Origin: a virus
Lineage: Duplodnaviria > Caudoviricetes
Virus record (IMG/VR): IMGVR_UViG_3300032038_000025
Location: 32,001-96,000 of that record
Strand: one strand, 5' to 3'
Length of the DNA: 64,000 nt
In this document: positions 1 to 64,000 of the stretch, in pieces
How positions within the stretch are numbered: the stretch's first letter is position 1
How the letters are laid out: each line of letters opens with the position of its first letter
The notes under the pieces: generated by a model
Told to the model about the DNA's origin: nothing
Seen by the model: the letters and a program-made list of their open reading frames with translations, nothing else
Databases searched by the model: none
Translations under genes and position numbers: made by a program

Positions 1-39
1 TTAACTCCTGCATTTTTAATATATAAATGTAGGAGTTAA
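1..39. terminator. Inverted repeat, possible intrinsic terminator
   Basis: ttaactcctgcattt...aaatgtaggagttaa hairpin. Confidence 0.4.
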
Positions 40-42
40 AGT

Positions 43-346
43 TTGAACAAAATACAAAAGGAGATATTACGCGTAATGGAAAATACAATAAATCAAGGAT
101 ATCCTATTAATAATCCTTTTGGAAGCTCGCAAAGAGGCAATCTTTCGTCAATGGGAACTCCTACGCTACAGGGCAATCTTTTAAAAAAAGGTTCTCTGCC
201 ATTAGATTACACATGCAACAATGTTTTCATATAATGTAGATCTTTCTATTGAACAGGAAGAGTTAATAGCAGATTTAATTTCCACATATGGTGAAGAAAT
301 AATTTATATCACAAATAAAATATTCACAAAGTTGGGAAACATTTAA
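43..346 (+). pseudogene. HEXXH metallopeptidase-like phage protein, split by a +1 frameshift in an A7 run
   Basis: Frame 1 reads ...LQGNLLKK. Frame 2 from 188 reads KVLCH[TAG]ITHATMFSYNVDLSIEQEELIADLISTYGEEIIYITNKIF, ending TAA at 346. Confidence 0.5.
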
Positions 347-355
347 ATATAAAAT

Positions 356-395
356 GGGGCTATTAATTTTTATAATTAATAGTCCCTGTTTTTTA
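356..395 (+). terminator. Intrinsic terminator
   Basis: ggggctattaatt-tttat-aattaatagtccc followed by a T run. Confidence 0.6.
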
Positions 396-417
396 TTATA
401 AATAAAGGGGATTAAAA

Positions 418-1461
418 ATGGATATTTTAACTGCCATAAAAATTAGGAATTTAGATGGTACATATTCAGATCCAATTCCTATAAGTGCCTTGGCAGAAAA
501 TATTGTTTATGATAAAGATCACACTTTACTAGATGCTATTGGCACAATAGATATAGATGAATTAGGAAGTCTGCAAGACCAAATTTTAGAACTTAAATAG
601 AGAGGTATTGATGCGGCGACCGCAAATGCTAATCAAGTTCCAGTCGCAGATGGACAAGGCGGCTGGTCTTGGCAAGATAAAACAAATACCTCTAATCAAG
701 TAACAAACCTTTCAAATGTTGGAGGGGTAAATATTACTCAAGCATTAAATAATCTTAATGATTTAACTCAGAGTAATCAAGAAAAAATTTTAAATATGAA
801 TAGTACAGCGGTAAATAATAATTCTTCAGTTGAAGGAGAAACTGTTTCTGCCGCTCTTGATGTTTTATCTAATAAGATAAACAATATAGATACAATGAAA
901 GCTATTAGTGTATCCCTTAGTAAAGGTTCTTGCACTATTAACGTAAAACAAAATAGCGATATTGATTATTTAGATTGCTTTACAGATATACAAGTTTTAT
1001 AGGGATCAACAGATATTACGGACCTTTGCACTTTTAGTTTTACGCCTAGTTATGGAGTTTATGGAGTGTGGATTGCTTCTTCTCATAGATATAAAATAAC
1101 AGAATTAATAGATGTTACAAAAGGTGATGTTGTTTTTAATATTTCATATAAAGGAGTAACATTAACTAGAACTTTTTCTATTGTTTTAGTATATGATGGA
1201 GAAAGCGCAATTCGTACTGAAATTGAATCTAGTGCAGGAAATATTTTCAGAGGAAATAATATTTCAACAACATTAACTTGTCGGGTGTATCAAGGCACTG
1301 AAGAAATAACCAATAAAGTTAGTTCATTTAAATGGAAAAAATATAATGCAAATGGGACACTTGATGGATCATGGACTCGGCCATTAGCTGGTAATGTAAT
1401 TGATATTACTAATGCTGATGTATATGATCGAGCAGTGTTTAAATGCGAAGTAACGATATAA
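418..1461 (+). CDS. Virion tail/baseplate-associated protein with Ig-like C-terminus, 347 aa, 2 in-frame TAG
   Basis: ORFs 418-600, 796-1002 and 1066-1461 share one frame and are separated only by TAG; ends TAA; RBS AAGGGG. Confidence 0.8.
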
Positions 1462-1474
1462 AAGGAGGAAAATA

Positions 1475-4084
1475 ATGGCAACCACTAGCTATGGTTCAAT
1501 AACTATTGTTGACATTACTGATATAGGAGAATTTAGTGTATATCCTAAATGCAATTTACCCACAACTGTTATCTATTCTCCAGATGACAATATTTATACT
1601 CCTAACTGGGTGGGTCAAAATCTAGTTATTACTCCAGTTGCATATTATGCAGGATCCCCTGTTTCAGCTAATATTACTTGGCTTTGGGAAAGACAATAGG
1701 GAAATGGAGCACGAGCGGAAGTTAGTTCAACAAAAGGAGAAACAGTTAATTCAACTACAGGCGCTTTAACTGTTAATCAAAATCAATTTAATGGATCATA
1801 TTCTCAATTAACATACATTGTTACTGCGACATATCAAGATGCTACTCTTGGAAAAAATTTAGTCGCGGAAGGCCAAATTACTTTTAGTAAAGTAGAACAA
1901 GGAACATCTGCAAAAACCGCCCGAATTACTGGAGATAATATAATTAAATATGCGGGAGATGGAACAATTATTTCTCCTATTGTTAACAATAAGTCTTATA
2001 TTACTTTAACTGGTACTGTTACAAGATGTAATATTACTAAATGGACATATAATGGAGGAACTGCCTCATATCCTGCAAAATCAAATGCAACACCAGCTAC
2101 CTATCCAAATGGAGCAAATGGAAATACATTAAATGTATATGCAGATGATGATGTTTTTATAAATGATAAGGTTACTATTAAATTATAGACTAATGATACT
2201 AATACTTATGATTAGTTTACTATATATAAATTAAGAGATGGTGCGGCGGGCATATCTACTCTATCTGCTATTTTAACTAATGAAGATCAAATGATTCCTG
2301 CCAATTCAAATGGTTCACCTGTTAATATTGCTCAAAGTGGAGCAACCTCTCAAATAAAAATATATAGAGGTGGTTCAGATGTTACTGTATCAGAAAATTG
2401 GACTATTACAACAACAAGTGATACTGGAATTACATTTGATTCAAGTAAAACCGCACAAACCAATGATACTGTTACAGTAACTGGTATGAATGCCAGTCTT
2501 GCAGCTGGTAATATTTATTTTACTGCAACACATGGCACTTAGACATTAAATAAAACTTTTTCATTAGTAAAAGTTAAAGCAGGAGCTGATGCTTAGACAT
2601 TTTCTATTTATAGTTTAAGTGTAGATGCTTTGGCTTTAAATAGAAGCGTTACTTTAAATGATCAAGGAAGTGTTTCTACAGTTACGCTTAATCCTGCAAG
2701 TTTTATTGCAAGTGCAACTGAGACATAGGTATCTCCGTCTGCTGCAACTACAAAGGCTTTTGAGGGAAAATTTAGAATTACTGAATATTCTGGCGATACT
2801 TCAGAAATAAAATATACTACTAGTTCAACAGAATCTTCAAAAACGTATACTCCAACAACATCTAATACATTAACAAAAATTTTAGTTGAATTATTAGATA
2901 CCGCAGGATCAAATGTTTTAGATAAACAAACTATCGTTATTACATCTGATGGCGCAAAAGGAGAAGATGGAGAACAGGGTCCCGCAGGTAAAGATGCTGT
3001 TAGTATTATCTTAGGAAATGAAGCAGAAGTTTTTCCTTGTGATAATAATAATAAACCATTAAGTAAAATTACTGTTAGAATACCTTTTGGTGCATACAAA
3101 GGAACAACAAGAGTTGCTGCAACTGTTAATAAACCTCAATTGCTTGGAATTGCTGCGAGCACGTCTTCCACAAATGCTACTGCTTCTAGTGATGGTGTAT
3201 TAATTTATGAAATTCCAGTGACTAAAGAAATTACTAATGCTTCTGACACTTTAGCTTTAGTGTTTACTTGTGAAGGACAAACTTTTAATAAAGTATTTAG
3301 TTGGACTAGAAGTTCTGCCGCAAAGAATGGAATTGATGGAGTAACTATGTTATTATTTACTCCTAATGGAACATTATTTGAAAATCATACTGGGGATAAT
3401 CTTACTGTTGAAGGTTATTTACAAAGCGGATCCACCGATGTAACAAGCAGCGCAACTTGGAAATGGTATCAATGGAGCACCACTGGTTATACTGCGTTAG
3501 GAACCGCGACATCCGCAAATGCGTATTATAGCGGAAAAACTTTAACAATTAAGCCAGCCGCTGTTGATGGTTATAGCTCTTTTAAAGTTGAAGCTACATA
3601 TAATAGTAAAACATACACGCAATATATTTCAATAACAGATAAAACTGATCCAATTCAAGTAAGTGTTCATTCTACTCTTGGCACTCAACTTGTAAATGGT
3701 CAAGGATCTGGCGCGCTTTATGCAAGAGTAACACGCAATGGTACTGAAATTGATCCTATTGGAGATGGCGCTATTTCGACAGGGACTGCTAATCCAAGTG
3801 GCGGAAATAATGGAGATCATTATATAAAATTAGATGAAACTAATAGAATAGCTACTTTATGGTAGAAAACTGGAAATTCTTGGAGAGCAATGACCCCAAC
3901 CGCCACATATGAATGGTATTTTAGAGATGCTCAAAATAATCCTATTACAAATAGTACAACTTTAACAAATAAATTTGGTAGTGCCTATAATAGTTCAACT
4001 GGCAAAGTAACTGGAAAGTGTTTATATATAGATAAAACAACCGTTGATAATAAAATAACTATAGATGTAAAAGTAACAGTATAA
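1475..4084 (+). CDS. Tail fibre/baseplate protein, Thr/Ser-rich beta repeats, 869 aa, 6 in-frame TAG
   Basis: One frame through TAG at 1697, 2186, 2540, 2594, 2726 and 3863; starts MATTSYGSITIVDITD; short collagen-like stretch; RBS AAGGAGG. Confidence 0.8.
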
Positions 4085-4098
4085 AAGGGGTGATAGTT

Positions 4099-7000
4099 AT
4101 GCAGCAAACAAGCTATGGAACACTTACTATTACTGATACTACAGATATAGCGCGAGTTCAAAATTGGTATTTAGCATCAAGTTCTTCTTCTGGCGTGAAA
4201 AAAACAGATGGCGGTTGGACAACAGATGTAACTAATGCTAATGCTACAATGACCGCTACTAAACAATATTTATGGAATTATGAATAGATTCAAGGAGAGG
4301 GTGCTAATGGTAGCTATATAACCATTAGCACTACAGATCCAGTTATTATTGGACGATATGGCCAGAATGGCGGGACTGGCTCCCCTGGCCGCGGTATTAC
4401 TTCTATAGATGAATATTATCAAGCTACTAATAGTACAAGTAAGCCTGGTAGTTCAGGCTGGCAAAAAAATACTTTAGTAACACCAACATCTGCGAAACCT
4501 TATTTATGGAATTATCAAGTAATTAATTATACTAATCCTACATCAACATAGGGGACATATAATGATGCTCGTATCATTGGAGTTTATGGGGACAAAGGTG
4601 ATAAGGGTGACAAAGGAGATGCAGGTCGCACTTATTTTCTTGAACTTAGCAATAATGTTATAAAAAAAGATGCAAATAATACTCTTACTCCAACATCTGT
4701 TACAATAAAGGCTTATTATAGAGACGGGACTGGTACTAAAACAGCATATTCTGGTCGAATAGTTATTATTGGTAATAAAAGTGATAATACTACAACCACG
4801 ATATCAACAACAAATGGTTCTTCCGCTTCATTAACTGCTAATGCAACATATGTAAGTTATACTATTAATTTATATGAGGCGGGTGGAACAACTAATTTAT
4901 TTGCGGCAGAAACGCTTCCTATTTTAAGTGATATTGAGAATTTATAGATTGGTGGAAGAAATCTAATTAGGCGAACCGACTACAGTATTTACGGCAACAG
5001 CGACCATTACAATAATGCTAATAAAGCAACATTCACAAATGACCGCATAACCATACAATATGGTAGTGAAGTCTACCTCAAAAATTATGTTCAGAATAAA
5101 CTCAATGAGATTATTCCGTCTGGTACAAAACTCATCGGTACGGTTCCTGTTTACAATCAAACAATTGCAGACGGCAATCATAGGCTTTACGTGTCTCCTA
5201 TGAATGAAAATGCGTCAGTAAGCTGGGTTGATATCGTGAATATTCCAACTGGCTATACAGGGGTACTCACGTGGACATACACAACAACGATGGACACTTA
5301 TGGGTTTGTTCTTGATTTTGATACGCGAAACTCCACGAGCGGCGATATGGCGCTCGGACGTATTAAACTCGAGCGTGGCAATAAATCAACCGATTGGACT
5401 CCTGCACCCGAGGATTTAGAATCATCTATTTCATTTGTTAATACAGCATTAACTAATTATATAAATACAAATGATGCTGCACTTGCCGCAGTAAAAGACC
5501 AAGCTGATAAATCATTTGATACTTGGTTTTATTCTGGACAGCCAACAGCAAATAATGCACCGGCCAACACATGGACTGATAATGCAACTAAAGCATTACA
5601 TGTTGGTGACATGTATTATGATACTGCAACTGGTAAGGCATACACTTATAATTCTAGCTATCAATGGGTTGCTCAAAGCAGTTCCAATATTGCATCTACT
5701 GATGCGATCACTGCCGCTCAAACCTTGGCAAACAGTAAAATTAAAACATATGCAGTTGCCGCTAAACCAACTTCTGGAATGAGTTCTGGAGATCTTTGGA
5801 TTGACACCGATGATAATAATCGGATGTATAGATATAATGGATCAACTTGGGTTGACATTCAGACTGAGATAAATGTTGGCGGGAGAAATCTAGCTTGGAA
5901 TTCTAAATTATTAAATATTCAGAATGGTCAAGCAAACAAATATATTTCAAAGAGGCGAGGTGCCGACATCCTTGTAACAAGAGATGACGGTTTTGGAGAA
6001 ATTCATTGTTATGGTTCAAGTTTTGGCGGAATAAGTATTTATTCGTCACAATTTGATTTTCAAGTTGGAGATGTATTAACATTATCTTTTTATGCTAAAT
6101 ATGTTGGAAATCTTAATACTCCATATATTTCATTTTATCCAATGATGTATAAAAACGGTTCAAGAAATACTTCTATTTTAATACCGATAGGGTTTGATGG
6201 AAATCCTTATGTCAATATGAATGCTAGACGATGGACAAACAAAGATGGCAGTTATAGAAATCTTACAACAAGTTATGAAAAATATTATGTAACTTTTGTA
6301 TGGACTCAAGAAATAGCCGATTTAGATTATGTTGAAATATCTGCACAAGCACTTGCTTCATGGACAGATACATCAAGTAATAGTTATGTATCTATATATA
6401 TGCCAAAATTGGAAAAAGGCAATGTCGCTACAGACTGGACTCCCGCACCCGAAGATACCGAGGCGGCAATTGCTAATCTTACTGAGTTAACAGACAGTCT
6501 CCAGAATCAAATAGATTCCAAGATTGAGACATGGACACAAGTTGCAGATCCCGCAACAGGTTGGAACACAGATGTATTAAAAGAATCTCATGTTGGTGAC
6601 CTGTGGTACTACATTGGCGAAACAACAACCAATCCTAGTCGAGAGAATAATAGTACATATAAATATACTTTATCTAATGGTACTTACTCATGGGTCAAGT
6701 ATGTCAGCGGTACAGATATGACTGGCGTGTTCGACAAGATTGATGGTAAGTCAACTATCTTCTATGGAACAACAACTGGTACATATACTGGCGTTCAGAA
6801 AGACGATTACTTAGTTGACAGTACAACAGGTAATACATATAAATATGATCCCACTGTTACGACCAACAATCATTGGGTTGAAGTGACAAATTATAAAACA
6901 GGTATTGATGAAGCGAAACAGGATGTTGTAGATCTTGATACATCACTCAATCAACAGGAAGTCTTTAATCGTCTGACAAATAATCAAGCTAATCAAGGTA

Positions 7001-8769
7001 TCTATCTGGATAATGGTAATGTATATGTTAATGCAACGTATATTAAATCTGGAGAAATAAATGCAGACTTAATTACAACAGGTAAAATAAATGCTGATCT
7101 AATTACTACTGGCCATATGAGCGCAAGTCGAATCAAAGGTGATACTCTTACTCTTGGTGGAAATAATAATGTAAACGGTTCATTATCAATACTAAACGGT
7201 AATTCTGATGTAGTTGGTACATGGAATAATACTGGAATAAATGCGGTAGCAGGAAAGATTGGCGGGTGGACTATAAATGAAAGCTATATTTATAATCCCT
7301 TGAATTACGAGGATAAAAACTATCAAGTTGCACTCTTCTCTCCAAACAACATGACGTCAGGTACAAACGCATTTTTCGTAAGATATAACTATCCTTCAAA
7401 AAATTTATATATTATTTCAAAGCAAACAAGCGGATATATAGCAGCTAATGGAACCATCGCTACTGCATCCGATACATACTTAGAAAAAACAAGTGCCTAT
7501 ATTGCGGTTACAGAAAATAGCCCATATGTTTTCCAAGTATGGTGCCCAGATCTAACCTCTAGTCAACAAATGTGGATGGGATATCAATTTTATTCTGATA
7601 CAAGTGGAACTTTAGTTGGTAGTCGTACAGCAAAGACTGGAACCGCAGGCAATACATATCTTGCATATACAGATATTGTTGCTCCTTCTGGAGCAAAATA
7701 TATAAAAGTTTCTTATAGAACATTCGGAAATGGTCATGCAAAACTAGAACAAACTACTACCGTTAATGATTGGACTCCCGCCGTAGAAGATGAAGGTTTA
7801 CCATATTCTAATGATTTTGCATATCCATTTTATATAAAATATAATGGTAAATTATTTGCAAGTAATGCAGAAATAAGGGGAGATATTGATGCAAAGTCTG
7901 GTTCAATTGCCGGATTTAGTATTTCTAGTACAGCAAATAGAGGCACCACAGCCAATGGTGGACATCCATATACAAGAGAATTATATAAAACCTCAAGCGA
8001 TGGCACACATGATTATGTAGTTGGGATGAAGGCTGATAGTGGAAATGCAACATTAAATTTTTATGTAAAACAAATTGATACTGGTAAAACATGGGAAGAC
8101 GCAAATGTTAAAAATTTATTCTGGGTAAATAATAATGGAAAATTATATGCTACAAATATACAAGTTACATTAGATGGTAGCACTTCAACAGTTAAAAATT
8201 TAAAAGCCAGTTCTCTTACTAGTGGAAATCTAGATGCATCTAAGGTTACAATTACTGGATCATTAAATATTAAACCCGGAGGAGGAGCAAGTTTGGAACT
8301 ATATGGAGAACAACCATATATAGATTTTCACTTTAATAATAGTACTGCTGATCTTACCGCACGTATAATTGAAGGCGTTAAAAATGAACTTCATTTTGTA
8401 AAAAATGCAGCATCAACAAGCTATATGACTGTTAAAGGTGTATTTTCAAACCAATCTTCTCGCAATGTAAAAAGAAATATTATTGATATTTCAGATGATG
8501 ATGCTAAAAAGTTATATGATATTAAGCCAGTTAGTTTTGATTATAAATGGGGTCAACATGGCTTTGGAATGATCGCCGAAGATGTATGTGAGGTATTACC
8601 GGAACTCGTTACTATTCCAGATGATTATAATGCTGATACATATGAGTATAAGAATTTATACGATAGTGTACCTTCACTGCATTATCAAGATTTCATACCG
8701 TATATTATTAAATTGTTGCAAGTGCAACATAAGGAAATACAAGGATTAAAGGAGATAATTGAAAAATGA
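4099..8769 (+). CDS. Long tail fibre/receptor-binding protein with C-terminal S74-type intramolecular chaperone, 1556 aa, 3 in-frame TAG
   Basis: TAG at 4285, 4549 and 4945 link to the 5191-8769 ORF. YLWNY repeats, GDKGDKGD collagen, GGRNL...DWTPAPED modules, SSRNVKRNI...GMIAED chaperone. Confidence 0.85.
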
Positions 8770-9134
8770 TGTACGTTCGTTTAGTTGATGGAACTCTGAC
8801 AGAGTTTAACGAAGGATCTTCACCCGAGCGGGTGATGATGAATTTTAATTCATTTGATGAATTAAAAGATATGATAGATCAATTTGCCAGTGGCAATTGT
8901 TCAACTCTTGTATTTTATGATCCTACATTGCCAGAGTCTGACAATTTATTAAATACTTTTACAGACTTTGTGTATGATGATGTAAATATGTCTATGAATT
9001 CAGATGGAACAATAACAGGTATATTTAAACAACATCAAAAAACAAACTTTGATATTTATAAAGAAAAAGCAGAACAATATGATGCAAATGCTGATTATAT
9101 TGAGGCAGCAAAAATTATGCTTGGAGAGGTATAA
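8766..9134 (+). CDS. Hypothetical tail-fibre-associated protein (paralog of 9341-9715)
   Basis: Overlaps fibre stop; ends ADYIEAAKIMLGEV. Confidence 0.7.
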   Translation: MMYVRLVDGTLTEFNEGSSPERVMMNFNSFDELKDMIDQFASGNCSTLVFYDPTLPESDNLLNTFTDFVYDDVNMSMNSDGTITGIFKQHQKTNFDIYKEKAEQYDANADYIEAAKIMLGEV

Positions 9135-9136
9135 AC

Positions 9137-9328
9137 ATGGATAAACCAATTACATTGTTACATCAAGAATTTGTAGAAAATCTGGCAAAGTTGATTAATG
9201 AATCACGCCTTCCTGCATTTGTAGTTCGTTCAGCTCTTAACGAAGCAATTGTTCAGCTCGATTCTATTGCTGAACAGCAGTATCTCTCTGACAAAGCAAA
9301 ATACAATAATCAAACTTCTAATGGTTAA
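9137..9328 (+). CDS. Small hypothetical protein of a type that follows tail fibres
   Basis: RBS GGAGAGG; MDKPITL...EFVENLAKLINESRLP. Confidence 0.7.
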   Translation: MDKPITLLHQEFVENLAKLINESRLPAFVVRSALNEAIVQLDSIAEQQYLSDKAKYNNQTSNG

Positions 9329-9340
9329 GGAGACTTAAAC

Positions 9341-9715
9341 ATGATTAAATTTATTATTGGTGACGGTGAGGTTGTGGAAGTCAACGACTCCTCTTCTGTC
9401 ACATCGGTAAGCATTACATATGAGAACTTTGAAGAAATTGAACCAATGATTCAAAGATTTATTAATGGCGATTTTGAAACAATTACTGTTATGGACGAGA
9501 CACAAACCATTACTTATGGAGTCTGGCATAATCTCATCTATGATCATGCATTTATTGGTATGTCTCGTGATGGTAAATATGAAGTTAAATTTATTCAACG
9601 TGAATTAACTGAAGCTGATGCACTTAGAAAACGTGTTGCCGAACTTGAATCTCAAGTCGAAGCAAGCGCAGATTATGTAACAGCCGCAAAGGTTATGCTT
9701 GGAGAGGAGGAGTAA
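9341..9715 (+). CDS. Hypothetical tail-fibre-associated protein (paralog of 8766-9134)
   Basis: RBS AAGGAG; ends ADYVTAAKVMLGEEE. Confidence 0.7.
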   Translation: MIKFIIGDGEVVEVNDSSSVTSVSITYENFEEIEPMIQRFINGDFETITVMDETQTITYGVWHNLIYDHAFIGMSRDGKYEVKFIQRELTEADALRKRVAELESQVEASADYVTAAKVMLGEEE

Positions 9716-9716
9716 T

Positions 9717-10139
9717 ATGTCTGAGATTGTTGAAAGAGCAAGAGAACTTCGCTCAGTAATTGAAGAACTTGCGGTAAACCTTGATGATGAAAAAGCATTA
9801 GATTCTAAAGAGCTTTTCCCATATTGGAATGCGGAGGCCGCATATGAAGTTGGCGCAAGGGTGCGCTTTGAAGATACACTATATAAGTGCCTTCAGGCAC
9901 ATCAGGCACAGGCTGACTGGACACCCGCAGCCGCCCCATCTCTTTGGGCAGAAATTCTTCCTGGCCAAGAGGGAACTGATATAGGAGTATGGGTACAACC
10001 AGACTCCACTAATGCATATATGATTGGTGATAAAGTACATTATCCAACTATGGACGATCCAATTTATGAATCAACAATTGATAATAATGTCTGGTCACCA
10101 GAAACATATCCTGCGGGATGGCAAATCGTAACTGAATAA
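9717..10139 (+). CDS. Protein with CBM5/12-like carbohydrate-binding repeats
   Basis: W...YEVGARVRFEDTLYKCLQAH...WTP and AYMIGDKVHY...YES...NVWSP; RBS GGAGG. Confidence 0.7.
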   Translation: MSEIVERARELRSVIEELAVNLDDEKALDSKELFPYWNAEAAYEVGARVRFEDTLYKCLQAHQAQADWTPAAAPSLWAEILPGQEGTDIGVWVQPDSTNAYMIGDKVHYPTMDDPIYESTIDNNVWSPETYPAGWQIVTE

Positions 10140-10157
10140 CTATAATTAGACAAAATA

Positions 10158-10209
10158 AAAAAGCCTTCTAATTAATTTTAAATAATTAATTAGAAGGCTT
10201 ATTTTTTTT
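10158..10209. terminator. Bidirectional terminator between convergent modules
   Basis: aagccttctaattaatt...aattaattagaaggctt with an A run upstream and a T run downstream. Confidence 0.8.
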
Positions 10210-11230
10210 ACTCTTTTTTAATAAGAGCAATTTGTATCTAATAAATACAATTATTATAAGTATTTATTGCATCGTTAATTCGTTTAGTATTATATACTAT
10301 TTCATAATTATCATTCTAACAAAGAAATTGAATATCATCAATAGGAGTCATTCCATCGCCTGAATGGCCAGTACTCTCATACCATGAATTGCCAGATACC
10401 CAAGGCATCCATCCTTTATTTAAAAGATGAACTTTATAAAAAATTTTACATACATTAGAGCTTACTTTTATTTTAACAATAGGGTCATTAAAAATACCTG
10501 TTTTAGTGTTATTAAAAGTATCCATTAAATACCCATGTTTAAGTGTCTATATAGTATAAGATATTTGAGGAATAATCTTACTGGGTTCTGGCTAAAGTTG
10601 CGGCGGCGTGTTGTGATATGCGGCGATGGCAGATATAATACCGCTTTGGTCTAGTTCTGTGCGGCTAACAACCTGCCTTCCCGCCACCCATAAATTTATA
10701 CAGAAATATGATAAATCAACATTCCCAGCTATTCCATTTACCTTTTCTGTTGAAGAAAAATGACATCCCTAACATATGGCTGGAATTTCTAGATTCTGTT
10801 TACTAAAATTAGCTATCCATAGCGGATAAACGCAGTCCCCGCGCATATAGTTATCAAAAAAGGTTTGATTTGTGTAAATACCCATTCGATATCCTGCCAT
10901 TTGAATGAATTGGTAAAAAGTATCTATTACATCTTTATTGTAATATTCTTCAATATCATAATAAATACACCAAGGATGGTATTTATTTACCATAGTCAAA
11001 ACCTATCTAGCTTCTTCTTTTGCTTCTTTTACATCTCTAGCATATGAGTGAAAGGAGATTGCATATGGAATATTTAATTGCTAAAAAATATATAAGAAAT
11101 CTATATTATTAGAATATTTTTTATTATATTTAATAACCGCCGCATTGAAGATACCTTTTTTATATTCATTTAAAAGTTGGTTTTGATCTATTGTATTAGA
11201 ATAATTTATAGAAATTACTTTATAAATCAT
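10208..11230 (-). CDS. Divergent GH25 muramidase-like protein with endolysin-type C-terminal cell-wall domain, 340 aa, several TAG
   Basis: HSYARDVKEAKEEAR, YYDIEE, MGIYTN, LWIANF, GIAGNVDLS, then YKVHLLNKGW; continuous frame through TAG, ends TAA. Confidence 0.7.
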
Positions 11231-11490
11231 GACTATTGTTCTTCTTCTTTTTCATTTTTTTTAGGTTGCTCAATTGGAATAGTTATAGATTTTTCTTCTG
11301 TCTAAAAACAATTATTTTGAATATAATTTATTTTTAACTATTCTCTATGATTTAATATCTATTTCCAAATCTCATTTATTAAATAATATTTTAATAAAAA
11401 GGGAATTGAAGTTTCATTATTAAAAAAATTTATAAAATTTTGTTGAAACTAAAAGCAAATATCGTTAAATGTTTTTGTCTAATTATTCAT
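11227..11490 (-). CDS. Small hypothetical protein, 87 aa, 6 TAG; resembles 9137-9328
   Basis: RBS AAAGGA; DICF[TAG]FQQNFINFFNNETSIPF; ends TGA overlapping the next ATG. Confidence 0.6.
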
Positions 11491-11505
11491 AATATTTTCC
11501 TTTAA

Positions 11506-14500
11506 TCACGCACTGCCATAAACTGGCTGCCCATGAACTAATCCTTGACCAGTTGTAAAATGTATTGTTACGTTTGTTACATATCCATCTTTATCTCTTG
11601 TGCAAGTAGCACCAGTTATAGAACGAACTACTGTTCCCCAACCAGCTCCCCATTCTTGAAACTTTAATGTCCTAAGAATTGCTAAATCGCTAATCTAAGA
11701 TTTTTTAGCATATATTTTATCAAAATTTCCGACTTCGGCTTCAACAACCCCCTGAGCTAATTTGTTCATAAAATCCGTAAGAGTTTGATTTTTTCCAACT
11801 TGAAATCTATCTGGATTTATAGAAGAGAGGCCACCGCCTCCTCCACCTCCGCCGCCACCACCAGAAGTGGAATTATACATATTTATGGTAATACCTTCAC
11901 CAATAAGAGAGCCGCCATCAACTGTTCCATGAATTTTACTGAACCAAGCATCTCCATCAGAATTGATATGCCAGCCATTACCACTCATAGAGCCATCTTT
12001 ATTTAATGTGGTCTTACCACCGCTAAGTTTCTATTTACTAATATTCCAACCAGCTATTTTTCCACTATTAAACTATGCACGACCATCAGCAGAAATTTTC
12101 CAACCACTTTCATCCTCTTTATAATTTGCATAAATGCTGCCATTAGAATTTAATGTAAGTGTCTTTCCATCATTTGTGCTTGCACTAATAGTGCTATCGT
12201 CTATATTCCATTTACCTATTGTTCCGTTTGTTGAAGTTAACTATCCACCAGCTGTAACAGAAAATGTATTACCTAATTTAATTTCATCAGTCCCAAGATA
12301 AACTTGATTTTCTCCACTTCCATAAGATATAAATGACTATCCAGAATTATTGCTGTTGATAGTCCAATATTTTTTATTTTTTTTACTATCTTGTGCAACT
12401 GCATTATATCCAAGGGTTAATACACCTTCTGGAGTAACTTTAAATTTAGATCCAATAGATAAACCATTTTCTGATAAGTAAAAACCATTTCCGGTCTTTG
12501 TTAATGTATTATGACTATTAGAATAAATTTCACCATTTTCATTTAAATGAAGTTGACCACCAATTAATTCATTTTGAAAATTTGGGTCTTTTTTTGTTCC
12601 TATATTAGTTTTTCCTATTGTCCATCCTGCAATTGAGCCGCCCTATTGAGCAGTAAGATACCCCTGTTCAGTAACAGAAAAATTTCCACTACCAAATTTA
12701 ATCTATGGAGTAGATAAATCAATTAACATACCTGCTTTATTATCAGATTCTTTAATAGTACCATCTTCTTTTATAATTTTATCTTTGTCAGGAAAGCCTT
12801 TACTATTAAAATTATCATTTTTCCAATAGTTATTACTAACAATAAGTGCTTTATCTAAATTTGGACTTATAACAATTCTACCAGTATTATTTTTACCAAA
12901 TAATGCTCCACCACTCTAGCTATCTAAAAAGAAAGTGCGATCGCCGCTTGCATATCCAAAAAGACCTGTCTAAGATTTAATCTTACCTGCCTATTTTACC
13001 TCACCCATTAAAACGCCAGTAAATTGGTTATTTTCATTTTTCTTGCCTGCGCCCATTTGAGGAGATAAAATATATCCACCATCATCTTTAATTTGAATAC
13101 TATTTCCATCCCACTCGTTTAAATGAGCTAATCCATATTTATTTAATAAAAAATGAATAGGAATTCTTAATTTACCAATTTGATTCTCATTATCTTTAAT
13201 AGTGCAAAGGACCGCAACATTTACACAAGCCCCATCGTATTTCATTGCGGGTTTAACATCAAATTGATTTTTTTGATAAGTTCCTTCTCTTTGAATAATT
13301 TTTAATAAATTAAGATCTGTTTCTTCTTTCTAACCATTTACCATCATACTAATAGGCTAAAATACATAAGAAATATTATCATTTAATGAAATATTTTTCT
13401 ATATTCCATTTTCATTTTGATAACACTATATTTCAAAAGGATAAGAAGTATCATATTGAGGAGATACGCCATCAGAAGTATAAAGAACATATTTAAAACC
13501 AGTATTTTCTTTTAAATCAAATCTATAATTATTTTTATTTATATATTTAGTCATAACTGGTATTGTTCCATAATAATTTTTACCTTCATATGTAATTGTA
13601 CATTTTATTATAGTAGCAAGAGAATCTCCTTTCCAAGACCCTCTTCCAACATATCTCATTCGTCCACTTAAATGATCATCAATTTCAAAAACATGTCGAT
13701 CATATTTATCATTTAATGTCTACCAATAAACCTATTCTGGCTGAATAAGATTATTTCCTGTTTGATCAGGATCTAAATGAGTCCCTTCCCAAACAAGCTA
13801 ACCGCTCTACCAAAGTTGTGTTTTAAAAAATTGTTTAGTCCCACTATCCTTTATATATGTCTAAGAATCATAATTACCAATACCGTAGTTTACAGTATAT
13901 CCTTCGATATCCTTAATCTAAGTAATTATAACATTAGAAGGTGGATTATTCATTAAAGTATTTGGTAAAATTCTAACAACATAATTAGTACCATTCGTAC
14001 CAGGCTCGCCCTGTTTAACAAAAGTAAATTGAGTAATTGCAGAAAGCGATATATTTTTTTGATAATTAATCTATAATTTTATTTGATTATTTTGACAACG
14101 AATATTATATCTATTAGCAATTTGGTAAGGTAGGGTCATTGCATTATCAAAATATTCATACATTCCAGTCGGATCAATTCCAGAACTAGCTAACTCAGAT
14201 TCATTTGGTTTAACTAATAAAGTATCCTTCACTGGGAAAATCCATCTTATCTAACTATTAGATGGATTAACTGTAAGTGGATTACCAACATTATCATATA
14301 AAGTAAATGATAATGCTTGAATTACTTGCGGATGATCTAATGATTTATTTGTCGGTGATACACCATTTTCATCATATTGGAATGCGGCGGCCCCATTTTC
14401 AATAACTAATGAATAAGTGCCTTCAATCTATAGTTTATTTGTTAAAGTAACTGAAGCAGTTCCTAAAAAGATTTCATTTTTAGTTTCTTTATTAATGCCA

Positions 14501-16080
14501 TAAACAGAACATTTAAAAGAACCAAAAGAAACAATATTACTTATTTGAATATTTTTTATTTTATTTCCTTGAACAATTTGGCTACCCTAAGACAATTCTT
14601 CAGTTGTCTATGGTAAAGATTGTAAGATACCTTCTTTAGAAACATATCCCCAAGAGAATGAATAAGTATAATTTTCATCTTCTTCTTTATCCTATCCACC
14701 AACTAAACAGGTTAAAGTAGGACATCCATTATCATAATAAAAATCAGTCCCACTATCAGACTAAATAGATACTTTATAAGCATCATTTGCTAAATTTTGA
14801 ATATTAATCTATTTTCTTACGACAGTTCCATCATATACAATAGCAACTCTAAATCTATTATTTTCAGCTAAAGCATCTTTTAAATATAAAATATATGTAT
14901 CTGATCCAGGAACCCATTCTATAATATCCTCCTGTCCCTATTCTTGCGCGGGAATAATATTAAACTAATTTAAGCATTGCCACCCACCGCCTAAAAATCT
15001 ATTATACTATTGACTTTTAGAAGTAATTCCAATATGTTCTCTCCCCCAATAGAAAGAAATATTTTGTGCGGCAGTTGCTAATTTACCTTTTATTTTTACT
15101 TGTGCTTTAATACTTCTGTAAGATTTATCAAGGTCTTTATCCTATTCAGTAAAAAATCTTCCTTCAGGAGTCCAAAAATTAATAGCAACACCGTTAATTT
15201 CAGATTCGCTCATCCGTACAGCGCCAATTATTTCAAAATCTGAAAGAATTATATCTCCGCTATCTAATCTTTTTTCAGTCTATTTTCCTGTTGCATTTGA
15301 AAAATCTTTATTAAATATTTGAATAGACTAAACTCTAATAAAATTAGGGCCATCAATATCAAAAACCTAATATTGACGAGTTTTACGACTTAGCCTATAT
15401 GGGTTATCTACCATAAGAGTTTCATCAATAATATATTTTCTAGTAACCTATTCACCAGATGCGTTATCCTTAAAAGTTAAATTAAAAATCATTCCATAAT
15501 GACCCTCAAATTGACGCATAGGAGGAATAGCTGTTTGAATAGAAGCTCCTAATATAATTGAAGAAGATTCTTTTAAATATAATTGTATTGCTTGGTCATT
15601 TATTTTTATTTTCGGTTTCGGTTCTGCAGGTTGTTCGCCACTCTCGGACTGATCTGTTTCAGCTTCCTACCCGCCAGCCGCATAAATTGTATATATATAG
15701 TCTTCATTGTTAGTGTCTAAATAAAATTGTCCACTTGATTCAATACAATTAGTACCAATTTTATCATAAGCCTAATCTCCAACCGCCTGTGATATATAAT
15801 TAATACCTAATTTGTTGGTAGAACCAAGGATGGTTTTTTGTTTACTAAAATCTCCCTATGGCACTTGTATATATACCATAGAGCCTTGTGTGTATAATAC
15901 ATCAGTATTTGTACTAAAAGCTCTAATTGTTGAGTCTTGATATCGACATCTATATTGACCTATTGTTTCATCCTAACAAGATAAAATAACGGCCTAAATT
16001 GTTTTGTCATACTTAGCTTTTTGTACAGCATTGTCAGTTAAAATATCTATAGCATCTAAAACATTCTAACTTACATTCAT
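11506..16080 (-). CDS. Large minor tail/baseplate protein, about 1524 aa, many TAG
   Basis: RBS AAGGAGG; fragments 13426, 12991 and 11695 all in frame with ATG 16080; IAGW/IGKW beta repeats; ends TGA. Confidence 0.8.
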
Positions 16081-16158
16081 AATAAATAGCCTCCTTATGT
16101 CTCCTTCTTATTAAATATAAAAAAAAGATAAAATGGGTTAATTAATTTAGACCTTTAA

Positions 16159-16338
16159 TTAAATTATAGAATATTTTTTTAGATTTTTCAACTTTTTTAT
16201 TCCATCTATGTGATATCTTGTAATATTAAAAAAATCTTCTTCAGTAATCTATCCTTTTTTAACTTTTTTCATCATATCTGCTAACGAATATACGCCCTAA
16301 TCCCATTTATATTTAATTATATTAACTGTCTATTTCAT
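16159..16338 (-). CDS. XkdX-like small protein, 59 aa, 3 TAG
   Basis: MK[TAG]TVNIIKYKWD[TAG]GVYS...VKKG[TAG]ITEEDFFNIT; RBS GGGAGTG. Confidence 0.55.
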
Positions 16339-16362
16339 TATTATCACTCCCTTAAATAAAAG

Positions 16363-16390
16363 AAAAGGGAGTTTATATAAACTCCCTTTT
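16363..16390 (-). terminator. Terminator after tape measure gene
   Basis: aaaagggagttt-atat-aaactccctttt. Confidence 0.7.
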
Positions 16391-16395
16391 ATATT

Positions 16396-19300
16396 TTATC
16401 GTCTCATTGCGCGCTGTGCGGCAAGATTTACTAAGTTATTAAACGCATCTTCAATCTATTGTTTGCTATTAACATTTGGGAAAGATGCTTCAATTTTTAT
16501 ATTTTGTTCAATAGTATCTGATTGATTATTAAACATATTAAAACCAGATTTAATATTAGACATTTTTACTTGAAGCCCATCTTTAAAATTACCAGCAATC
16601 TATCTTAATATTGAAATACCATTTAAGAAATTTTTAGTATCATCTTGATTTAAAACTAACTACTTTTTATCAAGTATAGCAATTTGACCCTAGTCTGAAT
16701 TCCAATCTCCCGTATAACCACCAGAAGCAAATCTTGCAATAGTTCTACGAGTTAATGAATTTCCTCCTTGAAGATAAAGATGTCCAGGTTGATTTGAACT
16801 TGATGCATTTGGTTTTTTAACATTATTAGATGTGCTTCCAGATCCATCAGAACCAGATCCGCCTCCATCAGAACCAGAACCACCAGTTCCATTATCTCCA
16901 CTAGACTGATATGCATTAGATAAAGCTGCTAATCTAGCTTGTAAATTAGCGGCTGCTTGGTAAATAGTATCCGTCATTCGCTAATAAGCCTTGCCGGTTT
17001 CAGCATAAACCGCCGCTTGTTCACGCTAATTATCAATAACACTTTTAATTTGGCTGACCATTTCTTTCGCAGCTGTGGTAACATTTTTATACTGTTCTTT
17101 TAAAGCATCTGCCGCAGTTTTTAACTATAATATAGCACTAAGTTCAGTAGACATACGATTAATCAACTAATCATTCTATTCAACTAAATCAGAAAACTCA
17201 TCAGTTAATTCATCAGTTCCTTCTGCAACATCATCTAAACTGATACCCGCAATTTCTGCCATCTATTCTAACTATTTTTGATAGTTTTTAGTGGTCTAAT
17301 CTAATGCTTCAAATGCTTTTTGGGTTGCTGGTATAAGACCGCCCTCTCCAGTGATTTTATCCATCATTTGTTGAATACCACCATTCCACCCAGGAACAAG
17401 AGTTTCCATAAGCGTTTTTAATTGCTCTTTAGACATATTTTTATAATTTTCAACATTAGTATTATATAAAGACGCATAATTTTGAATGGCAGAATCCATT
17501 AAATTGTTTCTAATATTAAGATTTTGCTATATATAACCAGTAATTTTATCTTGATATGCCTCATCTAGTAATGCTATTTGCTATGCTTTCTATTCTTCAG
17601 TTAAGGTAGCATCTAACATTAACTACATTCTTTTTTCTATATATTCTTGATAAGCAGCATACATTTCATCCAAATTTTGACGATATTTATCTTTATCAAA
17701 ATTATATAATTCATTTTGAGCATCAAGATAATTTTGTTGAGCATCTTCAATGCTCTATTCATCAGCAACATATTGATAAGAATAATTACCTTGAGCATCT
17801 CGTTTTAGTCTTAAAGATGTCTTACTAGATTGCGCCTATTCAAGAGCTATTCTAGCCTGTTCAACTTGTAACAGTTTTTCTGCTCTATCAACATCATATT
17901 GAGTTAATTTTTCTCTAGTCTTTAAATTCTCTAATTGTTCATCCATTAGTTTCTTTAAAGCCTTTTGATTTTTTAACCCATCTGTATTATTAATAGCTTT
18001 TTGGAATTTGTTTTCAAGAGATTGAAGTTCATAAGCAGAATTTACAGTATCTAAATATTCATCTGCGGCATCCTGCATATACTCCCACTCTTGACCTAGA
18101 TAATCAAGTCCTTTACCATTAGTAAGATTATTATTTAATTCTTCAAAAATTAAATTAAAAGTATTAGTATATTTATCTCTAATAAGATTTGCGCCATCCT
18201 ATATAGCGGAATTGATATTCTAAATAGCTCTCTTATAATTTTCTTCAAACTTTTCAGCTGCATTTGTCTGACCTGCGGCGATTGCAGCATCACGCCGTTG
18301 TTTCAAGAAATCCGCCTGTTTTCTTAATGAATCAATCTGCTTATTTTGATTATTTAGCATTTTATTATAATATTTATCCATTGCCGCATAATTCTTATCA
18401 CCATAAAGAATTTGCAATAAATCAATATTATGCTAAATTAAACCATTAACAAAATCATATCCTTCAATTTGTTTATCAAATTGATCTGCAATATCATCAA
18501 TAGTATCAAGATAAGCCTTATCAATATTATCAACAAGCTACTCAACTTCTTCCATTTGGTTCATTAATTCTTCCCAATCCTAAACCAAATGTTCCATAGC
18601 TTGTGCTTTGTCTTTGCCATAAATATCAGACCAACCAGTTTCATTGATTTCATTTATTTCTGCAAAATCTGCTTTTAATTGGTTAGTTAGTTTTTCGATT
18701 GAACCAATTGATCCACCTAAACCGCCATCTCCAAAGTATGAACGAAGATCATTAAAATCTTGTTTAACATCTCCAAATAATTCATCAAATTCACTATCTT
18801 TAAGAATATCTGTCGGCTAAAGAACATTTCTTACAAAATCATTCCAATCTCTTGCGGCTTCACCCATATCAAGACGAAGTTCAATTGAATAGCGGAATTT
18901 TTTAATATTATTTTCAATTTGCTTTTGAAGAGCTTCATCAAGAGCATCATTAGTTTCACCATACTCATTTTGAATATCTTCATATTGTTTAATTGCGCTC
19001 TAAAGCTATTTAAGTGCATCTTCGCCCTATTTGATTTTATCATCATATTCTTTAATAGCGGCAGATAGACCCTCTTTATAGGCTTTATCGGTAGATTTAT
19101 TATATTTCTAAACAAGTTCATTTCTTTGAGCAATTAATCCATTTAATTCAGACTATTTTCCAGTTAAAATCTATTGATAATTAGCAATATTATTATATTT
19201 ATCAAAAGTAACACCAAGATTTTTAAGAGTCTATCTTTGATTCTTTAAATCCTATTTTTGAATTTTTTGTTTTTCTTTTAATTTAGCAATACTTTTATCA

Positions 19301-22300
19301 AGGGTTGCATTCTGCTTATTTAAATTATCAATATATTGTTTACCAAATAATTTATCCTAATCTTTGGTTAACTTCTAAAGTGAACGATCAATCTTTTTAA
19401 GATCTCGATTGACATCATGATAAGGATCGGCGGTTTTCTTTAATGGCTTTTTCTTTTCCTTTTTAGAGGTATCAGGCTTGGTTCCACCGCCGCCTCCTCC
19501 GCCTCCGCCGCCACCTTTTTTGCCGCCGCTTCCGCCGGCATTACTGGCGTGCTTATATTTAAATCCACCACCGGAAGATTTATTTGCAGATATAACTTTT
19601 AAACCAAAAGCTTTGCTTTGTTTTTTTACTTTCATAGGTTCTGGTTTTGGAGTGACATCTAAAGCATCATATTGCCATGTTCCACTATATCCATCTCCAG
19701 CCTAAATAACAGGACCAGAATCTGAAGAACCCATACTAACCTATGGAAATCTAACAGTACCTGTTACAGTTCTTGCATTTGCATCATATGCAGCTACCTC
19801 AGACTCTTCTTCTGCATCAGTATCTGTTTCAATAACTTCTGCATCAACACCCATAGAAGCAAGATAATCAGTAGCTTGTTGAGCCGTTTGGAAAGCCCCA
19901 TCAACCATCTAACTCAATCCATTTAAAAAATCTTGATTATTTAATGAAGCACCAATCTACATATCATCAAGATTTTGACCCTAATAATATTTATTCATTA
20001 AATCATTAAAACCATTATTAAAGTCTTCTGTATTAAGTCCAACTTGCATAGCAATATCTTGTTGTGCAGCTTCCATTAAATCATCATAAGCCTCTTCAGA
20101 TCCCTATGCAGCCGCCTTCATTAAATCAAGATTTTCTGCATTGGTTAAAAAGTCTTCTGATAAAGATGTCCCATCTAGATCAAGTAAATCAGAATATGCA
20201 TCTCTTAACTCTCCTATGGCTTTAGATTGTTTTTGTAAACTACCACTAGAAAGTGCATCCATCCAATCTTCATAATTATCAGACACATCTTTAATAGCAT
20301 CGTCAAATCTTAAAACAGCTTCAGCAACATCTTCTGCCGCTCGCCCATCCTATTGTAAACTATCTGCTAATTCCTCAGACGATGTACTCATCTACTAAAT
20401 TACCTAAGTCATTTTAGCTAATTCACTCTAATCAACATCTTCATCAGTTGGAAACATCGCATCATGCATTTGATGAGCAAATTCTTTCCATATCTATTCA
20501 TTTTCTTTAGCTTTTTCAGAAAGGTCTCCAGTATAATCACTAATTTCAGTAACTTTATTAGCTAATGCTTCAGCTTGTTGAGCTGTTAATTCTCCATTGT
20601 TAGCAAGTTGTAACCATTTTTCAGCAAGCCATTTAGTTCTTTCATCAGTATCTCCAACAACATCTCTTAAATATTCAGCTTGTTTAACAGCCTGATCCAT
20701 TTCAACATAAGTATGAGTTTGTGAACCTCCACGCCCAGCATTACCATATGCATCTGAAAAAGCTGCAACTTTAGTTTCCTAAGTTTTTACTGCACTTTTA
20801 GTTAATTCATCATAATTTTGATTAGTAACTGTGTCTGGATGAGCTTGAGCATTACCAATTCTACTTAATCTATTTTCAATTTCTCCCATTGCAGCATGGA
20901 AGCCATCAAGTTTAAAAGAATTAATAGTTTCATAAAATTCTTTAGCATTACCAACTAATTTATAAGTACCATCGCCAGCAATTTTAAAATAAGATTTAAG
21001 CTATGGAGCAAGACTATCAAAATCTTCTGATGAAATATTCTTACCACTTCGTACAGTATCCTAAATACCTTGATATTGATTATAAGTTTCAGCTGCTTTT
21101 CTTTGATAATCTTGAAAATTATCTTTATTTAAATTAACTGCCGCAAGGTTAGATAAATCCATTCCCGCAATTTTTTGAATAAGTGCTAATAAAGTGTCCC
21201 AACTATCAATAGCCTATGGATCCACTTCAATAAAATCAAATAATGCATTAAGATGCTATTCATCTAATGATTCAAGAGCCTTTTTAACACCCTCTGTCAT
21301 TTCTCCGTCAAACTTGTCGTTCCACTATTTAATTTTATCTGCATACTCATCAAATTGAATAAATTTATCTCTATAGTTTCTAGCCAACTATGCATCAACC
21401 ATTGCATATAACTAATCATCACTATATTTTCCTTCTCCAAATTGCGCCTCAAGAGAATCTTTTAATGCTTCTCTGGCGTCCATATAATCATAAACGCTTT
21501 CAATGGCCTCATCTTGAATTTCAGGAAGTTTTAAAGCCTCAAGCTATGTAGAATATTTTTCATAATCCTTCATAGCAGCATCGTATGATTTTACACTATC
21601 CTCCATAGATTTTAACCATTGAGTTACCTCTTTATAAAGTGGAGACTATTCTAATTCTTTTTTCTGCTTCTAACTAAGATTATCTGTATACTAATTAATA
21701 GCATCATTTAGCTCATGATAAAAATTAACAATATCATCGCCCTCTAAATCCATTGAAAACTATAAACCATTCATGGTCTAATCTTGAAAAGCTGAAAGTT
21801 GAGATAAGGCTGTTCTTAATCCATTATCTTGTCTTCTACCACTACTAAATGTAATACCATATTGATTTGTAAGAGTATTTGCATCACCATTTGTTTTTGT
21901 AGCGACATCCTAAGCTACAAGTTTCCCGGCAGATTCCATTTCTGCTTTTGCAGATTCTTTTCCTTCTTCAGCAGCCGCCCTTCTTTTCTTAAGAATTCCT
22001 TCTGTTAAATTATCATAATGTTTTCTTAACTAATCTGCGGCCTACCCCTATAAACCATACTGATCAATAAGATTTTCAATTTGAGATTTTAACTAATTTC
22101 TAGTAATTTCATGCTATTCATATTTCTTTTGTAACTAGTCTAAAGATGAATATAATCCTCTTTGAGCCTAAATATTTTCTTGGATTGCATTTGCCTATTC
22201 AATATTTGCTTTAGCATTCTAAATGGCTTGTCTTCTTGCTTGCTATTTTATTGTTATAAGAGTTGTTATAACTGTAGCAACTGCCATTACTGCTGCAACA

Positions 22301-24960
22301 GCCACACCAGCAGAAAGACCTCCCAAACCAAATAATCCTATAATGGCGGCTCTGGCTTGAGTAAAACCATAAATAAGCATTGGAATCATACTAGTAATAT
22401 TTGTTGTTAATTGTAAAAATCTCTAACCATCTGTTAAATCTTTATTATTCCAAATATTACCAAGATTTTGAAATTGTTGGATAACCGAAGTTAATGTTGC
22501 AACGGAACCAGCTAATGCAGTCACATTTTGAACAGTTGATTGTAAATCTACATCTTTTTTCTTTTGATTAAAACTTTTATTTAAAGCAGCTCTTTCTTCT
22601 TCTAATTTTTGCTTTTGTTGTCTATATTCTTCTAATTTTCCTTCTTCTGCACTTTCTATTAATTCATCTATATGTTGAATTTGCGAATTTATAGTTTGCA
22701 TTAAATTCTTATAAATATTATCTACAACATCTGCGGCCTATTTATTAGTTCCTTTAAAAGTAGATGTATCAAAACTATTTAAATCATTTTGCATGTTTTG
22801 AAGAGATTTCTTTACATTATCAGATAAAAAACTAAATGGACTATTAGCCTCATTTAATTTAAATCCATCAAAAACATCTTGCATAGAATCTTTTAAAGTA
22901 TTAATTTGTTTTGCAAGCTGACCATTTTGATTAAAAGTATTGTTTTGATTTTGAGCATTTAATAAAGTAGATCCAGTAAAATCTTTATAAGCCTGTCTTA
23001 ATTTATCTTGTTCTGTTTGGACTGGTTTAAATGCATCTTTAAGTTCTAATAATTTATTTTTAAATTTCTCAATACCATTTTGACCAGCTAGAGCCTCATT
23101 TAAGTCATTATACCCATCCATAAAAATATCAACATTTTGACTTAAAGCCTTAAAACCCTATTCTAATAAATGATATTTTTCTCTAGCAACATCTAGCTCT
23201 CCAGCATTTTTACTTATATCTTGCAATTGCTTTTGCATGATATTAAAATCTCCTGAAGATAACTTTCCACTTTGAGCCATTTTTAAAAGATCATTCTATT
23301 GATTAATTATAAATTGAGTGGTATCATCTCCAACGCCTTTATCTTGTAAATTTTTAGCTTCTGCAATTGCATTTTTAATATATTGAGTTTGTTGTTTAAC
23401 TTTCTCAAAATTATTAATAGTAGTAGTAATACTGCCTGCTATTTGTTTACTAAAGACTAGCATAGCAACAGAACCAAGATCTCTTAATACTCCTATGCCG
23501 CCACCAATACTATCAACAAAATTAGCACCAAAAGTCGCAAGCTATGATAATGCATCAATTATTTTATTAATACTATCTGTATCAGCTAAACTATCATATA
23601 TATCTTCCATTGATGCCTTTAATGTTTGAAGATGTGCAGCTGTTGAATCCATATAAGTATCTTGTTGCTCTTGTAACGTACCTGCCGCACCTTGCGCAGT
23701 AGCTAATGCTTCATTATATTTTTCAAAATTATCAAATAAAGCAATTAAATTAGAATATTGTCTTTGACCTGCCATAGTTTGTGCTAAAGAAATCTGTTGC
23801 TCACGAGTTAATGATTCCCATTTATTACCAATTTCTTCCATTACCTCGCCCATATCACGAAGATTACCATTCATGTCAAGAACATTAAATCCTAATTCTG
23901 CCATTTTTCCAGAATAATTACCAAGAGTAACGCCATCTTCATCAATACCAGCTTTAATATCACTAATACGAGCATATACGGTTCTTAAAGCAGTACCAAC
24001 ACTTTCAGGCGCCTGCCTAGTAACAGAAATAATTGTTGACAACTGTGCGGCTAACTGATCCTAACCTACACCCATCGCGGCGGCCGCACTTGCAACCTTA
24101 CTCATACCAGTACTTAATTCCTAAAGGTTTGATGCCGTTGTTGCAGCAACCGCAGCCAGTCTATCAACATAAAGCTATGCTTCATCCGCGGTAACTTTAT
24201 AACCATTCCATACAGCAGTTAACTATTCTGAAACAGCATCTGTTGATTGACCAGTAACGTTAGCAGCTTTAAGAGTAATTGCCGCTCTTGCCTATATCTA
24301 TTTATCTGACAAACCCTGTTGTGCATAAATTAATGCAGCATTGGTATAATCAGTTGTTGTTTTTCCTAATTCTTTTGCAGCATTATTAGCTTGTACTGCA
24401 AATTTAGCCATTTCATCACTAGATTTACCAGTAACAATTCTAATATCATTTAATGATGTATCTAATGCTTTTACATATCCCCATGCCTGTTCAACAGATC
24501 GTGAAAAACCATTAACAACACTAGAAGCCACATTCCATTTAATTGTATTAGCAAGTGTTTTTGCCATTTTATCAAGTAAAGCATGGCTTTCTTTTAATTG
24601 AATATTAGTAGTTAAAAGTTGTGTAGTTAAATTTCTAAATGCGGCTTCTCCGGCAGCCCCCGCTCTAGTAAAAGTCTGATAAACTTGCTAAATTGGTAAA
24701 CTCCCTAATTCTTTTTTAAAAATTTCAAGATTAACCGTTCCTAATTTAACATTAAAAGCCTTATCAAGTGCCTACTACACTTTCCTAGCTTCTTTTTCAA
24801 TTTCCTTAAAATAGCCTCTTGCAGTTTGTATATCAGTATTATTAATCTTCATTACATCACTAACTTTCATTTTTTGTAAGTCTTGTAATGAAGATTTTAA
24901 CTGATTTAAATTCTGGGTATTAACATCAAATCCAACTTGATATTTAATTTGATTTGCCAT
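16396..24960 (-). CDS. Tail tape measure protein (TP901-like core), about 2854 aa, dozens of TAG
   Basis: Twelve track fragments are in one frame and each ends in TAG. Motifs TRQAPESVGTALRTVYARI, AGQRQYSNLIALFDN, FASGGYTGDW. Ends TAA. Confidence 0.9.
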
Positions 24961-25070
24961 ATCCTTTTATCTCCCTTATATATAATAACAAAAATCTATA
25001 TATAAAAAAAGTATTATTTTATATAACCTATATAGCCATATAAAATAATACTTTTAACACTTATCATTAT

Positions 25071-25499
25071 TTATTCTTCTATTCCATCTGTGGCAAATTC
25101 ATGTTGTTCTAGCAATTCCGCATATGTATTTCTTATGTGTTCAATACTAGCTTGCGCACGTTCATTTTTAAATTTTGGATGTGTGCCACAAAATTCAAGA
25201 TATTCAGTTATGTTTTCAAGTGTTTGATTCCATGATTCCATACTATGAATGCGGTTATTAACTATATCATCACTAAATTGTAGAATAGAAGCTCGTTTAG
25301 CTTTAGCCTAATTAGTGTCAATTTTATTATCAAGTTCACTAATTTCTAAATGAATTTCATCTATTGCCCCAAGTATTTCTCTCTTCTAATCTTCTTTCTT
25401 ATCTTTTCTAGCAATAAGAAATTGAATAAAATTCCAAATACCTACTGAAGCAAACATGCTTATAATACATGTTATTATTGTCTGCCACATTGGGTTCAT
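25071..25499 (-). CDS. Membrane-anchored lysis-region protein, 142 aa, 2 TAG
   Basis: N-terminal hydrophobic helix; RASILQFSDD...YLEFCGTHPNFKN; RBS AAAGGTG. Confidence 0.7.
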
Positions 25500-25600
25500 T
25501 AGCAATATCACCTTTCCGGGCGGGAGCGCATTAGCAACAGCCGCCCTTTAATATAATAAATTTAAGATTCATCCCTTATCTCCTGTTGCAAATATTATTA

Positions 25601-27226
25601 TCAACATTTGCTTAACCTAATTTTAATCTCTGTAAATGGTTTACCAAACCAACCTGCGGTTTGATTTCCATCACCAGACTCCCAATTGGTGTCGTGAATT
25701 TCAGAATAGTATTTGTTATTATCATAGGGTTTTACAGAATATACTGCTTCATAGTAAACCCCACCAGTTTTTGTTGTATCTGTAGTATAATAGATTTGAA
25801 TAGCATCTAAACTATTAACACCATTTCCTACCCACTGTCCATTAGAGTATTTTTTAGACCAACCTTTATTGAGGTAATGAACTCTATACTGAACAGAACC
25901 AGAAGAAACATTCATTTTAATTTTAAGAATACTGTCATTTGCTACACCTGCGGCGGCGCCGTTCTTTGCAGCTTTAAGGGTGCCGTGATTTCTTGTCTGA
26001 AGGGTGTAAGAGATTGTAGGTGCGGCGGTCGCCATTGAAGCGCTCGTATTACCAGTGGTTGTAATAGTCGTCTAAGCGGTGGTTGCCGCAGCTCCATACT
26101 TCGGACGAGCATATCCTCGAATGTTGCCATCGCCTATTGTATAATAGCATCTTCTTACAGCATTATTACTATTTCCTTCAATAGTAACAATTGTCTTACC
26201 ATTCACGGTCTCGACAATACCAATGTGGTCTGCAAAACCATCATTGGGCTGAGTAGAATCGTCCCAGTTAAAGGTAATAATATCACCCGCTTTGGGAATA
26301 ATGCTTCCATCTTCATACCAAATTCCTTTAGCTTTGAATAATTGTATATGCCTTTCAACGCCACATTCTGTTCCACCAATTAGATCAGTGGCACCAGCCT
26401 TGATAAACGCAGCAGAAAGAGTGGCATCACACCATGCATCATACATGGAAAGAGCCACACCAAGAGCGAGAGGTTTATGATTGTTGTATGTATTAATAAC
26501 ATCTGCATGAGCATTGGCATTGTTAATCCATCCACGGTAAACATTCAGTACCTGTTCTGCGGTCACGCCAGTTTTAGCTTTTGCTTTTGTTGTAGTCTTT
26601 GACGAAGAAGATTTCTGCGCATACTTTTTCCAGTCGGCGGCAGTGCCATAAAAAATATTGAGATCCAGATTGGAATTATATCCATTTAATCTTCCTGCGC
26701 CAGTATACTGATAGATTGCAACCTTACCAAAAGTTCCCCAACCATTAGCGTCAGTCCAAGGATTAGATTGATATCCGTATACTAAATTATGATTTGCGTA
26801 TTGCGCACACCAAAGTGGGTATCCCGCAGAACCAACCGACGCCGCAAGAGGAACAATACTTTTGCTTGTATAAAGGAAAGGCTTTACACCAGAAAGTTTA
26901 TAAAACTCATCCATTAAATTTTTAAGATAAGAAATATTGTTCCAAGCACTATTTTGATAAGACTACCAATCAATAGCCATAATAGCTTTTCCAATATAAT
27001 TTTTTACTTTATTATAGAAAAACTTCGCCTATGCGGCAGCTCCACCGCCACCAACATAATGATAACACCCCGCAAGTTTACCTCTATTTAGCACAGTGTC
27101 GATCTTATAAAAATCAGGATTGATATATGTTGTACCTTGCGTTGCCTTAACAATACAAAAATCATATGGTATCTTGGTTACATCTACTGAGTTATTTGAA
27201 GAAATATCAACTCCATTTAATGCCAT
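25601..27226 (-). CDS. Endolysin: GH25 muramidase + CHAP + C-terminal cell-wall-binding domain, 541 aa, 3 TAG
   Basis: GVDISS, VKATQG, AIDW[TAG]SYQN, LDLN; CHAP WCDA...DHIGIV...IEGN; TAG at 27029, 26963 and 26072. Confidence 0.9.
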
Positions 27227-27240
27227 ATAAATACCTCCTT

Positions 27241-27272
27241 AAAAAAGAAAGGAGAGAAATAAATCTCTCCTT
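27241..27272 (-). terminator. Hairpin/terminator between holin and endolysin
   Basis: aaggagaga-aataaa-tctctcctt with a U tract on the minus strand. Confidence 0.55.
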
Positions 27273-27285
27273 AATTAATAGTTAC

Positions 27286-27555
27286 TTAATCTAATGTCTG
27301 TGTTTTCTTAATCAGCTGATTAATGCCAGTTGCGGCAAAGCCAGATACAATGCCGATCGCAAGCGCATTAATAATATCTGCCGCAGGAAAGTCTGGCATG
27401 ACAAACATTCCAATCACACCAAGAATTGCTCCTGCAACTCCCATGATAGATGGGATGCGATCGTTGTTAATCTGTGTCCACTCCTTGACAATATAGCCAA
27501 TAAGATAGCAGATAATTGTAATTCCTGCAACACTAACGATACCTAAAGATTCCAT
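27286..27555 (-). CDS. Holin (A118-like)
   Basis: Three hydrophobic segments; IPSIMGVAGAILG, GIVSGFAATGINQ; adjacent to the endolysin. Confidence 0.8.
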   Translation of the reverse strand: MESLGIVSVAGITIICYLIGYIVKEWTQINNDRIPSIMGVAGAILGVIGMFVMPDFPAADIINALAIGIVSGFAATGINQLIKKTQTLD

Positions 27556-27568
27556 AATAATATCCCCC

Positions 27569-29908
27569 TTAACTAATATATTTATAATTAACTCCTGTTT
27601 CAAAAACAGAAGTCAAATCCGTTTGTTCAACCCAAGACCCATTGACTTTCTTATAAACCGTTCTACCTTCAACCCAAGATCCGTTCACTTTAATATAAAT
27701 AGTTCCAGTATTCGTAGTACAGGTAAGCACGATATTATGTGCGGCATTGATATTCGTTAACTTATAAATATAGTTAACGACTATCTTACCAGTCTTTGAA
27801 TCTGTGGTTTGTTCTTTCTCAAACACAATTGAGTTTCCATTATCCGCACCAGTGATTTCTGCGGTCGAGTCATCTGGCACTACAACGAGCGAATAATTCT
27901 GTCCCGCAAGCCTGACTACTTGACCATCTGGATACAATTTTGCACCAGTTCCAGAAGAGGTAATGAAGTAATAATCAACATCACCAAAGACAAATATCAG
28001 ACTATGTTTAGCATTGACATTGCTCAGTGTGTAAGTATATTCCCCACCGCCGCCTGTCGCTTCAATTTCAACCTTGAACTGCAATGAGTCATTACCATTA
28101 TCTGTGTATTGGTCTTTAAAAAACTTAACATCAATATAATGACTTCCTGCGCTTACTGTATAAGTTAGTTCATGTTCAGCAGTTCCGTTAATAGAAGAGC
28201 AAGCCAATTCAACATCAGACGCATCATCAGCAGAAGAGGATGTGCTAAGAGCAGTGTCTAGCTTACCGAAGATACCATAGTCATATCCTGCCTCGGCATA
28301 GTTAATATACTTGAAGGTAATGATACAATCTGATTCCAAATTTAATGTGACTCTGGCAACAGCCGCAGAATTTGAAACGCCTTGGTTGTTTGACTCATAA
28401 TACCCATTGCTGTTTACTGCGAATCCATAGTTTGAACTTCTATTTGCAACAGAGTATGTATTTTTGGGAATGCCACCCTGTAGCTGACTAGTTATGTCAA
28501 CACCATTATCAAGAGCAAGCGTTAATTTTGTCTCAGTTGGGAAAATAGATATTGTCTGATTCGTTCCTTCTTGTACACGAGTTGTGCCGTTGGCGGGATC
28601 AGTTGTTGCATTGATACTTGATATGGTAATCGGGTAGTAAGTATATTGCGGATCTTCGTCTGGTGGAATAAATGGGCCAGACTCACCGATTGTTATAACG
28701 TGGTCTGCCGCAATTCCTGTTAACTCATACTCGTAATAATACTGGTCGCCGCTAGTTGGAATTTCATAAACAACTGTCCATGTTGCACCGACAACCGCAC
28801 CACCATAGTAACCAATAGTAAACCGCAGTTTTGCTTCTTGTAACTCGGCTCTTGTCCAAGTTCCTGCGGTCATAGTTATTGTGGAATTAGATGTCGTTGT
28901 AAATGATGACTCACTGCCTTTTGCGGTTGAACCAGAATAAAGTTGCAAATCCGCAACCTCGCTTGAATTTGACGTACTCTCACAGTGTCCTCTGACTTGT
29001 ACAGTAACAGAAGTAATCGTTGCATTTTCTGGAATACCGCTGAAGTCAAAAGAGTAATCAATGTGTGCGGTTGAGCCTTGAGAAGAACAGTAGTCACTTG
29101 AAGTGCCACCGCTAGTCTCAACGCCAACACCAATAGCATTTCGGTAGTTTGTGCTACTAATATTTCCGCTTGTTGTGGCATTTTCTGGATTTGCTTCAAT
29201 TGTGCCGCCAGTTACAACCTCTTTAAGAATAAGGCCGCCAGTGACATCAGTGCCATTATCTAAAACTTGAATGCCATCAAGCGAGTCGGTGTTGACCTTT
29301 ACAACAGCATCGCCGCCCTCCACAATTTCCTGCGTTGCGGGTTCGGCGGTTATTCCACTCACACTACTGGTCGCAGTGATTGTATAAGCCGTGCCTTGAA
29401 TAGTGTAACCAACCGTGAGTGTTGCACCATAAAATCTGCAAATATATGATGTCGAAGTTGTAGATGATGTACCTCTTGTGACGTACAGACGAATCTTTGC
29501 ATTTCGCAACTCTGCTAAAGTCCAAGAGCCAACTGATAAGGTTACTGTACTTGCATAGTTTGAAATAGTTGTTGCAGACCCTTTTGTCGTTGTTCCAGTA
29601 CACATCTGCATTTGACGAGTGCTGATATATCTTGAACTAGTTGTACTAACATAACCTTTTGCCTGACATGCAACAGAATTAATAGTCGCACCTTCTGGGA
29701 TTTTACTGGTGTCGAAGTTGTAATAAACATAAGTAGCAGCACCAGACCCAGTTGTAAGTACGAACTGGGCATAGCTACTACTTGTTGCATCCGTGTAGCC
29801 ATTGTCAATAGGATACGAGCTACTTACAGATGCATATCTTGAATTTGTTGTATCCAGTGAGGAAGGATGAAATGTTAAGCTATTACTTACGTCTACTTGT
29901 CTTGCCAT
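27569..29908 (-). CDS. Ser/Thr-rich virion fibre/adhesin with repeated beta-sandwich domains
   Basis: 779-aa ORF with duplicated FD.S.IPE.ATI.SV domain; no TAG. Confidence 0.65.
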   Translation of the reverse strand: MARQVDVSNSLTFHPSSLDTTNSRYASVSSSYPIDNGYTDATSSSYAQFVLTTGSGAATYVYYNFDTSKIPEGATINSVACQAKGYVSTTSSRYISTRQMQMCTGTTTKGSATTISNYASTVTLSVGSWTLAELRNAKIRLYVTRGTSSTTSTSYICRFYGATLTVGYTIQGTAYTITATSSVSGITAEPATQEIVEGGDAVVKVNTDSLDGIQVLDNGTDVTGGLILKEVVTGGTIEANPENATTSGNISSTNYRNAIGVGVETSGGTSSDYCSSQGSTAHIDYSFDFSGIPENATITSVTVQVRGHCESTSNSSEVADLQLYSGSTAKGSESSFTTTSNSTITMTAGTWTRAELQEAKLRFTIGYYGGAVVGATWTVVYEIPTSGDQYYYEYELTGIAADHVITIGESGPFIPPDEDPQYTYYPITISSINATTDPANGTTRVQEGTNQTISIFPTETKLTLALDNGVDITSQLQGGIPKNTYSVANRSSNYGFAVNSNGYYESNNQGVSNSAAVARVTLNLESDCIITFKYINYAEAGYDYGIFGKLDTALSTSSSADDASDVELACSSINGTAEHELTYTVSAGSHYIDVKFFKDQYTDNGNDSLQFKVEIEATGGGGEYTYTLSNVNAKHSLIFVFGDVDYYFITSSGTGAKLYPDGQVVRLAGQNYSLVVVPDDSTAEITGADNGNSIVFEKEQTTDSKTGKIVVNYIYKLTNINAAHNIVLTCTTNTGTIYIKVNGSWVEGRTVYKKVNGSWVEQTDLTSVFETGVNYKYIS

Positions 29909-29921
29909 TTAATCACACCCC

Positions 29922-31853
29922 TTACTGTTTAATCCAGATGTCACCATCATTGCCGCCTGAAGGGGAAGCACTTGAAACCGTGACAGTGGAATATGTTAAT
30001 GCCACATTCACACTGGCGAGATTGGTAACATCTACTGTACCATTTGCGGTAATTGTCTGACTGCCGCTTACTAATTCACTTGCGGTCACCGTCACCGCAG
30101 TACCATATTTCGTTCCACCGCTGATATAACCAGTGGTATTTGTCACGCTCGGTGTCACTGTGATTGAGTGATTGCTCACCGTTCCTTTGCTTGCGGACGG
30201 CGTTCCCGCTGAACCACTCGCAACAGATTTTGTAGCTTGTGCAGAATAGTATCCTGCGGGTACAGTAACTGTTGCGCCACTTACCGTAAGATCATCGCCG
30301 TCTCTCTGGGTAATTCCAGAACCAACATAGGTAGAACTAATTGCACCAACCTTCACGATGCCTGTCGTATAAACTCCTGCGGCAACCGCATTTTGTTCAG
30401 ACTCGGTTGGAGTGACTGTTTTCGCCGCCTGTGTTGTAAGCTGAAGAGTTCCAGTTGTTGTTCCTGCGCTAACATATCCTGCCGCCTGTGTGTGACTTGC
30501 CGTCACAAGGCCAGTAGTAGAGTTGACAGAAGCAGTTGGATTAGCATGAGTTGCAGTTGCCACTGATTTAGTTTCCTGCTCCGCATAGTATCCAGATGGC
30601 ACGGTGATAGTTGCGCCAGAGGCGGTGAGATCCGTCTCATCTCTCTGAGTGATATCAGAGCCTACATATGTCGATGAAATCGCTCCCACCTTCACTACAC
30701 CAGTGGTATACATGCCAGAAGCAACTGCGGTCTGCTCACTCTCAGTCGGTGTGACAGTTTTTGCGGCTTGGGTTGTAAGCTGTTGAGTAGCTGAACCACT
30801 CACAGTAATCGTCCCCGCTGTTCCCGCACTCACATATCCTGCGCTCACCGTTGGTGTGACGCTCTTTGTTGCCGAAGCTGTCGCAGTAATCTTACCATCT
30901 GAACCAACACTAATGGTTGGGTTTGCAGTAACTGTTGTTGCAGGAGTTGTTGCGCTACCAGAAGGCATTGCATTAATCTGAACACTAGAAAGACCATCAT
31001 AACCAGAGTCGGCTGTGATGGTCTGACTTGATGTTGTTGGATTAATGTTGGTTTTTGCTTGGAGAGATGGAGCAGAAGAGGAGACATTAACATTAGCACT
31101 CGCATAATTCGTTACATCATGCGTTCCGTTCGATGTAATGTTGATTGTTCCTGTGGGGGTGATGCCACCACTTGTATCTCCATCATATGTTGTAATTACT
31201 TCACCAGTTTCATAATGTATTAATTTAACTGTTGTGTTGGTCGCAAGATCTTTCATAAATCCGGCTGATGTCATATCTATATTAACAAAAGCTGTTATAT
31301 GTAAACCATCTGTGCTACCAACGCTATTAACTGTAATTCCCGGAGGTACTGGACAATCATTTCTATAGTAACCGGCACCACTCCAATATGGCCCACCAAA
31401 TCTACCAAGAACTAATTCTGTTAAGTTAGTATTATTAAAAACATAATGTTGCGCTTCAAAATAATCAACGGAAGACCCTTGATAATACACAGAAGTTGGC
31501 GCTAAAATTAATCGTTTTAAATTTGGGTATTTTTCAATAGAAAATTGATTATTACTGCCGCTAGAATAAAAGGTCTGGCCAGCACCAGTTTTTATAACTT
31601 TTCCAGTTAATGTTAAATTAACTAAATGTTCCATATTGCCATATGTATTAAGCGCATCATAAGAATACTTACCACCCATATCAATAATCATGGTTTCAGT
31701 ATACTTCTTACCAGTGCTAGATGTATATACGGTCTCGCCACTAATAGTATCTTCTTCTCGTCTATATGTTAACACATTTCCGCCATTGTCGGTGGCCTTG
31801 AAGCCTGCGACATTTGTAAATTCTCTTCCGAATATTTGTAATGTATCGCTCAT
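29922..31853 (-). CDS. Thr-rich tail fibre-like protein with internal duplication
   Basis: 643 aa; QLTTQAAKTVTPTESEQ...TVP.GYY occurs twice; C-terminal SPSGGNDGDIWIK. Confidence 0.65.
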   Translation of the reverse strand: MSDTLQIFGREFTNVAGFKATDNGGNVLTYRREEDTISGETVYTSSTGKKYTETMIIDMGGKYSYDALNTYGNMEHLVNLTLTGKVIKTGAGQTFYSSGSNNQFSIEKYPNLKRLILAPTSVYYQGSSVDYFEAQHYVFNNTNLTELVLGRFGGPYWSGAGYYRNDCPVPPGITVNSVGSTDGLHITAFVNIDMTSAGFMKDLATNTTVKLIHYETGEVITTYDGDTSGGITPTGTINITSNGTHDVTNYASANVNVSSSAPSLQAKTNINPTTSSQTITADSGYDGLSSVQINAMPSGSATTPATTVTANPTISVGSDGKITATASATKSVTPTVSAGYVSAGTAGTITVSGSATQQLTTQAAKTVTPTESEQTAVASGMYTTGVVKVGAISSTYVGSDITQRDETDLTASGATITVPSGYYAEQETKSVATATHANPTASVNSTTGLVTASHTQAAGYVSAGTTTGTLQLTTQAAKTVTPTESEQNAVAAGVYTTGIVKVGAISSTYVGSGITQRDGDDLTVSGATVTVPAGYYSAQATKSVASGSAGTPSASKGTVSNHSITVTPSVTNTTGYISGGTKYGTAVTVTASELVSGSQTITANGTVDVTNLASVNVALTYSTVTVSSASPSGGNDGDIWIKQ

Positions 31854-31868
31854 CAGTTAGCCACCTCC

Positions 31869-32762
31869 TTAATTATTTATTGCCGTTCCATCGGCGTATT
31901 GTGTCTCGTATATTGATCCTTCGATGGGAAGGATTTGATTATTTGAATTTTGTGTTAAAAATGTAGACCAATTATTAGCGGACTGATAAGAAGATATGAG
32001 CGCAGATGGGACATAAAGTGTACCGCCAGAACCACCAGAGGCAAATTGCCCACAACTTGTCCAGCCATTCATTCCATCTAGTGTTGAAACTCCAGATGTT
32101 CTTCGTATTATTATTGTATGAATAGGAAAGGTATTATTCATTCCATTAAAAACCCAACCAGAAAATCTAGAACAATTATTTCCCAAATCAATAATCTCTC
32201 CTCTAAATGTAGAAAAGATATTTGTTCCTGCTAATGTAAGTGCAGGAAGAACAACTGCTTTTACAGCAGTATTATAAAAAACTTGTTGTCCAGTAGCTGT
32301 TACCTTTGGAAAAATGCAACTTGCTAATTTTGGACAATCAGCAAAAGTTCTCATGTTTAGATAGGTAAGTTCAGGAAAAGAAACATTAACCAAATTACTA
32401 CATTTACTAAATGCGTATTCTCCGCATGTCGTTACATTTGGGGCAGATATAGATGTTATATTTGCATCATTATAAAATCTATAGTCTTTAATATATGTTA
32501 CATTCGTTCTTATATCTCCAACGGGTTCTACGCCAGAAATATAATCATCAAGTGAGTACATTAACTTTCCACTGCCCATTCCATCCTTATCCAACACCAA
32601 ATACCCATCCGCATCCTGCGTCACTTTGCCAGTAAATATTCCATCCACCGCCGCCTTCATCTGAGCAATCGTCATAGGAAGGTTTGCGCCAGACTTCTCA
32701 GATATACTAACTGCAAGACCATCAAGTTTTGTTTTTGTTACAATTAATTTTTCGTCTGCCAT
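31869..32762 (-). CDS. BspA-type leucine-rich-repeat protein
   Basis: AFSKCSNLVNVSFP, TFADCPKL, LYVPSALISSYQSANNW. Confidence 0.75.
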   Translation of the reverse strand: MADEKLIVTKTKLDGLAVSISEKSGANLPMTIAQMKAAVDGIFTGKVTQDADGYLVLDKDGMGSGKLMYSLDDYISGVEPVGDIRTNVTYIKDYRFYNDANITSISAPNVTTCGEYAFSKCSNLVNVSFPELTYLNMRTFADCPKLASCIFPKVTATGQQVFYNTAVKAVVLPALTLAGTNIFSTFRGEIIDLGNNCSRFSGWVFNGMNNTFPIHTIIIRRTSGVSTLDGMNGWTSCGQFASGGSGGTLYVPSALISSYQSANNWSTFLTQNSNNQILPIEGSIYETQYADGTAINN

Positions 32763-32777
32763 AAGACCCTCCTTTCA

Positions 32778-34592
32778 TTAACGTGCTACTAATGAAGCCT
32801 CATAGTCTGAAGCCTTTATAATTCTTGTTACTAAAGTTGTATTATTCCACGGTGCAGTTGCAATCCACGTATCATATAGTGCATCGGGGACAACAATTTT
32901 TTGTTTTGTATTACTATTTAAAATAAAGGCATTTGCGTTATCAAGAGTTGGAACAGCAGTATGATCTCTAAAATCAACTACACATAAATGAAAACATTCT
33001 CTAAATGTATCGGTAGGAATCGTTGTAATACTTGCGGGAATTTTTATATAATTTAATGCAGTATAACAATATCCAAAATATGGCATATATGTACAATTAG
33101 TAAATGTAATATTAGATGGGTCTAAATTCCAACAGGTAGACGCAAAATTCTGTACATTAGTTTTTGTAACCAGCTTAGGAAGATTAATATTTGCTTTTAT
33201 AGTTTGTAACGCTGTGCAGTTAGAAAACATTGTTTTAATTGTTGTTGCGTTTGTAAAACTAAAATCTGAAATATCTATTTCCTTTAATAAGGTACATTCT
33301 TGAAACATTGCCTCAAAATTAGTTACGCTTGAAGTATCCCAATTTTTATTTCTTATTATCTTTTTCAATGATCTACAATATTGAAACATATATCCAAAAT
33401 TAGTTGCTTTATTTGAAACATTAAAATTACTTAAATCAATTTCTTTAAGAGAAATGCACCCAGAAAACATACTATTATAATTTTGAACATTATCAGTTAT
33501 AAAACCACTTAAATCTAAATGTTCTAAATGTCTGCAATAAGAAAACATTGAATTAAGATAAATTAATACAGTGGTAGTCTGCCATTTAGAAGAATTTAAA
33601 TATCTTAAATTATAATCATTAGAAAACATACTATCCATGCGGGTCGCCTTTGTAAAATTAAAATCTTCAATACCTTTTATTTCACAAAGACAAACACAAT
33701 CTTTAAATGCTCCATCAAATCTTATTACACTGCTTGTATCCCATCCACTTAAATCGAGGTTTACAATGTTTGAACAGTTTTGAAATATGCCTGTTAAATC
33801 AGTACATTTATTGCTTACATCATGTGGAAGATATATTTCTTGTATAGACGACATAAAATAAAACATATACTGCAAAGATGTTATATTTGCAAAACTGCAA
33901 ATAGACAAATCTACATATCTTAATGATTTATTTCTTACATGTCTATATGAATTAGAACAATTACCATTTGGCTTTGCATTCATTACAGTGTCAGCAACCG
34001 TTAAATGTGTAATCCAAGAATCACTAGTACCAGCTATATAATTTGAAGTAGGGAAAATAGCAGTATGGTTTGGCATATTACAATATCTTTCCACGCATGG
34101 CTGATCTGTAGCTCCATAAGTATAACTTGAGTCTTCATCTGCCATATATGAAAATCTAAAACTAGTTATACTTGAACCACTCTGAGGAGTAATTTTATAA
34201 ACTACATAATCTCCTTCATCTGTTGGTAAAGTTTGCTGAAATACCGTATTACTGTCTTGATCAGTAGAAAATACAGATGTAAATATTCCGTTATTTAACG
34301 AACCACGTTCTACATGATATGCACCTACCACTTTAATGGATATAAAATTATAAGTACCCACTCCATATGTGCAGTCATATGTCAAATAAATAACCTCCTG
34401 ATTAGTCAAATCCACTTTGGAGTAGTCTGGCCAATCAGAAGGTCTTTCCCATTTCTTAACTCTTACATTATGCAAATCTTTAATTGCTTCGTCCATCTCA
34501 CGAGGTTTGTATGTTGCGGTTTCGCCGTTCCGATCTCTGATCGCATCCGCAATATTCGTAAAGACGCTGTCATCTATATATACTTTACTCAT
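32778..34592 (-). CDS. DUF285/BspA-like surface-repeat protein
   Basis: Tandem LDLSGWDTSSV..(M)F..C..L repeats; IVVPDALYDTW C-terminus. Confidence 0.75.
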   Translation of the reverse strand: MSKVYIDDSVFTNIADAIRDRNGETATYKPREMDEAIKDLHNVRVKKWERPSDWPDYSKVDLTNQEVIYLTYDCTYGVGTYNFISIKVVGAYHVERGSLNNGIFTSVFSTDQDSNTVFQQTLPTDEGDYVVYKITPQSGSSITSFRFSYMADEDSSYTYGATDQPCVERYCNMPNHTAIFPTSNYIAGTSDSWITHLTVADTVMNAKPNGNCSNSYRHVRNKSLRYVDLSICSFANITSLQYMFYFMSSIQEIYLPHDVSNKCTDLTGIFQNCSNIVNLDLSGWDTSSVIRFDGAFKDCVCLCEIKGIEDFNFTKATRMDSMFSNDYNLRYLNSSKWQTTTVLIYLNSMFSYCRHLEHLDLSGFITDNVQNYNSMFSGCISLKEIDLSNFNVSNKATNFGYMFQYCRSLKKIIRNKNWDTSSVTNFEAMFQECTLLKEIDISDFSFTNATTIKTMFSNCTALQTIKANINLPKLVTKTNVQNFASTCWNLDPSNITFTNCTYMPYFGYCYTALNYIKIPASITTIPTDTFRECFHLCVVDFRDHTAVPTLDNANAFILNSNTKQKIVVPDALYDTWIATAPWNNTTLVTRIIKASDYEASLVAR

Positions 34593-37042
34593 TAATAACT
34601 CACCTCGCTTGCGTCATCAAATCCATACGATGCTGTATCTCCATCACCATACTGTGCGAGAGCCGCAGTGATAAGTTCATTCACTTGCGAAGCTGTCATG
34701 TAGGGAGATGTAGTATTTACCCACTTGGAGGTTGTACCATCGTAGGTTAGTATTTGTCCTGTTGCGGGAGAGGCGATATTAGTATCACTGAGACCAGACA
34801 AATTTGGCGATACACCTGCGGTTGCCGCATCCACATACTGCTTAGTAGCAACATCCATATTCTCAGTTGGGCCAGTACCTACCGTCAGCTTACCTGCATA
34901 CCAACCATTACCGCTCCAGTCGAGAGTGTAGGCGTTGGAACGGGCAGAATCAGATGTGCCGTTACCTACGATGTCAGCATAAGTTCCTGCGGTGTCTTCG
35001 ATATTATATTTACCTTGAACATGTTGATTATTAGAAGATGCAATAGTATTACTTCCCTCTGCATGGGTATTAATACCTTTTGCAGTTGTTAAAAATCCTT
35101 CCGCATGTGTATTACTTCCTGATGCCGTTGTAGCTCGTCCTTCGGCATGAGTTGCATAACCATTAGAAATAGTGGACATTCCCTCTGCGTGTGAACCTTG
35201 TTGAGATGCAGTTGTTATCAAAGCTATATAATAAGTTTTATTAGAAATTGCCGTAGTTGAAGACAATGTTTTATCTAAAGTAATAGTTTTATTTTCAGCA
35301 TCAATATTGGTTATCTCATAACTCGACGATAGTAAATTATTACTTGACCAAATTTCTTTTCGACCAGAATAATTAACAAAATAATCTTCTAAATTTTGTG
35401 TATAAGTGTAAGATGTTGAACCTGCATCTCCCGTTAAAGAAATGGCTTCTACACATGGACATCCTTCTGAATGACTTAACATTCCAGTTGAAACACTTCT
35501 GCCTTCTGCATGAGAACCGCTTCCAGAAGCAAACGTCTTATTGCCTTCTGCATGAGAATAATAACCAGAAGCTGTTGTATGATATCCTTCTGCATGAGAA
35601 GAATCCCCATCTGCGACAGTGCCACTACCTTCTGCATGAGAAGCGGGGGAAGAGGCTATTGTGCCACTACCTTCTGCATGAGAAGAGGAGAAAGAGGCAA
35701 TAGAGTTACTTCCCTCTGCGTGCGCATTAAGTCCAAGCGCTTTTGTATTGATACCTTCTGCGTGAGAATTTTCACCAGCAGCAAACGTCTTATTGCCTTC
35801 TGATGTTGTTTTTGGTCCAATTGCTTTTTTATATTGATAATATAAAGTTCCTACAACAGAAGAATAGGTATATCTATCAATAGGTATAATATCGTTATTA
35901 AATTGAATAACATTATTTGTTGTATCAATACTTAAAACAGCACGATAAGTATTTATATCAGATGAATTTCCATTATAAGTTTGTGTATATTGTAAATTAC
36001 ATACATAATACATCTTAGTCAATATATCTGACACAGGTTGTATTATATCATCCTCAGTAGTATATGTTACAGTATCAGTTGCAGTAGTTGGAAAATCAAA
36101 AGTGATATGATATATCGCTGCATTTTCACTCTGTTCAAGTTGTCCAATCATGACAGAGTTTTCTCCGTCCCCCGCTCTAATAGCGGGACGATTAAGTACA
36201 TAAGCGGGATCTCCGTCAAGATCCTCATTCCAATCAGAGTTCTCAACTGTGATGTTACTTATTGTACATTGATATTTTCCCACTATCTCTTCTGGTGCAC
36301 TAGAAGGAACTTGAGTGTTAGTAACAGTAATTAATATATTTCCATTGGAAAATCTGGTTTCAGTTTCCGAACTAAATATAAGCTGATAAGTACCATTATC
36401 AACATTAACACCATCAGCAACAATTCCGATTATTCGCGGTAAGTCTGTTATATATATTCCATAAATCCTCGAAGGACTTTTATCTGAGACCATTACTGTT
36501 GCTGAGTTATTATCAGAAAGATTTACAATTAAAGGTTTTATCTCATTCTCATCAATTGCATTATCCACATATTTCTTAGTAGCAACGTCCATATTAGTAG
36601 TGGGATTAGCTCCTACTGTCAGTTTACCTGCAAGAACTTCATTTCCGTTCCAATCAAGGGTTCTCGCATTTGAACGGGCGTCATCTGACGTTCCTTTGCC
36701 AACTATTTCAACATATGTACCACGATTATACATGCCACCAGATACCATATCCGCAACATTATATTCACCAAAAACATGTTGTGACCTATGATTGGCTATT
36801 GTACAATTTCCTTCTGCATGAGAATACTAACCAGAAGATGCGGTAGCCCCACCTTCTATAATAGAATAATCTCCACCACCAGCATTAATATTTGGTTTAT
36901 TCTTTATATAACTTACACTGTCAACGTCATATTCGCTCCAATCACTTTGCCCAGTATTTTGATTCACATATTCAACTGTTTTCGCCAATGCCAAAGAGAG
37001 ACCTTGTAAATCAACTGGCTTTTTTAAAGTTTCTTGATCCAT
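34592..37042 (-). CDS. Fibre with YadA-head-like SHAEG repeats, 816 aa, 1 TAG
   Basis: 36827-37042 joins 34592-36748 across TAG 36827 (SG[TAG]YSHAEG); many (S/T)HAEG repeats. Confidence 0.8.
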
Positions 37043-37060
37043 GTATTAGTCCCTCCTTTC

Positions 37061-37333
37061 TTAAACTGGGCCACCACTATCCTTGCCCCACGTTCCATAA
37101 TCAGAATTATAATAATATAAATTTGAATTCCATGAACCAATAACAGTTACAGTAACTTCATTCATCTGATCAAGTTCGTTAAACTTCTTGTATGTTATTT
37201 GTAAATTTGTACCACTTTCCTCAGAAGGATGAATGGCGACAACTGGAGTATATAACCCATTCGACAATTGAATGACTGGATACATGCCATTAACTACTTT
37301 ATATAAAATCTCATTTAAATTCGCCATATCCAT
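37061..37333 (-). CDS. Hypothetical protein
   Basis: RBS GGAGG; coupled to upstream gene. Confidence 0.6.
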   Translation of the reverse strand: MDMANLNEILYKVVNGMYPVIQLSNGLYTPVVAIHPSEESGTNLQITYKKFNELDQMNEVTVTVIGSWNSNLYYYNSDYGTWGKDSGGPV

Positions 37334-37596
37334 TATCCTCCTGTCGTATAATCATCTGTAGTAATTACAGCCGCCGTTAGACCAAGTGCATCACACATCT
37401 CTTCAATATCTGCGGCAGATGCACAGTTAAACTCTTGTGTAATTATATTACCATTTTCATCAGTTACTAAATATTTATTTGCATTAGATGCTCCTTGCGC
37501 AATATCGACCTTGGTACTTAACCCCTGCCGCGCGCTCGCATCTTTTATATTAAAAACTTTATTAGAAGGGAGAGTTATTTGAGAAATATCTGCCAT
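37333..37596 (-). CDS. Hypothetical structural protein (MADIS.ITLPS N-terminus)
   Basis: RBS AAGGAG; N-terminus shared with 37622-38530. Confidence 0.65.
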   Translation of the reverse strand: MADISQITLPSNKVFNIKDASARQGLSTKVDIAQGASNANKYLVTDENGNIITQEFNCASAADIEEMCDALGLTAAVITTDDYTTGG

Positions 37597-37621
37597 CTAT
37601 TAAATCTCCTTTCTTCTATCA

Positions 37622-38530
37622 TTATTCGACTGTTACTGTACCCTCTGTACCTGTAAATGTAGGTTGAGAAACTTCTCCAGTCGGAGTTCCTTTAACGCTC
37701 ACACTCCCTGCGGTCCCTGCAAAAGAAGCGCTCTTAGGAACTGAAATACTATCAGTCTCAAGTCTAACACCAGTACCAGTCCAAGATGGTTGAGATGATG
37801 TATATGTTGCGTCACCTGTCTTAACAGTAACATCGCTTGTTGTAATACTTGCGCCAGTTGTATAACCTAACTGATATAAACTTAAATTTTCACCAGTTAC
37901 AGAATAATATGTTAATGAATTTGCGGGTGCGGTTGCGCCAGGTGCTGCGGCGACCACGGTCTTTGCGACAGTTTGACTGGTCGGATTCTTTACAGTAGTC
38001 GTGGCTCCCGCTTCATTTAAAGAAATCGTTGGTGTACCGACAGTGCCCGCAGGCGTATAGTTTGCAGTACCGCTCGCCGCAACTTTAATAGCTACAGTTT
38101 TATCTTCATTTGTAAAAGTAACATTACCAGCAGGAGTAAAAGAACCAGTTGAAGTTGTCTCAGAACCAGTAAAAGTGGGCTTTGAAACAGTTCCCGCAGG
38201 TGTAAATTCTCCAGTTGCTTCATCCTTAAAAGCTAATGCCTTTAAAGAACCCATATCACCAAACTCATGCCACTTATTATCACTAGATGAATAAACAAAC
38301 TACTTGTCGCCATAAATAACAACACTACCGGCTTCCGCATTATACTCTTCACCGCCAATAGAAATGGTTGATGCAGAAGACCCATCTGTAAGAGCTGTAG
38401 TTGTTACACCTAAATAAGACATTGCACCAGTAATAGTACCTTTAATAGTTGCAATATCCGCACGTGCCTGAGCATCTTTTATATTATACTAACTACCACT
38501 GGGTAATGTAATCTTCGATATATCTGCCAT
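37622..38530 (-). CDS. Head/tail fibre-like protein with TPAGTVS.PTFTG repeats, 302 aa, 1 TAG
   Basis: ATG 38530; YGDK[TAG]FVY...WHEFGD; joins 37622-38254 in frame. Confidence 0.75.
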
Positions 38531-38549
38531 AGAAGTTTTTCCTCTCTTT

Positions 38550-39098
38550 TTAATTTGTTGTAAAAATTATATTTTCTTCATCCTCTTCTTTCAAATAACA
38601 TCTTACTTTATTATTCCAAAAAGTTCTTTCTTCTGATGTTATATGAATAGAAGAATTATTTATATGCTCCTAATAAGCATCTGTTAAAAAAGGTAAATCA
38701 ACTACATAAGTAGTTCCATCACCTATCTTGACACCAGCAATAACTTTTCCATCTTCCTATTTATAATCACTATAAACAATAATATCTCCTGCCGCGGGGA
38801 TGTAACTTCTATTATTATTCCATTCCTCGACAGAGTTATATAACAAAGATGGAAAATGTTTATCATTAGTTAAATCACTAATTTTTTCTGGAATACTTGG
38901 CTTATTTTTAATAAAAGCATTGCCGCCAACCGCATTCCAATCAGGGTTTTCATTAATCTAAATCCGTTTAATTTCACCCTATCCAATATCAACGTCAATA
39001 TATACTTTTCCAGTATCTTTTGTTAAATAGGCATATCCATCGTTTTTTTCAGTTGGCAAAACGTTGGAATTGCCCCTCAAAACTCTAAATATAGCCAT
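38550..39098 (-). CDS. Mtd-N/hyaluronidase-like fibre N-terminal domain protein, 182 aa, 4 TAG
   Basis: YIPAAGDIIVYSD...KIGDGTTYVVDLPF...HITSEERTFWNNK; ends TAA. Confidence 0.7.
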
Positions 39099-39101
39099 TT
39101 A

Positions 39102-39347
39102 TCAAAACTCCTACCACTCTAATACACTAGTTATCACTATTCCTAAGTCTTCTATTGTACGATTTCCAATTAGCGTGACTCCATTAATAGAAGGTAAATT
39201 TATTAACTTCTCATAATCCTTTTCAACAACTTTATAAAAGGGATCAGAAAGAGACATTTTTATTTTATCATTTAGCTCTTTAACAGACATTTTTATTTTA
39301 TCATTTGACTCTTTAACATGCATATCAACTTTTAATACTTTATCCAT
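39102..39347 (-). CDS. Small structural protein, 81 aa
   Basis: DYEKLINLPSINGVTLIGN...; reading through TAG 39111 gives W[TAG]EF-TGA directly before the next ATG. Confidence 0.65.
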
Positions 39348-39348
39348 G

Positions 39349-39651
39349 TTAAATCACCTACCTATATAAAATCTCTGTAACATCTATATCTTCTATTGAA
39401 GTTGCCCAAACAAGACCATCTTTAGTTTTACCTTTTATTTGAATGCGGGCGGGACCCGGCTTAAAAAGTAAAGTATTTTTCTGGCTTAACTCAATTGTCA
39501 CAACATTATTTTCAATAGAAACATCCTCTTTTGTTTTAGTTAATCTAGTTGGACCTTGAGAGATAGTTACATAAATATCGTCAATAGACTATTGTAAAAC
39601 CTATTCATTATCAAGAAAACATTGAATAGTAGGAGTCGTAGATCTAATCAT
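39349..39651 (-). CDS. BppU-like/baseplate upper domain protein, 100 aa, 3 TAG
   Basis: MIRSTTPT...IYVTISQG...LSQKNTLLF...RIQIKG; RBS GGGAGG. Confidence 0.65.
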
Positions 39652-39751
39652 ATATTTTACCTCCCACAAAAAATAATTTAAAAACACCTTTTCATATTTT
39701 ATATGAAAAATTCTCATATTTAATTGTCTCACTTTGACCATAATTTTTTTC

Positions 39752-39780
39752 TTGACATTTTATTAAAAATTTGTTATAAT
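39752..39780 (+). promoter_or_regulatory. SigmaA/sigma70 consensus promoter, extended -10
   Basis: TTGACA-N17-TATAAT with TG. Confidence 0.85.
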
Positions 39781-39807
39781 TTTATTAAAGAAAGAAGGAT
39801 AAAAATT

Positions 39808-40548
39808 ATGAACACTTATGTTTTTTCAGATTTACATAGTCAATATAATCTCTGGGGACAACTTAAAAATTATATAAAACCAGAGGATAAAGCCTATTGT
39901 CTTGGTGATTGTATTGATCGAGGCCCTGCCGCATTTGAAATATTGACAGAAATAATGGATGCCCCTAATATTATTTTATTGTGCGGCAACCATGAAGATT
40001 TTATCAACAGCATTGGTTCAGAAATAATTCCTTATATTGAAGAAGGCTTCCACTGGTCTCATCCAAAAATGTCACTATGGAGAGCCAACGGGGCAGAAAA
40101 AACTATTAAAGCATTTTGTAAAATGACTCCTTTAAAACGACTTCAATTAATTGACAAAATCAAAAGCCTTCCAACTCATATAGAATATACTAATACAAAA
40201 GGAGATATAATATATCTTTGTCATGCGGGGCGGCAGCCAGATATCGCAGAGATACCAGATATGCATATGGGCAGTATTCCAATGAATAATTATATATGGG
40301 ATCGTAGTCATATTTCTGATTTACTCTGGCGAGGAAAAGATAATGAATATTGTATTCATGGACATACTCCAGTGGGATATATTTATCATTTTCTTAATGA
40401 TTTAGAAAAACCACCGCCATCTCAATTTGAAATATATAAATATTGTGAAGGTCATAAAATAGATATTGATCTTGGTAGTTTTTATACCAACCGCGCTTGT
40501 TTATTAAATCTTGATACTTTTGAACCAATTTATTTTAAGGAGAAATAA
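39808..40548 (+). CDS. Ser/Thr protein phosphatase-like metallophosphoesterase
   Basis: SDLH, GDCIDRG, GNHE, HAG, HGHTP. Confidence 0.85.
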   Translation: MNTYVFSDLHSQYNLWGQLKNYIKPEDKAYCLGDCIDRGPAAFEILTEIMDAPNIILLCGNHEDFINSIGSEIIPYIEEGFHWSHPKMSLWRANGAEKTIKAFCKMTPLKRLQLIDKIKSLPTHIEYTNTKGDIIYLCHAGRQPDIAEIPDMHMGSIPMNNYIWDRSHISDLLWRGKDNEYCIHGHTPVGYIYHFLNDLEKPPPSQFEIYKYCEGHKIDIDLGSFYTNRACLLNLDTFEPIYFKEK

Positions 40549-40549
40549 T

Positions 40550-40852
40550 ATGGATAAATATTTAATTAATAAAAATGAATTGCTTTCTTTTCTTAGATAT
40601 GAAATTCTATATAAATGGAAAGAAGCTGAAAAAATACAGCCTGATAAGAATGATACTTTTGCAAAATATCTTATAAATTCATCTATATATAAGCCAGACC
40701 ATGAATTTATTCAGTCTTTTTGTGTAACGGATGAAGAGCGGAAAGACCCAATTGGAACTGGTATTTATAATGAAATTCTCCCCGCAGATTTAGCAAGATA
40801 TGAAGCTGCAACATTTTATTCCTCTAGAAAGGAGTCATATTATGAATTCTAA
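40550..40852 (+). CDS. Hypothetical protein
   Basis: RBS AAGGAG; ATG 40550. Confidence 0.6.
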   Translation: MDKYLINKNELLSFLRYEILYKWKEAEKIQPDKNDTFAKYLINSSIYKPDHEFIQSFCVTDEERKDPIGTGIYNEILPADLARYEAATFYSSRKESYYEF

Positions 40853-41024
40853 TGTTCACTATCACGGAGGAGTTGGTTTTCTTGATGTTATATTAATTGT
40901 AAATATTATTCTTAAATTACTTGGTTCTATTAATTGGAGTTGGAGCGTTGTATTGTGGCCTCTTTGGACTGAGATAATTTTATGTATAATTATAATTATA
41001 ATAGATTTAATAGGAGATAATTAA
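40842..41024 (+). CDS. Small membrane protein
   Basis: GGVGF...LKLLGSINWSWSVVLWPLW. Confidence 0.7.
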   Translation: MNSNVHYHGGVGFLDVILIVNIILKLLGSINWSWSVVLWPLWTEIILCIIIIIIDLIGDN

Positions 41025-41027
41025 AAA

Positions 41028-41849
41028 ATGAATAGTAAAATATATATGTGCGGCGACCTTCATGGAGATTATTATCCAGTTAAAACTTTTTATGAATATA
41101 TGAATTTTATTGGTCAACCGCTCACTGAAAACAATATATTAATTGTTCTTGGTGATTTTGGTGCCAATTACTATCTTGGACTTCGTGATAGTATTTTTAA
41201 AAAACATCTTAATGATTATAAAATGACATATTTTATTATTAGAGGAAATCATGAAGAAAGACCAAGTATTTGTATGAAAAACAACCCTGGTCAATGGCAT
41301 ATTGAAGATTTTTGGGGCGGACAGGTGTATGTAGAAAATGAATTTCCTTATATAAAATATGCTTTAGATGTTCCATCTAAATATGAAATACCAACAGCGC
41401 AGGGTAAACCAATCAAAACACTTGTTTTACCTGGTGCTTATAGTGTTGATAAAGACTACAGACTTGCAAATCACTGGAGCTGGTTCCCACAAGAGCAATG
41501 TAATGAAGAAGAGATGCTTTGGGGAAAAATGTTAGCGGCAACCGCAGATTGGGATTTAATTTTATCTCACACTTGTCCAGTTATATATGAACCAACTGAT
41601 CTTTTTTTACCAATGATTGATCAATCTAAAGTAGATAAAACAACTGAAATATGGTTAGGAGATATTGAATATAAAACAAATTATAAACTTTGGTGTTGGG
41701 GTCATTATCATGCAAACCGCATCTATCCGCGAGTTGAAAATAAAGATAAATTAATGCTTTTTAATGATTATTTTCTTGATGTATATAAATATTTTTGTGG
41801 AAATTATGATCTTTATAACTCTTTAATAAAAATTCGCATTGATATTTAA
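41028..41849 (+). CDS. Metallophosphoesterase
   Basis: GDLHG, LGDFG, RGNHE, GAYSVDK, SHTCP, GHYH. Confidence 0.85.
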   Translation: MNSKIYMCGDLHGDYYPVKTFYEYMNFIGQPLTENNILIVLGDFGANYYLGLRDSIFKKHLNDYKMTYFIIRGNHEERPSICMKNNPGQWHIEDFWGGQVYVENEFPYIKYALDVPSKYEIPTAQGKPIKTLVLPGAYSVDKDYRLANHWSWFPQEQCNEEEMLWGKMLAATADWDLILSHTCPVIYEPTDLFLPMIDQSKVDKTTEIWLGDIEYKTNYKLWCWGHYHANRIYPRVENKDKLMLFNDYFLDVYKYFCGNYDLYNSLIKIRIDI

Positions 41850-41867
41850 ATAAATTTTTGATATAAT
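41839..41867 (+). promoter_or_regulatory. SigmaA-type promoter
   Basis: TTGATA-N17-TATAAT with TG; -35 lies in the last codons of the upstream gene. Confidence 0.65.
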
Positions 41868-41920
41868 AATATCATAAGAAAAGAAAAAATATAAAATAAC
41901 AAAAGAAAGAGTGAAAAATA

Positions 41921-42253
41921 ATGAAAATGTTTTATAAGAAAGATAATTGTTTTGTTGAAGTTTATAATTTTTTTGAAGATAGAACCGCACTTATTTTTTC
42001 TCCATCTACCGCAGGACGACAGAATGGTAATGGCTGGGAAAAAGTTAAAGTAGGACAGCTTATTCCCGAAAATTATTATGATGCCAATAGCGATGCTTTT
42101 ATAAGTGAAAGCACGAGAACCAAAATTAAAAAGCGTCTTACTTTAACTCGTGCAGAATGGACTTGCACTGATGGCTTGATTTATAATAATTGTGATGAAG
42201 CTATTGCACATGAGCGTGTACTAATGAAGAAGGAGAATGAAAACAATGCTTAA
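41921..42253 (+). CDS. Hypothetical protein
   Basis: 110-aa ORF after a promoter. Confidence 0.65.
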   Translation: MKMFYKKDNCFVEVYNFFEDRTALIFSPSTAGRQNGNGWEKVKVGQLIPENYYDANSDAFISESTRTKIKKRLTLTRAEWTCTDGLIYNNCDEAIAHERVLMKKENENNA

Positions 42254-43490
42254 TAAAAATAATGAAAGAGAACTAGTATATATTGTAGTTATTGACGATA
42301 TAACTCCAATAGAAGGATATGATAGAGTTGAGCTTGCTCATGTTGGCGGATGGACGGTTGTAGTTGGTAAGGGCGAATTCAAGATCGGCGATCCAGCGAT
42401 CTATTTTGAAATTGATTCTAAACTGCCTGAAGTAGAACCTTTTACCAATATGGAGTTTCTTGCTAAAAAGAAATATAAAATTAAAACGCAGAAAATGTGT
42501 AAATCATTAAGCCAGGGACTTCTTATGTCCGCCGCAAATTTTAAATGGACTATTTGTAAAAAAAATAATGATAATCTTACTGATATTATAGTAGGAATTG
42601 TAGATGATAAAGATTGCTACCATTGGACAAATGATGAATCTCGTTTTCTTACTAAGCAGCTTGGTGTGATTTATGCAGAAGCTGATGATAATATTCGCAA
42701 GGCGGCGTCCGCAGATAAATATAAAAAGATGGCACAGCGTCATGGGAAACTCTTTTCTAAACAGCCTTTTCGCTGGCTTATGAGGCGGGAATGGGGTAAA
42801 AAGCTACTTTTTGTTTTTTTTGGTAGAAAAAGAGATAAAAATGGTTGGCCCGCATGGGTTACAAAAACAGACGAAGAACGCATTCAGAACATGCCCTGGA
42901 TACTAAAAGACAAAGAACCGTGGATTGCTACAGAAAAAATTGATGGCACGAGTACTACATTTACTCTTAAACGCGGTAAATGGCCACATAAAGATGAATT
43001 TTATGTATGTTCCCGCAACGTCTGTTTTAATAAACCAGACAAAACTTGTTTTTATGATACTAATGTTTATACTGAAATGGCAGAAAAATATGATATTTAT
43101 AATAAAATGACAAAAATGCTTCATAATGATTTTACAGATTGTGAATGGATTACTATCCAGGGTGAAACATACGGGCCTGGCGTTCAGAAGCGTGATTATC
43201 ATGCTCCAACACACGACTTTATGGCCTTCAATTTCATAACCTCAAAAGACGGCCGCTGGGGAACAAAAGAAATGACAGATTTTCTTCTTAAAAAGAATGG
43301 AATACCTTGTGTTCCAATTCTTGATAATAATTATATTCTTCCAGATACAGTTGAAGAACTTCTTAATTATGCAACAGGAGAATCTGTTTGTGACCATGAC
43401 CTAAGAGAAGGAATTGTTTTCCGTTCAAAAGATGGAAGTAAATCTTTTAAGGCGGTTTCCAATGAATTTCTTCTTAAATATCATCAGTAA
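42237..43490 (+). CDS. RNA ligase, DRB0094/Rnl2-like with N-terminal OB domain
   Basis: PIEGYDRVE, YFEIDS, KTDEERIQN, motif I EKIDGTS, QGE, REGIV, FKAVSNEFL. Confidence 0.85.
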   Translation: MKTMLNKNNERELVYIVVIDDITPIEGYDRVELAHVGGWTVVVGKGEFKIGDPAIYFEIDSKLPEVEPFTNMEFLAKKKYKIKTQKMCKSLSQGLLMSAANFKWTICKKNNDNLTDIIVGIVDDKDCYHWTNDESRFLTKQLGVIYAEADDNIRKAASADKYKKMAQRHGKLFSKQPFRWLMRREWGKKLLFVFFGRKRDKNGWPAWVTKTDEERIQNMPWILKDKEPWIATEKIDGTSTTFTLKRGKWPHKDEFYVCSRNVCFNKPDKTCFYDTNVYTEMAEKYDIYNKMTKMLHNDFTDCEWITIQGETYGPGVQKRDYHAPTHDFMAFNFITSKDGRWGTKEMTDFLLKKNGIPCVPILDNNYILPDTVEELLNYATGESVCDHDLREGIVFRSKDGSKSFKAVSNEFLLKYHQ

Positions 43491-43494
43491 TTTT

Positions 43495-43546
43495 AATGGA
43501 GAGCAAATGCTCTCCATTTGTTTTTTTTATTATTTTTTGTTATAAT
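43495..43546 (+). promoter_or_regulatory. Terminator hairpin abutting a sigmaA-type promoter
   Basis: aatggagagc-aaat-gctctccatt plus T run; TTGTTT-N17-TATAAT with TG. Confidence 0.6.
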
Positions 43547-43586
43547 ATATATATAAGATATGAAAAAGAAAGGATGTGTTTTAATT

Positions 43587-43892
43587 ATGGGTAGAAGATA
43601 TAAAGGTAACGATTTTATGATTTCTAAAATGTATTGTATTAATTGCGGTCATGAAGGGGTTCCAATCGGAAGAAAAAATGGTCATTACCGCGAAGCAGGA
43701 CATTTAAAAAAATTATATTGTGTCTATTGCAAAAAAGAATTTAATCATGTTGAAATACGTCCTATGTTTAGTAACTATAATTATGAAGATTTTGCTTTAG
43801 AAAAAAAATATAATAATTTTGATGAAGATGGTAATAGAAAAGAACCTTTTACAATCTTTAGAGGAAATTTAAAAAAGAAAGGAATTATTTAA
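43587..43892 (+). CDS. Zn-ribbon protein
   Basis: YCINCG...GHLKKLYCVYCK. Confidence 0.65.
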   Translation: MGRRYKGNDFMISKMYCINCGHEGVPIGRKNGHYREAGHLKKLYCVYCKKEFNHVEIRPMFSNYNYEDFALEKKYNNFDEDGNRKEPFTIFRGNLKKKGII

Positions 43893-43893
43893 A

Positions 43894-44388
43894 ATGGGAG
43901 ATTTATATATTATGTGCGGCATCCCTGGGTCTGGTAAATCTACCTTCCTTAAAAATAAAATCAAAAAAGATAATTCGGTTGTTATATCTCGTGATGAAAT
44001 TAGATTTTCTATGCTTAGACCTGGAGAAGAATATTTTTCTCATGAGAATGACGTTACTGAAACCTTTTGGAATCAGATTAATGAAGCTCTTGCAACTGGA
44101 AAAGATGTCTTCGCAGACCAGACTTCTCTTACTCCAAAATCAAGAAAATGGTTAATTGATCATGTAAATGGGTATGATCATGTAAATCTTATCTGGATTG
44201 ATGAAGATCTTCAGACCTGTCTTGAAAGAAATGAGAAGCGGCGCGGGACCAGAGCATATGTTCCTAGAGGGCAGGTCCGCCGCATGTCATGTCAGTTTGT
44301 AAAGCCTACATCATATGAAGGTTTTCATTACATTTTTCATTATAATAGTAAAGAAGATAAAATTACGTATAAAGAAGGAGGAATTTAA
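43894..44388 (+). CDS. Polynucleotide kinase-like P-loop protein (AAA_33)
   Basis: CGIPGSGKST, ISRDEIR, CLERNEKR. Confidence 0.8.
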   Translation: MGDLYIMCGIPGSGKSTFLKNKIKKDNSVVISRDEIRFSMLRPGEEYFSHENDVTETFWNQINEALATGKDVFADQTSLTPKSRKWLIDHVNGYDHVNLIWIDEDLQTCLERNEKRRGTRAYVPRGQVRRMSCQFVKPTSYEGFHYIFHYNSKEDKITYKEGGI

Positions 44389-44940
44389 ATGATTTATATC
44401 TCATCAGATTTGCATTTGAACCATAATCAGCCTTTTATTTATGAACCTAGAGGCTTTAAAGATGTGTATGAAATGACTTTTACGATTCTTGATAATTTCA
44501 ATAGAATCATTAAACCAGATGATGATCTATATCTTCTTGGAGATAATTTTCTTGGAGAACTTGAACCAGGACTTGAACTTTTTAATCATCTTCCAGGAAA
44601 AATTCATCTTATTTGGGGTAATCATGATACCTACAATAGAAAAGAAGCTCTTTCAAAATGCCATAATGTAGTTGAAGTAATTGGCTATGCGGGAATACTT
44701 AAATATGGTAAATATCATTTTTATTTAAGTCATTTTCCAACCTGTACAACAAATTTTGATGATTATGGAAAACCATTAAATCGAAGAGTTCTTTGTCTTG
44801 CAGGGCATACTCATTCAAAAGATAAGTTTGAATTAACTCACTCATATAACGTTGCGGTTGATGCTCATAATTGTTATCCTGTATCTATTGATGAAGTAAT
44901 TAAAGATTTTAAAGATTATATAGATGATTATAGCGGCTAA
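44389..44940 (+). CDS. Calcineurin-like phosphoesterase
   Basis: SDLHLNH, LGD, GNHD, SHFP, GHTH, NVAVDA. Confidence 0.85.
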   Translation: MIYISSDLHLNHNQPFIYEPRGFKDVYEMTFTILDNFNRIIKPDDDLYLLGDNFLGELEPGLELFNHLPGKIHLIWGNHDTYNRKEALSKCHNVVEVIGYAGILKYGKYHFYLSHFPTCTTNFDDYGKPLNRRVLCLAGHTHSKDKFELTHSYNVAVDAHNCYPVSIDEVIKDFKDYIDDYSG

Positions 44941-44995
44941 AGCCGCTAAATCATCTATTTTTTTATTTGACAAAAATAATTATTTATGATATAAT
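44920..44995 (+). promoter_or_regulatory. Terminator followed by consensus sigmaA promoter
   Basis: tagatgat...gcggct-aa-agccgc...atcatcta hairpin; TTGACA(44967)-N17-TATAAT. Confidence 0.75.
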
Positions 44996-45022
44996 AAATA
45001 TTATATATAAGGAGTTTTTTAT

Positions 45023-45538
45023 ATGTTACATATTTATATAGATGGAAGTTGTCGCGGGAATGGTTATAAAGATTCTCGAGGCGGGTTCGGGATAGTAATA
45101 TTTGACAACCGCCGCAATTTAATTGATGCCTATTGTTAGCAATTTGATAATGTAACAAATAATCAAATGGAATTAAAAGCATTCCTAAAAACATTTGAAT
45201 TACTAAATACAAAATATAAAAATTAGGAAGCAACTATTTATTCTGATTCTGCATATTGTATAAATATCCTCACTTCATGGATTTACTCTTGGAGTAAAAA
45301 TAATTGGAAAAATAGTAAACATGAAACAATAAAAAATTTAGATATTATTTTATCTATATATAAATATTATAATATAGATTTTTTTATAAATCAAATAAAT
45401 TTTATAAAAGTTGATGGTCATAATGGAATTATAGGTAATTAGTTAGCGGATGCTCTTGCAACGGCAGACAAATTAAAATTTTCAAATATTATATTACAAA
45501 ATCATATAAACATTAACCTTTTGGAAAAAACTTGCTAA
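45023..45538 (+). CDS. rnhA: Ribonuclease HI, 171 aa, 3 TAG (absent from the ORF track)
   Basis: IYIDGSCRGN, TNNQMELKA, YSDSAY, KNLD, KVDGHNGIIGN[TAG]LADALA. Confidence 0.9.
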
Positions 45539-45560
45539 AATTAAAAAATTTTATTATAAT
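45532..45560 (+). promoter_or_regulatory. SigmaA-type promoter for gyrB
   Basis: TTGCTA-N17-TATAAT. Confidence 0.55.
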
Positions 45561-45594
45561 ATAAATATATAATAAAGGAAGAGGTAAAAAATAA

Positions 45595-47499
45595 ATGGTT
45601 GATAAACATTTATATACAGAGGATAGTATCGAAAGTCTCTCGCCCCTTGAGTTTACAAGGCTTCGTCCGCAAGTATATGCAGGTGATTGCACATATTCAA
45701 CTCAGCTATTAGTAGAAATTATTTCTAATGCAGTTGATGAATATCGTCTTAATCATGGGAATAAAATTGATGTAACTATTGATGGAGATATTGTTACAGT
45801 TCAAGATTATGGTCAAGGATTTATTCCCAATTCCTTTAGAGAAGATGGTAAGACAATTCTTGAAGCTGCTTTTAGTGTATTAAATACTTCAGGAAAATAT
45901 CGTGATGATGGAACCTATGAGGGGACTTCTCTTGGTTCTTTTGGCATTGGTAGCAAAATTACTACCTTTTTAAGTCATTGGCTAGATGTTACTACTCAAA
46001 GAGATGGCGAAGTTGAAGAGATTAAATTTGTTGAAGGCGTTTTTAATAAAAGACAACTAGGAAAGTGTAAAGATAAAAAATCTGGCACAATTGTTACATG
46101 GCAACCCTCAGAAGAGTTTTTTACTCATACAGAGGTTGAATTAAATAAAATTAAAGATTTATTTGAAACTATTACCTGTCTTTGTCCTGGATTAACTATC
46201 AATCTTAATCTTGGAGGAGAAAATTCTACTCAATATTATTCAACAAATGGTATTAATGATTTAGTTAATAAAAATTTAAAAGGTGAAGAATTAATTAATA
46301 ATCGTTTTTCAATGAATTTTTCAGAAGGCAAGAATAAACTTGATATGGTTCTTACTTATGCTGGAAACTATTCTTCAACTATAATTCCTTATGTTAATAC
46401 TGGTTTAACAGAATCTGGACCTCATATCACTCAGATTAAAACAGTTATTACAAGAGAATTTAACAAATTCTTTAAAGAGAAAAAATGGCTTAAAGATAAA
46501 GATACTAATTTAACTGGTGATGATATTCAAGAGGGAATGTATGTAGTATTTAATATTACTGCTCCTAATGTTGGATACGATGCACAGGTTAAAAGTAGAA
46601 TTACAAAGATTGATATGACGCCTTTTACTTTTGCTTTAAGTACAAATCTTGAAGTATGGCTAAATAATAATGAAAAAGAAATAAAATCTATTTTTGAAAA
46701 GGCGACAGCCGCTCGTAAAGCACGAGATGCTGCAAAGAAAGCAAGAGACAAAGCAAGAGAGCAGAATAAAAAGAAACAGAAAGCTCTTAAATTTGATAGT
46801 AAACTTGCAGATTGTTGGTCTAAAGATCGTATGAAATGTGAGATATATGTGACGGAAGGTGATTCGGCCTCAGGCAACCTAAAACTGGCTCGTGATAATG
46901 AATTTGTTGCGGTCATGCCTGTTCGTGGTAAAATTCTTAATGTTAGAAAAGCAACGCTTGATAAGATTCAGAAAAATGCAGAAATTATGACAATGATTGA
47001 TGCTTTTGGTCTTACTGTTGATATGAAGACAATGAAGCTAACTTATAATAAAGATGACCTTCGTTATGGAAAGATTATAATCGAGTCCGATGCTGACGTT
47101 GATGGGAGTCATATTAAAAATTTATTTTATACCTTTATATGGACTTTCTGTCCACAATTAATTTTAGATGGATATGTGTATGCAGGAGTTCCACCTCTTT
47201 ACAAAATCACAGAAGGTAAAGATACTTATATCTATTTAAAAGATGATGCGGAACTTGAAAAATATAGAACCAGTCATAAAGGAAAGAAGTATCTCGTTAA
47301 TCGACTTAAGGGACTCGGAGAGATGTCGCCGGATGAAACCTCGATTCTTGTAGATCCAGATAAACGAATTATTAAGCAAGTGACTGTAGAAGATATTGCA
47401 GCAGCTAATAAATTATTTGATGATTTAATGGGTACACAAATTATTCCAAGAAAAAGATTTATTCAACAGCATAGTGCAGAGGCGACTTATGGAGCGTAA
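45595..47499 (+). CDS. gyrB: DNA gyrase/type IIA topoisomerase subunit B
   Basis: EIISNAVDE, DYGQG, EGDSA, PVRGKILN, DADVDGSHI, KGLGEM. Confidence 0.95.
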   Translation: MVDKHLYTEDSIESLSPLEFTRLRPQVYAGDCTYSTQLLVEIISNAVDEYRLNHGNKIDVTIDGDIVTVQDYGQGFIPNSFREDGKTILEAAFSVLNTSGKYRDDGTYEGTSLGSFGIGSKITTFLSHWLDVTTQRDGEVEEIKFVEGVFNKRQLGKCKDKKSGTIVTWQPSEEFFTHTEVELNKIKDLFETITCLCPGLTINLNLGGENSTQYYSTNGINDLVNKNLKGEELINNRFSMNFSEGKNKLDMVLTYAGNYSSTIIPYVNTGLTESGPHITQIKTVITREFNKFFKEKKWLKDKDTNLTGDDIQEGMYVVFNITAPNVGYDAQVKSRITKIDMTPFTFALSTNLEVWLNNNEKEIKSIFEKATAARKARDAAKKARDKAREQNKKKQKALKFDSKLADCWSKDRMKCEIYVTEGDSASGNLKLARDNEFVAVMPVRGKILNVRKATLDKIQKNAEIMTMIDAFGLTVDMKTMKLTYNKDDLRYGKIIIESDADVDGSHIKNLFYTFIWTFCPQLILDGYVYAGVPPLYKITEGKDTYIYLKDDAELEKYRTSHKGKKYLVNRLKGLGEMSPDETSILVDPDKRIIKQVTVEDIAAANKLFDDLMGTQIIPRKRFIQQHSAEATYGA

Positions 47500-47668
47500 A
47501 TTAAATTATAAAGAAACAAGAGAAGAAATTCATAGAATATTATTTGATTTTTTTGATAGAGAATTAGAATGTTCTGAAGATAATGAATTTGATTTTGAAT
47601 TTATGGAATTTAGAACAGATGATATTTTAAAATTAATTCAAAATCAAGGAGGCGACTATGCAGAATAA
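47489..47668 (+). CDS. Small acidic hypothetical protein
   Basis: ATG overlaps the gyrB end. Confidence 0.55.
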   Translation: MERKLNYKETREEIHRILFDFFDRELECSEDNEFDFEFMEFRTDDILKLIQNQGGDYAE

Positions 47669-47855
47669 TATATTAAATGAAATATATAATATATATAAAA
47701 CAAAATTAGAAGAAGCTACTTCAATATGGAAAAGTGAATGTTGTTGTATATCAGAAGATGAAAATAGGGATAAAGAAGATAAAGAAGAATTAAAATATTT
47801 TGAATCATTGCTTCAAAAAATAGACAATAATTGGAGGGCGAATGATGCAGAATGA
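47658..47855 (+). CDS. Small hypothetical protein (starts MQNN)
   Basis: RBS GGAGG. Confidence 0.6.
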   Translation: MQNNILNEIYNIYKTKLEEATSIWKSECCCISEDENRDKEDKEELKYFESLLQKIDNNWRANDAE

Positions 47856-48054
47856 TTTTAATATAGAAGATAGAATTGTAAAAATTTTAACTGATGAATT
47901 ATGTTATTGTTACTGTGATAATTGTGAATTTGGAAATTGGGATAAATATCAAGATACAAGATGCGATGATTGTTATAGAAAATATCAAAATTGGCGGTTA
48001 TCTGAAGAAACTGCAAAATCAATAGCAAAACAAATTATTAGGGAGTTTGAATAA
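47845..48054 (+). CDS. Small Cys-rich hypothetical protein (starts MQND)
   Basis: CYCDNC...CDDC; RBS GGAGG. Confidence 0.6.
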   Translation: MQNDFNIEDRIVKILTDELCYCYCDNCEFGNWDKYQDTRCDDCYRKYQNWRLSEETAKSIAKQIIREFE

Positions 48055-48056
48055 AA

Positions 48057-48314
48057 ATGCAAAATGATTTAATGTGTCCAAACTGTAATTCTCTACTTTA
48101 TTGGAATCTTGACGAATGGGGTAGAACACCATGGCATTTACATTGTGATAAATGTTCTATTAATATTGGTGTAACTAAACAAAATAAAGCTATTGAATTA
48201 ATTCAAAAATATCATCAGCCAAATACTTATATTGAATATTATAATAATGAGATTCAAATATTATTTGAAAATAATAAACAAATAATATTTAAGGAGATAG
48301 AAAATGCAGAGTGA
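48057..48314 (+). CDS. Small Zn-ribbon protein (starts MQND)
   Basis: CPNC...CDKC. Confidence 0.6.
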   Translation: MQNDLMCPNCNSLLYWNLDEWGRTPWHLHCDKCSINIGVTKQNKAIELIQKYHQPNTYIEYYNNEIQILFENNKQIIFKEIENAE

Positions 48315-50643
48315 TTTAATAAAAGAATTAAGTACAAATTTTATTGAATATGCGGCCTCTGTTAATTCAGATAGAGCAATACCAAATGCAACTGACGGTC
48401 TTAAACCAGTTGCAAAAAGAATTTTATATGGAGCTTTTACGGGTGGAAGAACCAGTAATAAACCGCATGTAAAATGCGCAAAGATCGTTGGAGATGTAAT
48501 GGGTTCTTACCATCCTCACGGAGATTCATCCATTTACGGCGCATTAGTTCGTCTTGCACAAGATTGGGTAATGCGTTATCCTCTTATTGATTTTCATGGT
48601 AATGTTGGAAATCAGGCGGGTGATGGACCTGCCGCACCTCGTTATACAGAAGCAAGGTTATCTAAACTAACAGAAGAAGGTATGCTTCAAGGTTTAAAGA
48701 AAAATAATGTTGATTTTATTCCTAACTACGATGAAACAACAGAAGAACCTATTGAACTACCAAGTATCTTTCCTAATCTTCTTTGTAACCCTAATAGTGG
48801 TATTGGTGTGGCTATGGCCTGTTCTTGGGCACCGCATAATCTTGGTGAAGTAGCTGTGGCAATTAATCAATATTTATCTGGAGAAGAGCCTACTCTACCA
48901 GGGCCAGATTTTCCAACAGGTGGAATTGTTATCAATTCTAAAGACATTCCTTCGATTATGAAAACAGGGCATGGAAGTGTTAAAATTCGTGGAAGATTTG
49001 AAATTGATAAACAAAAAATTATCTTTACAGAAATTCCATATGGTACTACTATTGAAGGATTAATGACTGAAATTGGTGAAATTTCAGATTCAAAGGAAAT
49101 TGAGGGAATTGATAATATTCGTGACGAATCTAATAAAAAAGGTGTTAGAATTGTTATTGAATGCGATAAAGGTATCAATCCCGCAAGTATTGTAAATAAA
49201 CTTTTTGCAAAAACAAACTTACAGAGTTCATTTAGTTATAATCAAGTCGCTCTTGTTGATAAAGTGCCAACTGAATTAAATCTTAAAGATTGTATTAAAA
49301 TTTATGTTGACCATAATATTGATTGTATAACAAGAGAAACTAAATTTGATTTAGATAAGGCTATTGATAGACTTGAAATTGTCAATGGGTTGCTGCGGGC
49401 ACTTGAGGATATTGACAACATCATAGCGCTGATTAAAGGCTCTGAAAATGCAACCGCCGCAAAAGAAGCATTAATTAAAAAATATCAGTTTACAGAAAAT
49501 CAAGCTAAAGCAATTTTAGCTATGAGACTTTCTTCTCTTGCAAAACTTGAAAAAGTTGAATTAGAGAAAGAAGCAAAAGAACTTGAAAATAAAATTACTG
49601 ATTTAAAAAATATTCTTGCAAATGAAGATCGTCAAAAGAGCATTCTTAAATCTCGTTTAGGGGATCTCGTTAAAAAATATGGCGATGCCCGCCGCACAGA
49701 ACTAACTAACATTGAAGTAAAACCAGAAGAAAAAATAATTGAAGAAGTTGTTCCAGAAGACTGTGTTGTAATTCTTTCTCAAACTGGAGATATTAAACGT
49801 GTACCTAAAAATAACTTTAAAGTACAACGAAAGAATGGCAAGGGCGTTAAAACCAAAAATGATATAATTATGTCTAGCATTTCCACCAATACTATTGATA
49901 ATCTTCTTCTTTTTACTAAAAAAGGTAAGATGTTTAAAATTATTGTAGATGAAGTACCAATTGGAACAAACGTATCAAAAGGCGCACATGTTGGAACATT
50001 AATTAATATGGATCAAGATGATGAAGTAATAGCAATTACATCTCTTGCTAGAAGTAATACTGCAAAATATGTAGCATTCTTTACAAAACAAGGATTAATG
50101 AAAAAAACTTTTCTTGATGAATATACAAAAGTAAAACGTAGTACAGGAATTGCGGCAATTAAAATTAACGATGGCGATTCTATTGCCAATGTAGAATTTA
50201 TTAATGAAGAAGATATTCTTGTAATTACTAAAAATGGCATGTCTATTCATTTTGAAAGTAAAAATGTTAATCCTATTGGTAGAGTCGCGGCTGGTGTTAA
50301 AACTATAAAATTAGATGAAAATGATGAGGTTGTTGTAGGACTTCCAATTCATTCAGATAATGATACTGTTGCTATTTTTTCAACAAAAGGATATGGTAAA
50401 AAAACTTCTATTAAAGAATTTACAATTCAAGGTCGAGGCGGAAAAGGACTAGTTATTTATAGACCAAGTATTGTATATGGAGAAATTGCAGGCGCCGCTA
50501 TTGTTACGGATAAAGACACCATTCTTCTCACTGGTCAGCCTAACTCTATATGCATTACCGCATCAGATTTACCTTCATTAACTCGAACAAGTTTTGGTAA
50601 TATTATGATAAAATCTAATATTTCATCTATCGTAAAATTTTAA
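48304..50643 (+). CDS. gyrA: DNA gyrase subunit A
   Basis: DGLKPV, YHPHGDSSIY, AAPRYTE, GPDFPTGG, GyrA-box-like QRKNGKG, beta-pinwheel repeats. Confidence 0.95.
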   Translation: MQSDLIKELSTNFIEYAASVNSDRAIPNATDGLKPVAKRILYGAFTGGRTSNKPHVKCAKIVGDVMGSYHPHGDSSIYGALVRLAQDWVMRYPLIDFHGNVGNQAGDGPAAPRYTEARLSKLTEEGMLQGLKKNNVDFIPNYDETTEEPIELPSIFPNLLCNPNSGIGVAMACSWAPHNLGEVAVAINQYLSGEEPTLPGPDFPTGGIVINSKDIPSIMKTGHGSVKIRGRFEIDKQKIIFTEIPYGTTIEGLMTEIGEISDSKEIEGIDNIRDESNKKGVRIVIECDKGINPASIVNKLFAKTNLQSSFSYNQVALVDKVPTELNLKDCIKIYVDHNIDCITRETKFDLDKAIDRLEIVNGLLRALEDIDNIIALIKGSENATAAKEALIKKYQFTENQAKAILAMRLSSLAKLEKVELEKEAKELENKITDLKNILANEDRQKSILKSRLGDLVKKYGDARRTELTNIEVKPEEKIIEEVVPEDCVVILSQTGDIKRVPKNNFKVQRKNGKGVKTKNDIIMSSISTNTIDNLLLFTKKGKMFKIIVDEVPIGTNVSKGAHVGTLINMDQDDEVIAITSLARSNTAKYVAFFTKQGLMKKTFLDEYTKVKRSTGIAAIKINDGDSIANVEFINEEDILVITKNGMSIHFESKNVNPIGRVAAGVKTIKLDENDEVVVGLPIHSDNDTVAIFSTKGYGKKTSIKEFTIQGRGGKGLVIYRPSIVYGEIAGAAIVTDKDTILLTGQPNSICITASDLPSLTRTSFGNIMIKSNISSIVKF

Positions 50644-50644
50644 T

Positions 50645-50696
50645 AATGAGGGACTTTTGTCCCTCATTTGCTTTTTATAAAAAAATATATTATAAT
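50645..50696 (+). promoter_or_regulatory. Terminator abutting a sigmaA-type promoter
   Basis: aatgagggac-tttt-gtccctcatt; TTGCTT-N17-TATAAT. Confidence 0.65.
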
Positions 50697-50725
50697 ATAT
50701 TTATAAGAAAAAGAGGTAATATAAT

Positions 50726-52678
50726 ATGGATGAATGGACAATAAGAAGTTTAATTGATGAATTAAATAGATTAACAAAACTTTATGATAAAGGACATCCA
50801 GAAATTAGTGATAAAAAATGGGATGATCTTTATTTTAAATTAAAACAGATGGAAGAAGAAACTGGTATTATTTATCCAGATTCACCAACCCAAAGTATTC
50901 ATTTTGAAAAAGTATCTGAATTAAAAAAGGCTAAACATAATCATCCCATGCTTTCTCTTGATAAAACCAAAGATATAGAGGCAGTTAAATCATTTATTAA
51001 AGGGCATGATTGGGTTATTATGGCAAAAATGGATGGTTTAACATGTTCACTACATTATTTAGATGGTAAACTTATATCCGCAGAAACTCGCGGTAATGGA
51101 ATAGAGGGAGAAGATATTACTCATAACGCTATGGTTATTCCATCTATTCCTAAAAAAATTGAACGAAAAGAAGATACTATTATTGATGGAGAAATTATTT
51201 GTACTTATAATAATTTTGAATCTTTTAAAAATGAATATAAAAATCCACGAAATTTTGCAAGTGGCAGTATCAGATTACTTGATTCAAAAGAATGTTCAAA
51301 AAGAAATCTTACTTTTATCGCTTGGGATGTTGTAAAAGGTGGAAAATATGAGTGGTTATCTAATAATTTATCAGCATTAAGATCTTATGGATTTAATGTG
51401 GTTCCAATGTTTATTAATGGTGATGGGACAGATTTAACTCCCGTTGAAGATTATATTAATAGTATTAAAAAAGAAAGTGAAAAACTTTTTTATCCTATTG
51501 ATGGAGTTGTTTTTAAATATGATGATATAAAAACATATGAGGCGGCAGGCCGCACAGATCATCATTTTAAAGGTGGTTTAGCATATAAATTTTATGATGA
51601 AACTTACGAAACTTATTTAAGATATATTGAATGGACGATGGGAAGAACTGGTGTTCTTACTCCAGTGGCAGTATTTGAACCTATTGACATAGAAGGCTCA
51701 ATTGTTGAACGAGCAAGTTTACATAATTTAAGTGTAATGGAAAATATTTTAGGTATTCCTTTTGAAAAACAAAAATTGCAGGTTTTTAAAGCAAATATGA
51801 TTGTTCCGCAAATTTATAGTGCAGAAAAACCAAAAGAAAAACCTAATGGTCCTATTATTCCATTAATAGAAAAATGTCCTATTTGCGGTGAAGATGTAGA
51901 AATTATTAACAATAATGGTGTAAAAATTATTGTATGCACTAATCCCTCATGCCAGGGGAAATTTATTAATATACTTGAGCATTTTTGTGGAAAAAAGGGT
52001 CTTGATATTAAAGGGTTATCTAAAGCTACTTTTCAAAAGCTAATTGATTGGGAATGGCTTGAAAATCTTGAAGGAGTTTTTAATCTTAATCAATATAGAA
52101 ATGAATGGATTAAGAAGCCTGGTTTTGGAATAGCTTCTGTAGATAAAATCTTAAAATCAATAGAAGAGCATAAACATACCACACTTGATGCTTTTATATC
52201 TGCGATTGGTATCCCCCTCATAGGGCGGGCAGTAGCAAAAGATTTAATAAATTATTTTGAAACATATGAAGATTTCCGTAATGCAATTAATGATGATAAA
52301 TATGACTTCTCTGTCTTAAATAATTTTGGAGAAGAAATGAATAAAAGTATTAAAAATTTTGATTATGCGGAAGCCGATAGAATTTCTAAACTTTTAATTT
52401 TTGAAACCCCTATTGTTAACAACATTCAAATAAATAATAGTCTCACAGGAAAAACTATAGTTATTACAGGAAAACTTACTACGTTTAAAAATAGAGCTGA
52501 ATTAAAAGCAATTATTGAGGCTCATGGCGGCAAGGTGTCTGATTCTATTTCTAGTAAAACTAATTTATTAATTAATAATGATGTAAATAGTACATCATCT
52601 AAAAATAAAGCTGCTCAAAGTCGCGGTATTCCAATTATTTCTGAACTAGACTTTGTAAAGCAATATATTGAAAATTAA
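50726..52678 (+). CDS. ligA: NAD-dependent DNA ligase
   Basis: HPMLSL, KMDG, TRGNG..GEDIT, NPRNFASG, DGVV, GRTG, Zn finger, BRCT. Confidence 0.95.
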   Translation: MDEWTIRSLIDELNRLTKLYDKGHPEISDKKWDDLYFKLKQMEEETGIIYPDSPTQSIHFEKVSELKKAKHNHPMLSLDKTKDIEAVKSFIKGHDWVIMAKMDGLTCSLHYLDGKLISAETRGNGIEGEDITHNAMVIPSIPKKIERKEDTIIDGEIICTYNNFESFKNEYKNPRNFASGSIRLLDSKECSKRNLTFIAWDVVKGGKYEWLSNNLSALRSYGFNVVPMFINGDGTDLTPVEDYINSIKKESEKLFYPIDGVVFKYDDIKTYEAAGRTDHHFKGGLAYKFYDETYETYLRYIEWTMGRTGVLTPVAVFEPIDIEGSIVERASLHNLSVMENILGIPFEKQKLQVFKANMIVPQIYSAEKPKEKPNGPIIPLIEKCPICGEDVEIINNNGVKIIVCTNPSCQGKFINILEHFCGKKGLDIKGLSKATFQKLIDWEWLENLEGVFNLNQYRNEWIKKPGFGIASVDKILKSIEEHKHTTLDAFISAIGIPLIGRAVAKDLINYFETYEDFRNAINDDKYDFSVLNNFGEEMNKSIKNFDYAEADRISKLLIFETPIVNNIQINNSLTGKTIVITGKLTTFKNRAELKAIIEAHGGKVSDSISSKTNLLINNDVNSTSSKNKAAQSRGIPIISELDFVKQYIEN

Positions 52679-52820
52679 AAAAATTTTTTATATAATTATA
52701 ATATAAATAAGATGAGTAAATGAATAGAAGGTCTTTAAAACATTTGATGACAAAAATAATAAAAATTTTTATTTTATTCACTTAATATTTTTTGATTTTT
52801 AAAAAATTTTTTACTATAAT
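52668..52820 (+). promoter_or_regulatory. Two tandem sigmaA-type promoters
   Basis: TTGAAA(52668)-N17-TATAAT and TTGATT(52792)-N17-TATAAT. Confidence 0.6.
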
Positions 52821-52907
52821 ATAAAAGATATAAGTGATAAATAAATAAATTCATCTTATATAAAATAATTAAAAATATATATTTATTAAAAAGGAGAAAA
52901 AAGGATT

Positions 52908-53195
52908 ATGCTTAGTGAGAATAGCAAGGCGGTTTTTGATTTTGTAAAGGAACATGATGGACAGGATTTTACTGCACAGGACATTGCAGATGCAACAGGT
53001 CTTTCTGTCCGTTCTGTTAATGGTATTGTAACATCAGCTTTCCAGCGTCATAAGGATGCTGATAAGAATGAGCTTCCGCTAATGGTTCGTGTTCCGGCAG
53101 AAATTGAAGATCCAGAGACTGGCCTACATAAGGCAATTAAGTTTATTCAGCTTACCGATGCAGGTCGTGCATTTGATCCAACTGCTGAGGATTAA
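52908..53195 (+). CDS. Winged-helix DNA-binding protein
   Basis: FTAQDIADATGLSVRSVNGIV...LTDAGR. Confidence 0.75.
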   Translation: MLSENSKAVFDFVKEHDGQDFTAQDIADATGLSVRSVNGIVTSAFQRHKDADKNELPLMVRVPAEIEDPETGLHKAIKFIQLTDAGRAFDPTAED

Positions 53196-53207
53196 CTTGA
53201 GTATTTT

Positions 53208-53241
53208 ATAAGGGTTAGATAAAATATCTAACCCTTATTTT
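53208..53241 (+). terminator. Intrinsic terminator
   Basis: ataagggttagat-aaaat-atctaacccttat followed by ttt. Confidence 0.7.
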
Positions 53242-53258
53242 GCATATTGGAGGAAAAA

Positions 53259-54179
53259 ATGATATTATTAATATTAGGTTTTATCTTTCTAATATGCGGT
53301 TTAATTCTTTTTTATAATGCTAATCAAATTAAAATTTAGAAAAATTTAAAGCAAGAATAGTATAAATCTCAGTTAGAAAAAGAAGTTCATAATTTACAAG
53401 TAGATAGAAATAATTTAATTAATACTGAAATACAAAAAAGAAAATAGTTGAAAGATGAGTTTTTACTTTTTCAACAATAGCAAGAAAAAGAATTAAATAA
53501 AAATTTTTAGAAAGAAAAACAAATAATTAAATTAAATCTTGAAAAAGTTAATTATGAAACTTCTAAATAGATTGAAGATATTCATAAAGATTTAAGTAAT
53601 ATTCGATAGTCAGCTATAAAAGAAAAAAAGCAAATATAGAATGAATTAAATAAATTAAAATCATCTCTTAGCGCGGGTGTAGAAGCGCGTCTCCGCTAGC
53701 AATAGAAAAAGGATAAAATTAATTTTTATAAACTTTCAATTTCTGATGCAGATTTAGCTGATGTTAAAATGTTAGAAAATTTAAAAGCATCTTTTCATAA
53801 GCCTGTTGTTTTAAGTAAACTTATATGGACACAATATTTTCAAAAACAAATGACTTAGTTATGTGATAGGGTATTTGGTAAAAAAATAATTTGTGGCATC
53901 TATAAGATTACTGATTTAATTACTGAAGAATGCTATATTGGACAAAGTGTAAATATTCAATAGAGAATGAAACAACATTGCAAATGCGGGTTGGGGATTG
54001 AAGCGTCCGCCACAAATAAATTATATAATACCATGCAAAAAGACGGAGTCTGGAATTTTTCTTTTGAATTATTAGAAGAATGCCCAAAAGAACTATTAAA
54101 TGAAAAAGAAAAATTTTGGATATAGATGTATCAAAGCAATAAATTCGGTTTAAATACTGTAAGAGGGAATAAAACATGA
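53259..54179 (+). CDS. Membrane-anchored coiled-coil GIY-YIG endonuclease, 306 aa, 13 TAG (absent from the ORF track)
   Basis: RBS GGAGG; MILLILGFIFLICGLILFY; GIYKIT...CYIGQS; NFSFELLEEC; EKFWI[TAG]MYQS...GLN. Confidence 0.85.
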
Positions 54180-54421
54180 TAAAAGTTTTTACTTTAAATA
54201 AAAATAATAAAATTGAATTAACTAAAAAAGAGTTGGAGTAGCTTTTAAATGAAAGTTTTTGGGAAGGGTATAATAAAAGAAATCTTTATGTATATAATTC
54301 TCCTTCTATAAATACTCCATATACTACTACTCCATATTGGACATATAGTACCGCCGACTCAGGGATAACAATAACAGCAAATAGTTTATATAAAAATGAT
54401 GATACTGATGATAGAAAATGA
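54176..54421 (+). CDS. Hypothetical protein, 81 aa, 1 TAG
   Basis: ATGA overlap; IELTKKELE[TAG]LLNESFWEGY. Confidence 0.65.
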
Positions 54422-54430
54422 GGTTAAAAT

Positions 54431-55333
54431 ATGAAATTTGAAAATACACATGTATATAATTTTGAAGGCGCATTTCGCGGCATGAGAAATCCTAAAGATA
54501 GTTGGAGCCAAAGTGATAGTTATTTTGGACTAGTAGATTTAAATAATGATGTATATGAAGATTTTCAAGTTGCAGATGCTTGGATTAATAAATTTAATCC
54601 AGAACTAAATTGGCCTGAAGAATTTTCAGATGCAGGATGCGGATTAGAAGATAGATATGTCCAAAAACTTATTGACAATGGAATTTTAAAGAGTGACGAT
54701 TGTTCTGATGTTGCAGATGTAGCCTTTATTGGTCCGAAAGATATGCGACTGGCCCAAAATCTTATTAAAGCAGGTCCCGAACACCGCAAATTTCTTAGAC
54801 AAATTTTTGTTTCTGTTGATATCACAGCGCCGCTTTATTGGTGGAAAGAACTAGACACTTATAAAATTGCTACCGTCGCCAATAGTACATCTACAATGCA
54901 TACGTTAACAGATAAACCTATTACTCTTGAAAGTTTTGAAACAGATGATTTTGATCCTAATTTAGTATATTATTCATTATCTCCAATGGAAGGCGGACCC
55001 GCTGAAAATACAACAGGTATGTTTTCAGAACTTGTAATTGAACAACTTGAATTTCTTCGTCAGAAATATCTTGAAACAAAAGATAAGAAATATTGGAAAG
55101 AATTAATCAGATGGCTACCCAATGGTTGGCTTCAGACAAGAACATGGACTGCAAACTATGAAACCATTCGTGCTATTTGCTCTGCTGGTCAAAGACGCAA
55201 TCATAAGTTGAATGAATGGGGCGGAAAAGATGATCCTTCAAAAATGAATTTCATTAAATGGGCAAGAACACTTCCTTATGCTCAATATTTAATCTTTGAT
55301 GATGAAAATATTCCTTTTCAAATTGAAAAATAA
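54431..55333 (+). CDS. ThyX-like flavin-dependent thymidylate synthase family protein
   Basis: GMRNP, EHRKFLRQI, APLYWWKELDTYK, STSTMH, QRRNHKL. Confidence 0.6.
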   Translation: MKFENTHVYNFEGAFRGMRNPKDSWSQSDSYFGLVDLNNDVYEDFQVADAWINKFNPELNWPEEFSDAGCGLEDRYVQKLIDNGILKSDDCSDVADVAFIGPKDMRLAQNLIKAGPEHRKFLRQIFVSVDITAPLYWWKELDTYKIATVANSTSTMHTLTDKPITLESFETDDFDPNLVYYSLSPMEGGPAENTTGMFSELVIEQLEFLRQKYLETKDKKYWKELIRWLPNGWLQTRTWTANYETIRAICSAGQRRNHKLNEWGGKDDPSKMNFIKWARTLPYAQYLIFDDENIPFQIEK

Positions 55334-55351
55334 AAAATAAAATGTTATAAT
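55323..55351 (+). promoter_or_regulatory. SigmaA-type promoter
   Basis: TTGAAA-N17-TATAAT with TG. Confidence 0.65.
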
Positions 55352-55397
55352 ATAATTATAAAATAAAAATTATATTATAAAAGAAAAGGAAAAACAA

Positions 55398-55772
55398 ATG
55401 ACTAAAAAAGAAGCATTTATTCAAATTGTAGAAGAAATTTTTAGTAGACCAGATATTTATGTAGAAAATTATCCAGATACATATGATTTAGCAAAAGAAT
55501 TTTTTAATGATTTAAAAAATAATAAAGTAAAAAATTCTGGTGCTATGACAGAAAATGGTAAAAAACTACTTTCTTGGATGCAGGAAAATGAAAATACAAT
55601 GTCTAATGTTTTTACATCTAAGGAGGCGGCAGAGGCACTTTTTACTAGCGGCCGCTCAGTCGCGGGTTCAATGAGGAAACTTGTTGCTGATAAGTATGTA
55701 GAAAAAACAGGAAAAGATCCAGTTCAATATTCTTTAACAGAAGCTGGTAGAAATTATCAATTTGAAAATTAA
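55398..55772 (+). CDS. Winged-helix DNA-binding protein
   Basis: FTSKEAAEALFTSGRSVAGSMRKLV...YSLTEAG. Confidence 0.7.
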   Translation: MTKKEAFIQIVEEIFSRPDIYVENYPDTYDLAKEFFNDLKNNKVKNSGAMTENGKKLLSWMQENENTMSNVFTSKEAAEALFTSGRSVAGSMRKLVADKYVEKTGKDPVQYSLTEAGRNYQFEN

Positions 55773-55790
55773 AAAAATTTTTGATATAAT
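55762..55790 (+). promoter_or_regulatory. SigmaA-type promoter
   Basis: TTGAAA-N17-TATAAT with TG. Confidence 0.65.
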
Positions 55791-55825
55791 ATAAATATAA
55801 GTTGATTTAATAAGGAGAAAATTAA

Positions 55826-56794
55826 ATGAAGGCAAACGCAAGATTTATTAACACAGAAAAAATTGAAGGATACGTTTATAGTACAGGTAGTAATTTTAAT
55901 CAGCTTTCTGAAAGAATTTCTGGAGAAAATTCTAAAAATCCTGGTACAAAATATATCGCAGGAGATCTTGATATTGCAGTTGATGAAGCAGGTCTTAATG
56001 TTGTAACTATTCATTATACATATGTAACAGAAACATATAAGAGTGGACAGACAAATAATACATATGTCGCACTTAAAAGAATTATTGATAATCCAGAGAG
56101 AGCTTGGATTAATGGCGGAAAAGATAATGCATTTAAAGTTCTTTGCACAGGAACTTCTATTGCAGTAAATGATTTTATTGCAGCAGATGGTTCAAAAGTA
56201 GCCGCCATGAGAAATGAAAATGGTTTTTGTTCTATTGTAAATGAACTTGGACCAGAAGCAGAAAGAAATACTTTTTCTGCGGATATGCTTATTACCAAAG
56301 TAACACATATTGACGCCGATCCTGAAAAGAATATTCCCACAGACTATACAAATATTAGTGGAGCAATTTTTGGGTATGGACCGACTCTTCTTCCTGTTTC
56401 TTTTGTAGTTCGTAATGAAAAGGGAATGAATTATTTTGAAGGACTTGATGTAACTCCTTCTAACCCTATCTTTACAAAACTTTGGGGCCGCATTAATTGT
56501 ATGACGATTAGAATTGAAAGAAAGGAAGAGTCAGCATTTGGAGAGGCGGCTGTTCAGACTTATGAAAGGAAAAGTCGTGAATATGTTGTAACAGGTGGAG
56601 CAAAAGTTCCTTATGATTTTGGCGATGAAGAAGTTCTTACAATTAGTGATGTAAATAAGATGACCCAGGATCGTCAGGTTATGCTTGCAGAAATTGAAAA
56701 GAGACACGCTGAACGACAGGCAACTAAGGCGGCGAGTGGCAATAATTTTAATGCTACCACACAGGCAGTTCCAGAGGGCGGATTTGTATTTTAA
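55826..56794 (+). CDS. Putative single-stranded DNA-binding protein
   Basis: Replication context before the AAA ATPase; low-complexity tail ending in Phe. Confidence 0.5.
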   Translation: MKANARFINTEKIEGYVYSTGSNFNQLSERISGENSKNPGTKYIAGDLDIAVDEAGLNVVTIHYTYVTETYKSGQTNNTYVALKRIIDNPERAWINGGKDNAFKVLCTGTSIAVNDFIAADGSKVAAMRNENGFCSIVNELGPEAERNTFSADMLITKVTHIDADPEKNIPTDYTNISGAIFGYGPTLLPVSFVVRNEKGMNYFEGLDVTPSNPIFTKLWGRINCMTIRIERKEESAFGEAAVQTYERKSREYVVTGGAKVPYDFGDEEVLTISDVNKMTQDRQVMLAEIEKRHAERQATKAASGNNFNATTQAVPEGGFVF

Positions 56795-56838
56795 TGAAAG
56801 GGGTTTTATAACCCCTTTCTTAAAGAAAGGATATAATT

Positions 56839-57876
56839 ATGGCAGATATTGATATTTTTAACATTCAACCACATCAAGTAAGCCGTAATTTAAGAGGATA
56901 TTCAATCTTTTTTTACGGCTAGCCAAAGAGCGGAAAAACTACAACCGCCGCAAAGTTTGAAAAGAACCTTCTTTTAGCTTTTGAAAAAGGTTATAATGCC
57001 ATTCCTGGAGTAATGGCACAACCTATTAATAATTGGGCTGAATTTAGAAAAGTTCTTAGACAGTTAAAAGATCCAAAAGCAAAAGAAATGTTTTATACTA
57101 TTACTATTGATACATGTGATATTGCTTATGACTATTGTACAAAATATATCTGTGATAATGCACTTCGTCCAGATGGCGGTTATGGGGTAGATAGTATTAG
57201 TGATATTCCTTATGGCAAGGGTTATGGCCTTGTTTCAAAAGAATTTGATGAATGCCTGCGCTCAATTGTTATGATGGATTATGGTCTTATTCTTATTTCT
57301 CATGCAACAGATAAGGTCTTTAAAGATGAAGCGGGAAATGAATATAATAAAATTGTTCCAACACTTGACAAAAGAGCTAATAATATTGTAGCTAGAATGG
57401 CAGATATTATTGGATATTCTAGAATTGTCACAGATAAAGATGGAAATAATTTAACCAAACTCTTTATGCGCGGAACTCCTAGATATGAAGCTGGTAGTCG
57501 TTTTAAATACACTCCAGACTATATTGATTTTTCTTATAATAATTTAGTTTCGGCTATTGGAGATGCGATTGACCAGCAGGCAAAAGAAGATGGAGATCAA
57601 TTCTTTACCGATAAGAAAAATAATCTTTATGAAGATACAACTAAAGACCTTAATTTTGATGAGCTTATGACAGGGTGCAATAATCTCATTAAGGAAATGA
57701 TTGAAAATAATTCTGAAAATATTTTTACTGATTTTTATCAGCCAAGAATTATTCAGATTACAGATCGTTATCTTGGTCGAGGCCAAAAAATGAGTCAGTG
57801 TTCAAGAGAACAAGTTGAAGCATTATCATTAATTTATGATGATCTTCTACTTCTTTCAAAAGAAACTCCTAATTAA
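56839..57876 (+). CDS. AAA_24/Sak4-like ATPase, 345 aa, 1 TAG in Walker A
   Basis: YG[TAG]PKSGKTT, AFEKGYNA, IDT.D, YGKGY, ISH, AGSRF. Confidence 0.85.
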
Positions 57877-57886
57877 TTTTATAAAT

Positions 57887-57938
57887 AGACTTGTCAAAAT
57901 TATTTTAATTTGACAAGTCTTCTTTTTTTTTGTATAAT
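57887..57938 (+). promoter_or_regulatory. Terminator whose 3' arm contains the -35 of a consensus promoter
   Basis: agacttgtcaaa...tttgacaagtct plus T run; TTGACA(57910)-N17-TATAAT. Confidence 0.75.
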
Positions 57939-57964
57939 ATTATTATAAAAGGAGGTTTTTTATT

Positions 57965-58480
57965 GTGGCTCGTCATTATGTAAAATGTCTTTATTGTGGA
58001 AAACAATTTGATAGAGAGACTGAACCAACAAAACAAGTTTCCGCACGTAGATATGCTCACATGAAATGCTGGGAAGATCATATCGCTAATATGACTCAAG
58101 AAGAAAGAGATATAGAGGCATTTTATGATTATACCCGCAATCTATTTGGAGAAAATTATAATTATTTATTAACAAAAAAACTTGCTGAAAGATACGTTAA
58201 AGAAAATAATTATACTTATAGTGGAATGTTAAAAACTCTTAAATGGTACTATGAAAAAGAAGGTAATTCAATTGATAAAAGTCATGGTAGTATTGGAATT
58301 ATTCCCTATATTTATAAACAGGCTTTAAATTATTATTATGCATTATATCAAGCGCAACTTATTAATCAAGAAAAGGATATTTCAAATTTTATTTTGCCAA
58401 AAGAAAAAATAATTAATATCGAATCTCCACGCGTATATGTGCGGCCGCCGCATATGTGGTTAGAAGAAGAGGGGGAATAA
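57965..58480 (+). CDS. Zn-finger protein upstream of the helicase (possible loader)
   Basis: CLYCG...H..C; IGIIPYIY; RBS AAGGAGG. Confidence 0.65.
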   Translation: MARHYVKCLYCGKQFDRETEPTKQVSARRYAHMKCWEDHIANMTQEERDIEAFYDYTRNLFGENYNYLLTKKLAERYVKENNYTYSGMLKTLKWYYEKEGNSIDKSHGSIGIIPYIYKQALNYYYALYQAQLINQEKDISNFILPKEKIINIESPRVYVRPPHMWLEEEGE

Positions 58481-58483
58481 TTT

Positions 58484-60028
58484 ATGAGTTCAAAATATGT
58501 TGATACATCTGCAAATATGCAAGTTATTGGAGATGTTTTTATTAATCCTTCTCTTTTGGATTTAGAAGATAAATATAAATTTAATGAAGCTGATTTTCCT
58601 CAAGAATTTCATCGAATTTTATTTGGCTCAATTTATAATTTACATCAACTTGGAGCAAAACAGATTTCAATTGAAGATATTGAAAAATATTTAGAGCAAC
58701 GACCAAAAAAATATGCTATTTATAAATTAAATAAAGGTTCTGAATATTTAGAAAATATTAGAGAAATGTGTCAATTGGCTGCTTTTGATTATTATTATAA
58801 TCGAATGAAAAAAATGACACTTTTAAGAATGTATAATAATAATGTTGGCATGGATTTGTCTTGGCTTTATGACCCAGATAATATATTAGATGTAAAGAAA
58901 AAAGAAGCTCAAGAAACTTGGTTTGATAATACTCCAATTGATGAAATAGCCAATACTATTAATGACAAAATAGATGAAATAAAGGCTAAATATGTTGACA
59001 ATTCAGAAGATGGAGTTATTCAGGCGGGAGATGGCGCATTAGCTCTTCTTGAAAGATTAAAAACCACTCCAGAAATTGGTTATCCTTTATATGGTCGATT
59101 AGTTAATGCTATTCATAGAGGAGCAAGATTAAAAAAGTTTTATTTGCGGTCGGCGGCTACTGGCGTCGGAAAAACCCGTTCTATGATTGCAGATGCCTGT
59201 AATATAGCTTGTAATAAAATTTATAATCTTGAAACAAAACAATGGGAAAATAATGGAACTCGTGAACCAACTCAGTTTATTACAACAGAACAAGAAGAAG
59301 ATGAAATTCAAACAATGATGATTGCTTTTTTGTCTGGCGTAAATGAAGATCATATTCTTGAAAATGAATATGTTGGTGATGAGTGGGAGCGAGTAATCGA
59401 GGCCGCCGCAATTCTTTCAAAAAGTCCATTGTATATTAAAAAACTTCCAGATTTTTCATTGCAAGATATTGAAAATACAATTAAATTTGGAATTCGTCAA
59501 TATAATGTAAGATATGTATTTATGGATTATATTCATTCAAGTATGAAAATATTAAGTGAAATTAGTTCAAAAGCTGGAGTAAAAGGATTACGAGAAGATA
59601 ATATTCTTTTTATGATTAGTGTTCGATTAAAAGATTTATGTAATCAGTACGGCGTATTTATTATGTCAGCAACTCAGCTTAATGCAGATTATGTTTCTGC
59701 ACAGCAATATGACCAGAATCTTCTTCGTGGTGCAAAAGCAATTGCTGACAAAATTGACTGTGGTATGATTATGTTACAAACCAGTCAAGATGATAGAGAA
59801 TCATTAAAAAATATTGTTAATTCTATGGGTATTGAAATGCCTGATATAAAAATTTCTGTTTATAAAAATAGGCGCGGCCGCTATAAAGATGTTCTTCTTT
59901 GGTGTAAATCTGATAGAGGAATATGTCGTATTGATCCTATATTTATAACTAATTATAATTATGAATTAATGGATATTGAAGATTTAAAAATTAAAGTTAC
60001 ACCTAAAATTGAAGCAAGTGCGTTTTAA
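58484..60028 (+). CDS. Replicative DNA helicase, DnaB-like
   Basis: SAATGVGKTR, ITTEQ, FMDYI, ATQLN, KNRRG. Confidence 0.85.
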   Translation: MSSKYVDTSANMQVIGDVFINPSLLDLEDKYKFNEADFPQEFHRILFGSIYNLHQLGAKQISIEDIEKYLEQRPKKYAIYKLNKGSEYLENIREMCQLAAFDYYYNRMKKMTLLRMYNNNVGMDLSWLYDPDNILDVKKKEAQETWFDNTPIDEIANTINDKIDEIKAKYVDNSEDGVIQAGDGALALLERLKTTPEIGYPLYGRLVNAIHRGARLKKFYLRSAATGVGKTRSMIADACNIACNKIYNLETKQWENNGTREPTQFITTEQEEDEIQTMMIAFLSGVNEDHILENEYVGDEWERVIEAAAILSKSPLYIKKLPDFSLQDIENTIKFGIRQYNVRYVFMDYIHSSMKILSEISSKAGVKGLREDNILFMISVRLKDLCNQYGVFIMSATQLNADYVSAQQYDQNLLRGAKAIADKIDCGMIMLQTSQDDRESLKNIVNSMGIEMPDIKISVYKNRRGRYKDVLLWCKSDRGICRIDPIFITNYNYELMDIEDLKIKVTPKIEASAF

Positions 60029-60037
60029 GGAGAAAAA

Positions 60038-60205
60038 ATGACAGAAGATAATATTATTTGGTCACTTGAACGATGTTGTTGTGGAGGCCCAGATGCTTGT
60101 AGCGATTGTAATTATGACAATTATCCTCCAAGAATATGTGTTCAACATTTAACTGCTGACGCATTAGAGTTAATAAAAAAATATAAGGAGGAAATAAATA
60201 AATGA
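60038..60205 (+). CDS. Small Cys-rich hypothetical protein, 55 aa
   Basis: RBS AAGGAG; LERCCCG...CSDCNY...DALELI. Confidence 0.55.
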   Translation: MTEDNIIWSLERCCCGGPDACSDCNYDNYPPRICVQHLTADALELIKKYKEEINK

Positions 60206-60618
60206 TTATTTGTGGTTTTCCTGGGGTTGGAAAATCTATCTTAGCAAAATTTTCTAATTGGGTAGATTTAGAAAGTACCCCATTTGAAAAAGATTGGGTT
60301 CGTTATGCAAAAGTAGCAAAACACATGAGTGATAATGGATATAATGTTATGGTGTCTACTCATCCTTAGTTATTAGAACAATTTGAACAAATGGAAGTAA
60401 GATATACTGTTGTAGTGCCTCCTTTTTCTGATGTTTCTATCTATAAAAATAGATATATCAAAAGAGGAAATAATATTGATTTTACTGCCTTAATTGAAAT
60501 AAATTGGGATAAATGGATTGGAGATATTATAACAAAATCTTCAGTTAATAAAACTGTTGTAATATTACCAAAAGATGGTTGTTTACAAGGTTATATTGAA
60601 GAATATGAAAATATATAA
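60202..60618 (+). CDS. P-loop kinase-like protein, 138 aa, 1 TAG
   Basis: GFPGVGKS, VDLES, VMVSTHP[TAG]LL, RYIKRGN. Confidence 0.75.
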
Positions 60619-60630
60619 ATTGAGATAATT

Positions 60631-61065
60631 ATGAATAAAGAAAAAGTTATATATTGTACTATATGCGGTAAAAAAATTAATCCTGGTGATGCATATAGTT
60701 TTAAAAATGGTTAGATAGATAACCAGCATAAAGAATGTAGAATAATGGGATGCTATGATGACAAACCATGGACATTTTTTCCAATTATGCAACTTTTTAA
60801 TATTCCTTATATTGAAAATCAATGGTTCAAGCGCATGAAATCTCAAATAAAAATTACAATTAATACTCATCAATACAAAAGTATATTTGGAAAATATCTT
60901 TCTACAATGAAATTAGCAGGTTATCGAAATTTTGAATTTCAAGATAGTCCTTTATTAAATATGCCAAATGATCTGATAAAAGATAAACCAATAAGGGATT
61001 TTTTATTAGATTCTGATATTCCTCAAGAATACTTTCAAATAATTGAATTTAAAGAAAATGTATAA
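60631..61065 (+). CDS. Zn-finger hypothetical protein, 144 aa, 1 TAG
   Basis: YCTICGK...KNG[TAG]IDNQHKEC...FGKYLSTMKL. Confidence 0.65.
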
Positions 61066-62164
61066 ATATGATAAAGAAGAATTAAAAAAGGAATTAACTT
61101 TAGAGCAAATCTATGATTTATTAACAGAGTTAGGAGCAGAGCCAATTCTTAAAGATAATTGTATTATTTGCAAAACAATATGCCACAATAGTGATTTAGC
61201 TAATGCAAGTCATAAACTTTACTACTATTCAAATACCCGATTATTTCATTGTTATACAGGATGTGGTGATGCTTCATTTGATATATATGACTTAGTATTA
61301 AGAGTAAATAAAACGGCGGGAATCCAAAATTTTTCTTTACCTCGTGCTATTGCATTTGTAGCTCGATATTTTGGATATACGGCAGATACTTTTAATTTTG
61401 AAGATAATCAAGAAGCAAGTGAAGATTGGAAAATAATTAATAATTATAAAAGAAATAAAGAAAAAAATCAACCACAAATTGTAGAATTAAAAACTTATGA
61501 TAATAAAGTATTAAGATATTTACCTCGACCGCATATTATTCCTTGGGAAGAAGAAGGTATTTCTTTTGACATTATTGAATCAAGAGGAATTTGTTATGAT
61601 CCAATAAATGAAGGAATTGTAATTCCTCATTATGATATAAATGGAAATTTAATTGGGATTAGAGAAAGAACAATTATAAAAGAAAATGAAGTATATGGTA
61701 AATATCGGCCTGCAATTATTAATGGAAAAATGTATAACCATCCGCTTGGTTTTTCACTTTATAATCTTAACAATAGTAAAAATGCCATTTCTCAATTTAA
61801 AAAGGCTATTGTATTTGAAGGCGAAAAAAGTACATTATTATATGCATCTTACTTTGGAGAAGAGTCAGATATTAGTGTAGCATGTTGCGGCAGTAATTTA
61901 ATTAATTATCAAGTAAAACTACTTTTATCTCTTGGAGTAAAAGAAATTATTATAGCTTTTGATAAACAGTTTCAAAAAATTGGAGATAATGAATGGCAAA
62001 AATGGGTTACTAAATTAAAAACGCTATATAATAAATATAGTAGTTATGTAAACATTTCTTATCTTTTTGATAAAGAGAATATTTTAGGATATAAAGATTC
62101 GCCTATTGATTGCGGAAAAGATAAATTTATTCAATTGTTTAAAAATAGAATAATATTAGAATAA
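61058..62164 (+). CDS. DNA primase (Zn finger + Toprim)
   Basis: TICHN...FHCYTGC, IPHYD, LYNLN, FEGEKS, IAFDK, KDSPID. Confidence 0.85.
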   Translation: MYKYDKEELKKELTLEQIYDLLTELGAEPILKDNCIICKTICHNSDLANASHKLYYYSNTRLFHCYTGCGDASFDIYDLVLRVNKTAGIQNFSLPRAIAFVARYFGYTADTFNFEDNQEASEDWKIINNYKRNKEKNQPQIVELKTYDNKVLRYLPRPHIIPWEEEGISFDIIESRGICYDPINEGIVIPHYDINGNLIGIRERTIIKENEVYGKYRPAIINGKMYNHPLGFSLYNLNNSKNAISQFKKAIVFEGEKSTLLYASYFGEESDISVACCGSNLINYQVKLLLSLGVKEIIIAFDKQFQKIGDNEWQKWVTKLKTLYNKYSSYVNISYLFDKENILGYKDSPIDCGKDKFIQLFKNRIILE

Positions 62165-62206
62165 AGAAAGAATTGACTTGACAATTCTTTCTTTTTTTAT
62201 TATAAT
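62163..62206 (+). promoter_or_regulatory. Terminator overlapping a consensus promoter
   Basis: aaagaaagaattg-acttga-caattctttcttt; TTGACA(62178)-N17-TATAAT. Confidence 0.7.
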
Positions 62207-62243
62207 ATAAATAGAAAATTATTATAATAAAGGAGTTTAATTA

Positions 62244-62504
62244 ATGAATGTAATAAAAATAGATATGATTAAAATTAAATAGGCTATACAAGAATATATT
62301 TATTTTCACACAGAATGGATGCAAGTTGATACCATAATAAATTATGAACGTCCTATTGTTTTTATGAATGAAGATACTTTTTTACAAATCAAAAAAGAAC
62401 AATCATTTTTACAAGATTGCTGTCTAAAGCCTGAGAAAAAAATTTTTGGATGTCATATTGCAATCGCGGATTGGCTTCCTTTTGGAGAGGTTCAATTGAA
62501 ATGA
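62244..62504 (+). CDS. Hypothetical protein, 86 aa, 1 TAG
   Basis: RBS AAGGAG; ends GCHIAIADWLPFGEVQLK. Confidence 0.6.
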
Positions 62505-64000
62505 AATATGAATTAATAAATCAACCAAATAAAAATTTTTCAGCAATTCAACAAATTTTATATAATAGAGGAATGACAGAAAATGAAATTTTACATTATG
62601 TAAATTTATCTGATTAGGATATAAATTCACCTTTATCATTAGGGGAAGAAAATTTAAAAGATGGTTTAAAATTACTTTTAAATGCAATTTCAAAAGAAAG
62701 AAATGCAATAATTATTGTAGACTGCGACTGTGATGGTTATACATCTGCCGCACTTCTGATTAATTATTTATATAAATTATTTCCCGCTTGGGTAAATAAT
62801 CATTTAGATTGGATTATGCATGATAGTAAGCAACATGGTTTATCTGATTGTATAAATAAAATTTCAAATTATTATTCCCTAGTTATTTGTCCAGATTCAA
62901 GCAGCAATGATTATAAATATCATTAGGATTTATTTCATAAAGGAATTGGAGTTTTAGTACTAGATCATCACTTAGCAGATAATATTAGTCAATATGCAGT
63001 AATTATTAATAATCAATTATCTACTTATCCTAATAAAGAATTATCTGGTGTTGGAATTGTTTGGCAATTTTGTAGATATTTAGATTCTATATTAGAAGTA
63101 AATTATGCAGACGAGTTTCTTGATCTAGTTGCGCTTGGAAACTGCGGAGATATGATGTCTTTACGCTCATTTGAAACTCGTTACCTTATTACAAAAGGAT
63201 TTAAAAAATAGAATATAAAAAATCCATTTATTGATTATATGCTTGATAAAAACTCTTTTCCGCTATCAAAGGCTGATTATGTATCATCTAACTCCGATAT
63301 GGCTTGCACATCTATGGGCGCCGCATTTTTTATTGTACCCTTTGTTAATGCAGTTACGCGTAGCGGAACAATAGAATAGAAAAATTTATTATTTAATTCT
63401 ATGTTAAATCATCAGGCATTTCAAGAAGTTCTTTCAACGAAACGAGGACATAAATTAGGAGAGAAAGAAAAATTAATTTTACAAGCAGTTAGAACAGTCA
63501 CAAACGTTAAAAATAGACAAACAAGAGCAGAAGAAGCTGGCTTGGCCATGTTAGAAAAAATGATTGAAGTTAATCATATGCTCGATCATAAAATTCTTTT
63601 ATTTTTACTAGAGCCAGGCCAAATTGATTCCGAAATTCGCGGTTTAATTGCAAATAAATTTATGGCAAAATATCAAAGACCATGTTGTTTGTTAACACGA
63701 ACTAGCAGAAATGGAAAAGAGTCTTATGAAGGCTCAATGCGAGGCTACACCAAGACAGGTATTGATAATTTTAAGGAAGTTCTTGAACAATGCCCAGAAG
63801 TTATTTATGTGCAAGGACATTAGAATGCAGCTGGTCTAAGTATTCAAGGAGATCAAACTAATAATTTTCTTTATCATATTGATCAACTTTTAGAAGATGT
63901 CTCTACTGAACCTGTTTATAGAATAGATTATGATTTTAAAGAAACAGATAATAATAATCAATATATTTTAGAAATTGCAAATATGAATGATTATTGGGGA
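62501..64000 (+). CDS. recJ: RecJ-like DHH ssDNA exonuclease, truncated by the window, at least 5 TAG
   Basis: DCDCDGYTS, KQHGL, PDS, LDHH, LSGVG, VNAVTR, GSMRG, QGH[TAG]NAAG; TAG at 62615, 62924, 63209, 63377, 63821. Confidence 0.85.

Follow-up and report, generated by a model that had tools for sequence, protein, structure and literature searches.

In a cattle-gut phage with a genome of about 118 kb (117,928 bp; the record is 88% complete), the amber codon TAG very probably encodes glutamate, with TAA and TGA as the stop codons; this assignment is inferred from sequence alone and there is no peptide evidence for it. Roughly 200 of the 368 in-frame TAG codons of the genome lie in the window, that is, the whole stretch of 64,000 nt that was analyzed.

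Recoding of TAG to sense, with TAA and TGA still terminating, is shown by the organization of the genes. The in-frame TAGs are spread over 124 ORFs, which end with TAA (104) or TGA (20), and among ORFs of at least 100 aa without internal TAG the final stop is never TAG but only TAA or TGA. When TAG is read as sense, fragments merge into long genes, the longest of 2854 aa; the proposal of an earlier, sequence-only reading that in-frame TAGs join ORF fragments into genes held. TAG density is highest in the late genes for tail, tape-measure and lysis proteins, and the replication genes are nearly devoid of TAG. The features of the window are as follows:

418..1461, plus strand: structural ORF, 347 aa, 2 TAGs (recoded ORF, aligned to relatives)
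1475..4084, plus strand: tail protein, 869 aa, 7 TAGs (phrog_3267, E=1.5e-46; the copy in the relative L010 is 90% identical)
4090..8769, plus strand: tail fiber-like protein with Peptidase_S74 chaperone domain, 1559 aa, 3 TAGs (domain and PHROG matches)
10208..11230, minus strand: second GH25-like endolysin, 340 aa, 7 TAGs (Pfam PF01183; PHROG endolysin)
11227..11490, minus strand: small ORF, 87 aa, 6 TAGs (kept in L010-L013)
11506..16080, minus strand: large tail protein, 1524 aa, 42 in-frame TAGs (recoded ORF)
16396..24960, minus strand: tape-measure protein of the tail, 2854 aa with 85 TAGs in frame (hits to PHROG tape-measure families, the best at E=1e-55)
25601..27226, minus strand: endolysin (GH25 + CHAP), 541 aa, 3 TAGs (Pfam; alignment with PDB 2wag; 115 GH25 homologs)
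27286..36748, minus strand: TAG-free block of six genes (105, 779, 643, 297, 604 and 718 aa)
37622..39741, minus strand: four ORFs of 302, 182, 81 and 130 aa with 2, 4, 1 and 3 TAGs (including the in-frame TAG at 38300)
39724..62164, plus strand: block of replication and nucleotide-metabolism genes, almost TAG-free
45023..45538, plus strand: RNase HI, 171 aa, 3 TAGs (PDB alignments)
53247..54179, plus strand: GIY-YIG nuclease, 310 aa, 13 TAGs (Pfam PF01541; in-frame TAG at 54123)
62450..64000, plus strand: RecJ-like exonuclease, continuing beyond the end of the window, 5 TAGs in the window (phrog_2484, E=1e-116; 138 homologs)

The first five genes of the TAG-free block are 63–95% identical to those of a standard-code, integrase-carrying phage contig, the sixth 44%; its 105-aa holin-like gene adjoins the endolysin gene. 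The replication block encodes a Metallophos protein, RNA ligase, both gyrase subunits (B and A), NAD-dependent DNA ligase, an AAA_24 protein and a DnaB-like helicase. No relative of a 378-aa structural protein was found among viral contigs, and tblastn of a 1166-aa protein against annotated phages returned a single distant match.

The TAG codons are not errors of assembly, as they recur in independent assemblies: all 29 of 29 are kept in L005, which stems from another sequencing run, and 136 of 227 aligned sites are kept in L010-L012 (59/107, 38/67 and 39/53). Further, homologs span the TAG positions in alignments without breaks. Contigs of a bovine-gut run, possibly the source sample, also span the stretch and show no difference at the lysin TAGs as far as they were compared, an observation to which no evidential weight is attached. 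Codon composition is of little help in assigning the amino acid. All NAG codons are depleted in the TAG-rich genes; Q plus TAG amounts to 7.5% in TAG-rich vs 2.9% in TAG-free genes, and E plus TAG to 9.0% vs 6.9%, a difference that favors Glu no more than mildly.

Database proteins of the relatives show Q at the TAG sites, but these records carry the flag 'with_TAG=Q', and TAG is what the DNA has there. Because the gene caller had assumed code 15, Q at the protein level cannot be trusted, and the analysis was therefore done at the codon level: relatives' DNA was searched with tblastn and compared codon by codon, with one relative per site, at 174 TAG sites, with Gln and Glu codons of the phage itself as calibration. 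The tape-measure gene was aligned with L013 and L010. The residues facing TAG were E (51), D (20), Q (17), T (13) and N (11), and ranking of the 20 amino acids by log-likelihood placed E first (0), followed by Q (-50.3), D (-64) and K (-71). Glu came out on top in 2000 of 2000 bootstraps, the likelihood of Q being lower by some 22 orders of magnitude, and each subset preferred E over Q (ΔlnL of 22 for L006/L008, 26 for L013, 22.5 for L009 and 26 for closer relatives), the L013 subset consisting of the tail genes of the window (128 sites). In hold-out validation, codons for E, Q, K, D, N, S, T and Y were masked, and for each of these the correct residue came back in 200 of 200 trials. In the calibration CAA/CAG codons face Q in 39% and E in 9%, and GAA/GAG codons face E in 39% and Q in 6%; TAG codons in the same tally face E in 29% and Q in 10%. 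Individual proteins behave likewise: TAG columns of the 1166-aa protein hold E in 38% and Q in 9% (CAA/CAG columns: Q in 40%), and those of the 1524-aa tail protein hold E in 23% and Q in 14%, to be compared with E 25% and Q 10% for its GAA/GAG columns and Q 43% and E 9% for its CAA/CAG columns. Compared with GAA/GAG sites, TAG sites are slightly less Glu-like, with a modest excess of Gln-like behavior: a two-component fit describes TAG as 80% Glu-like (95% CI 0.65-0.92), pure Glu being worse by 5.3 lnL. Among the closer relatives TAG is exchanged with GAA/GAG 62 times and with CAA/CAG 35 times.

Glutamate had initially been proposed from twelve hand-picked motifs; the unbiased 174-site tally now supports this reading in their place, and the homolog columns opposite TAG are dominated by E, not Q. 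Ten of the motif sites were checked, and at nine of them (16456, 16660, 26963, 27029, 38300, 45440, 54123, 60367 and 63377) TAG stands in frame in a long recoded gene and in the proposed context. The tenth, CH[TAG]ITH at 203, taken for an HExxH motif, failed; it lies seven codons past a stop in a tiny frame and is rejected because it is outside any gene. The four sites compared with homolog columns or structures (26963, 27029, 63377 and 45440) read Glu as claimed. The TAG at 26963-26965 (X88 of the lysin) is the catalytic Glu of the GH25 DxE motif, and the column is E in 109 of 115 homologs; for X66 (27029-27031) the count is 110 of 115 (96%), and for X310 of the RecJ-like protein (63377-63379) 122 of 138 (88%). 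In RNase HI, the E position of the GN-E-x-A-D motif is encoded by TAG (45440-45442); human RNase H1 and RNase HI of E. coli both have E at this position, and 3h08 has S. At the two lysin sites the codons are GAA and GAG in L141, a standard-code ortholog with 86% identity; the recoded phages L139 and L140, with lysins 43-47% identical, have TAG at both. Of the columns opposite TAG that reach at least 75% conservation in four alignments, eight are E, three Y, three Q, and one each S, N and W. The Q, Y and W columns, as well as the CAA/CAG exchanges, are explicable by mutation because these partners are one nucleotide away from TAG.

One tRNA with a CUA anticodon is indeed encoded in the rest of the genome. 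It was found with ARAGORN at genome positions 14367-14438, within an array of 21 tRNAs 17.6 kb upstream of the window; it scores 55.9 bits with the Rfam tRNA model. Its body is derived from a Bacillota tRNA-Glu: the D-arm (GGUCAAGYGGUUAAGAC), U11-A24, a 4-nt variable loop and A73 are features of Bacillota-type tRNA-Glu, and the D-arm, 5-nt variable loop, U1-A72 and G73 of tRNA-Gln are all lacking. The 18-nt D-arm is present in 120 bacterial loci, nearly all from Bacillota (Firmicutes); in the loci examined, all 116 carriers are tRNA-Glu, and none of the 34 tRNA-Gln in those loci has it. Excluding the anticodon, identity is 0.65 to tRNA-Glu and 0.46 to tRNA-Gln; excluding the D-arm as well, it is 0.55 vs 0.39. 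That the tRNA is charged with Glu by GluRS is inferred from its body and from the Glu at TAG sites. Exact-pattern scans of viral contigs found two Glu-type and three Gln-type CUA tRNAs, too few to estimate prevalence.

The scan of the 88%-complete record for RF2 or a synthetase revealed no gene for a release factor, GluRS or GlnRS. GluRS of the host, whose phylum is likely Bacillota, would charge the phage tRNA(CUA) with Glu, with the D-arm of tRNA-Glu, the 4-nt variable loop and A73 as putative identity elements. That GluRS of E. coli reads the anticodon, and that amber suppressors derived from tRNA-Glu are charged mostly with Gln in that species, speaks against such charging. C1-G72 and A73, which replace U1-A72 and G73 of tRNA-Gln, may help the tRNA to escape GlnRS. 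Once expressed, the tRNA would outcompete RF1 at UAG, and the late genes would become translatable only then, among them that of the endolysin, because its catalytic Glu is encoded by TAG. A different idea about the host, in which GlnRS is absent and a non-discriminating GluRS together with GatCAB leaves a tRNA without U1-A72 as Glu-tRNA, was not supported; the rumen/gut Bacillota tested have a true GlnRS in five of five cases and GatB in three of five, although the actual host has not been identified.

That the TAGs are not translated at all, being assembly or sequencing errors, marks of pseudogenes or boundaries of split genes, has no observation in its favor and can be all but dismissed. 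There are 368 of them in frame, in genes open for up to 2854 codons; they are kept in independent assemblies of other runs, homologs align across them, the genome has a dedicated tRNA(CUA), and TAG is not used as a terminator. The ordinary code 15, with TAG as Gln, is what gene callers assume; among phages with a code unlike that of their host it is the sole amber reassignment on record, and Q does stand at the TAG sites in database proteins of relatives. Those Qs, however, reflect the assumption of the caller. Gln is disfavored by 50 lnL units, it would cost three phage lineages the catalytic acid of their GH25 domain, and the suppressor tRNA is of the Glu and not the Gln type, which together make code 15 very improbable.

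More difficult to dispose of is an ambiguous reading, in which most tRNA(CUA) carries Glu but some of it bears Gln, because host GlnRS mischarges it or because Glu-tRNA is amidated. In its favor are the 20% Gln-like component of the mixture fit (CI 8-35%), the three conserved Gln columns occupied by TAG, the 35 exchanges with CAA/CAG among close relatives and the GlnRS in five of five hosts of the candidate type. As about 20% of TAG sites are Gln-like, a partial Gln reading is not excluded by sequence alone. Nevertheless it is unlikely. The catalytic Glu of the lysin and other columns with 88-96% Glu are TAG-encoded in several lineages, where a sizeable share of Gln would be costly, and the tRNA(CUA) lacks the features of tRNA-Gln. 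A simpler source of the Gln-like excess is young TAGs that arose from CAG by C-to-T transition; the three Tyr columns and the one Trp column likewise fit TAT-to-TAG and TGG-to-TAG changes.

A bolder reading than TAG as Glu in this one phage is that a distinct TAG=Glu code is common to several distantly related lineages of Bacillota rumen/gut phages, each with its own tRNA-Glu-derived suppressor charged by GluRS despite the presence of GlnRS; the balance of the evidence tips slightly toward it. If so, all translations of those phages that public databases hold under code 15 have the wrong residue at each TAG, and for Bacillota phages the published assignment of TAG to Gln might in some cases need to be re-examined. 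TAG-aware gene callers write Q, and the large protein collections searched here already contain such mistranslations, including a lysin with its catalytic Glu written as Gln. With TAG read as Glu by a tRNA-Glu-based suppressor, phage proteins would thus be mistranslated down to their catalytic residues, which skews predictions of function and structure as well as proteomic searches across a whole group of rumen/gut phages. Stop recoding described so far in phages comprises TAG to Gln, TGA to Trp, and TGA to Gly if the host has that code already. A well-supported TAG-to-Glu code would add a natural code variant in the bacterial/viral world, would show that host GluRS can be co-opted besides GlnRS or TrpRS, and would supply, from Bacillota phages, an amber suppressor that inserts Glu naturally and is of interest to genetic-code engineering.

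No report of TAG=Glu in phages was found in the literature searched; in phages that differ from their host, only TAG to Gln and TGA to Trp have been seen (Borges et al. 10.1101/2021.08.26.457843). With the code 15 phages (crAss-like, Lak, Garnet, Topaz, Agate and others; 10.1101/2021.08.26.457843, PMC9523058, PMC8346664) the present phage shares TAG in late genes and its avoidance in early genes, a tRNA(CUA) without dedicated synthetase, TAA and TGA as stops, and a presumed role of recoding in the timing of late expression. In Lak phages TAG aligns with Gln in 75-85% of informative cases, and for crAss-like phages proteomics supports Gln; the suppressor isotypes reported are Gln, Trp, Ile and Tyr, but never Glu. 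Here, in contrast, TAG aligns with Glu, the tRNA stems from tRNA-Glu and the probable host belongs to Bacillota, not Bacteroidota. Another comparable case is phAss-1 of the proposed Phassvirus gut siphophages (PMC10607447), which likewise has a large siphovirus-type genome, a tape-measure gene of great length, many virion genes that contain TAG, and tRNA(CUA) genes without a synthetase gene, and whose relatives infect Bacillota. There, TAG was assigned to Gln from the tRNAscan isotype and a TerL alignment (PMC10607447); a relationship to phAss-1 was not detectable with the one protein searched.

In peritrich ciliates (NCBI table 30) and Blastocrithidia (table 31), UAG is read as Glu by a tRNA-Glu-derived suppressor. 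These codes reassign UAA along with UAG and act in eukaryotic nuclei on every gene; in the phage, only TAG is reassigned, TAA is the main terminator (104/124), and the genome is viral, the code of the host being presumably the standard one. The tRNA-Glu body with a CUA anticodon also recalls the amber suppressors made from E. coli tRNA-Glu in the Abelson and Miller laboratories around 1990, which were reportedly largely mischarged with Gln. Unlike these, the phage tRNA appears to deliver mainly Glu, which therefore points to different specificities of the host GluRS and GlnRS or to features of the tRNA that block GlnRS.

The phage record comprises 117,928 bp at 32% GC and is classed in IMG/VR as linear and 88% complete; the window spans genome coordinates 32001-96000. 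Under the standard code its tail and lysis region is fragmented, while TAG read as sense yields long genes; two GH25 lysins, an RNase H, a GIY-YIG nuclease and a RecJ-like exonuclease are opened in this way, as are the following:

Window 16396-24960: tape-measure protein, 2854 aa, 85 TAGs
Window 11506-16080 (-): tail protein, 1524 aa, 42 TAGs

With ORFs delimited by TAA (104 terminators) or TGA (20), there are 368 in-frame TAGs in the genome, about 200 of them inside the window. The replication block (gyrase B and A, NAD-dependent ligase, DnaB-like helicase, RNA ligase) is almost devoid of TAG. About ten genes carry a TAG 0-4 codons from their TAA or TGA terminator, for example:

Window 11227-11490
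Window 39102-39347
Window 39349-39741
Genome 3445-3711
Genome 114159-114743

These might be due to chance or might represent a first stop that is leaky before the suppressor is expressed; either is possible.

To which amino acid TAG corresponds cannot be read from protein databases. Searches with the TAG-rich proteins returned hundreds of homologs at 40-47% identity, and the proteins of the closest relatives have Q opposite every TAG; these entries carry the flag “with_TAG=Q” and TAG is the underlying codon, which makes these residues an assumption of the gene caller, not an observation. For this reason the comparison was made at the codon level: phage proteins, with X for each TAG, were aligned by tblastn to relatives' DNA (L005-L013) and the codon opposite each phage codon was read. 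In the mostly standard-code relative L006, 60 phage TAGs were opposite E 19 times and Q twice; for calibration, phage CAA/CAG were opposite Q in 46 of 121 cases and GAA/GAG opposite E in 92 of 221. Some relatives are themselves TAG-recoded, and the TAGs of one (L013) lie opposite phage E 13 times, TAG seven times and Q twice. Likelihoods were derived from empirical substitution tables of the same alignments, with each site represented by a single relative. Across the 174 TAG sites, the best of the 20 amino acids was Glu, followed by Gln (-50.3 lnL) and Asp (-64), and it ranked top in all 2,000 bootstraps. Genomic regions taken separately all favor Glu (window tail genes against L013: 128 sites, ΔlnL 26), and when phage E, Q, K, D, N, S, T or Y codons were masked, each class was recovered in 200 of 200 trials. 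Thus, TAG very likely encodes predominantly Glu in this phage, albeit on the evidence of sequences and without peptides.

This has an immediate consequence for annotation. Proteins of these phages are found in public collections (Logan, some ENA-derived entries) as “with_TAG=Q” (P0003, P0072, P0123-P0125, P0130, P0282, P0337), one such lysin displaying its catalytic motif as D-W-Q or D-Q-Q; residue tallies on such proteins are skewed to Gln.

A sequence-only reading had proposed TAG=Glu from twelve hand-picked motifs. Its observation of in-frame TAGs is confirmed, nine of ten cited coordinates checked being in-frame TAGs within long genes and in the context reported, and its interpretation is supported. 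The exception is a supposed HExxH metalloprotease motif at window position 203, which lies seven codons past a stop and outside any gene; the frame containing CH[TAG]ITH (window 188-234) spans only a few codons, and the motif was rejected. Its claims for the RNase H, where TAG-encoded residue 140 is opposite the Glu that human and E. coli RNase H have in G-N-E-x-A-D, and for SGTIE[TAG]K of the RecJ-like protein, where the column of residue 310 is E in 122 of 138 homologs, held, as did that for the catalytic D-x-E of an endolysin:

Window 25601-27226 (-): endolysin, GH25+CHAP, 541 aa

Residue 88 of the latter is opposite the catalytic Glu in PDB 2wag, with E in 109 of 115 homologs; for residue 66 the count is 110 of 115. 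Five more TAG columns with at least 75% Glu are found in the 1166-aa and 1524-aa proteins. At the TAG positions of the phage lysin, an 86%-identical lysin from a contig with the standard code (L141) carries GAA and GAG, and those of two other recoded phages (43-47% identical; L139, ENA ERZ28653902 scaffold_338, and L140, Logan SRR11702763) have TAG at both, including the catalytic one. Gln as catalytic acid of a GH25 muramidase across three lineages is not credible. Replication genes shared by L139 and this phage are 60-73% identical.

The lysin is also part of a block resembling one on L141, a 92-kb contig with an integrase:

Window 25601-36748 (-): endolysin and six TAG-free genes, namely a 105-aa holin-like gene followed by genes of 779, 643, 297, 604 and 718 aa (LRR and DUF285-type proteins in the L141 relative)

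The lysin and genes one to five are 63-95% identical between the two blocks, the sixth gene 44%. The block has the appearance of a host-recognition and lysis module that was exchanged recently, in which the lysin alone has probably since gained TAGs, at GAA and GAG codons.

A candidate decoder is encoded among 21 tRNA genes at genome 10.7-19.8 kb:

Genome 14367-14438: tRNA(CUA), Rfam tRNA score 55.9 bits

In this tRNA the variable loop is 4 nt long (AAAC) and the D-loop has an additional base, with U11-A24, C1-G72 and A73 as further features; in the tRNA-Gln that the phage also encodes, the variable loop measures 5 nt and C11-G24 and G73 are present. Scanning prokaryotes (one genome per species) with its 18-nt D-arm gave at least 120 loci, nearly all in Bacillota, where the carrier was tRNA-Glu in 116 of 116 cases (UUC 96, CUC 20) and tRNA-Gln of the same loci in none of 34. 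With the anticodon left out, tRNA(CUA) shares 65% identity with those tRNA-Glu and 46% with tRNA-Gln, values that fall to 55% and 39% once the D-arm is also left out. As tRNA-Glu(CUC) is present in these bacteria, position 36 alone separates the suppressor anticodon from one that occurs naturally for Glu. Two viral contigs also encode CUA tRNAs with this tRNA-Glu-type D-arm, that of L134 also having the AAAC variable loop:

L134:1477-1548 (IMG/VR 3300021400_001383)
L135:986-1060 (IMG/VR 2974671799_000001, a 234-kb contig)

No relationship to this phage was detected in the loci compared (13 kb of L134, 1.3 kb of L135). Within the array, tRNA-Lys(UUU) (84 nt, genome 17473-17556) and tRNA-Cys(GCA) (85 nt, genome 19674-19758) have long extra arms, unusual for their isotypes, and tRNA-Tyr scores just 31 bits in Rfam. 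Adjoining it, 12.2 kb upstream of the window, is a TAG-free gene for a 527-aa DUF2828/DUF7788 protein (genome 19805-21388; L006:6660-8177 in that relative), unusually conserved at 81-88% identity in relatives because nearby structural genes are only 30-47% identical.

Not every TAG site fits pure Glu. Compared with GAA/GAG sites, TAG sites are slightly less Glu-like. A mixture of Glu and Gln fits best at 80% Glu-like (CI 0.65-0.92), pure Glu being 5.3 lnL worse, and closer relatives show 62 exchanges of TAG with GAA/GAG and 35 with CAA/CAG. Beyond Glu, TAG occupies conserved columns of Gln (three), Tyr (three), Trp, Ser and Asn (one each), where relatives carry genuine CAA/CAG, TAT and TGG codons. 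Codons for Q, Y, W and S are single-nucleotide neighbors of TAG, CAG to TAG being a transition, and the simplest reading is that young TAGs are partly missense changes from them; a minor share of Gln in decoding remains possible in the absence of peptides. One conceivable route for Glu to this tRNA is a host without GlnRS, where Glu-tRNA would escape amidation. This is unsupported: all five rumen or gut Bacillota examined that have this tRNA-Glu type (Selenomonas, Lactonifactor, Ruminococcus, Pseudobutyrivibrio, Butyrivibrio; G001-G005, the genomes behind L018, L021, L029, L059 and L086) encode a genuine, full-length GlnRS, and in two no match to GatB was found. Therefore, tRNA(CUA) must evade GlnRS through its own features; by the identity rules of E. 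coli GlnRS, C1-G72 and A73 are plausible anti-determinants.

With TAG read predominantly as Glu, tRNA(CUA) would be charged by the host GluRS; no genes for release factors, GluRS or GlnRS are present in the phage record (88% complete). By analogy with other recoded phages, TAG in late genes should render their translation dependent on the suppressor tRNA; the clearest case for such timing, itself inferred, would be the lysin, with TAG at codon 66 and at the catalytic residue. The stretch has its best public match in a bovine-gut metagenome, with no RNA runs among the sequencing runs listed for it, and the contigs that carry relatives, assembled from gut and rumen samples, are 90-148 kb long.

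So far, nothing relevant to TAG or UAG as glutamate in phages was found in the open-access and bioRxiv full texts searched, although an earlier report may exist elsewhere. According to the preprint of Borges et al. (10.1101/2021.08.26.457843), no reassignments other than TAG to Gln and TGA to Trp are seen in phages that differ from their host, and the isotypes listed in a survey of 180 suppressor tRNAs of phages are Gln, Trp, Ile and Tyr, but not Glu. For phAss-1, TAG=Gln was assigned (PMC10607447), and in Lak phages Q is the residue aligned at TAG in 75-85% of cases, in contrast to Glu here. In layout, with TAG in tail and lysis genes and scarce in the replication block, the phage resembles other stop-codon-recoded phages, and TAG=Glu would be a variant within this known recoding.

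Follow-up and report, generated by a model that had tools for sequence, protein, structure and literature searches.

The endolysin of this gut phage is probably an intact enzyme whose in-frame TAG codons are read as glutamate with the aid of a phage-encoded tRNA(CUA) of the tRNA-Glu type, and its dependence on this suppressor is shared with the genome at large. One of these codons occupies the position of the catalytic glutamate in the D-x-E motif of the muramidase domain. The stretch of DNA analyzed here, referred to as the window, has a length of 64,000 nucleotides and corresponds to bases 32001-96000 of a virus record of 117,928 bp, which has a GC content of 32% and is 88% complete. Unless genome positions are stated, coordinates refer to the window.

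The endolysin gene and the position of its TAG codons

The endolysin gene (25601..27226, minus strand) comprises 541 codons followed by a TGA stop, and three TAG codons are present in its frame. When TAG is taken as a sense codon there is no internal TAA or TGA, and the chance of an open frame of this length lacking both triplets is ~1e-14, a rough estimate based on the base frequencies at 32% GC. Translation of the same frame with table 11 yields instead ORFs of 65 aa (27029..27226), 280 aa (26072..26914), and 144 aa (25601..26035). The preliminary description of this DNA had stated that, with the standard code, the TAG at 27029 truncates the endolysin to 65 aa, which agrees with the ORF translation.

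The GH25 catalytic domain covers residues 6-182 (26681..27211, minus strand; Pfam PF01183, 78.2 bits relative to a cut-off of 27), and a CHAP-like domain, without TAG, covers residues 299-352 (26171..26332, minus strand; Pfam, E = 1.4e-7, 32 bits relative to a cut-off of 26). The C-terminal domain of ~140 aa (25604..26029, minus strand) is 37% identical to the phage's second GH25-like protein. A Pfam search with this C-terminal region matched no family, and the domain is presumed to bind the cell wall. As such, the gene is best explained as encoding an intact, holin-partnered endolysin with a predicted GH25 muramidase domain, a CHAP-like domain, and a putative wall-binding domain.

The first TAG, at codon 66 (27029-27031, minus strand), is where translation with the standard code would first stop, and it falls on a Glu that is invariant in a 39-sequence alignment of the GH25 subfamily (AAA-E-AKFF). 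The second, at codon 88 (26963-26965, minus strand), corresponds to the E of the GH25 D-x-E motif. The third, at codon 385 (26072-26074, minus strand), is positioned in a variable Thr/Ala-rich linker; it is a TAG also in L002, a strain discussed below, and is uninformative with respect to the meaning of TAG. The D-x-E catalytic motif itself spans 26963..26971 on the minus strand, with D86 at 26969-71 followed by W87 and the TAG at codon 88. HMMER alignment to solved GH25 enzymes places D86-W87-[TAG]88 opposite I-D-V-E of 2WAG and L-D95-M-E97 of 6ZMV, which is where the TAG at 26963 had been placed beforehand on the basis of the motif. In 6ZMV, D95 and E97 are the catalytic residues and form the conserved GH25 DXE motif (PMC7954357). 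Moreover, alanine at the equivalent residues lowers the activity of GHIP, a pneumococcal GH25 enzyme (PMC3712932). In the lysin studied here D86 is present in the sequence, and a Glu at position 88 would depend on TAG being read as Glu. The residue equivalent to position 66 is Q in distant solved GH25 enzymes (2WAG and 6ZMV); hence, codon 66 alone does not discriminate between Glu and Gln.

An AlphaFold model of lysin residues 1-212 (pLDDT 91.8, pTM 0.90) positions D86 and E88 where the strand formed by residues 81-86 ends. In a Foldseek search with this model the 22 best matches (E <= 0.001) were all GH25 lysozymes or endolysins, with TM values of ~0.6-0.73, and the top matches include 6ZM8, 1JFX, 2X8R, 2WAG, and Cpl-1. 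Also among the matches is 2IXV, which according to its entry title is a ligand-bound Cpl-1 E94Q mutant; the title suggests that this replacement fits the usual E-to-Q approach for inactivating an enzyme. Relative to the solved GH25 enzymes [Cpl-1 (1H09 and 2IXV E94Q), cellosyl (1JFX), the Bacillus anthracis enzyme (2WAG), phiSM101 Psm (4KRU), and the fungal enzyme (6ZM8/6ZMV)], the lysin has the same fold, with the N-terminal Asp (D7) and the D-x-E residues (D86 and residue 88) at matching positions. The identity is, however, 18-24%, the codon for the catalytic Glu is TAG, and the GH25 domain is fused to the CHAP-like domain and to a C-terminal domain of no known family.

The meaning of TAG

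Relatives for which the DNA was retrieved in a first comparison of the lysin codons were L001, L002, and L003. In L001, which is 86% identical overall, codons 66 and 88 are GAA and GAA, and in L003 they are GAA and GAG. L002 is a 99% identical strain on a separate metagenome contig, and it carries TAG at all three lysin positions. Residues 66 and 88 are both E in five full-length database homologs that share 82-91% identity with the lysin across the GH25 region. In a further 80 DNA-checked GH25 loci the two codons are GAA or GAG throughout, except for a single TAG in L071, which stems from the L055 contig, and an alignment gap at codon 88; none of the 80 has CAA or CAG at codon 66 or 88. The gene downstream of the lysin (25071..25511, minus strand), which encodes a 146-aa membrane-anchored protein with no function assigned, contains two TAGs, and these align to GAA and GAG in L001.

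At the protein level, residue 88 is E in 114 and Q in six of 120 database homologs. L008, a relative of one Q-bearing lineage, has TAG at both GH25 sites in its DNA, and it has further TAGs in a CW_7 repeat (E in P0019) and in a GGD-x motif (E in P0007). L055 has GAA at codon 66 and TAG at codon 88, which exactly matches the E/Q pattern of P0014. A third protein, P0063, has Q at both GH25 sites as judged at the protein level, and no close DNA locus was found for it. Because relatives of two of the Q-bearing lineages have TAG at codon 88 in their DNA, the Qs in the database are best explained by translation with table 15; that is, in the two lineages with DNA retrieved, the D-x-Q lysins most likely represent TAG codons translated in this way. 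The viral-contig protein search with P0001 and blastn against GenBank phages gave no close relatives, and the lysins of GenBank phages are at most 41% identical to this lysin. Scans of genome contigs returned first nothing and then a single 3.5-kb contig in a Bacteroidetes MAG bin, a match that is too weak for naming a host.

The idea that codon 88 tells Glu from Gln, put forward in the preliminary description, is borne out, with GAA or GAG in relatives and never CAA or CAG in the DNA-checked loci. Close standard-code homologs with DWQ, which would have spoken against it, were looked for, and no DNA-verified CAA or CAG was found at codon 88. The same description had left the meaning of TAG open and expected a Gln at this site to cripple the muramidase; the comparative data point to Glu, in which case the enzyme would not be crippled.

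The tape-measure gene (16396..24960, minus strand), with 2854 codons, 85 TAGs, and many full-length homologs, provides a test of the meaning of TAG. In protein-level tallies over 120 homologs, which are contaminated by homologs whose own TAGs are read as Q, the TAG sites correspond to E in 27%, Q in 16.5%, and D in 12%; the baselines are E 34, Q 14, and D 14% at the protein's own Glu sites and Q 42 and E 10% at its own Gln sites. The consensus residue in these homologs is E at 39 of the 85 TAG sites and Q at 10. The E-to-Q rate varies between 0.05 and 0.23 among the tape-measure homologs, and the Q-to-E rate stays at 0.05-0.13. Since the E-to-Q rates are inflated in some homologs, the test was repeated on DNA-verified loci. 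In this tally (four relatives, two of which are identical) the TAG sites correspond to E in 34%, D in 19%, and Q in 11%, to be compared with E 40, D 15, and Q 9% at own Glu sites and Q 42% and E 11% at own Gln sites. The TAG-to-Q frequency of 11-16% in the two tallies is slightly above the Glu-site baseline of 9-14%; shared TAGs that are read as Q explain part of this excess, perhaps not all.

With substitution profiles taken from those same tape-measure alignments, Glu is favored over Gln at the TAG sites by a log-likelihood of 99.8 nats in the three non-duplicate relatives, and Glu outscores every other residue. Taken singly, two nearly TAG-free relatives put Glu ahead by 45-49 nats and L070 by 11 nats. 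In these alignments, the TAG sites of the tape-measure gene behave as Glu sites, unlike Gln sites. Alignments of other proteins to PDB entries gave a less uniform picture: one of three TAGs in an RNase H-like protein aligns to an E of human RNase H1 and the others are in variable spots, the TAGs of a RecJ-like protein align to mixed residues, and a RuvC-like protein had no match in PDB.

With TAG taken as a sense codon, the record contains 111 non-overlapping ORFs with a length of 80 aa or more, in which there are ~375 in-frame TAGs, and each of these ORFs ends with either TAA (93) or TGA (18). A single tRNA(CUA) was identified by ARAGORN in the 118-kb record, at genome positions 14367-14438, which is outside the window and ~43 kb from the lysin gene. 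It is part of a cluster of 21 tRNAs, also outside the window, that includes this one tRNA(CUA), two tRNA-Glu(UUC), and one tRNA-Gln(UUG). All annotated blastn matches to the tRNA(CUA) in 50,697 phage records are tRNA-Glu. In the tRNA(CUA), the D-stem is GUC/GAC, the D-loop and the variable loop are 10 and 4 nt long, and C1-G72 forms the first pair; in the tRNA-Gln encoded by the phage, the D-stem is GCC/GGC and the D-loop and variable loop are 9 and 5 nt long. Judged from its sequence and layout, the body of the tRNA(CUA) is of the tRNA-Glu type. Bacterial GatCAB depends on U1-A72 in its substrate and discriminates against tRNA-Glu by the additional base in the D-loop of the latter (PMC2811023). 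Given that the tRNA(CUA) is without the features that GatCAB requires, Glu should stay Glu if the host GluRS charges this tRNA. The record, at 88% completeness, yielded neither a GluRS/GlnRS-type aminoacyl-tRNA synthetase domain nor a release-factor domain, and ARAGORN identified no tRNA on 66 related loci. For E. coli GluRS the anticodon is an identity element, and some amber suppressors derived from tRNA-Glu are charged with Gln; partial insertion of Gln is thus conceivable here.

These results suggest a model in which the host glutamyl-tRNA synthetase charges the tRNA(CUA) with Glu, a charging step that we infer and that constitutes the weakest link. The host GatCAB, which converts Glu to Gln on tRNA-Gln, would leave this tRNA alone. 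The TAG at codon 88 would then supply the catalytic Glu of D-x-E and the TAG at codon 66 the second subfamily-invariant Glu. Before the suppressor tRNA acts, translation would stop at codon 66 and give the 65-aa fragment, and after it acts the full active enzyme would be produced; ~60% of the phage genes would share this dependence with the lysin. Among the features of code 15, in-frame TAGs in many intact genes, stops consisting of TAA and TGA only, and a phage-encoded tRNA(CUA) are all found in this phage. The assignment of TAG to Gln is not, as the TAG sites align as Glu and the tRNA body appears to be Glu-type. TAG is most likely a glutamate sense codon in this phage.

Other readings of the codon have to be weighed against this assignment. 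If TAG were Gln, as in code 15, the GH25 domain would carry D-x-Q and be inactive or serve in wall binding only, and the CHAP-like domain would be responsible for lysis. The TAG-recoded phages found in the literature were all assigned Gln and annotation pipelines translate Q, while the Q at residue 66 in distant GH25 enzymes and the lack of TAG in the CHAP-like domain are also in keeping with such a reading. However, the TAG sites are Glu-like by ~100 nats, the relatives have GAA or GAG wherever a TAG of the lysin or its neighbor gene can be aligned (four sites), CAA and CAG are absent from codon 88 in the 80 loci, and the tRNA body is Glu-type. In addition, the E94Q replacement in the ligand-bound Cpl-1 structure is of a kind that would normally be made to kill activity. 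Gln decoding is therefore very unlikely, and it was rejected on the Glu-like TAG sites, the tRNA type, and the codons of the relatives. A mixed decoding, in which the suppressor tRNA carries partly Glu and partly Gln through mischarging by GlnRS or partial amidation and only the Glu fraction is active as GH25 enzyme, is improbable, if somewhat less so. The CUA anticodon has U35 in common with the Glu and Gln anticodons, E. coli GlnRS recognizes CUA anticodons readily, and the TAG-to-Q frequency is a little above the Glu-site baseline. Against it, the tRNA(CUA) is without the tRNA-Gln features that GatCAB needs (U1-A72 and a short D-loop), and the presence of as many as 85 TAGs in a single essential protein speaks for a well-defined meaning. 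The three pieces into which the gene falls under table 11 could also indicate a pseudogene or errors in assembly or sequencing, but the three TAGs are kept in the independent metagenome contig L002, 541 codons are free of TAA and TGA, ~375 in-frame TAGs are distributed over otherwise intact genes, and a matching suppressor tRNA is present. This explanation was rejected on the conserved TAGs, the open frame, and the suppressor tRNA, and its probability is close to nil.

The lysis cassette and the question of a switch

The holin gene (27286..27603, minus strand; Pfam Phage_holin_5_2 / Hol44 family) ends 59 nt upstream of the lysin start and has no TAG. The two genes adjoin on the same strand, which is the arrangement of a lysis cassette. 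Between the holin stop and the lysin start there is a terminator-like hairpin with a U-tract (27249..27272, minus strand), the 3′ arm of which can alternatively pair with the ribosome-binding site of the lysin, AAGGAGG. The evidence for this hairpin is weak, with a folding z of -1.5, and terminator-like sites are about as numerous as expected from shuffled sequence. PHROGs and Pfam searches assigned almost no function to the neighboring genes.

Among the codons TAG, GAA, and GAG, the lysin has a TAG share of 0.21 (3/14), compared with 0.31 for the tape measure, 0.35 for the second GH25-like gene, and 0.38 for the gene of a 1524-aa protein; neither the holin nor any of the four genes upstream of it contains a TAG. 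The lysin, the holin, and these four genes form a block of higher GC content (~25.6-31.4 kb) in which TAG is found only in the lysin. TAG is found in structural genes and also in putative genes for nucleic-acid enzymes (RNase H, RecJ, and GIY-YIG matches). The second GH25-like gene (10208..11230, minus strand; 340 codons) contains seven TAGs, and its D-I-E motif is written in ordinary Glu codons (GAA/GAG). In the tape-measure gene, the TAG sites are slightly less conserved than the GAA/GAG sites (E match 34% versus 40%).

In the holin-endolysin scheme the holin sets the timing of lysis. The preliminary description referred to the TAGs of the lysin as a lysis switch, and one part of this proposal stands: a full-length active lysin would need the decoding system of the phage, since codon 66 would otherwise stop translation. 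It had also been pointed out that the adjacent holin is not gated likewise, in accordance with the zero TAGs in the holin frame. The term switch, however, does not hold in the sense of something particular to the lysin, as there are ~375 in-frame TAGs, the lysin is not enriched in them, the holin is TAG-free, and the second GH25-like gene has ordinary Glu codons at its motif. The requirement of the lysin for the suppressor follows from the code used throughout the genome and is not a lysis-specific device. Recoding as a regulator of lysis genes is a published hypothesis (Borges et al. preprint, 10.1101/2021.08.26.457843), according to which lysis genes would use the recoded stop more than other genes; here the shares are 0.21 for the lysin and 0.00 for the holin.

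A more specific proposal is that TAG is kept by selection at the catalytic Glu as a fail-safe, such that the muramidase is active only when the phage tRNA inserts Glu, and either RF1 termination at UAG or near-cognate readthrough, e.g., with Gln, gives a dead enzyme. In its favor, two of the three lysin TAGs fall on the only two invariant Glu residues in the 39-sequence GH25 alignment (12/364 = 0.03, hand-calculated and post hoc). Moreover, the catalytic Glu is likewise written as TAG in a second recoded lineage (L008/L055) that is ~50% identical, and possibly in a third (P0063, at the protein level). Within the higher-GC block, TAG accounts for 3/14 of the Glu-type codons in the lysin versus 0/86 elsewhere (P ~0.002, hand-calculated and post hoc). 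On the other hand, all these statistics were obtained post hoc from very small samples, and L008 and L055 have two TAG sites in common and count as one lineage, so the recurrence at the catalytic Glu in one other recoded lineage is suggestive only. The second GH25-like gene has GAA/GAG at D-I-E in spite of its TAG share of 0.35, and the lower conservation of the TAG sites in the tape measure gives no sign of a general pull toward essential sites. Furthermore, a TAG anywhere upstream is enough to gate the protein, the wall could still be cleaved by the CHAP-like domain, and the holin is ungated. Selection for such a fail-safe is accordingly doubtful. Equally doubtful is the wider version, in which this phage and at least one other rumen lineage (L008/L055) use TAG as Glu and selection keeps TAG on the catalytic Glu of the lysin as a decoding lock.

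Relation to known recoded phages and implications

Stop-codon recoding in phages is well known, and in the Borges et al. preprint (10.1101/2021.08.26.457843) only TAG-to-Gln and TGA-to-Trp were observed. Likewise, Gln or table 15 is used in the papers on phAss-1 and Pharokka-gv and in a 2026 survey of jumbo phages, and current gene callers translate TAG with table 15 (PMC11210395). Full-text literature searches yielded no relevant account of phages in which TAG stands for Glu. The phage described here has much in common with the code 15 phages (crAss-like phages, the phAss-1 group, Garnet, and Topaz; PMC9523058; PMC10607447; PMC11210395): many in-frame TAGs in intact genes, TAA and TGA stops, a phage-encoded tRNA(CUA), no phage aminoacyl-tRNA synthetase, a presumed standard-code host, and structural and lysis genes among the recoded ones. 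The difference lies in the meaning of the codon, as TAG was assigned to Gln in those phages, whereas here the sites are Glu-like and the suppressor has a tRNA-Glu body. A table 15 reading of this phage puts Q on catalytic glutamates.

The TGA-recoded Agate phages (Borges et al.) share with this phage the idea that lysis proteins are made only after a switch of the code. In Agate, the suppressor tRNA, TrpRS, and RF1 are encoded directly upstream of the lysis genes, and these genes are preferentially recoded. In this phage, by contrast, the tRNA is positioned ~43 kb away in a cluster of 21 tRNAs, no gene for an aminoacyl-tRNA synthetase or release factor was found, the holin carries no recoded codon, and TAG is not enriched in the lysin.

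With the literature searched assigning TAG to Gln only, TAG as Glu would be a new variant of stop-codon recoding in phages. This raises the question of how a tRNA-Glu body with a CUA anticodon is charged in a standard-code host. In this context, the lysin is the cleanest test object, because one residue of known catalytic role differs between the Glu and Gln readings. For lysin mining, a gene from such a phage would have to be re-coded with Glu and not with Gln to give an active product. If TAG is Glu, annotation with table 15 misplaces a residue at hundreds of positions in this phage and its relatives, the catalytic glutamates included.

TAG use along the genome

TAG use across the genome is strongly block-wise. 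Approximately 15 consecutive plus-strand genes (window 39724-52678) are nearly devoid of TAG, the exceptions being the RNase H gene with three and an 84-aa ORF with one, and the adjoining blocks are TAG-rich. The timing of expression could account for this pattern, as could gene exchange. The tape-measure gene (window 16396-24960, minus strand) carries 85 TAGs, so near-complete suppression is required for each finished protein. In addition, several tape-measure homologs (P0122, P0131, P0134, P0151, and P0172) contain domains of the Hint/intein type (Pfam PF07591, PF14890), suggesting that inteins reside within the tape-measure genes of related phages.

The lysis block and a second GH25-like gene

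The lysin and the holin, together with genes for 779-aa and 643-aa proteins, occupy a block (window ~25600-31400) with a GC content of 0.36-0.50, as compared with 0.26-0.31 in the tape-measure gene, and G-ending codons are commoner here. Within the block, TAG is confined to the lysin, the rest being TAG-free. The 779-aa protein is 94% and 98% identical to its counterparts in the relatives L001 and L002, respectively, whereas the flanking genes reach only 50-65%. The block resembles a recently exchanged module.

Between the holin and the lysin, a 9-bp hairpin followed by UCUUUUUU is predicted (window 27234-27272, minus strand), an arrangement that looks like a terminator. The 3′ arm of the hairpin, UCUCCUU, has an alternative pairing partner in the lysin ribosome-binding site, AAGGAGG. 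The two folds are mutually exclusive, so the hairpin could, albeit with weak statistical support, couple translation of the lysin to transcriptional read-through.

The C-terminal domain of the lysin recurs, at 37% identity, in the product of a second GH25-like gene, located at the distal end of the block of tail genes (window 10208-11230, minus strand; 340 codons, seven TAGs). The D-I-E motif of this gene is written with ordinary Glu codons, and its product may be a virion-associated wall hydrolase.

Probable reading of TAG as Glu in other phages

Several GH25 lysins in public protein collections (P0014, P0019, P0021-P0023, and P0063) seem to have D-x-Q as their active-site motif. In the DNA of the two lineages fetched, L008 (IMGVR_UViG_3300021387_001163; lysin at 5508-7205) and L055 (IMGVR_UViG_3300028048_000269; lysin at 3001-4929), the Q position is TAG. 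The D-x-Q entries look like systematic mistranslations that arise when genes are called with table 15 in phages reading TAG as Glu. L008 and L055 (37-49 kb contigs) belong to a separate phage lineage in which in-frame TAGs are present, and all four TAGs in the L008 lysin fall where homologs carry Glu; therefore, reading of TAG as Glu seems to reach past the studied 118-kb phage family.

In the relative L003 (OCVV012849608.1), the lysin has GAA and GAG at codons 66 and 88, and two long ORFs have their sole TAG in the last 6-16 codons, which suggests that TAG is an ordinary stop in this phage. Hence, one lysin family may be moving between standard-code and TAG-recoded phages.
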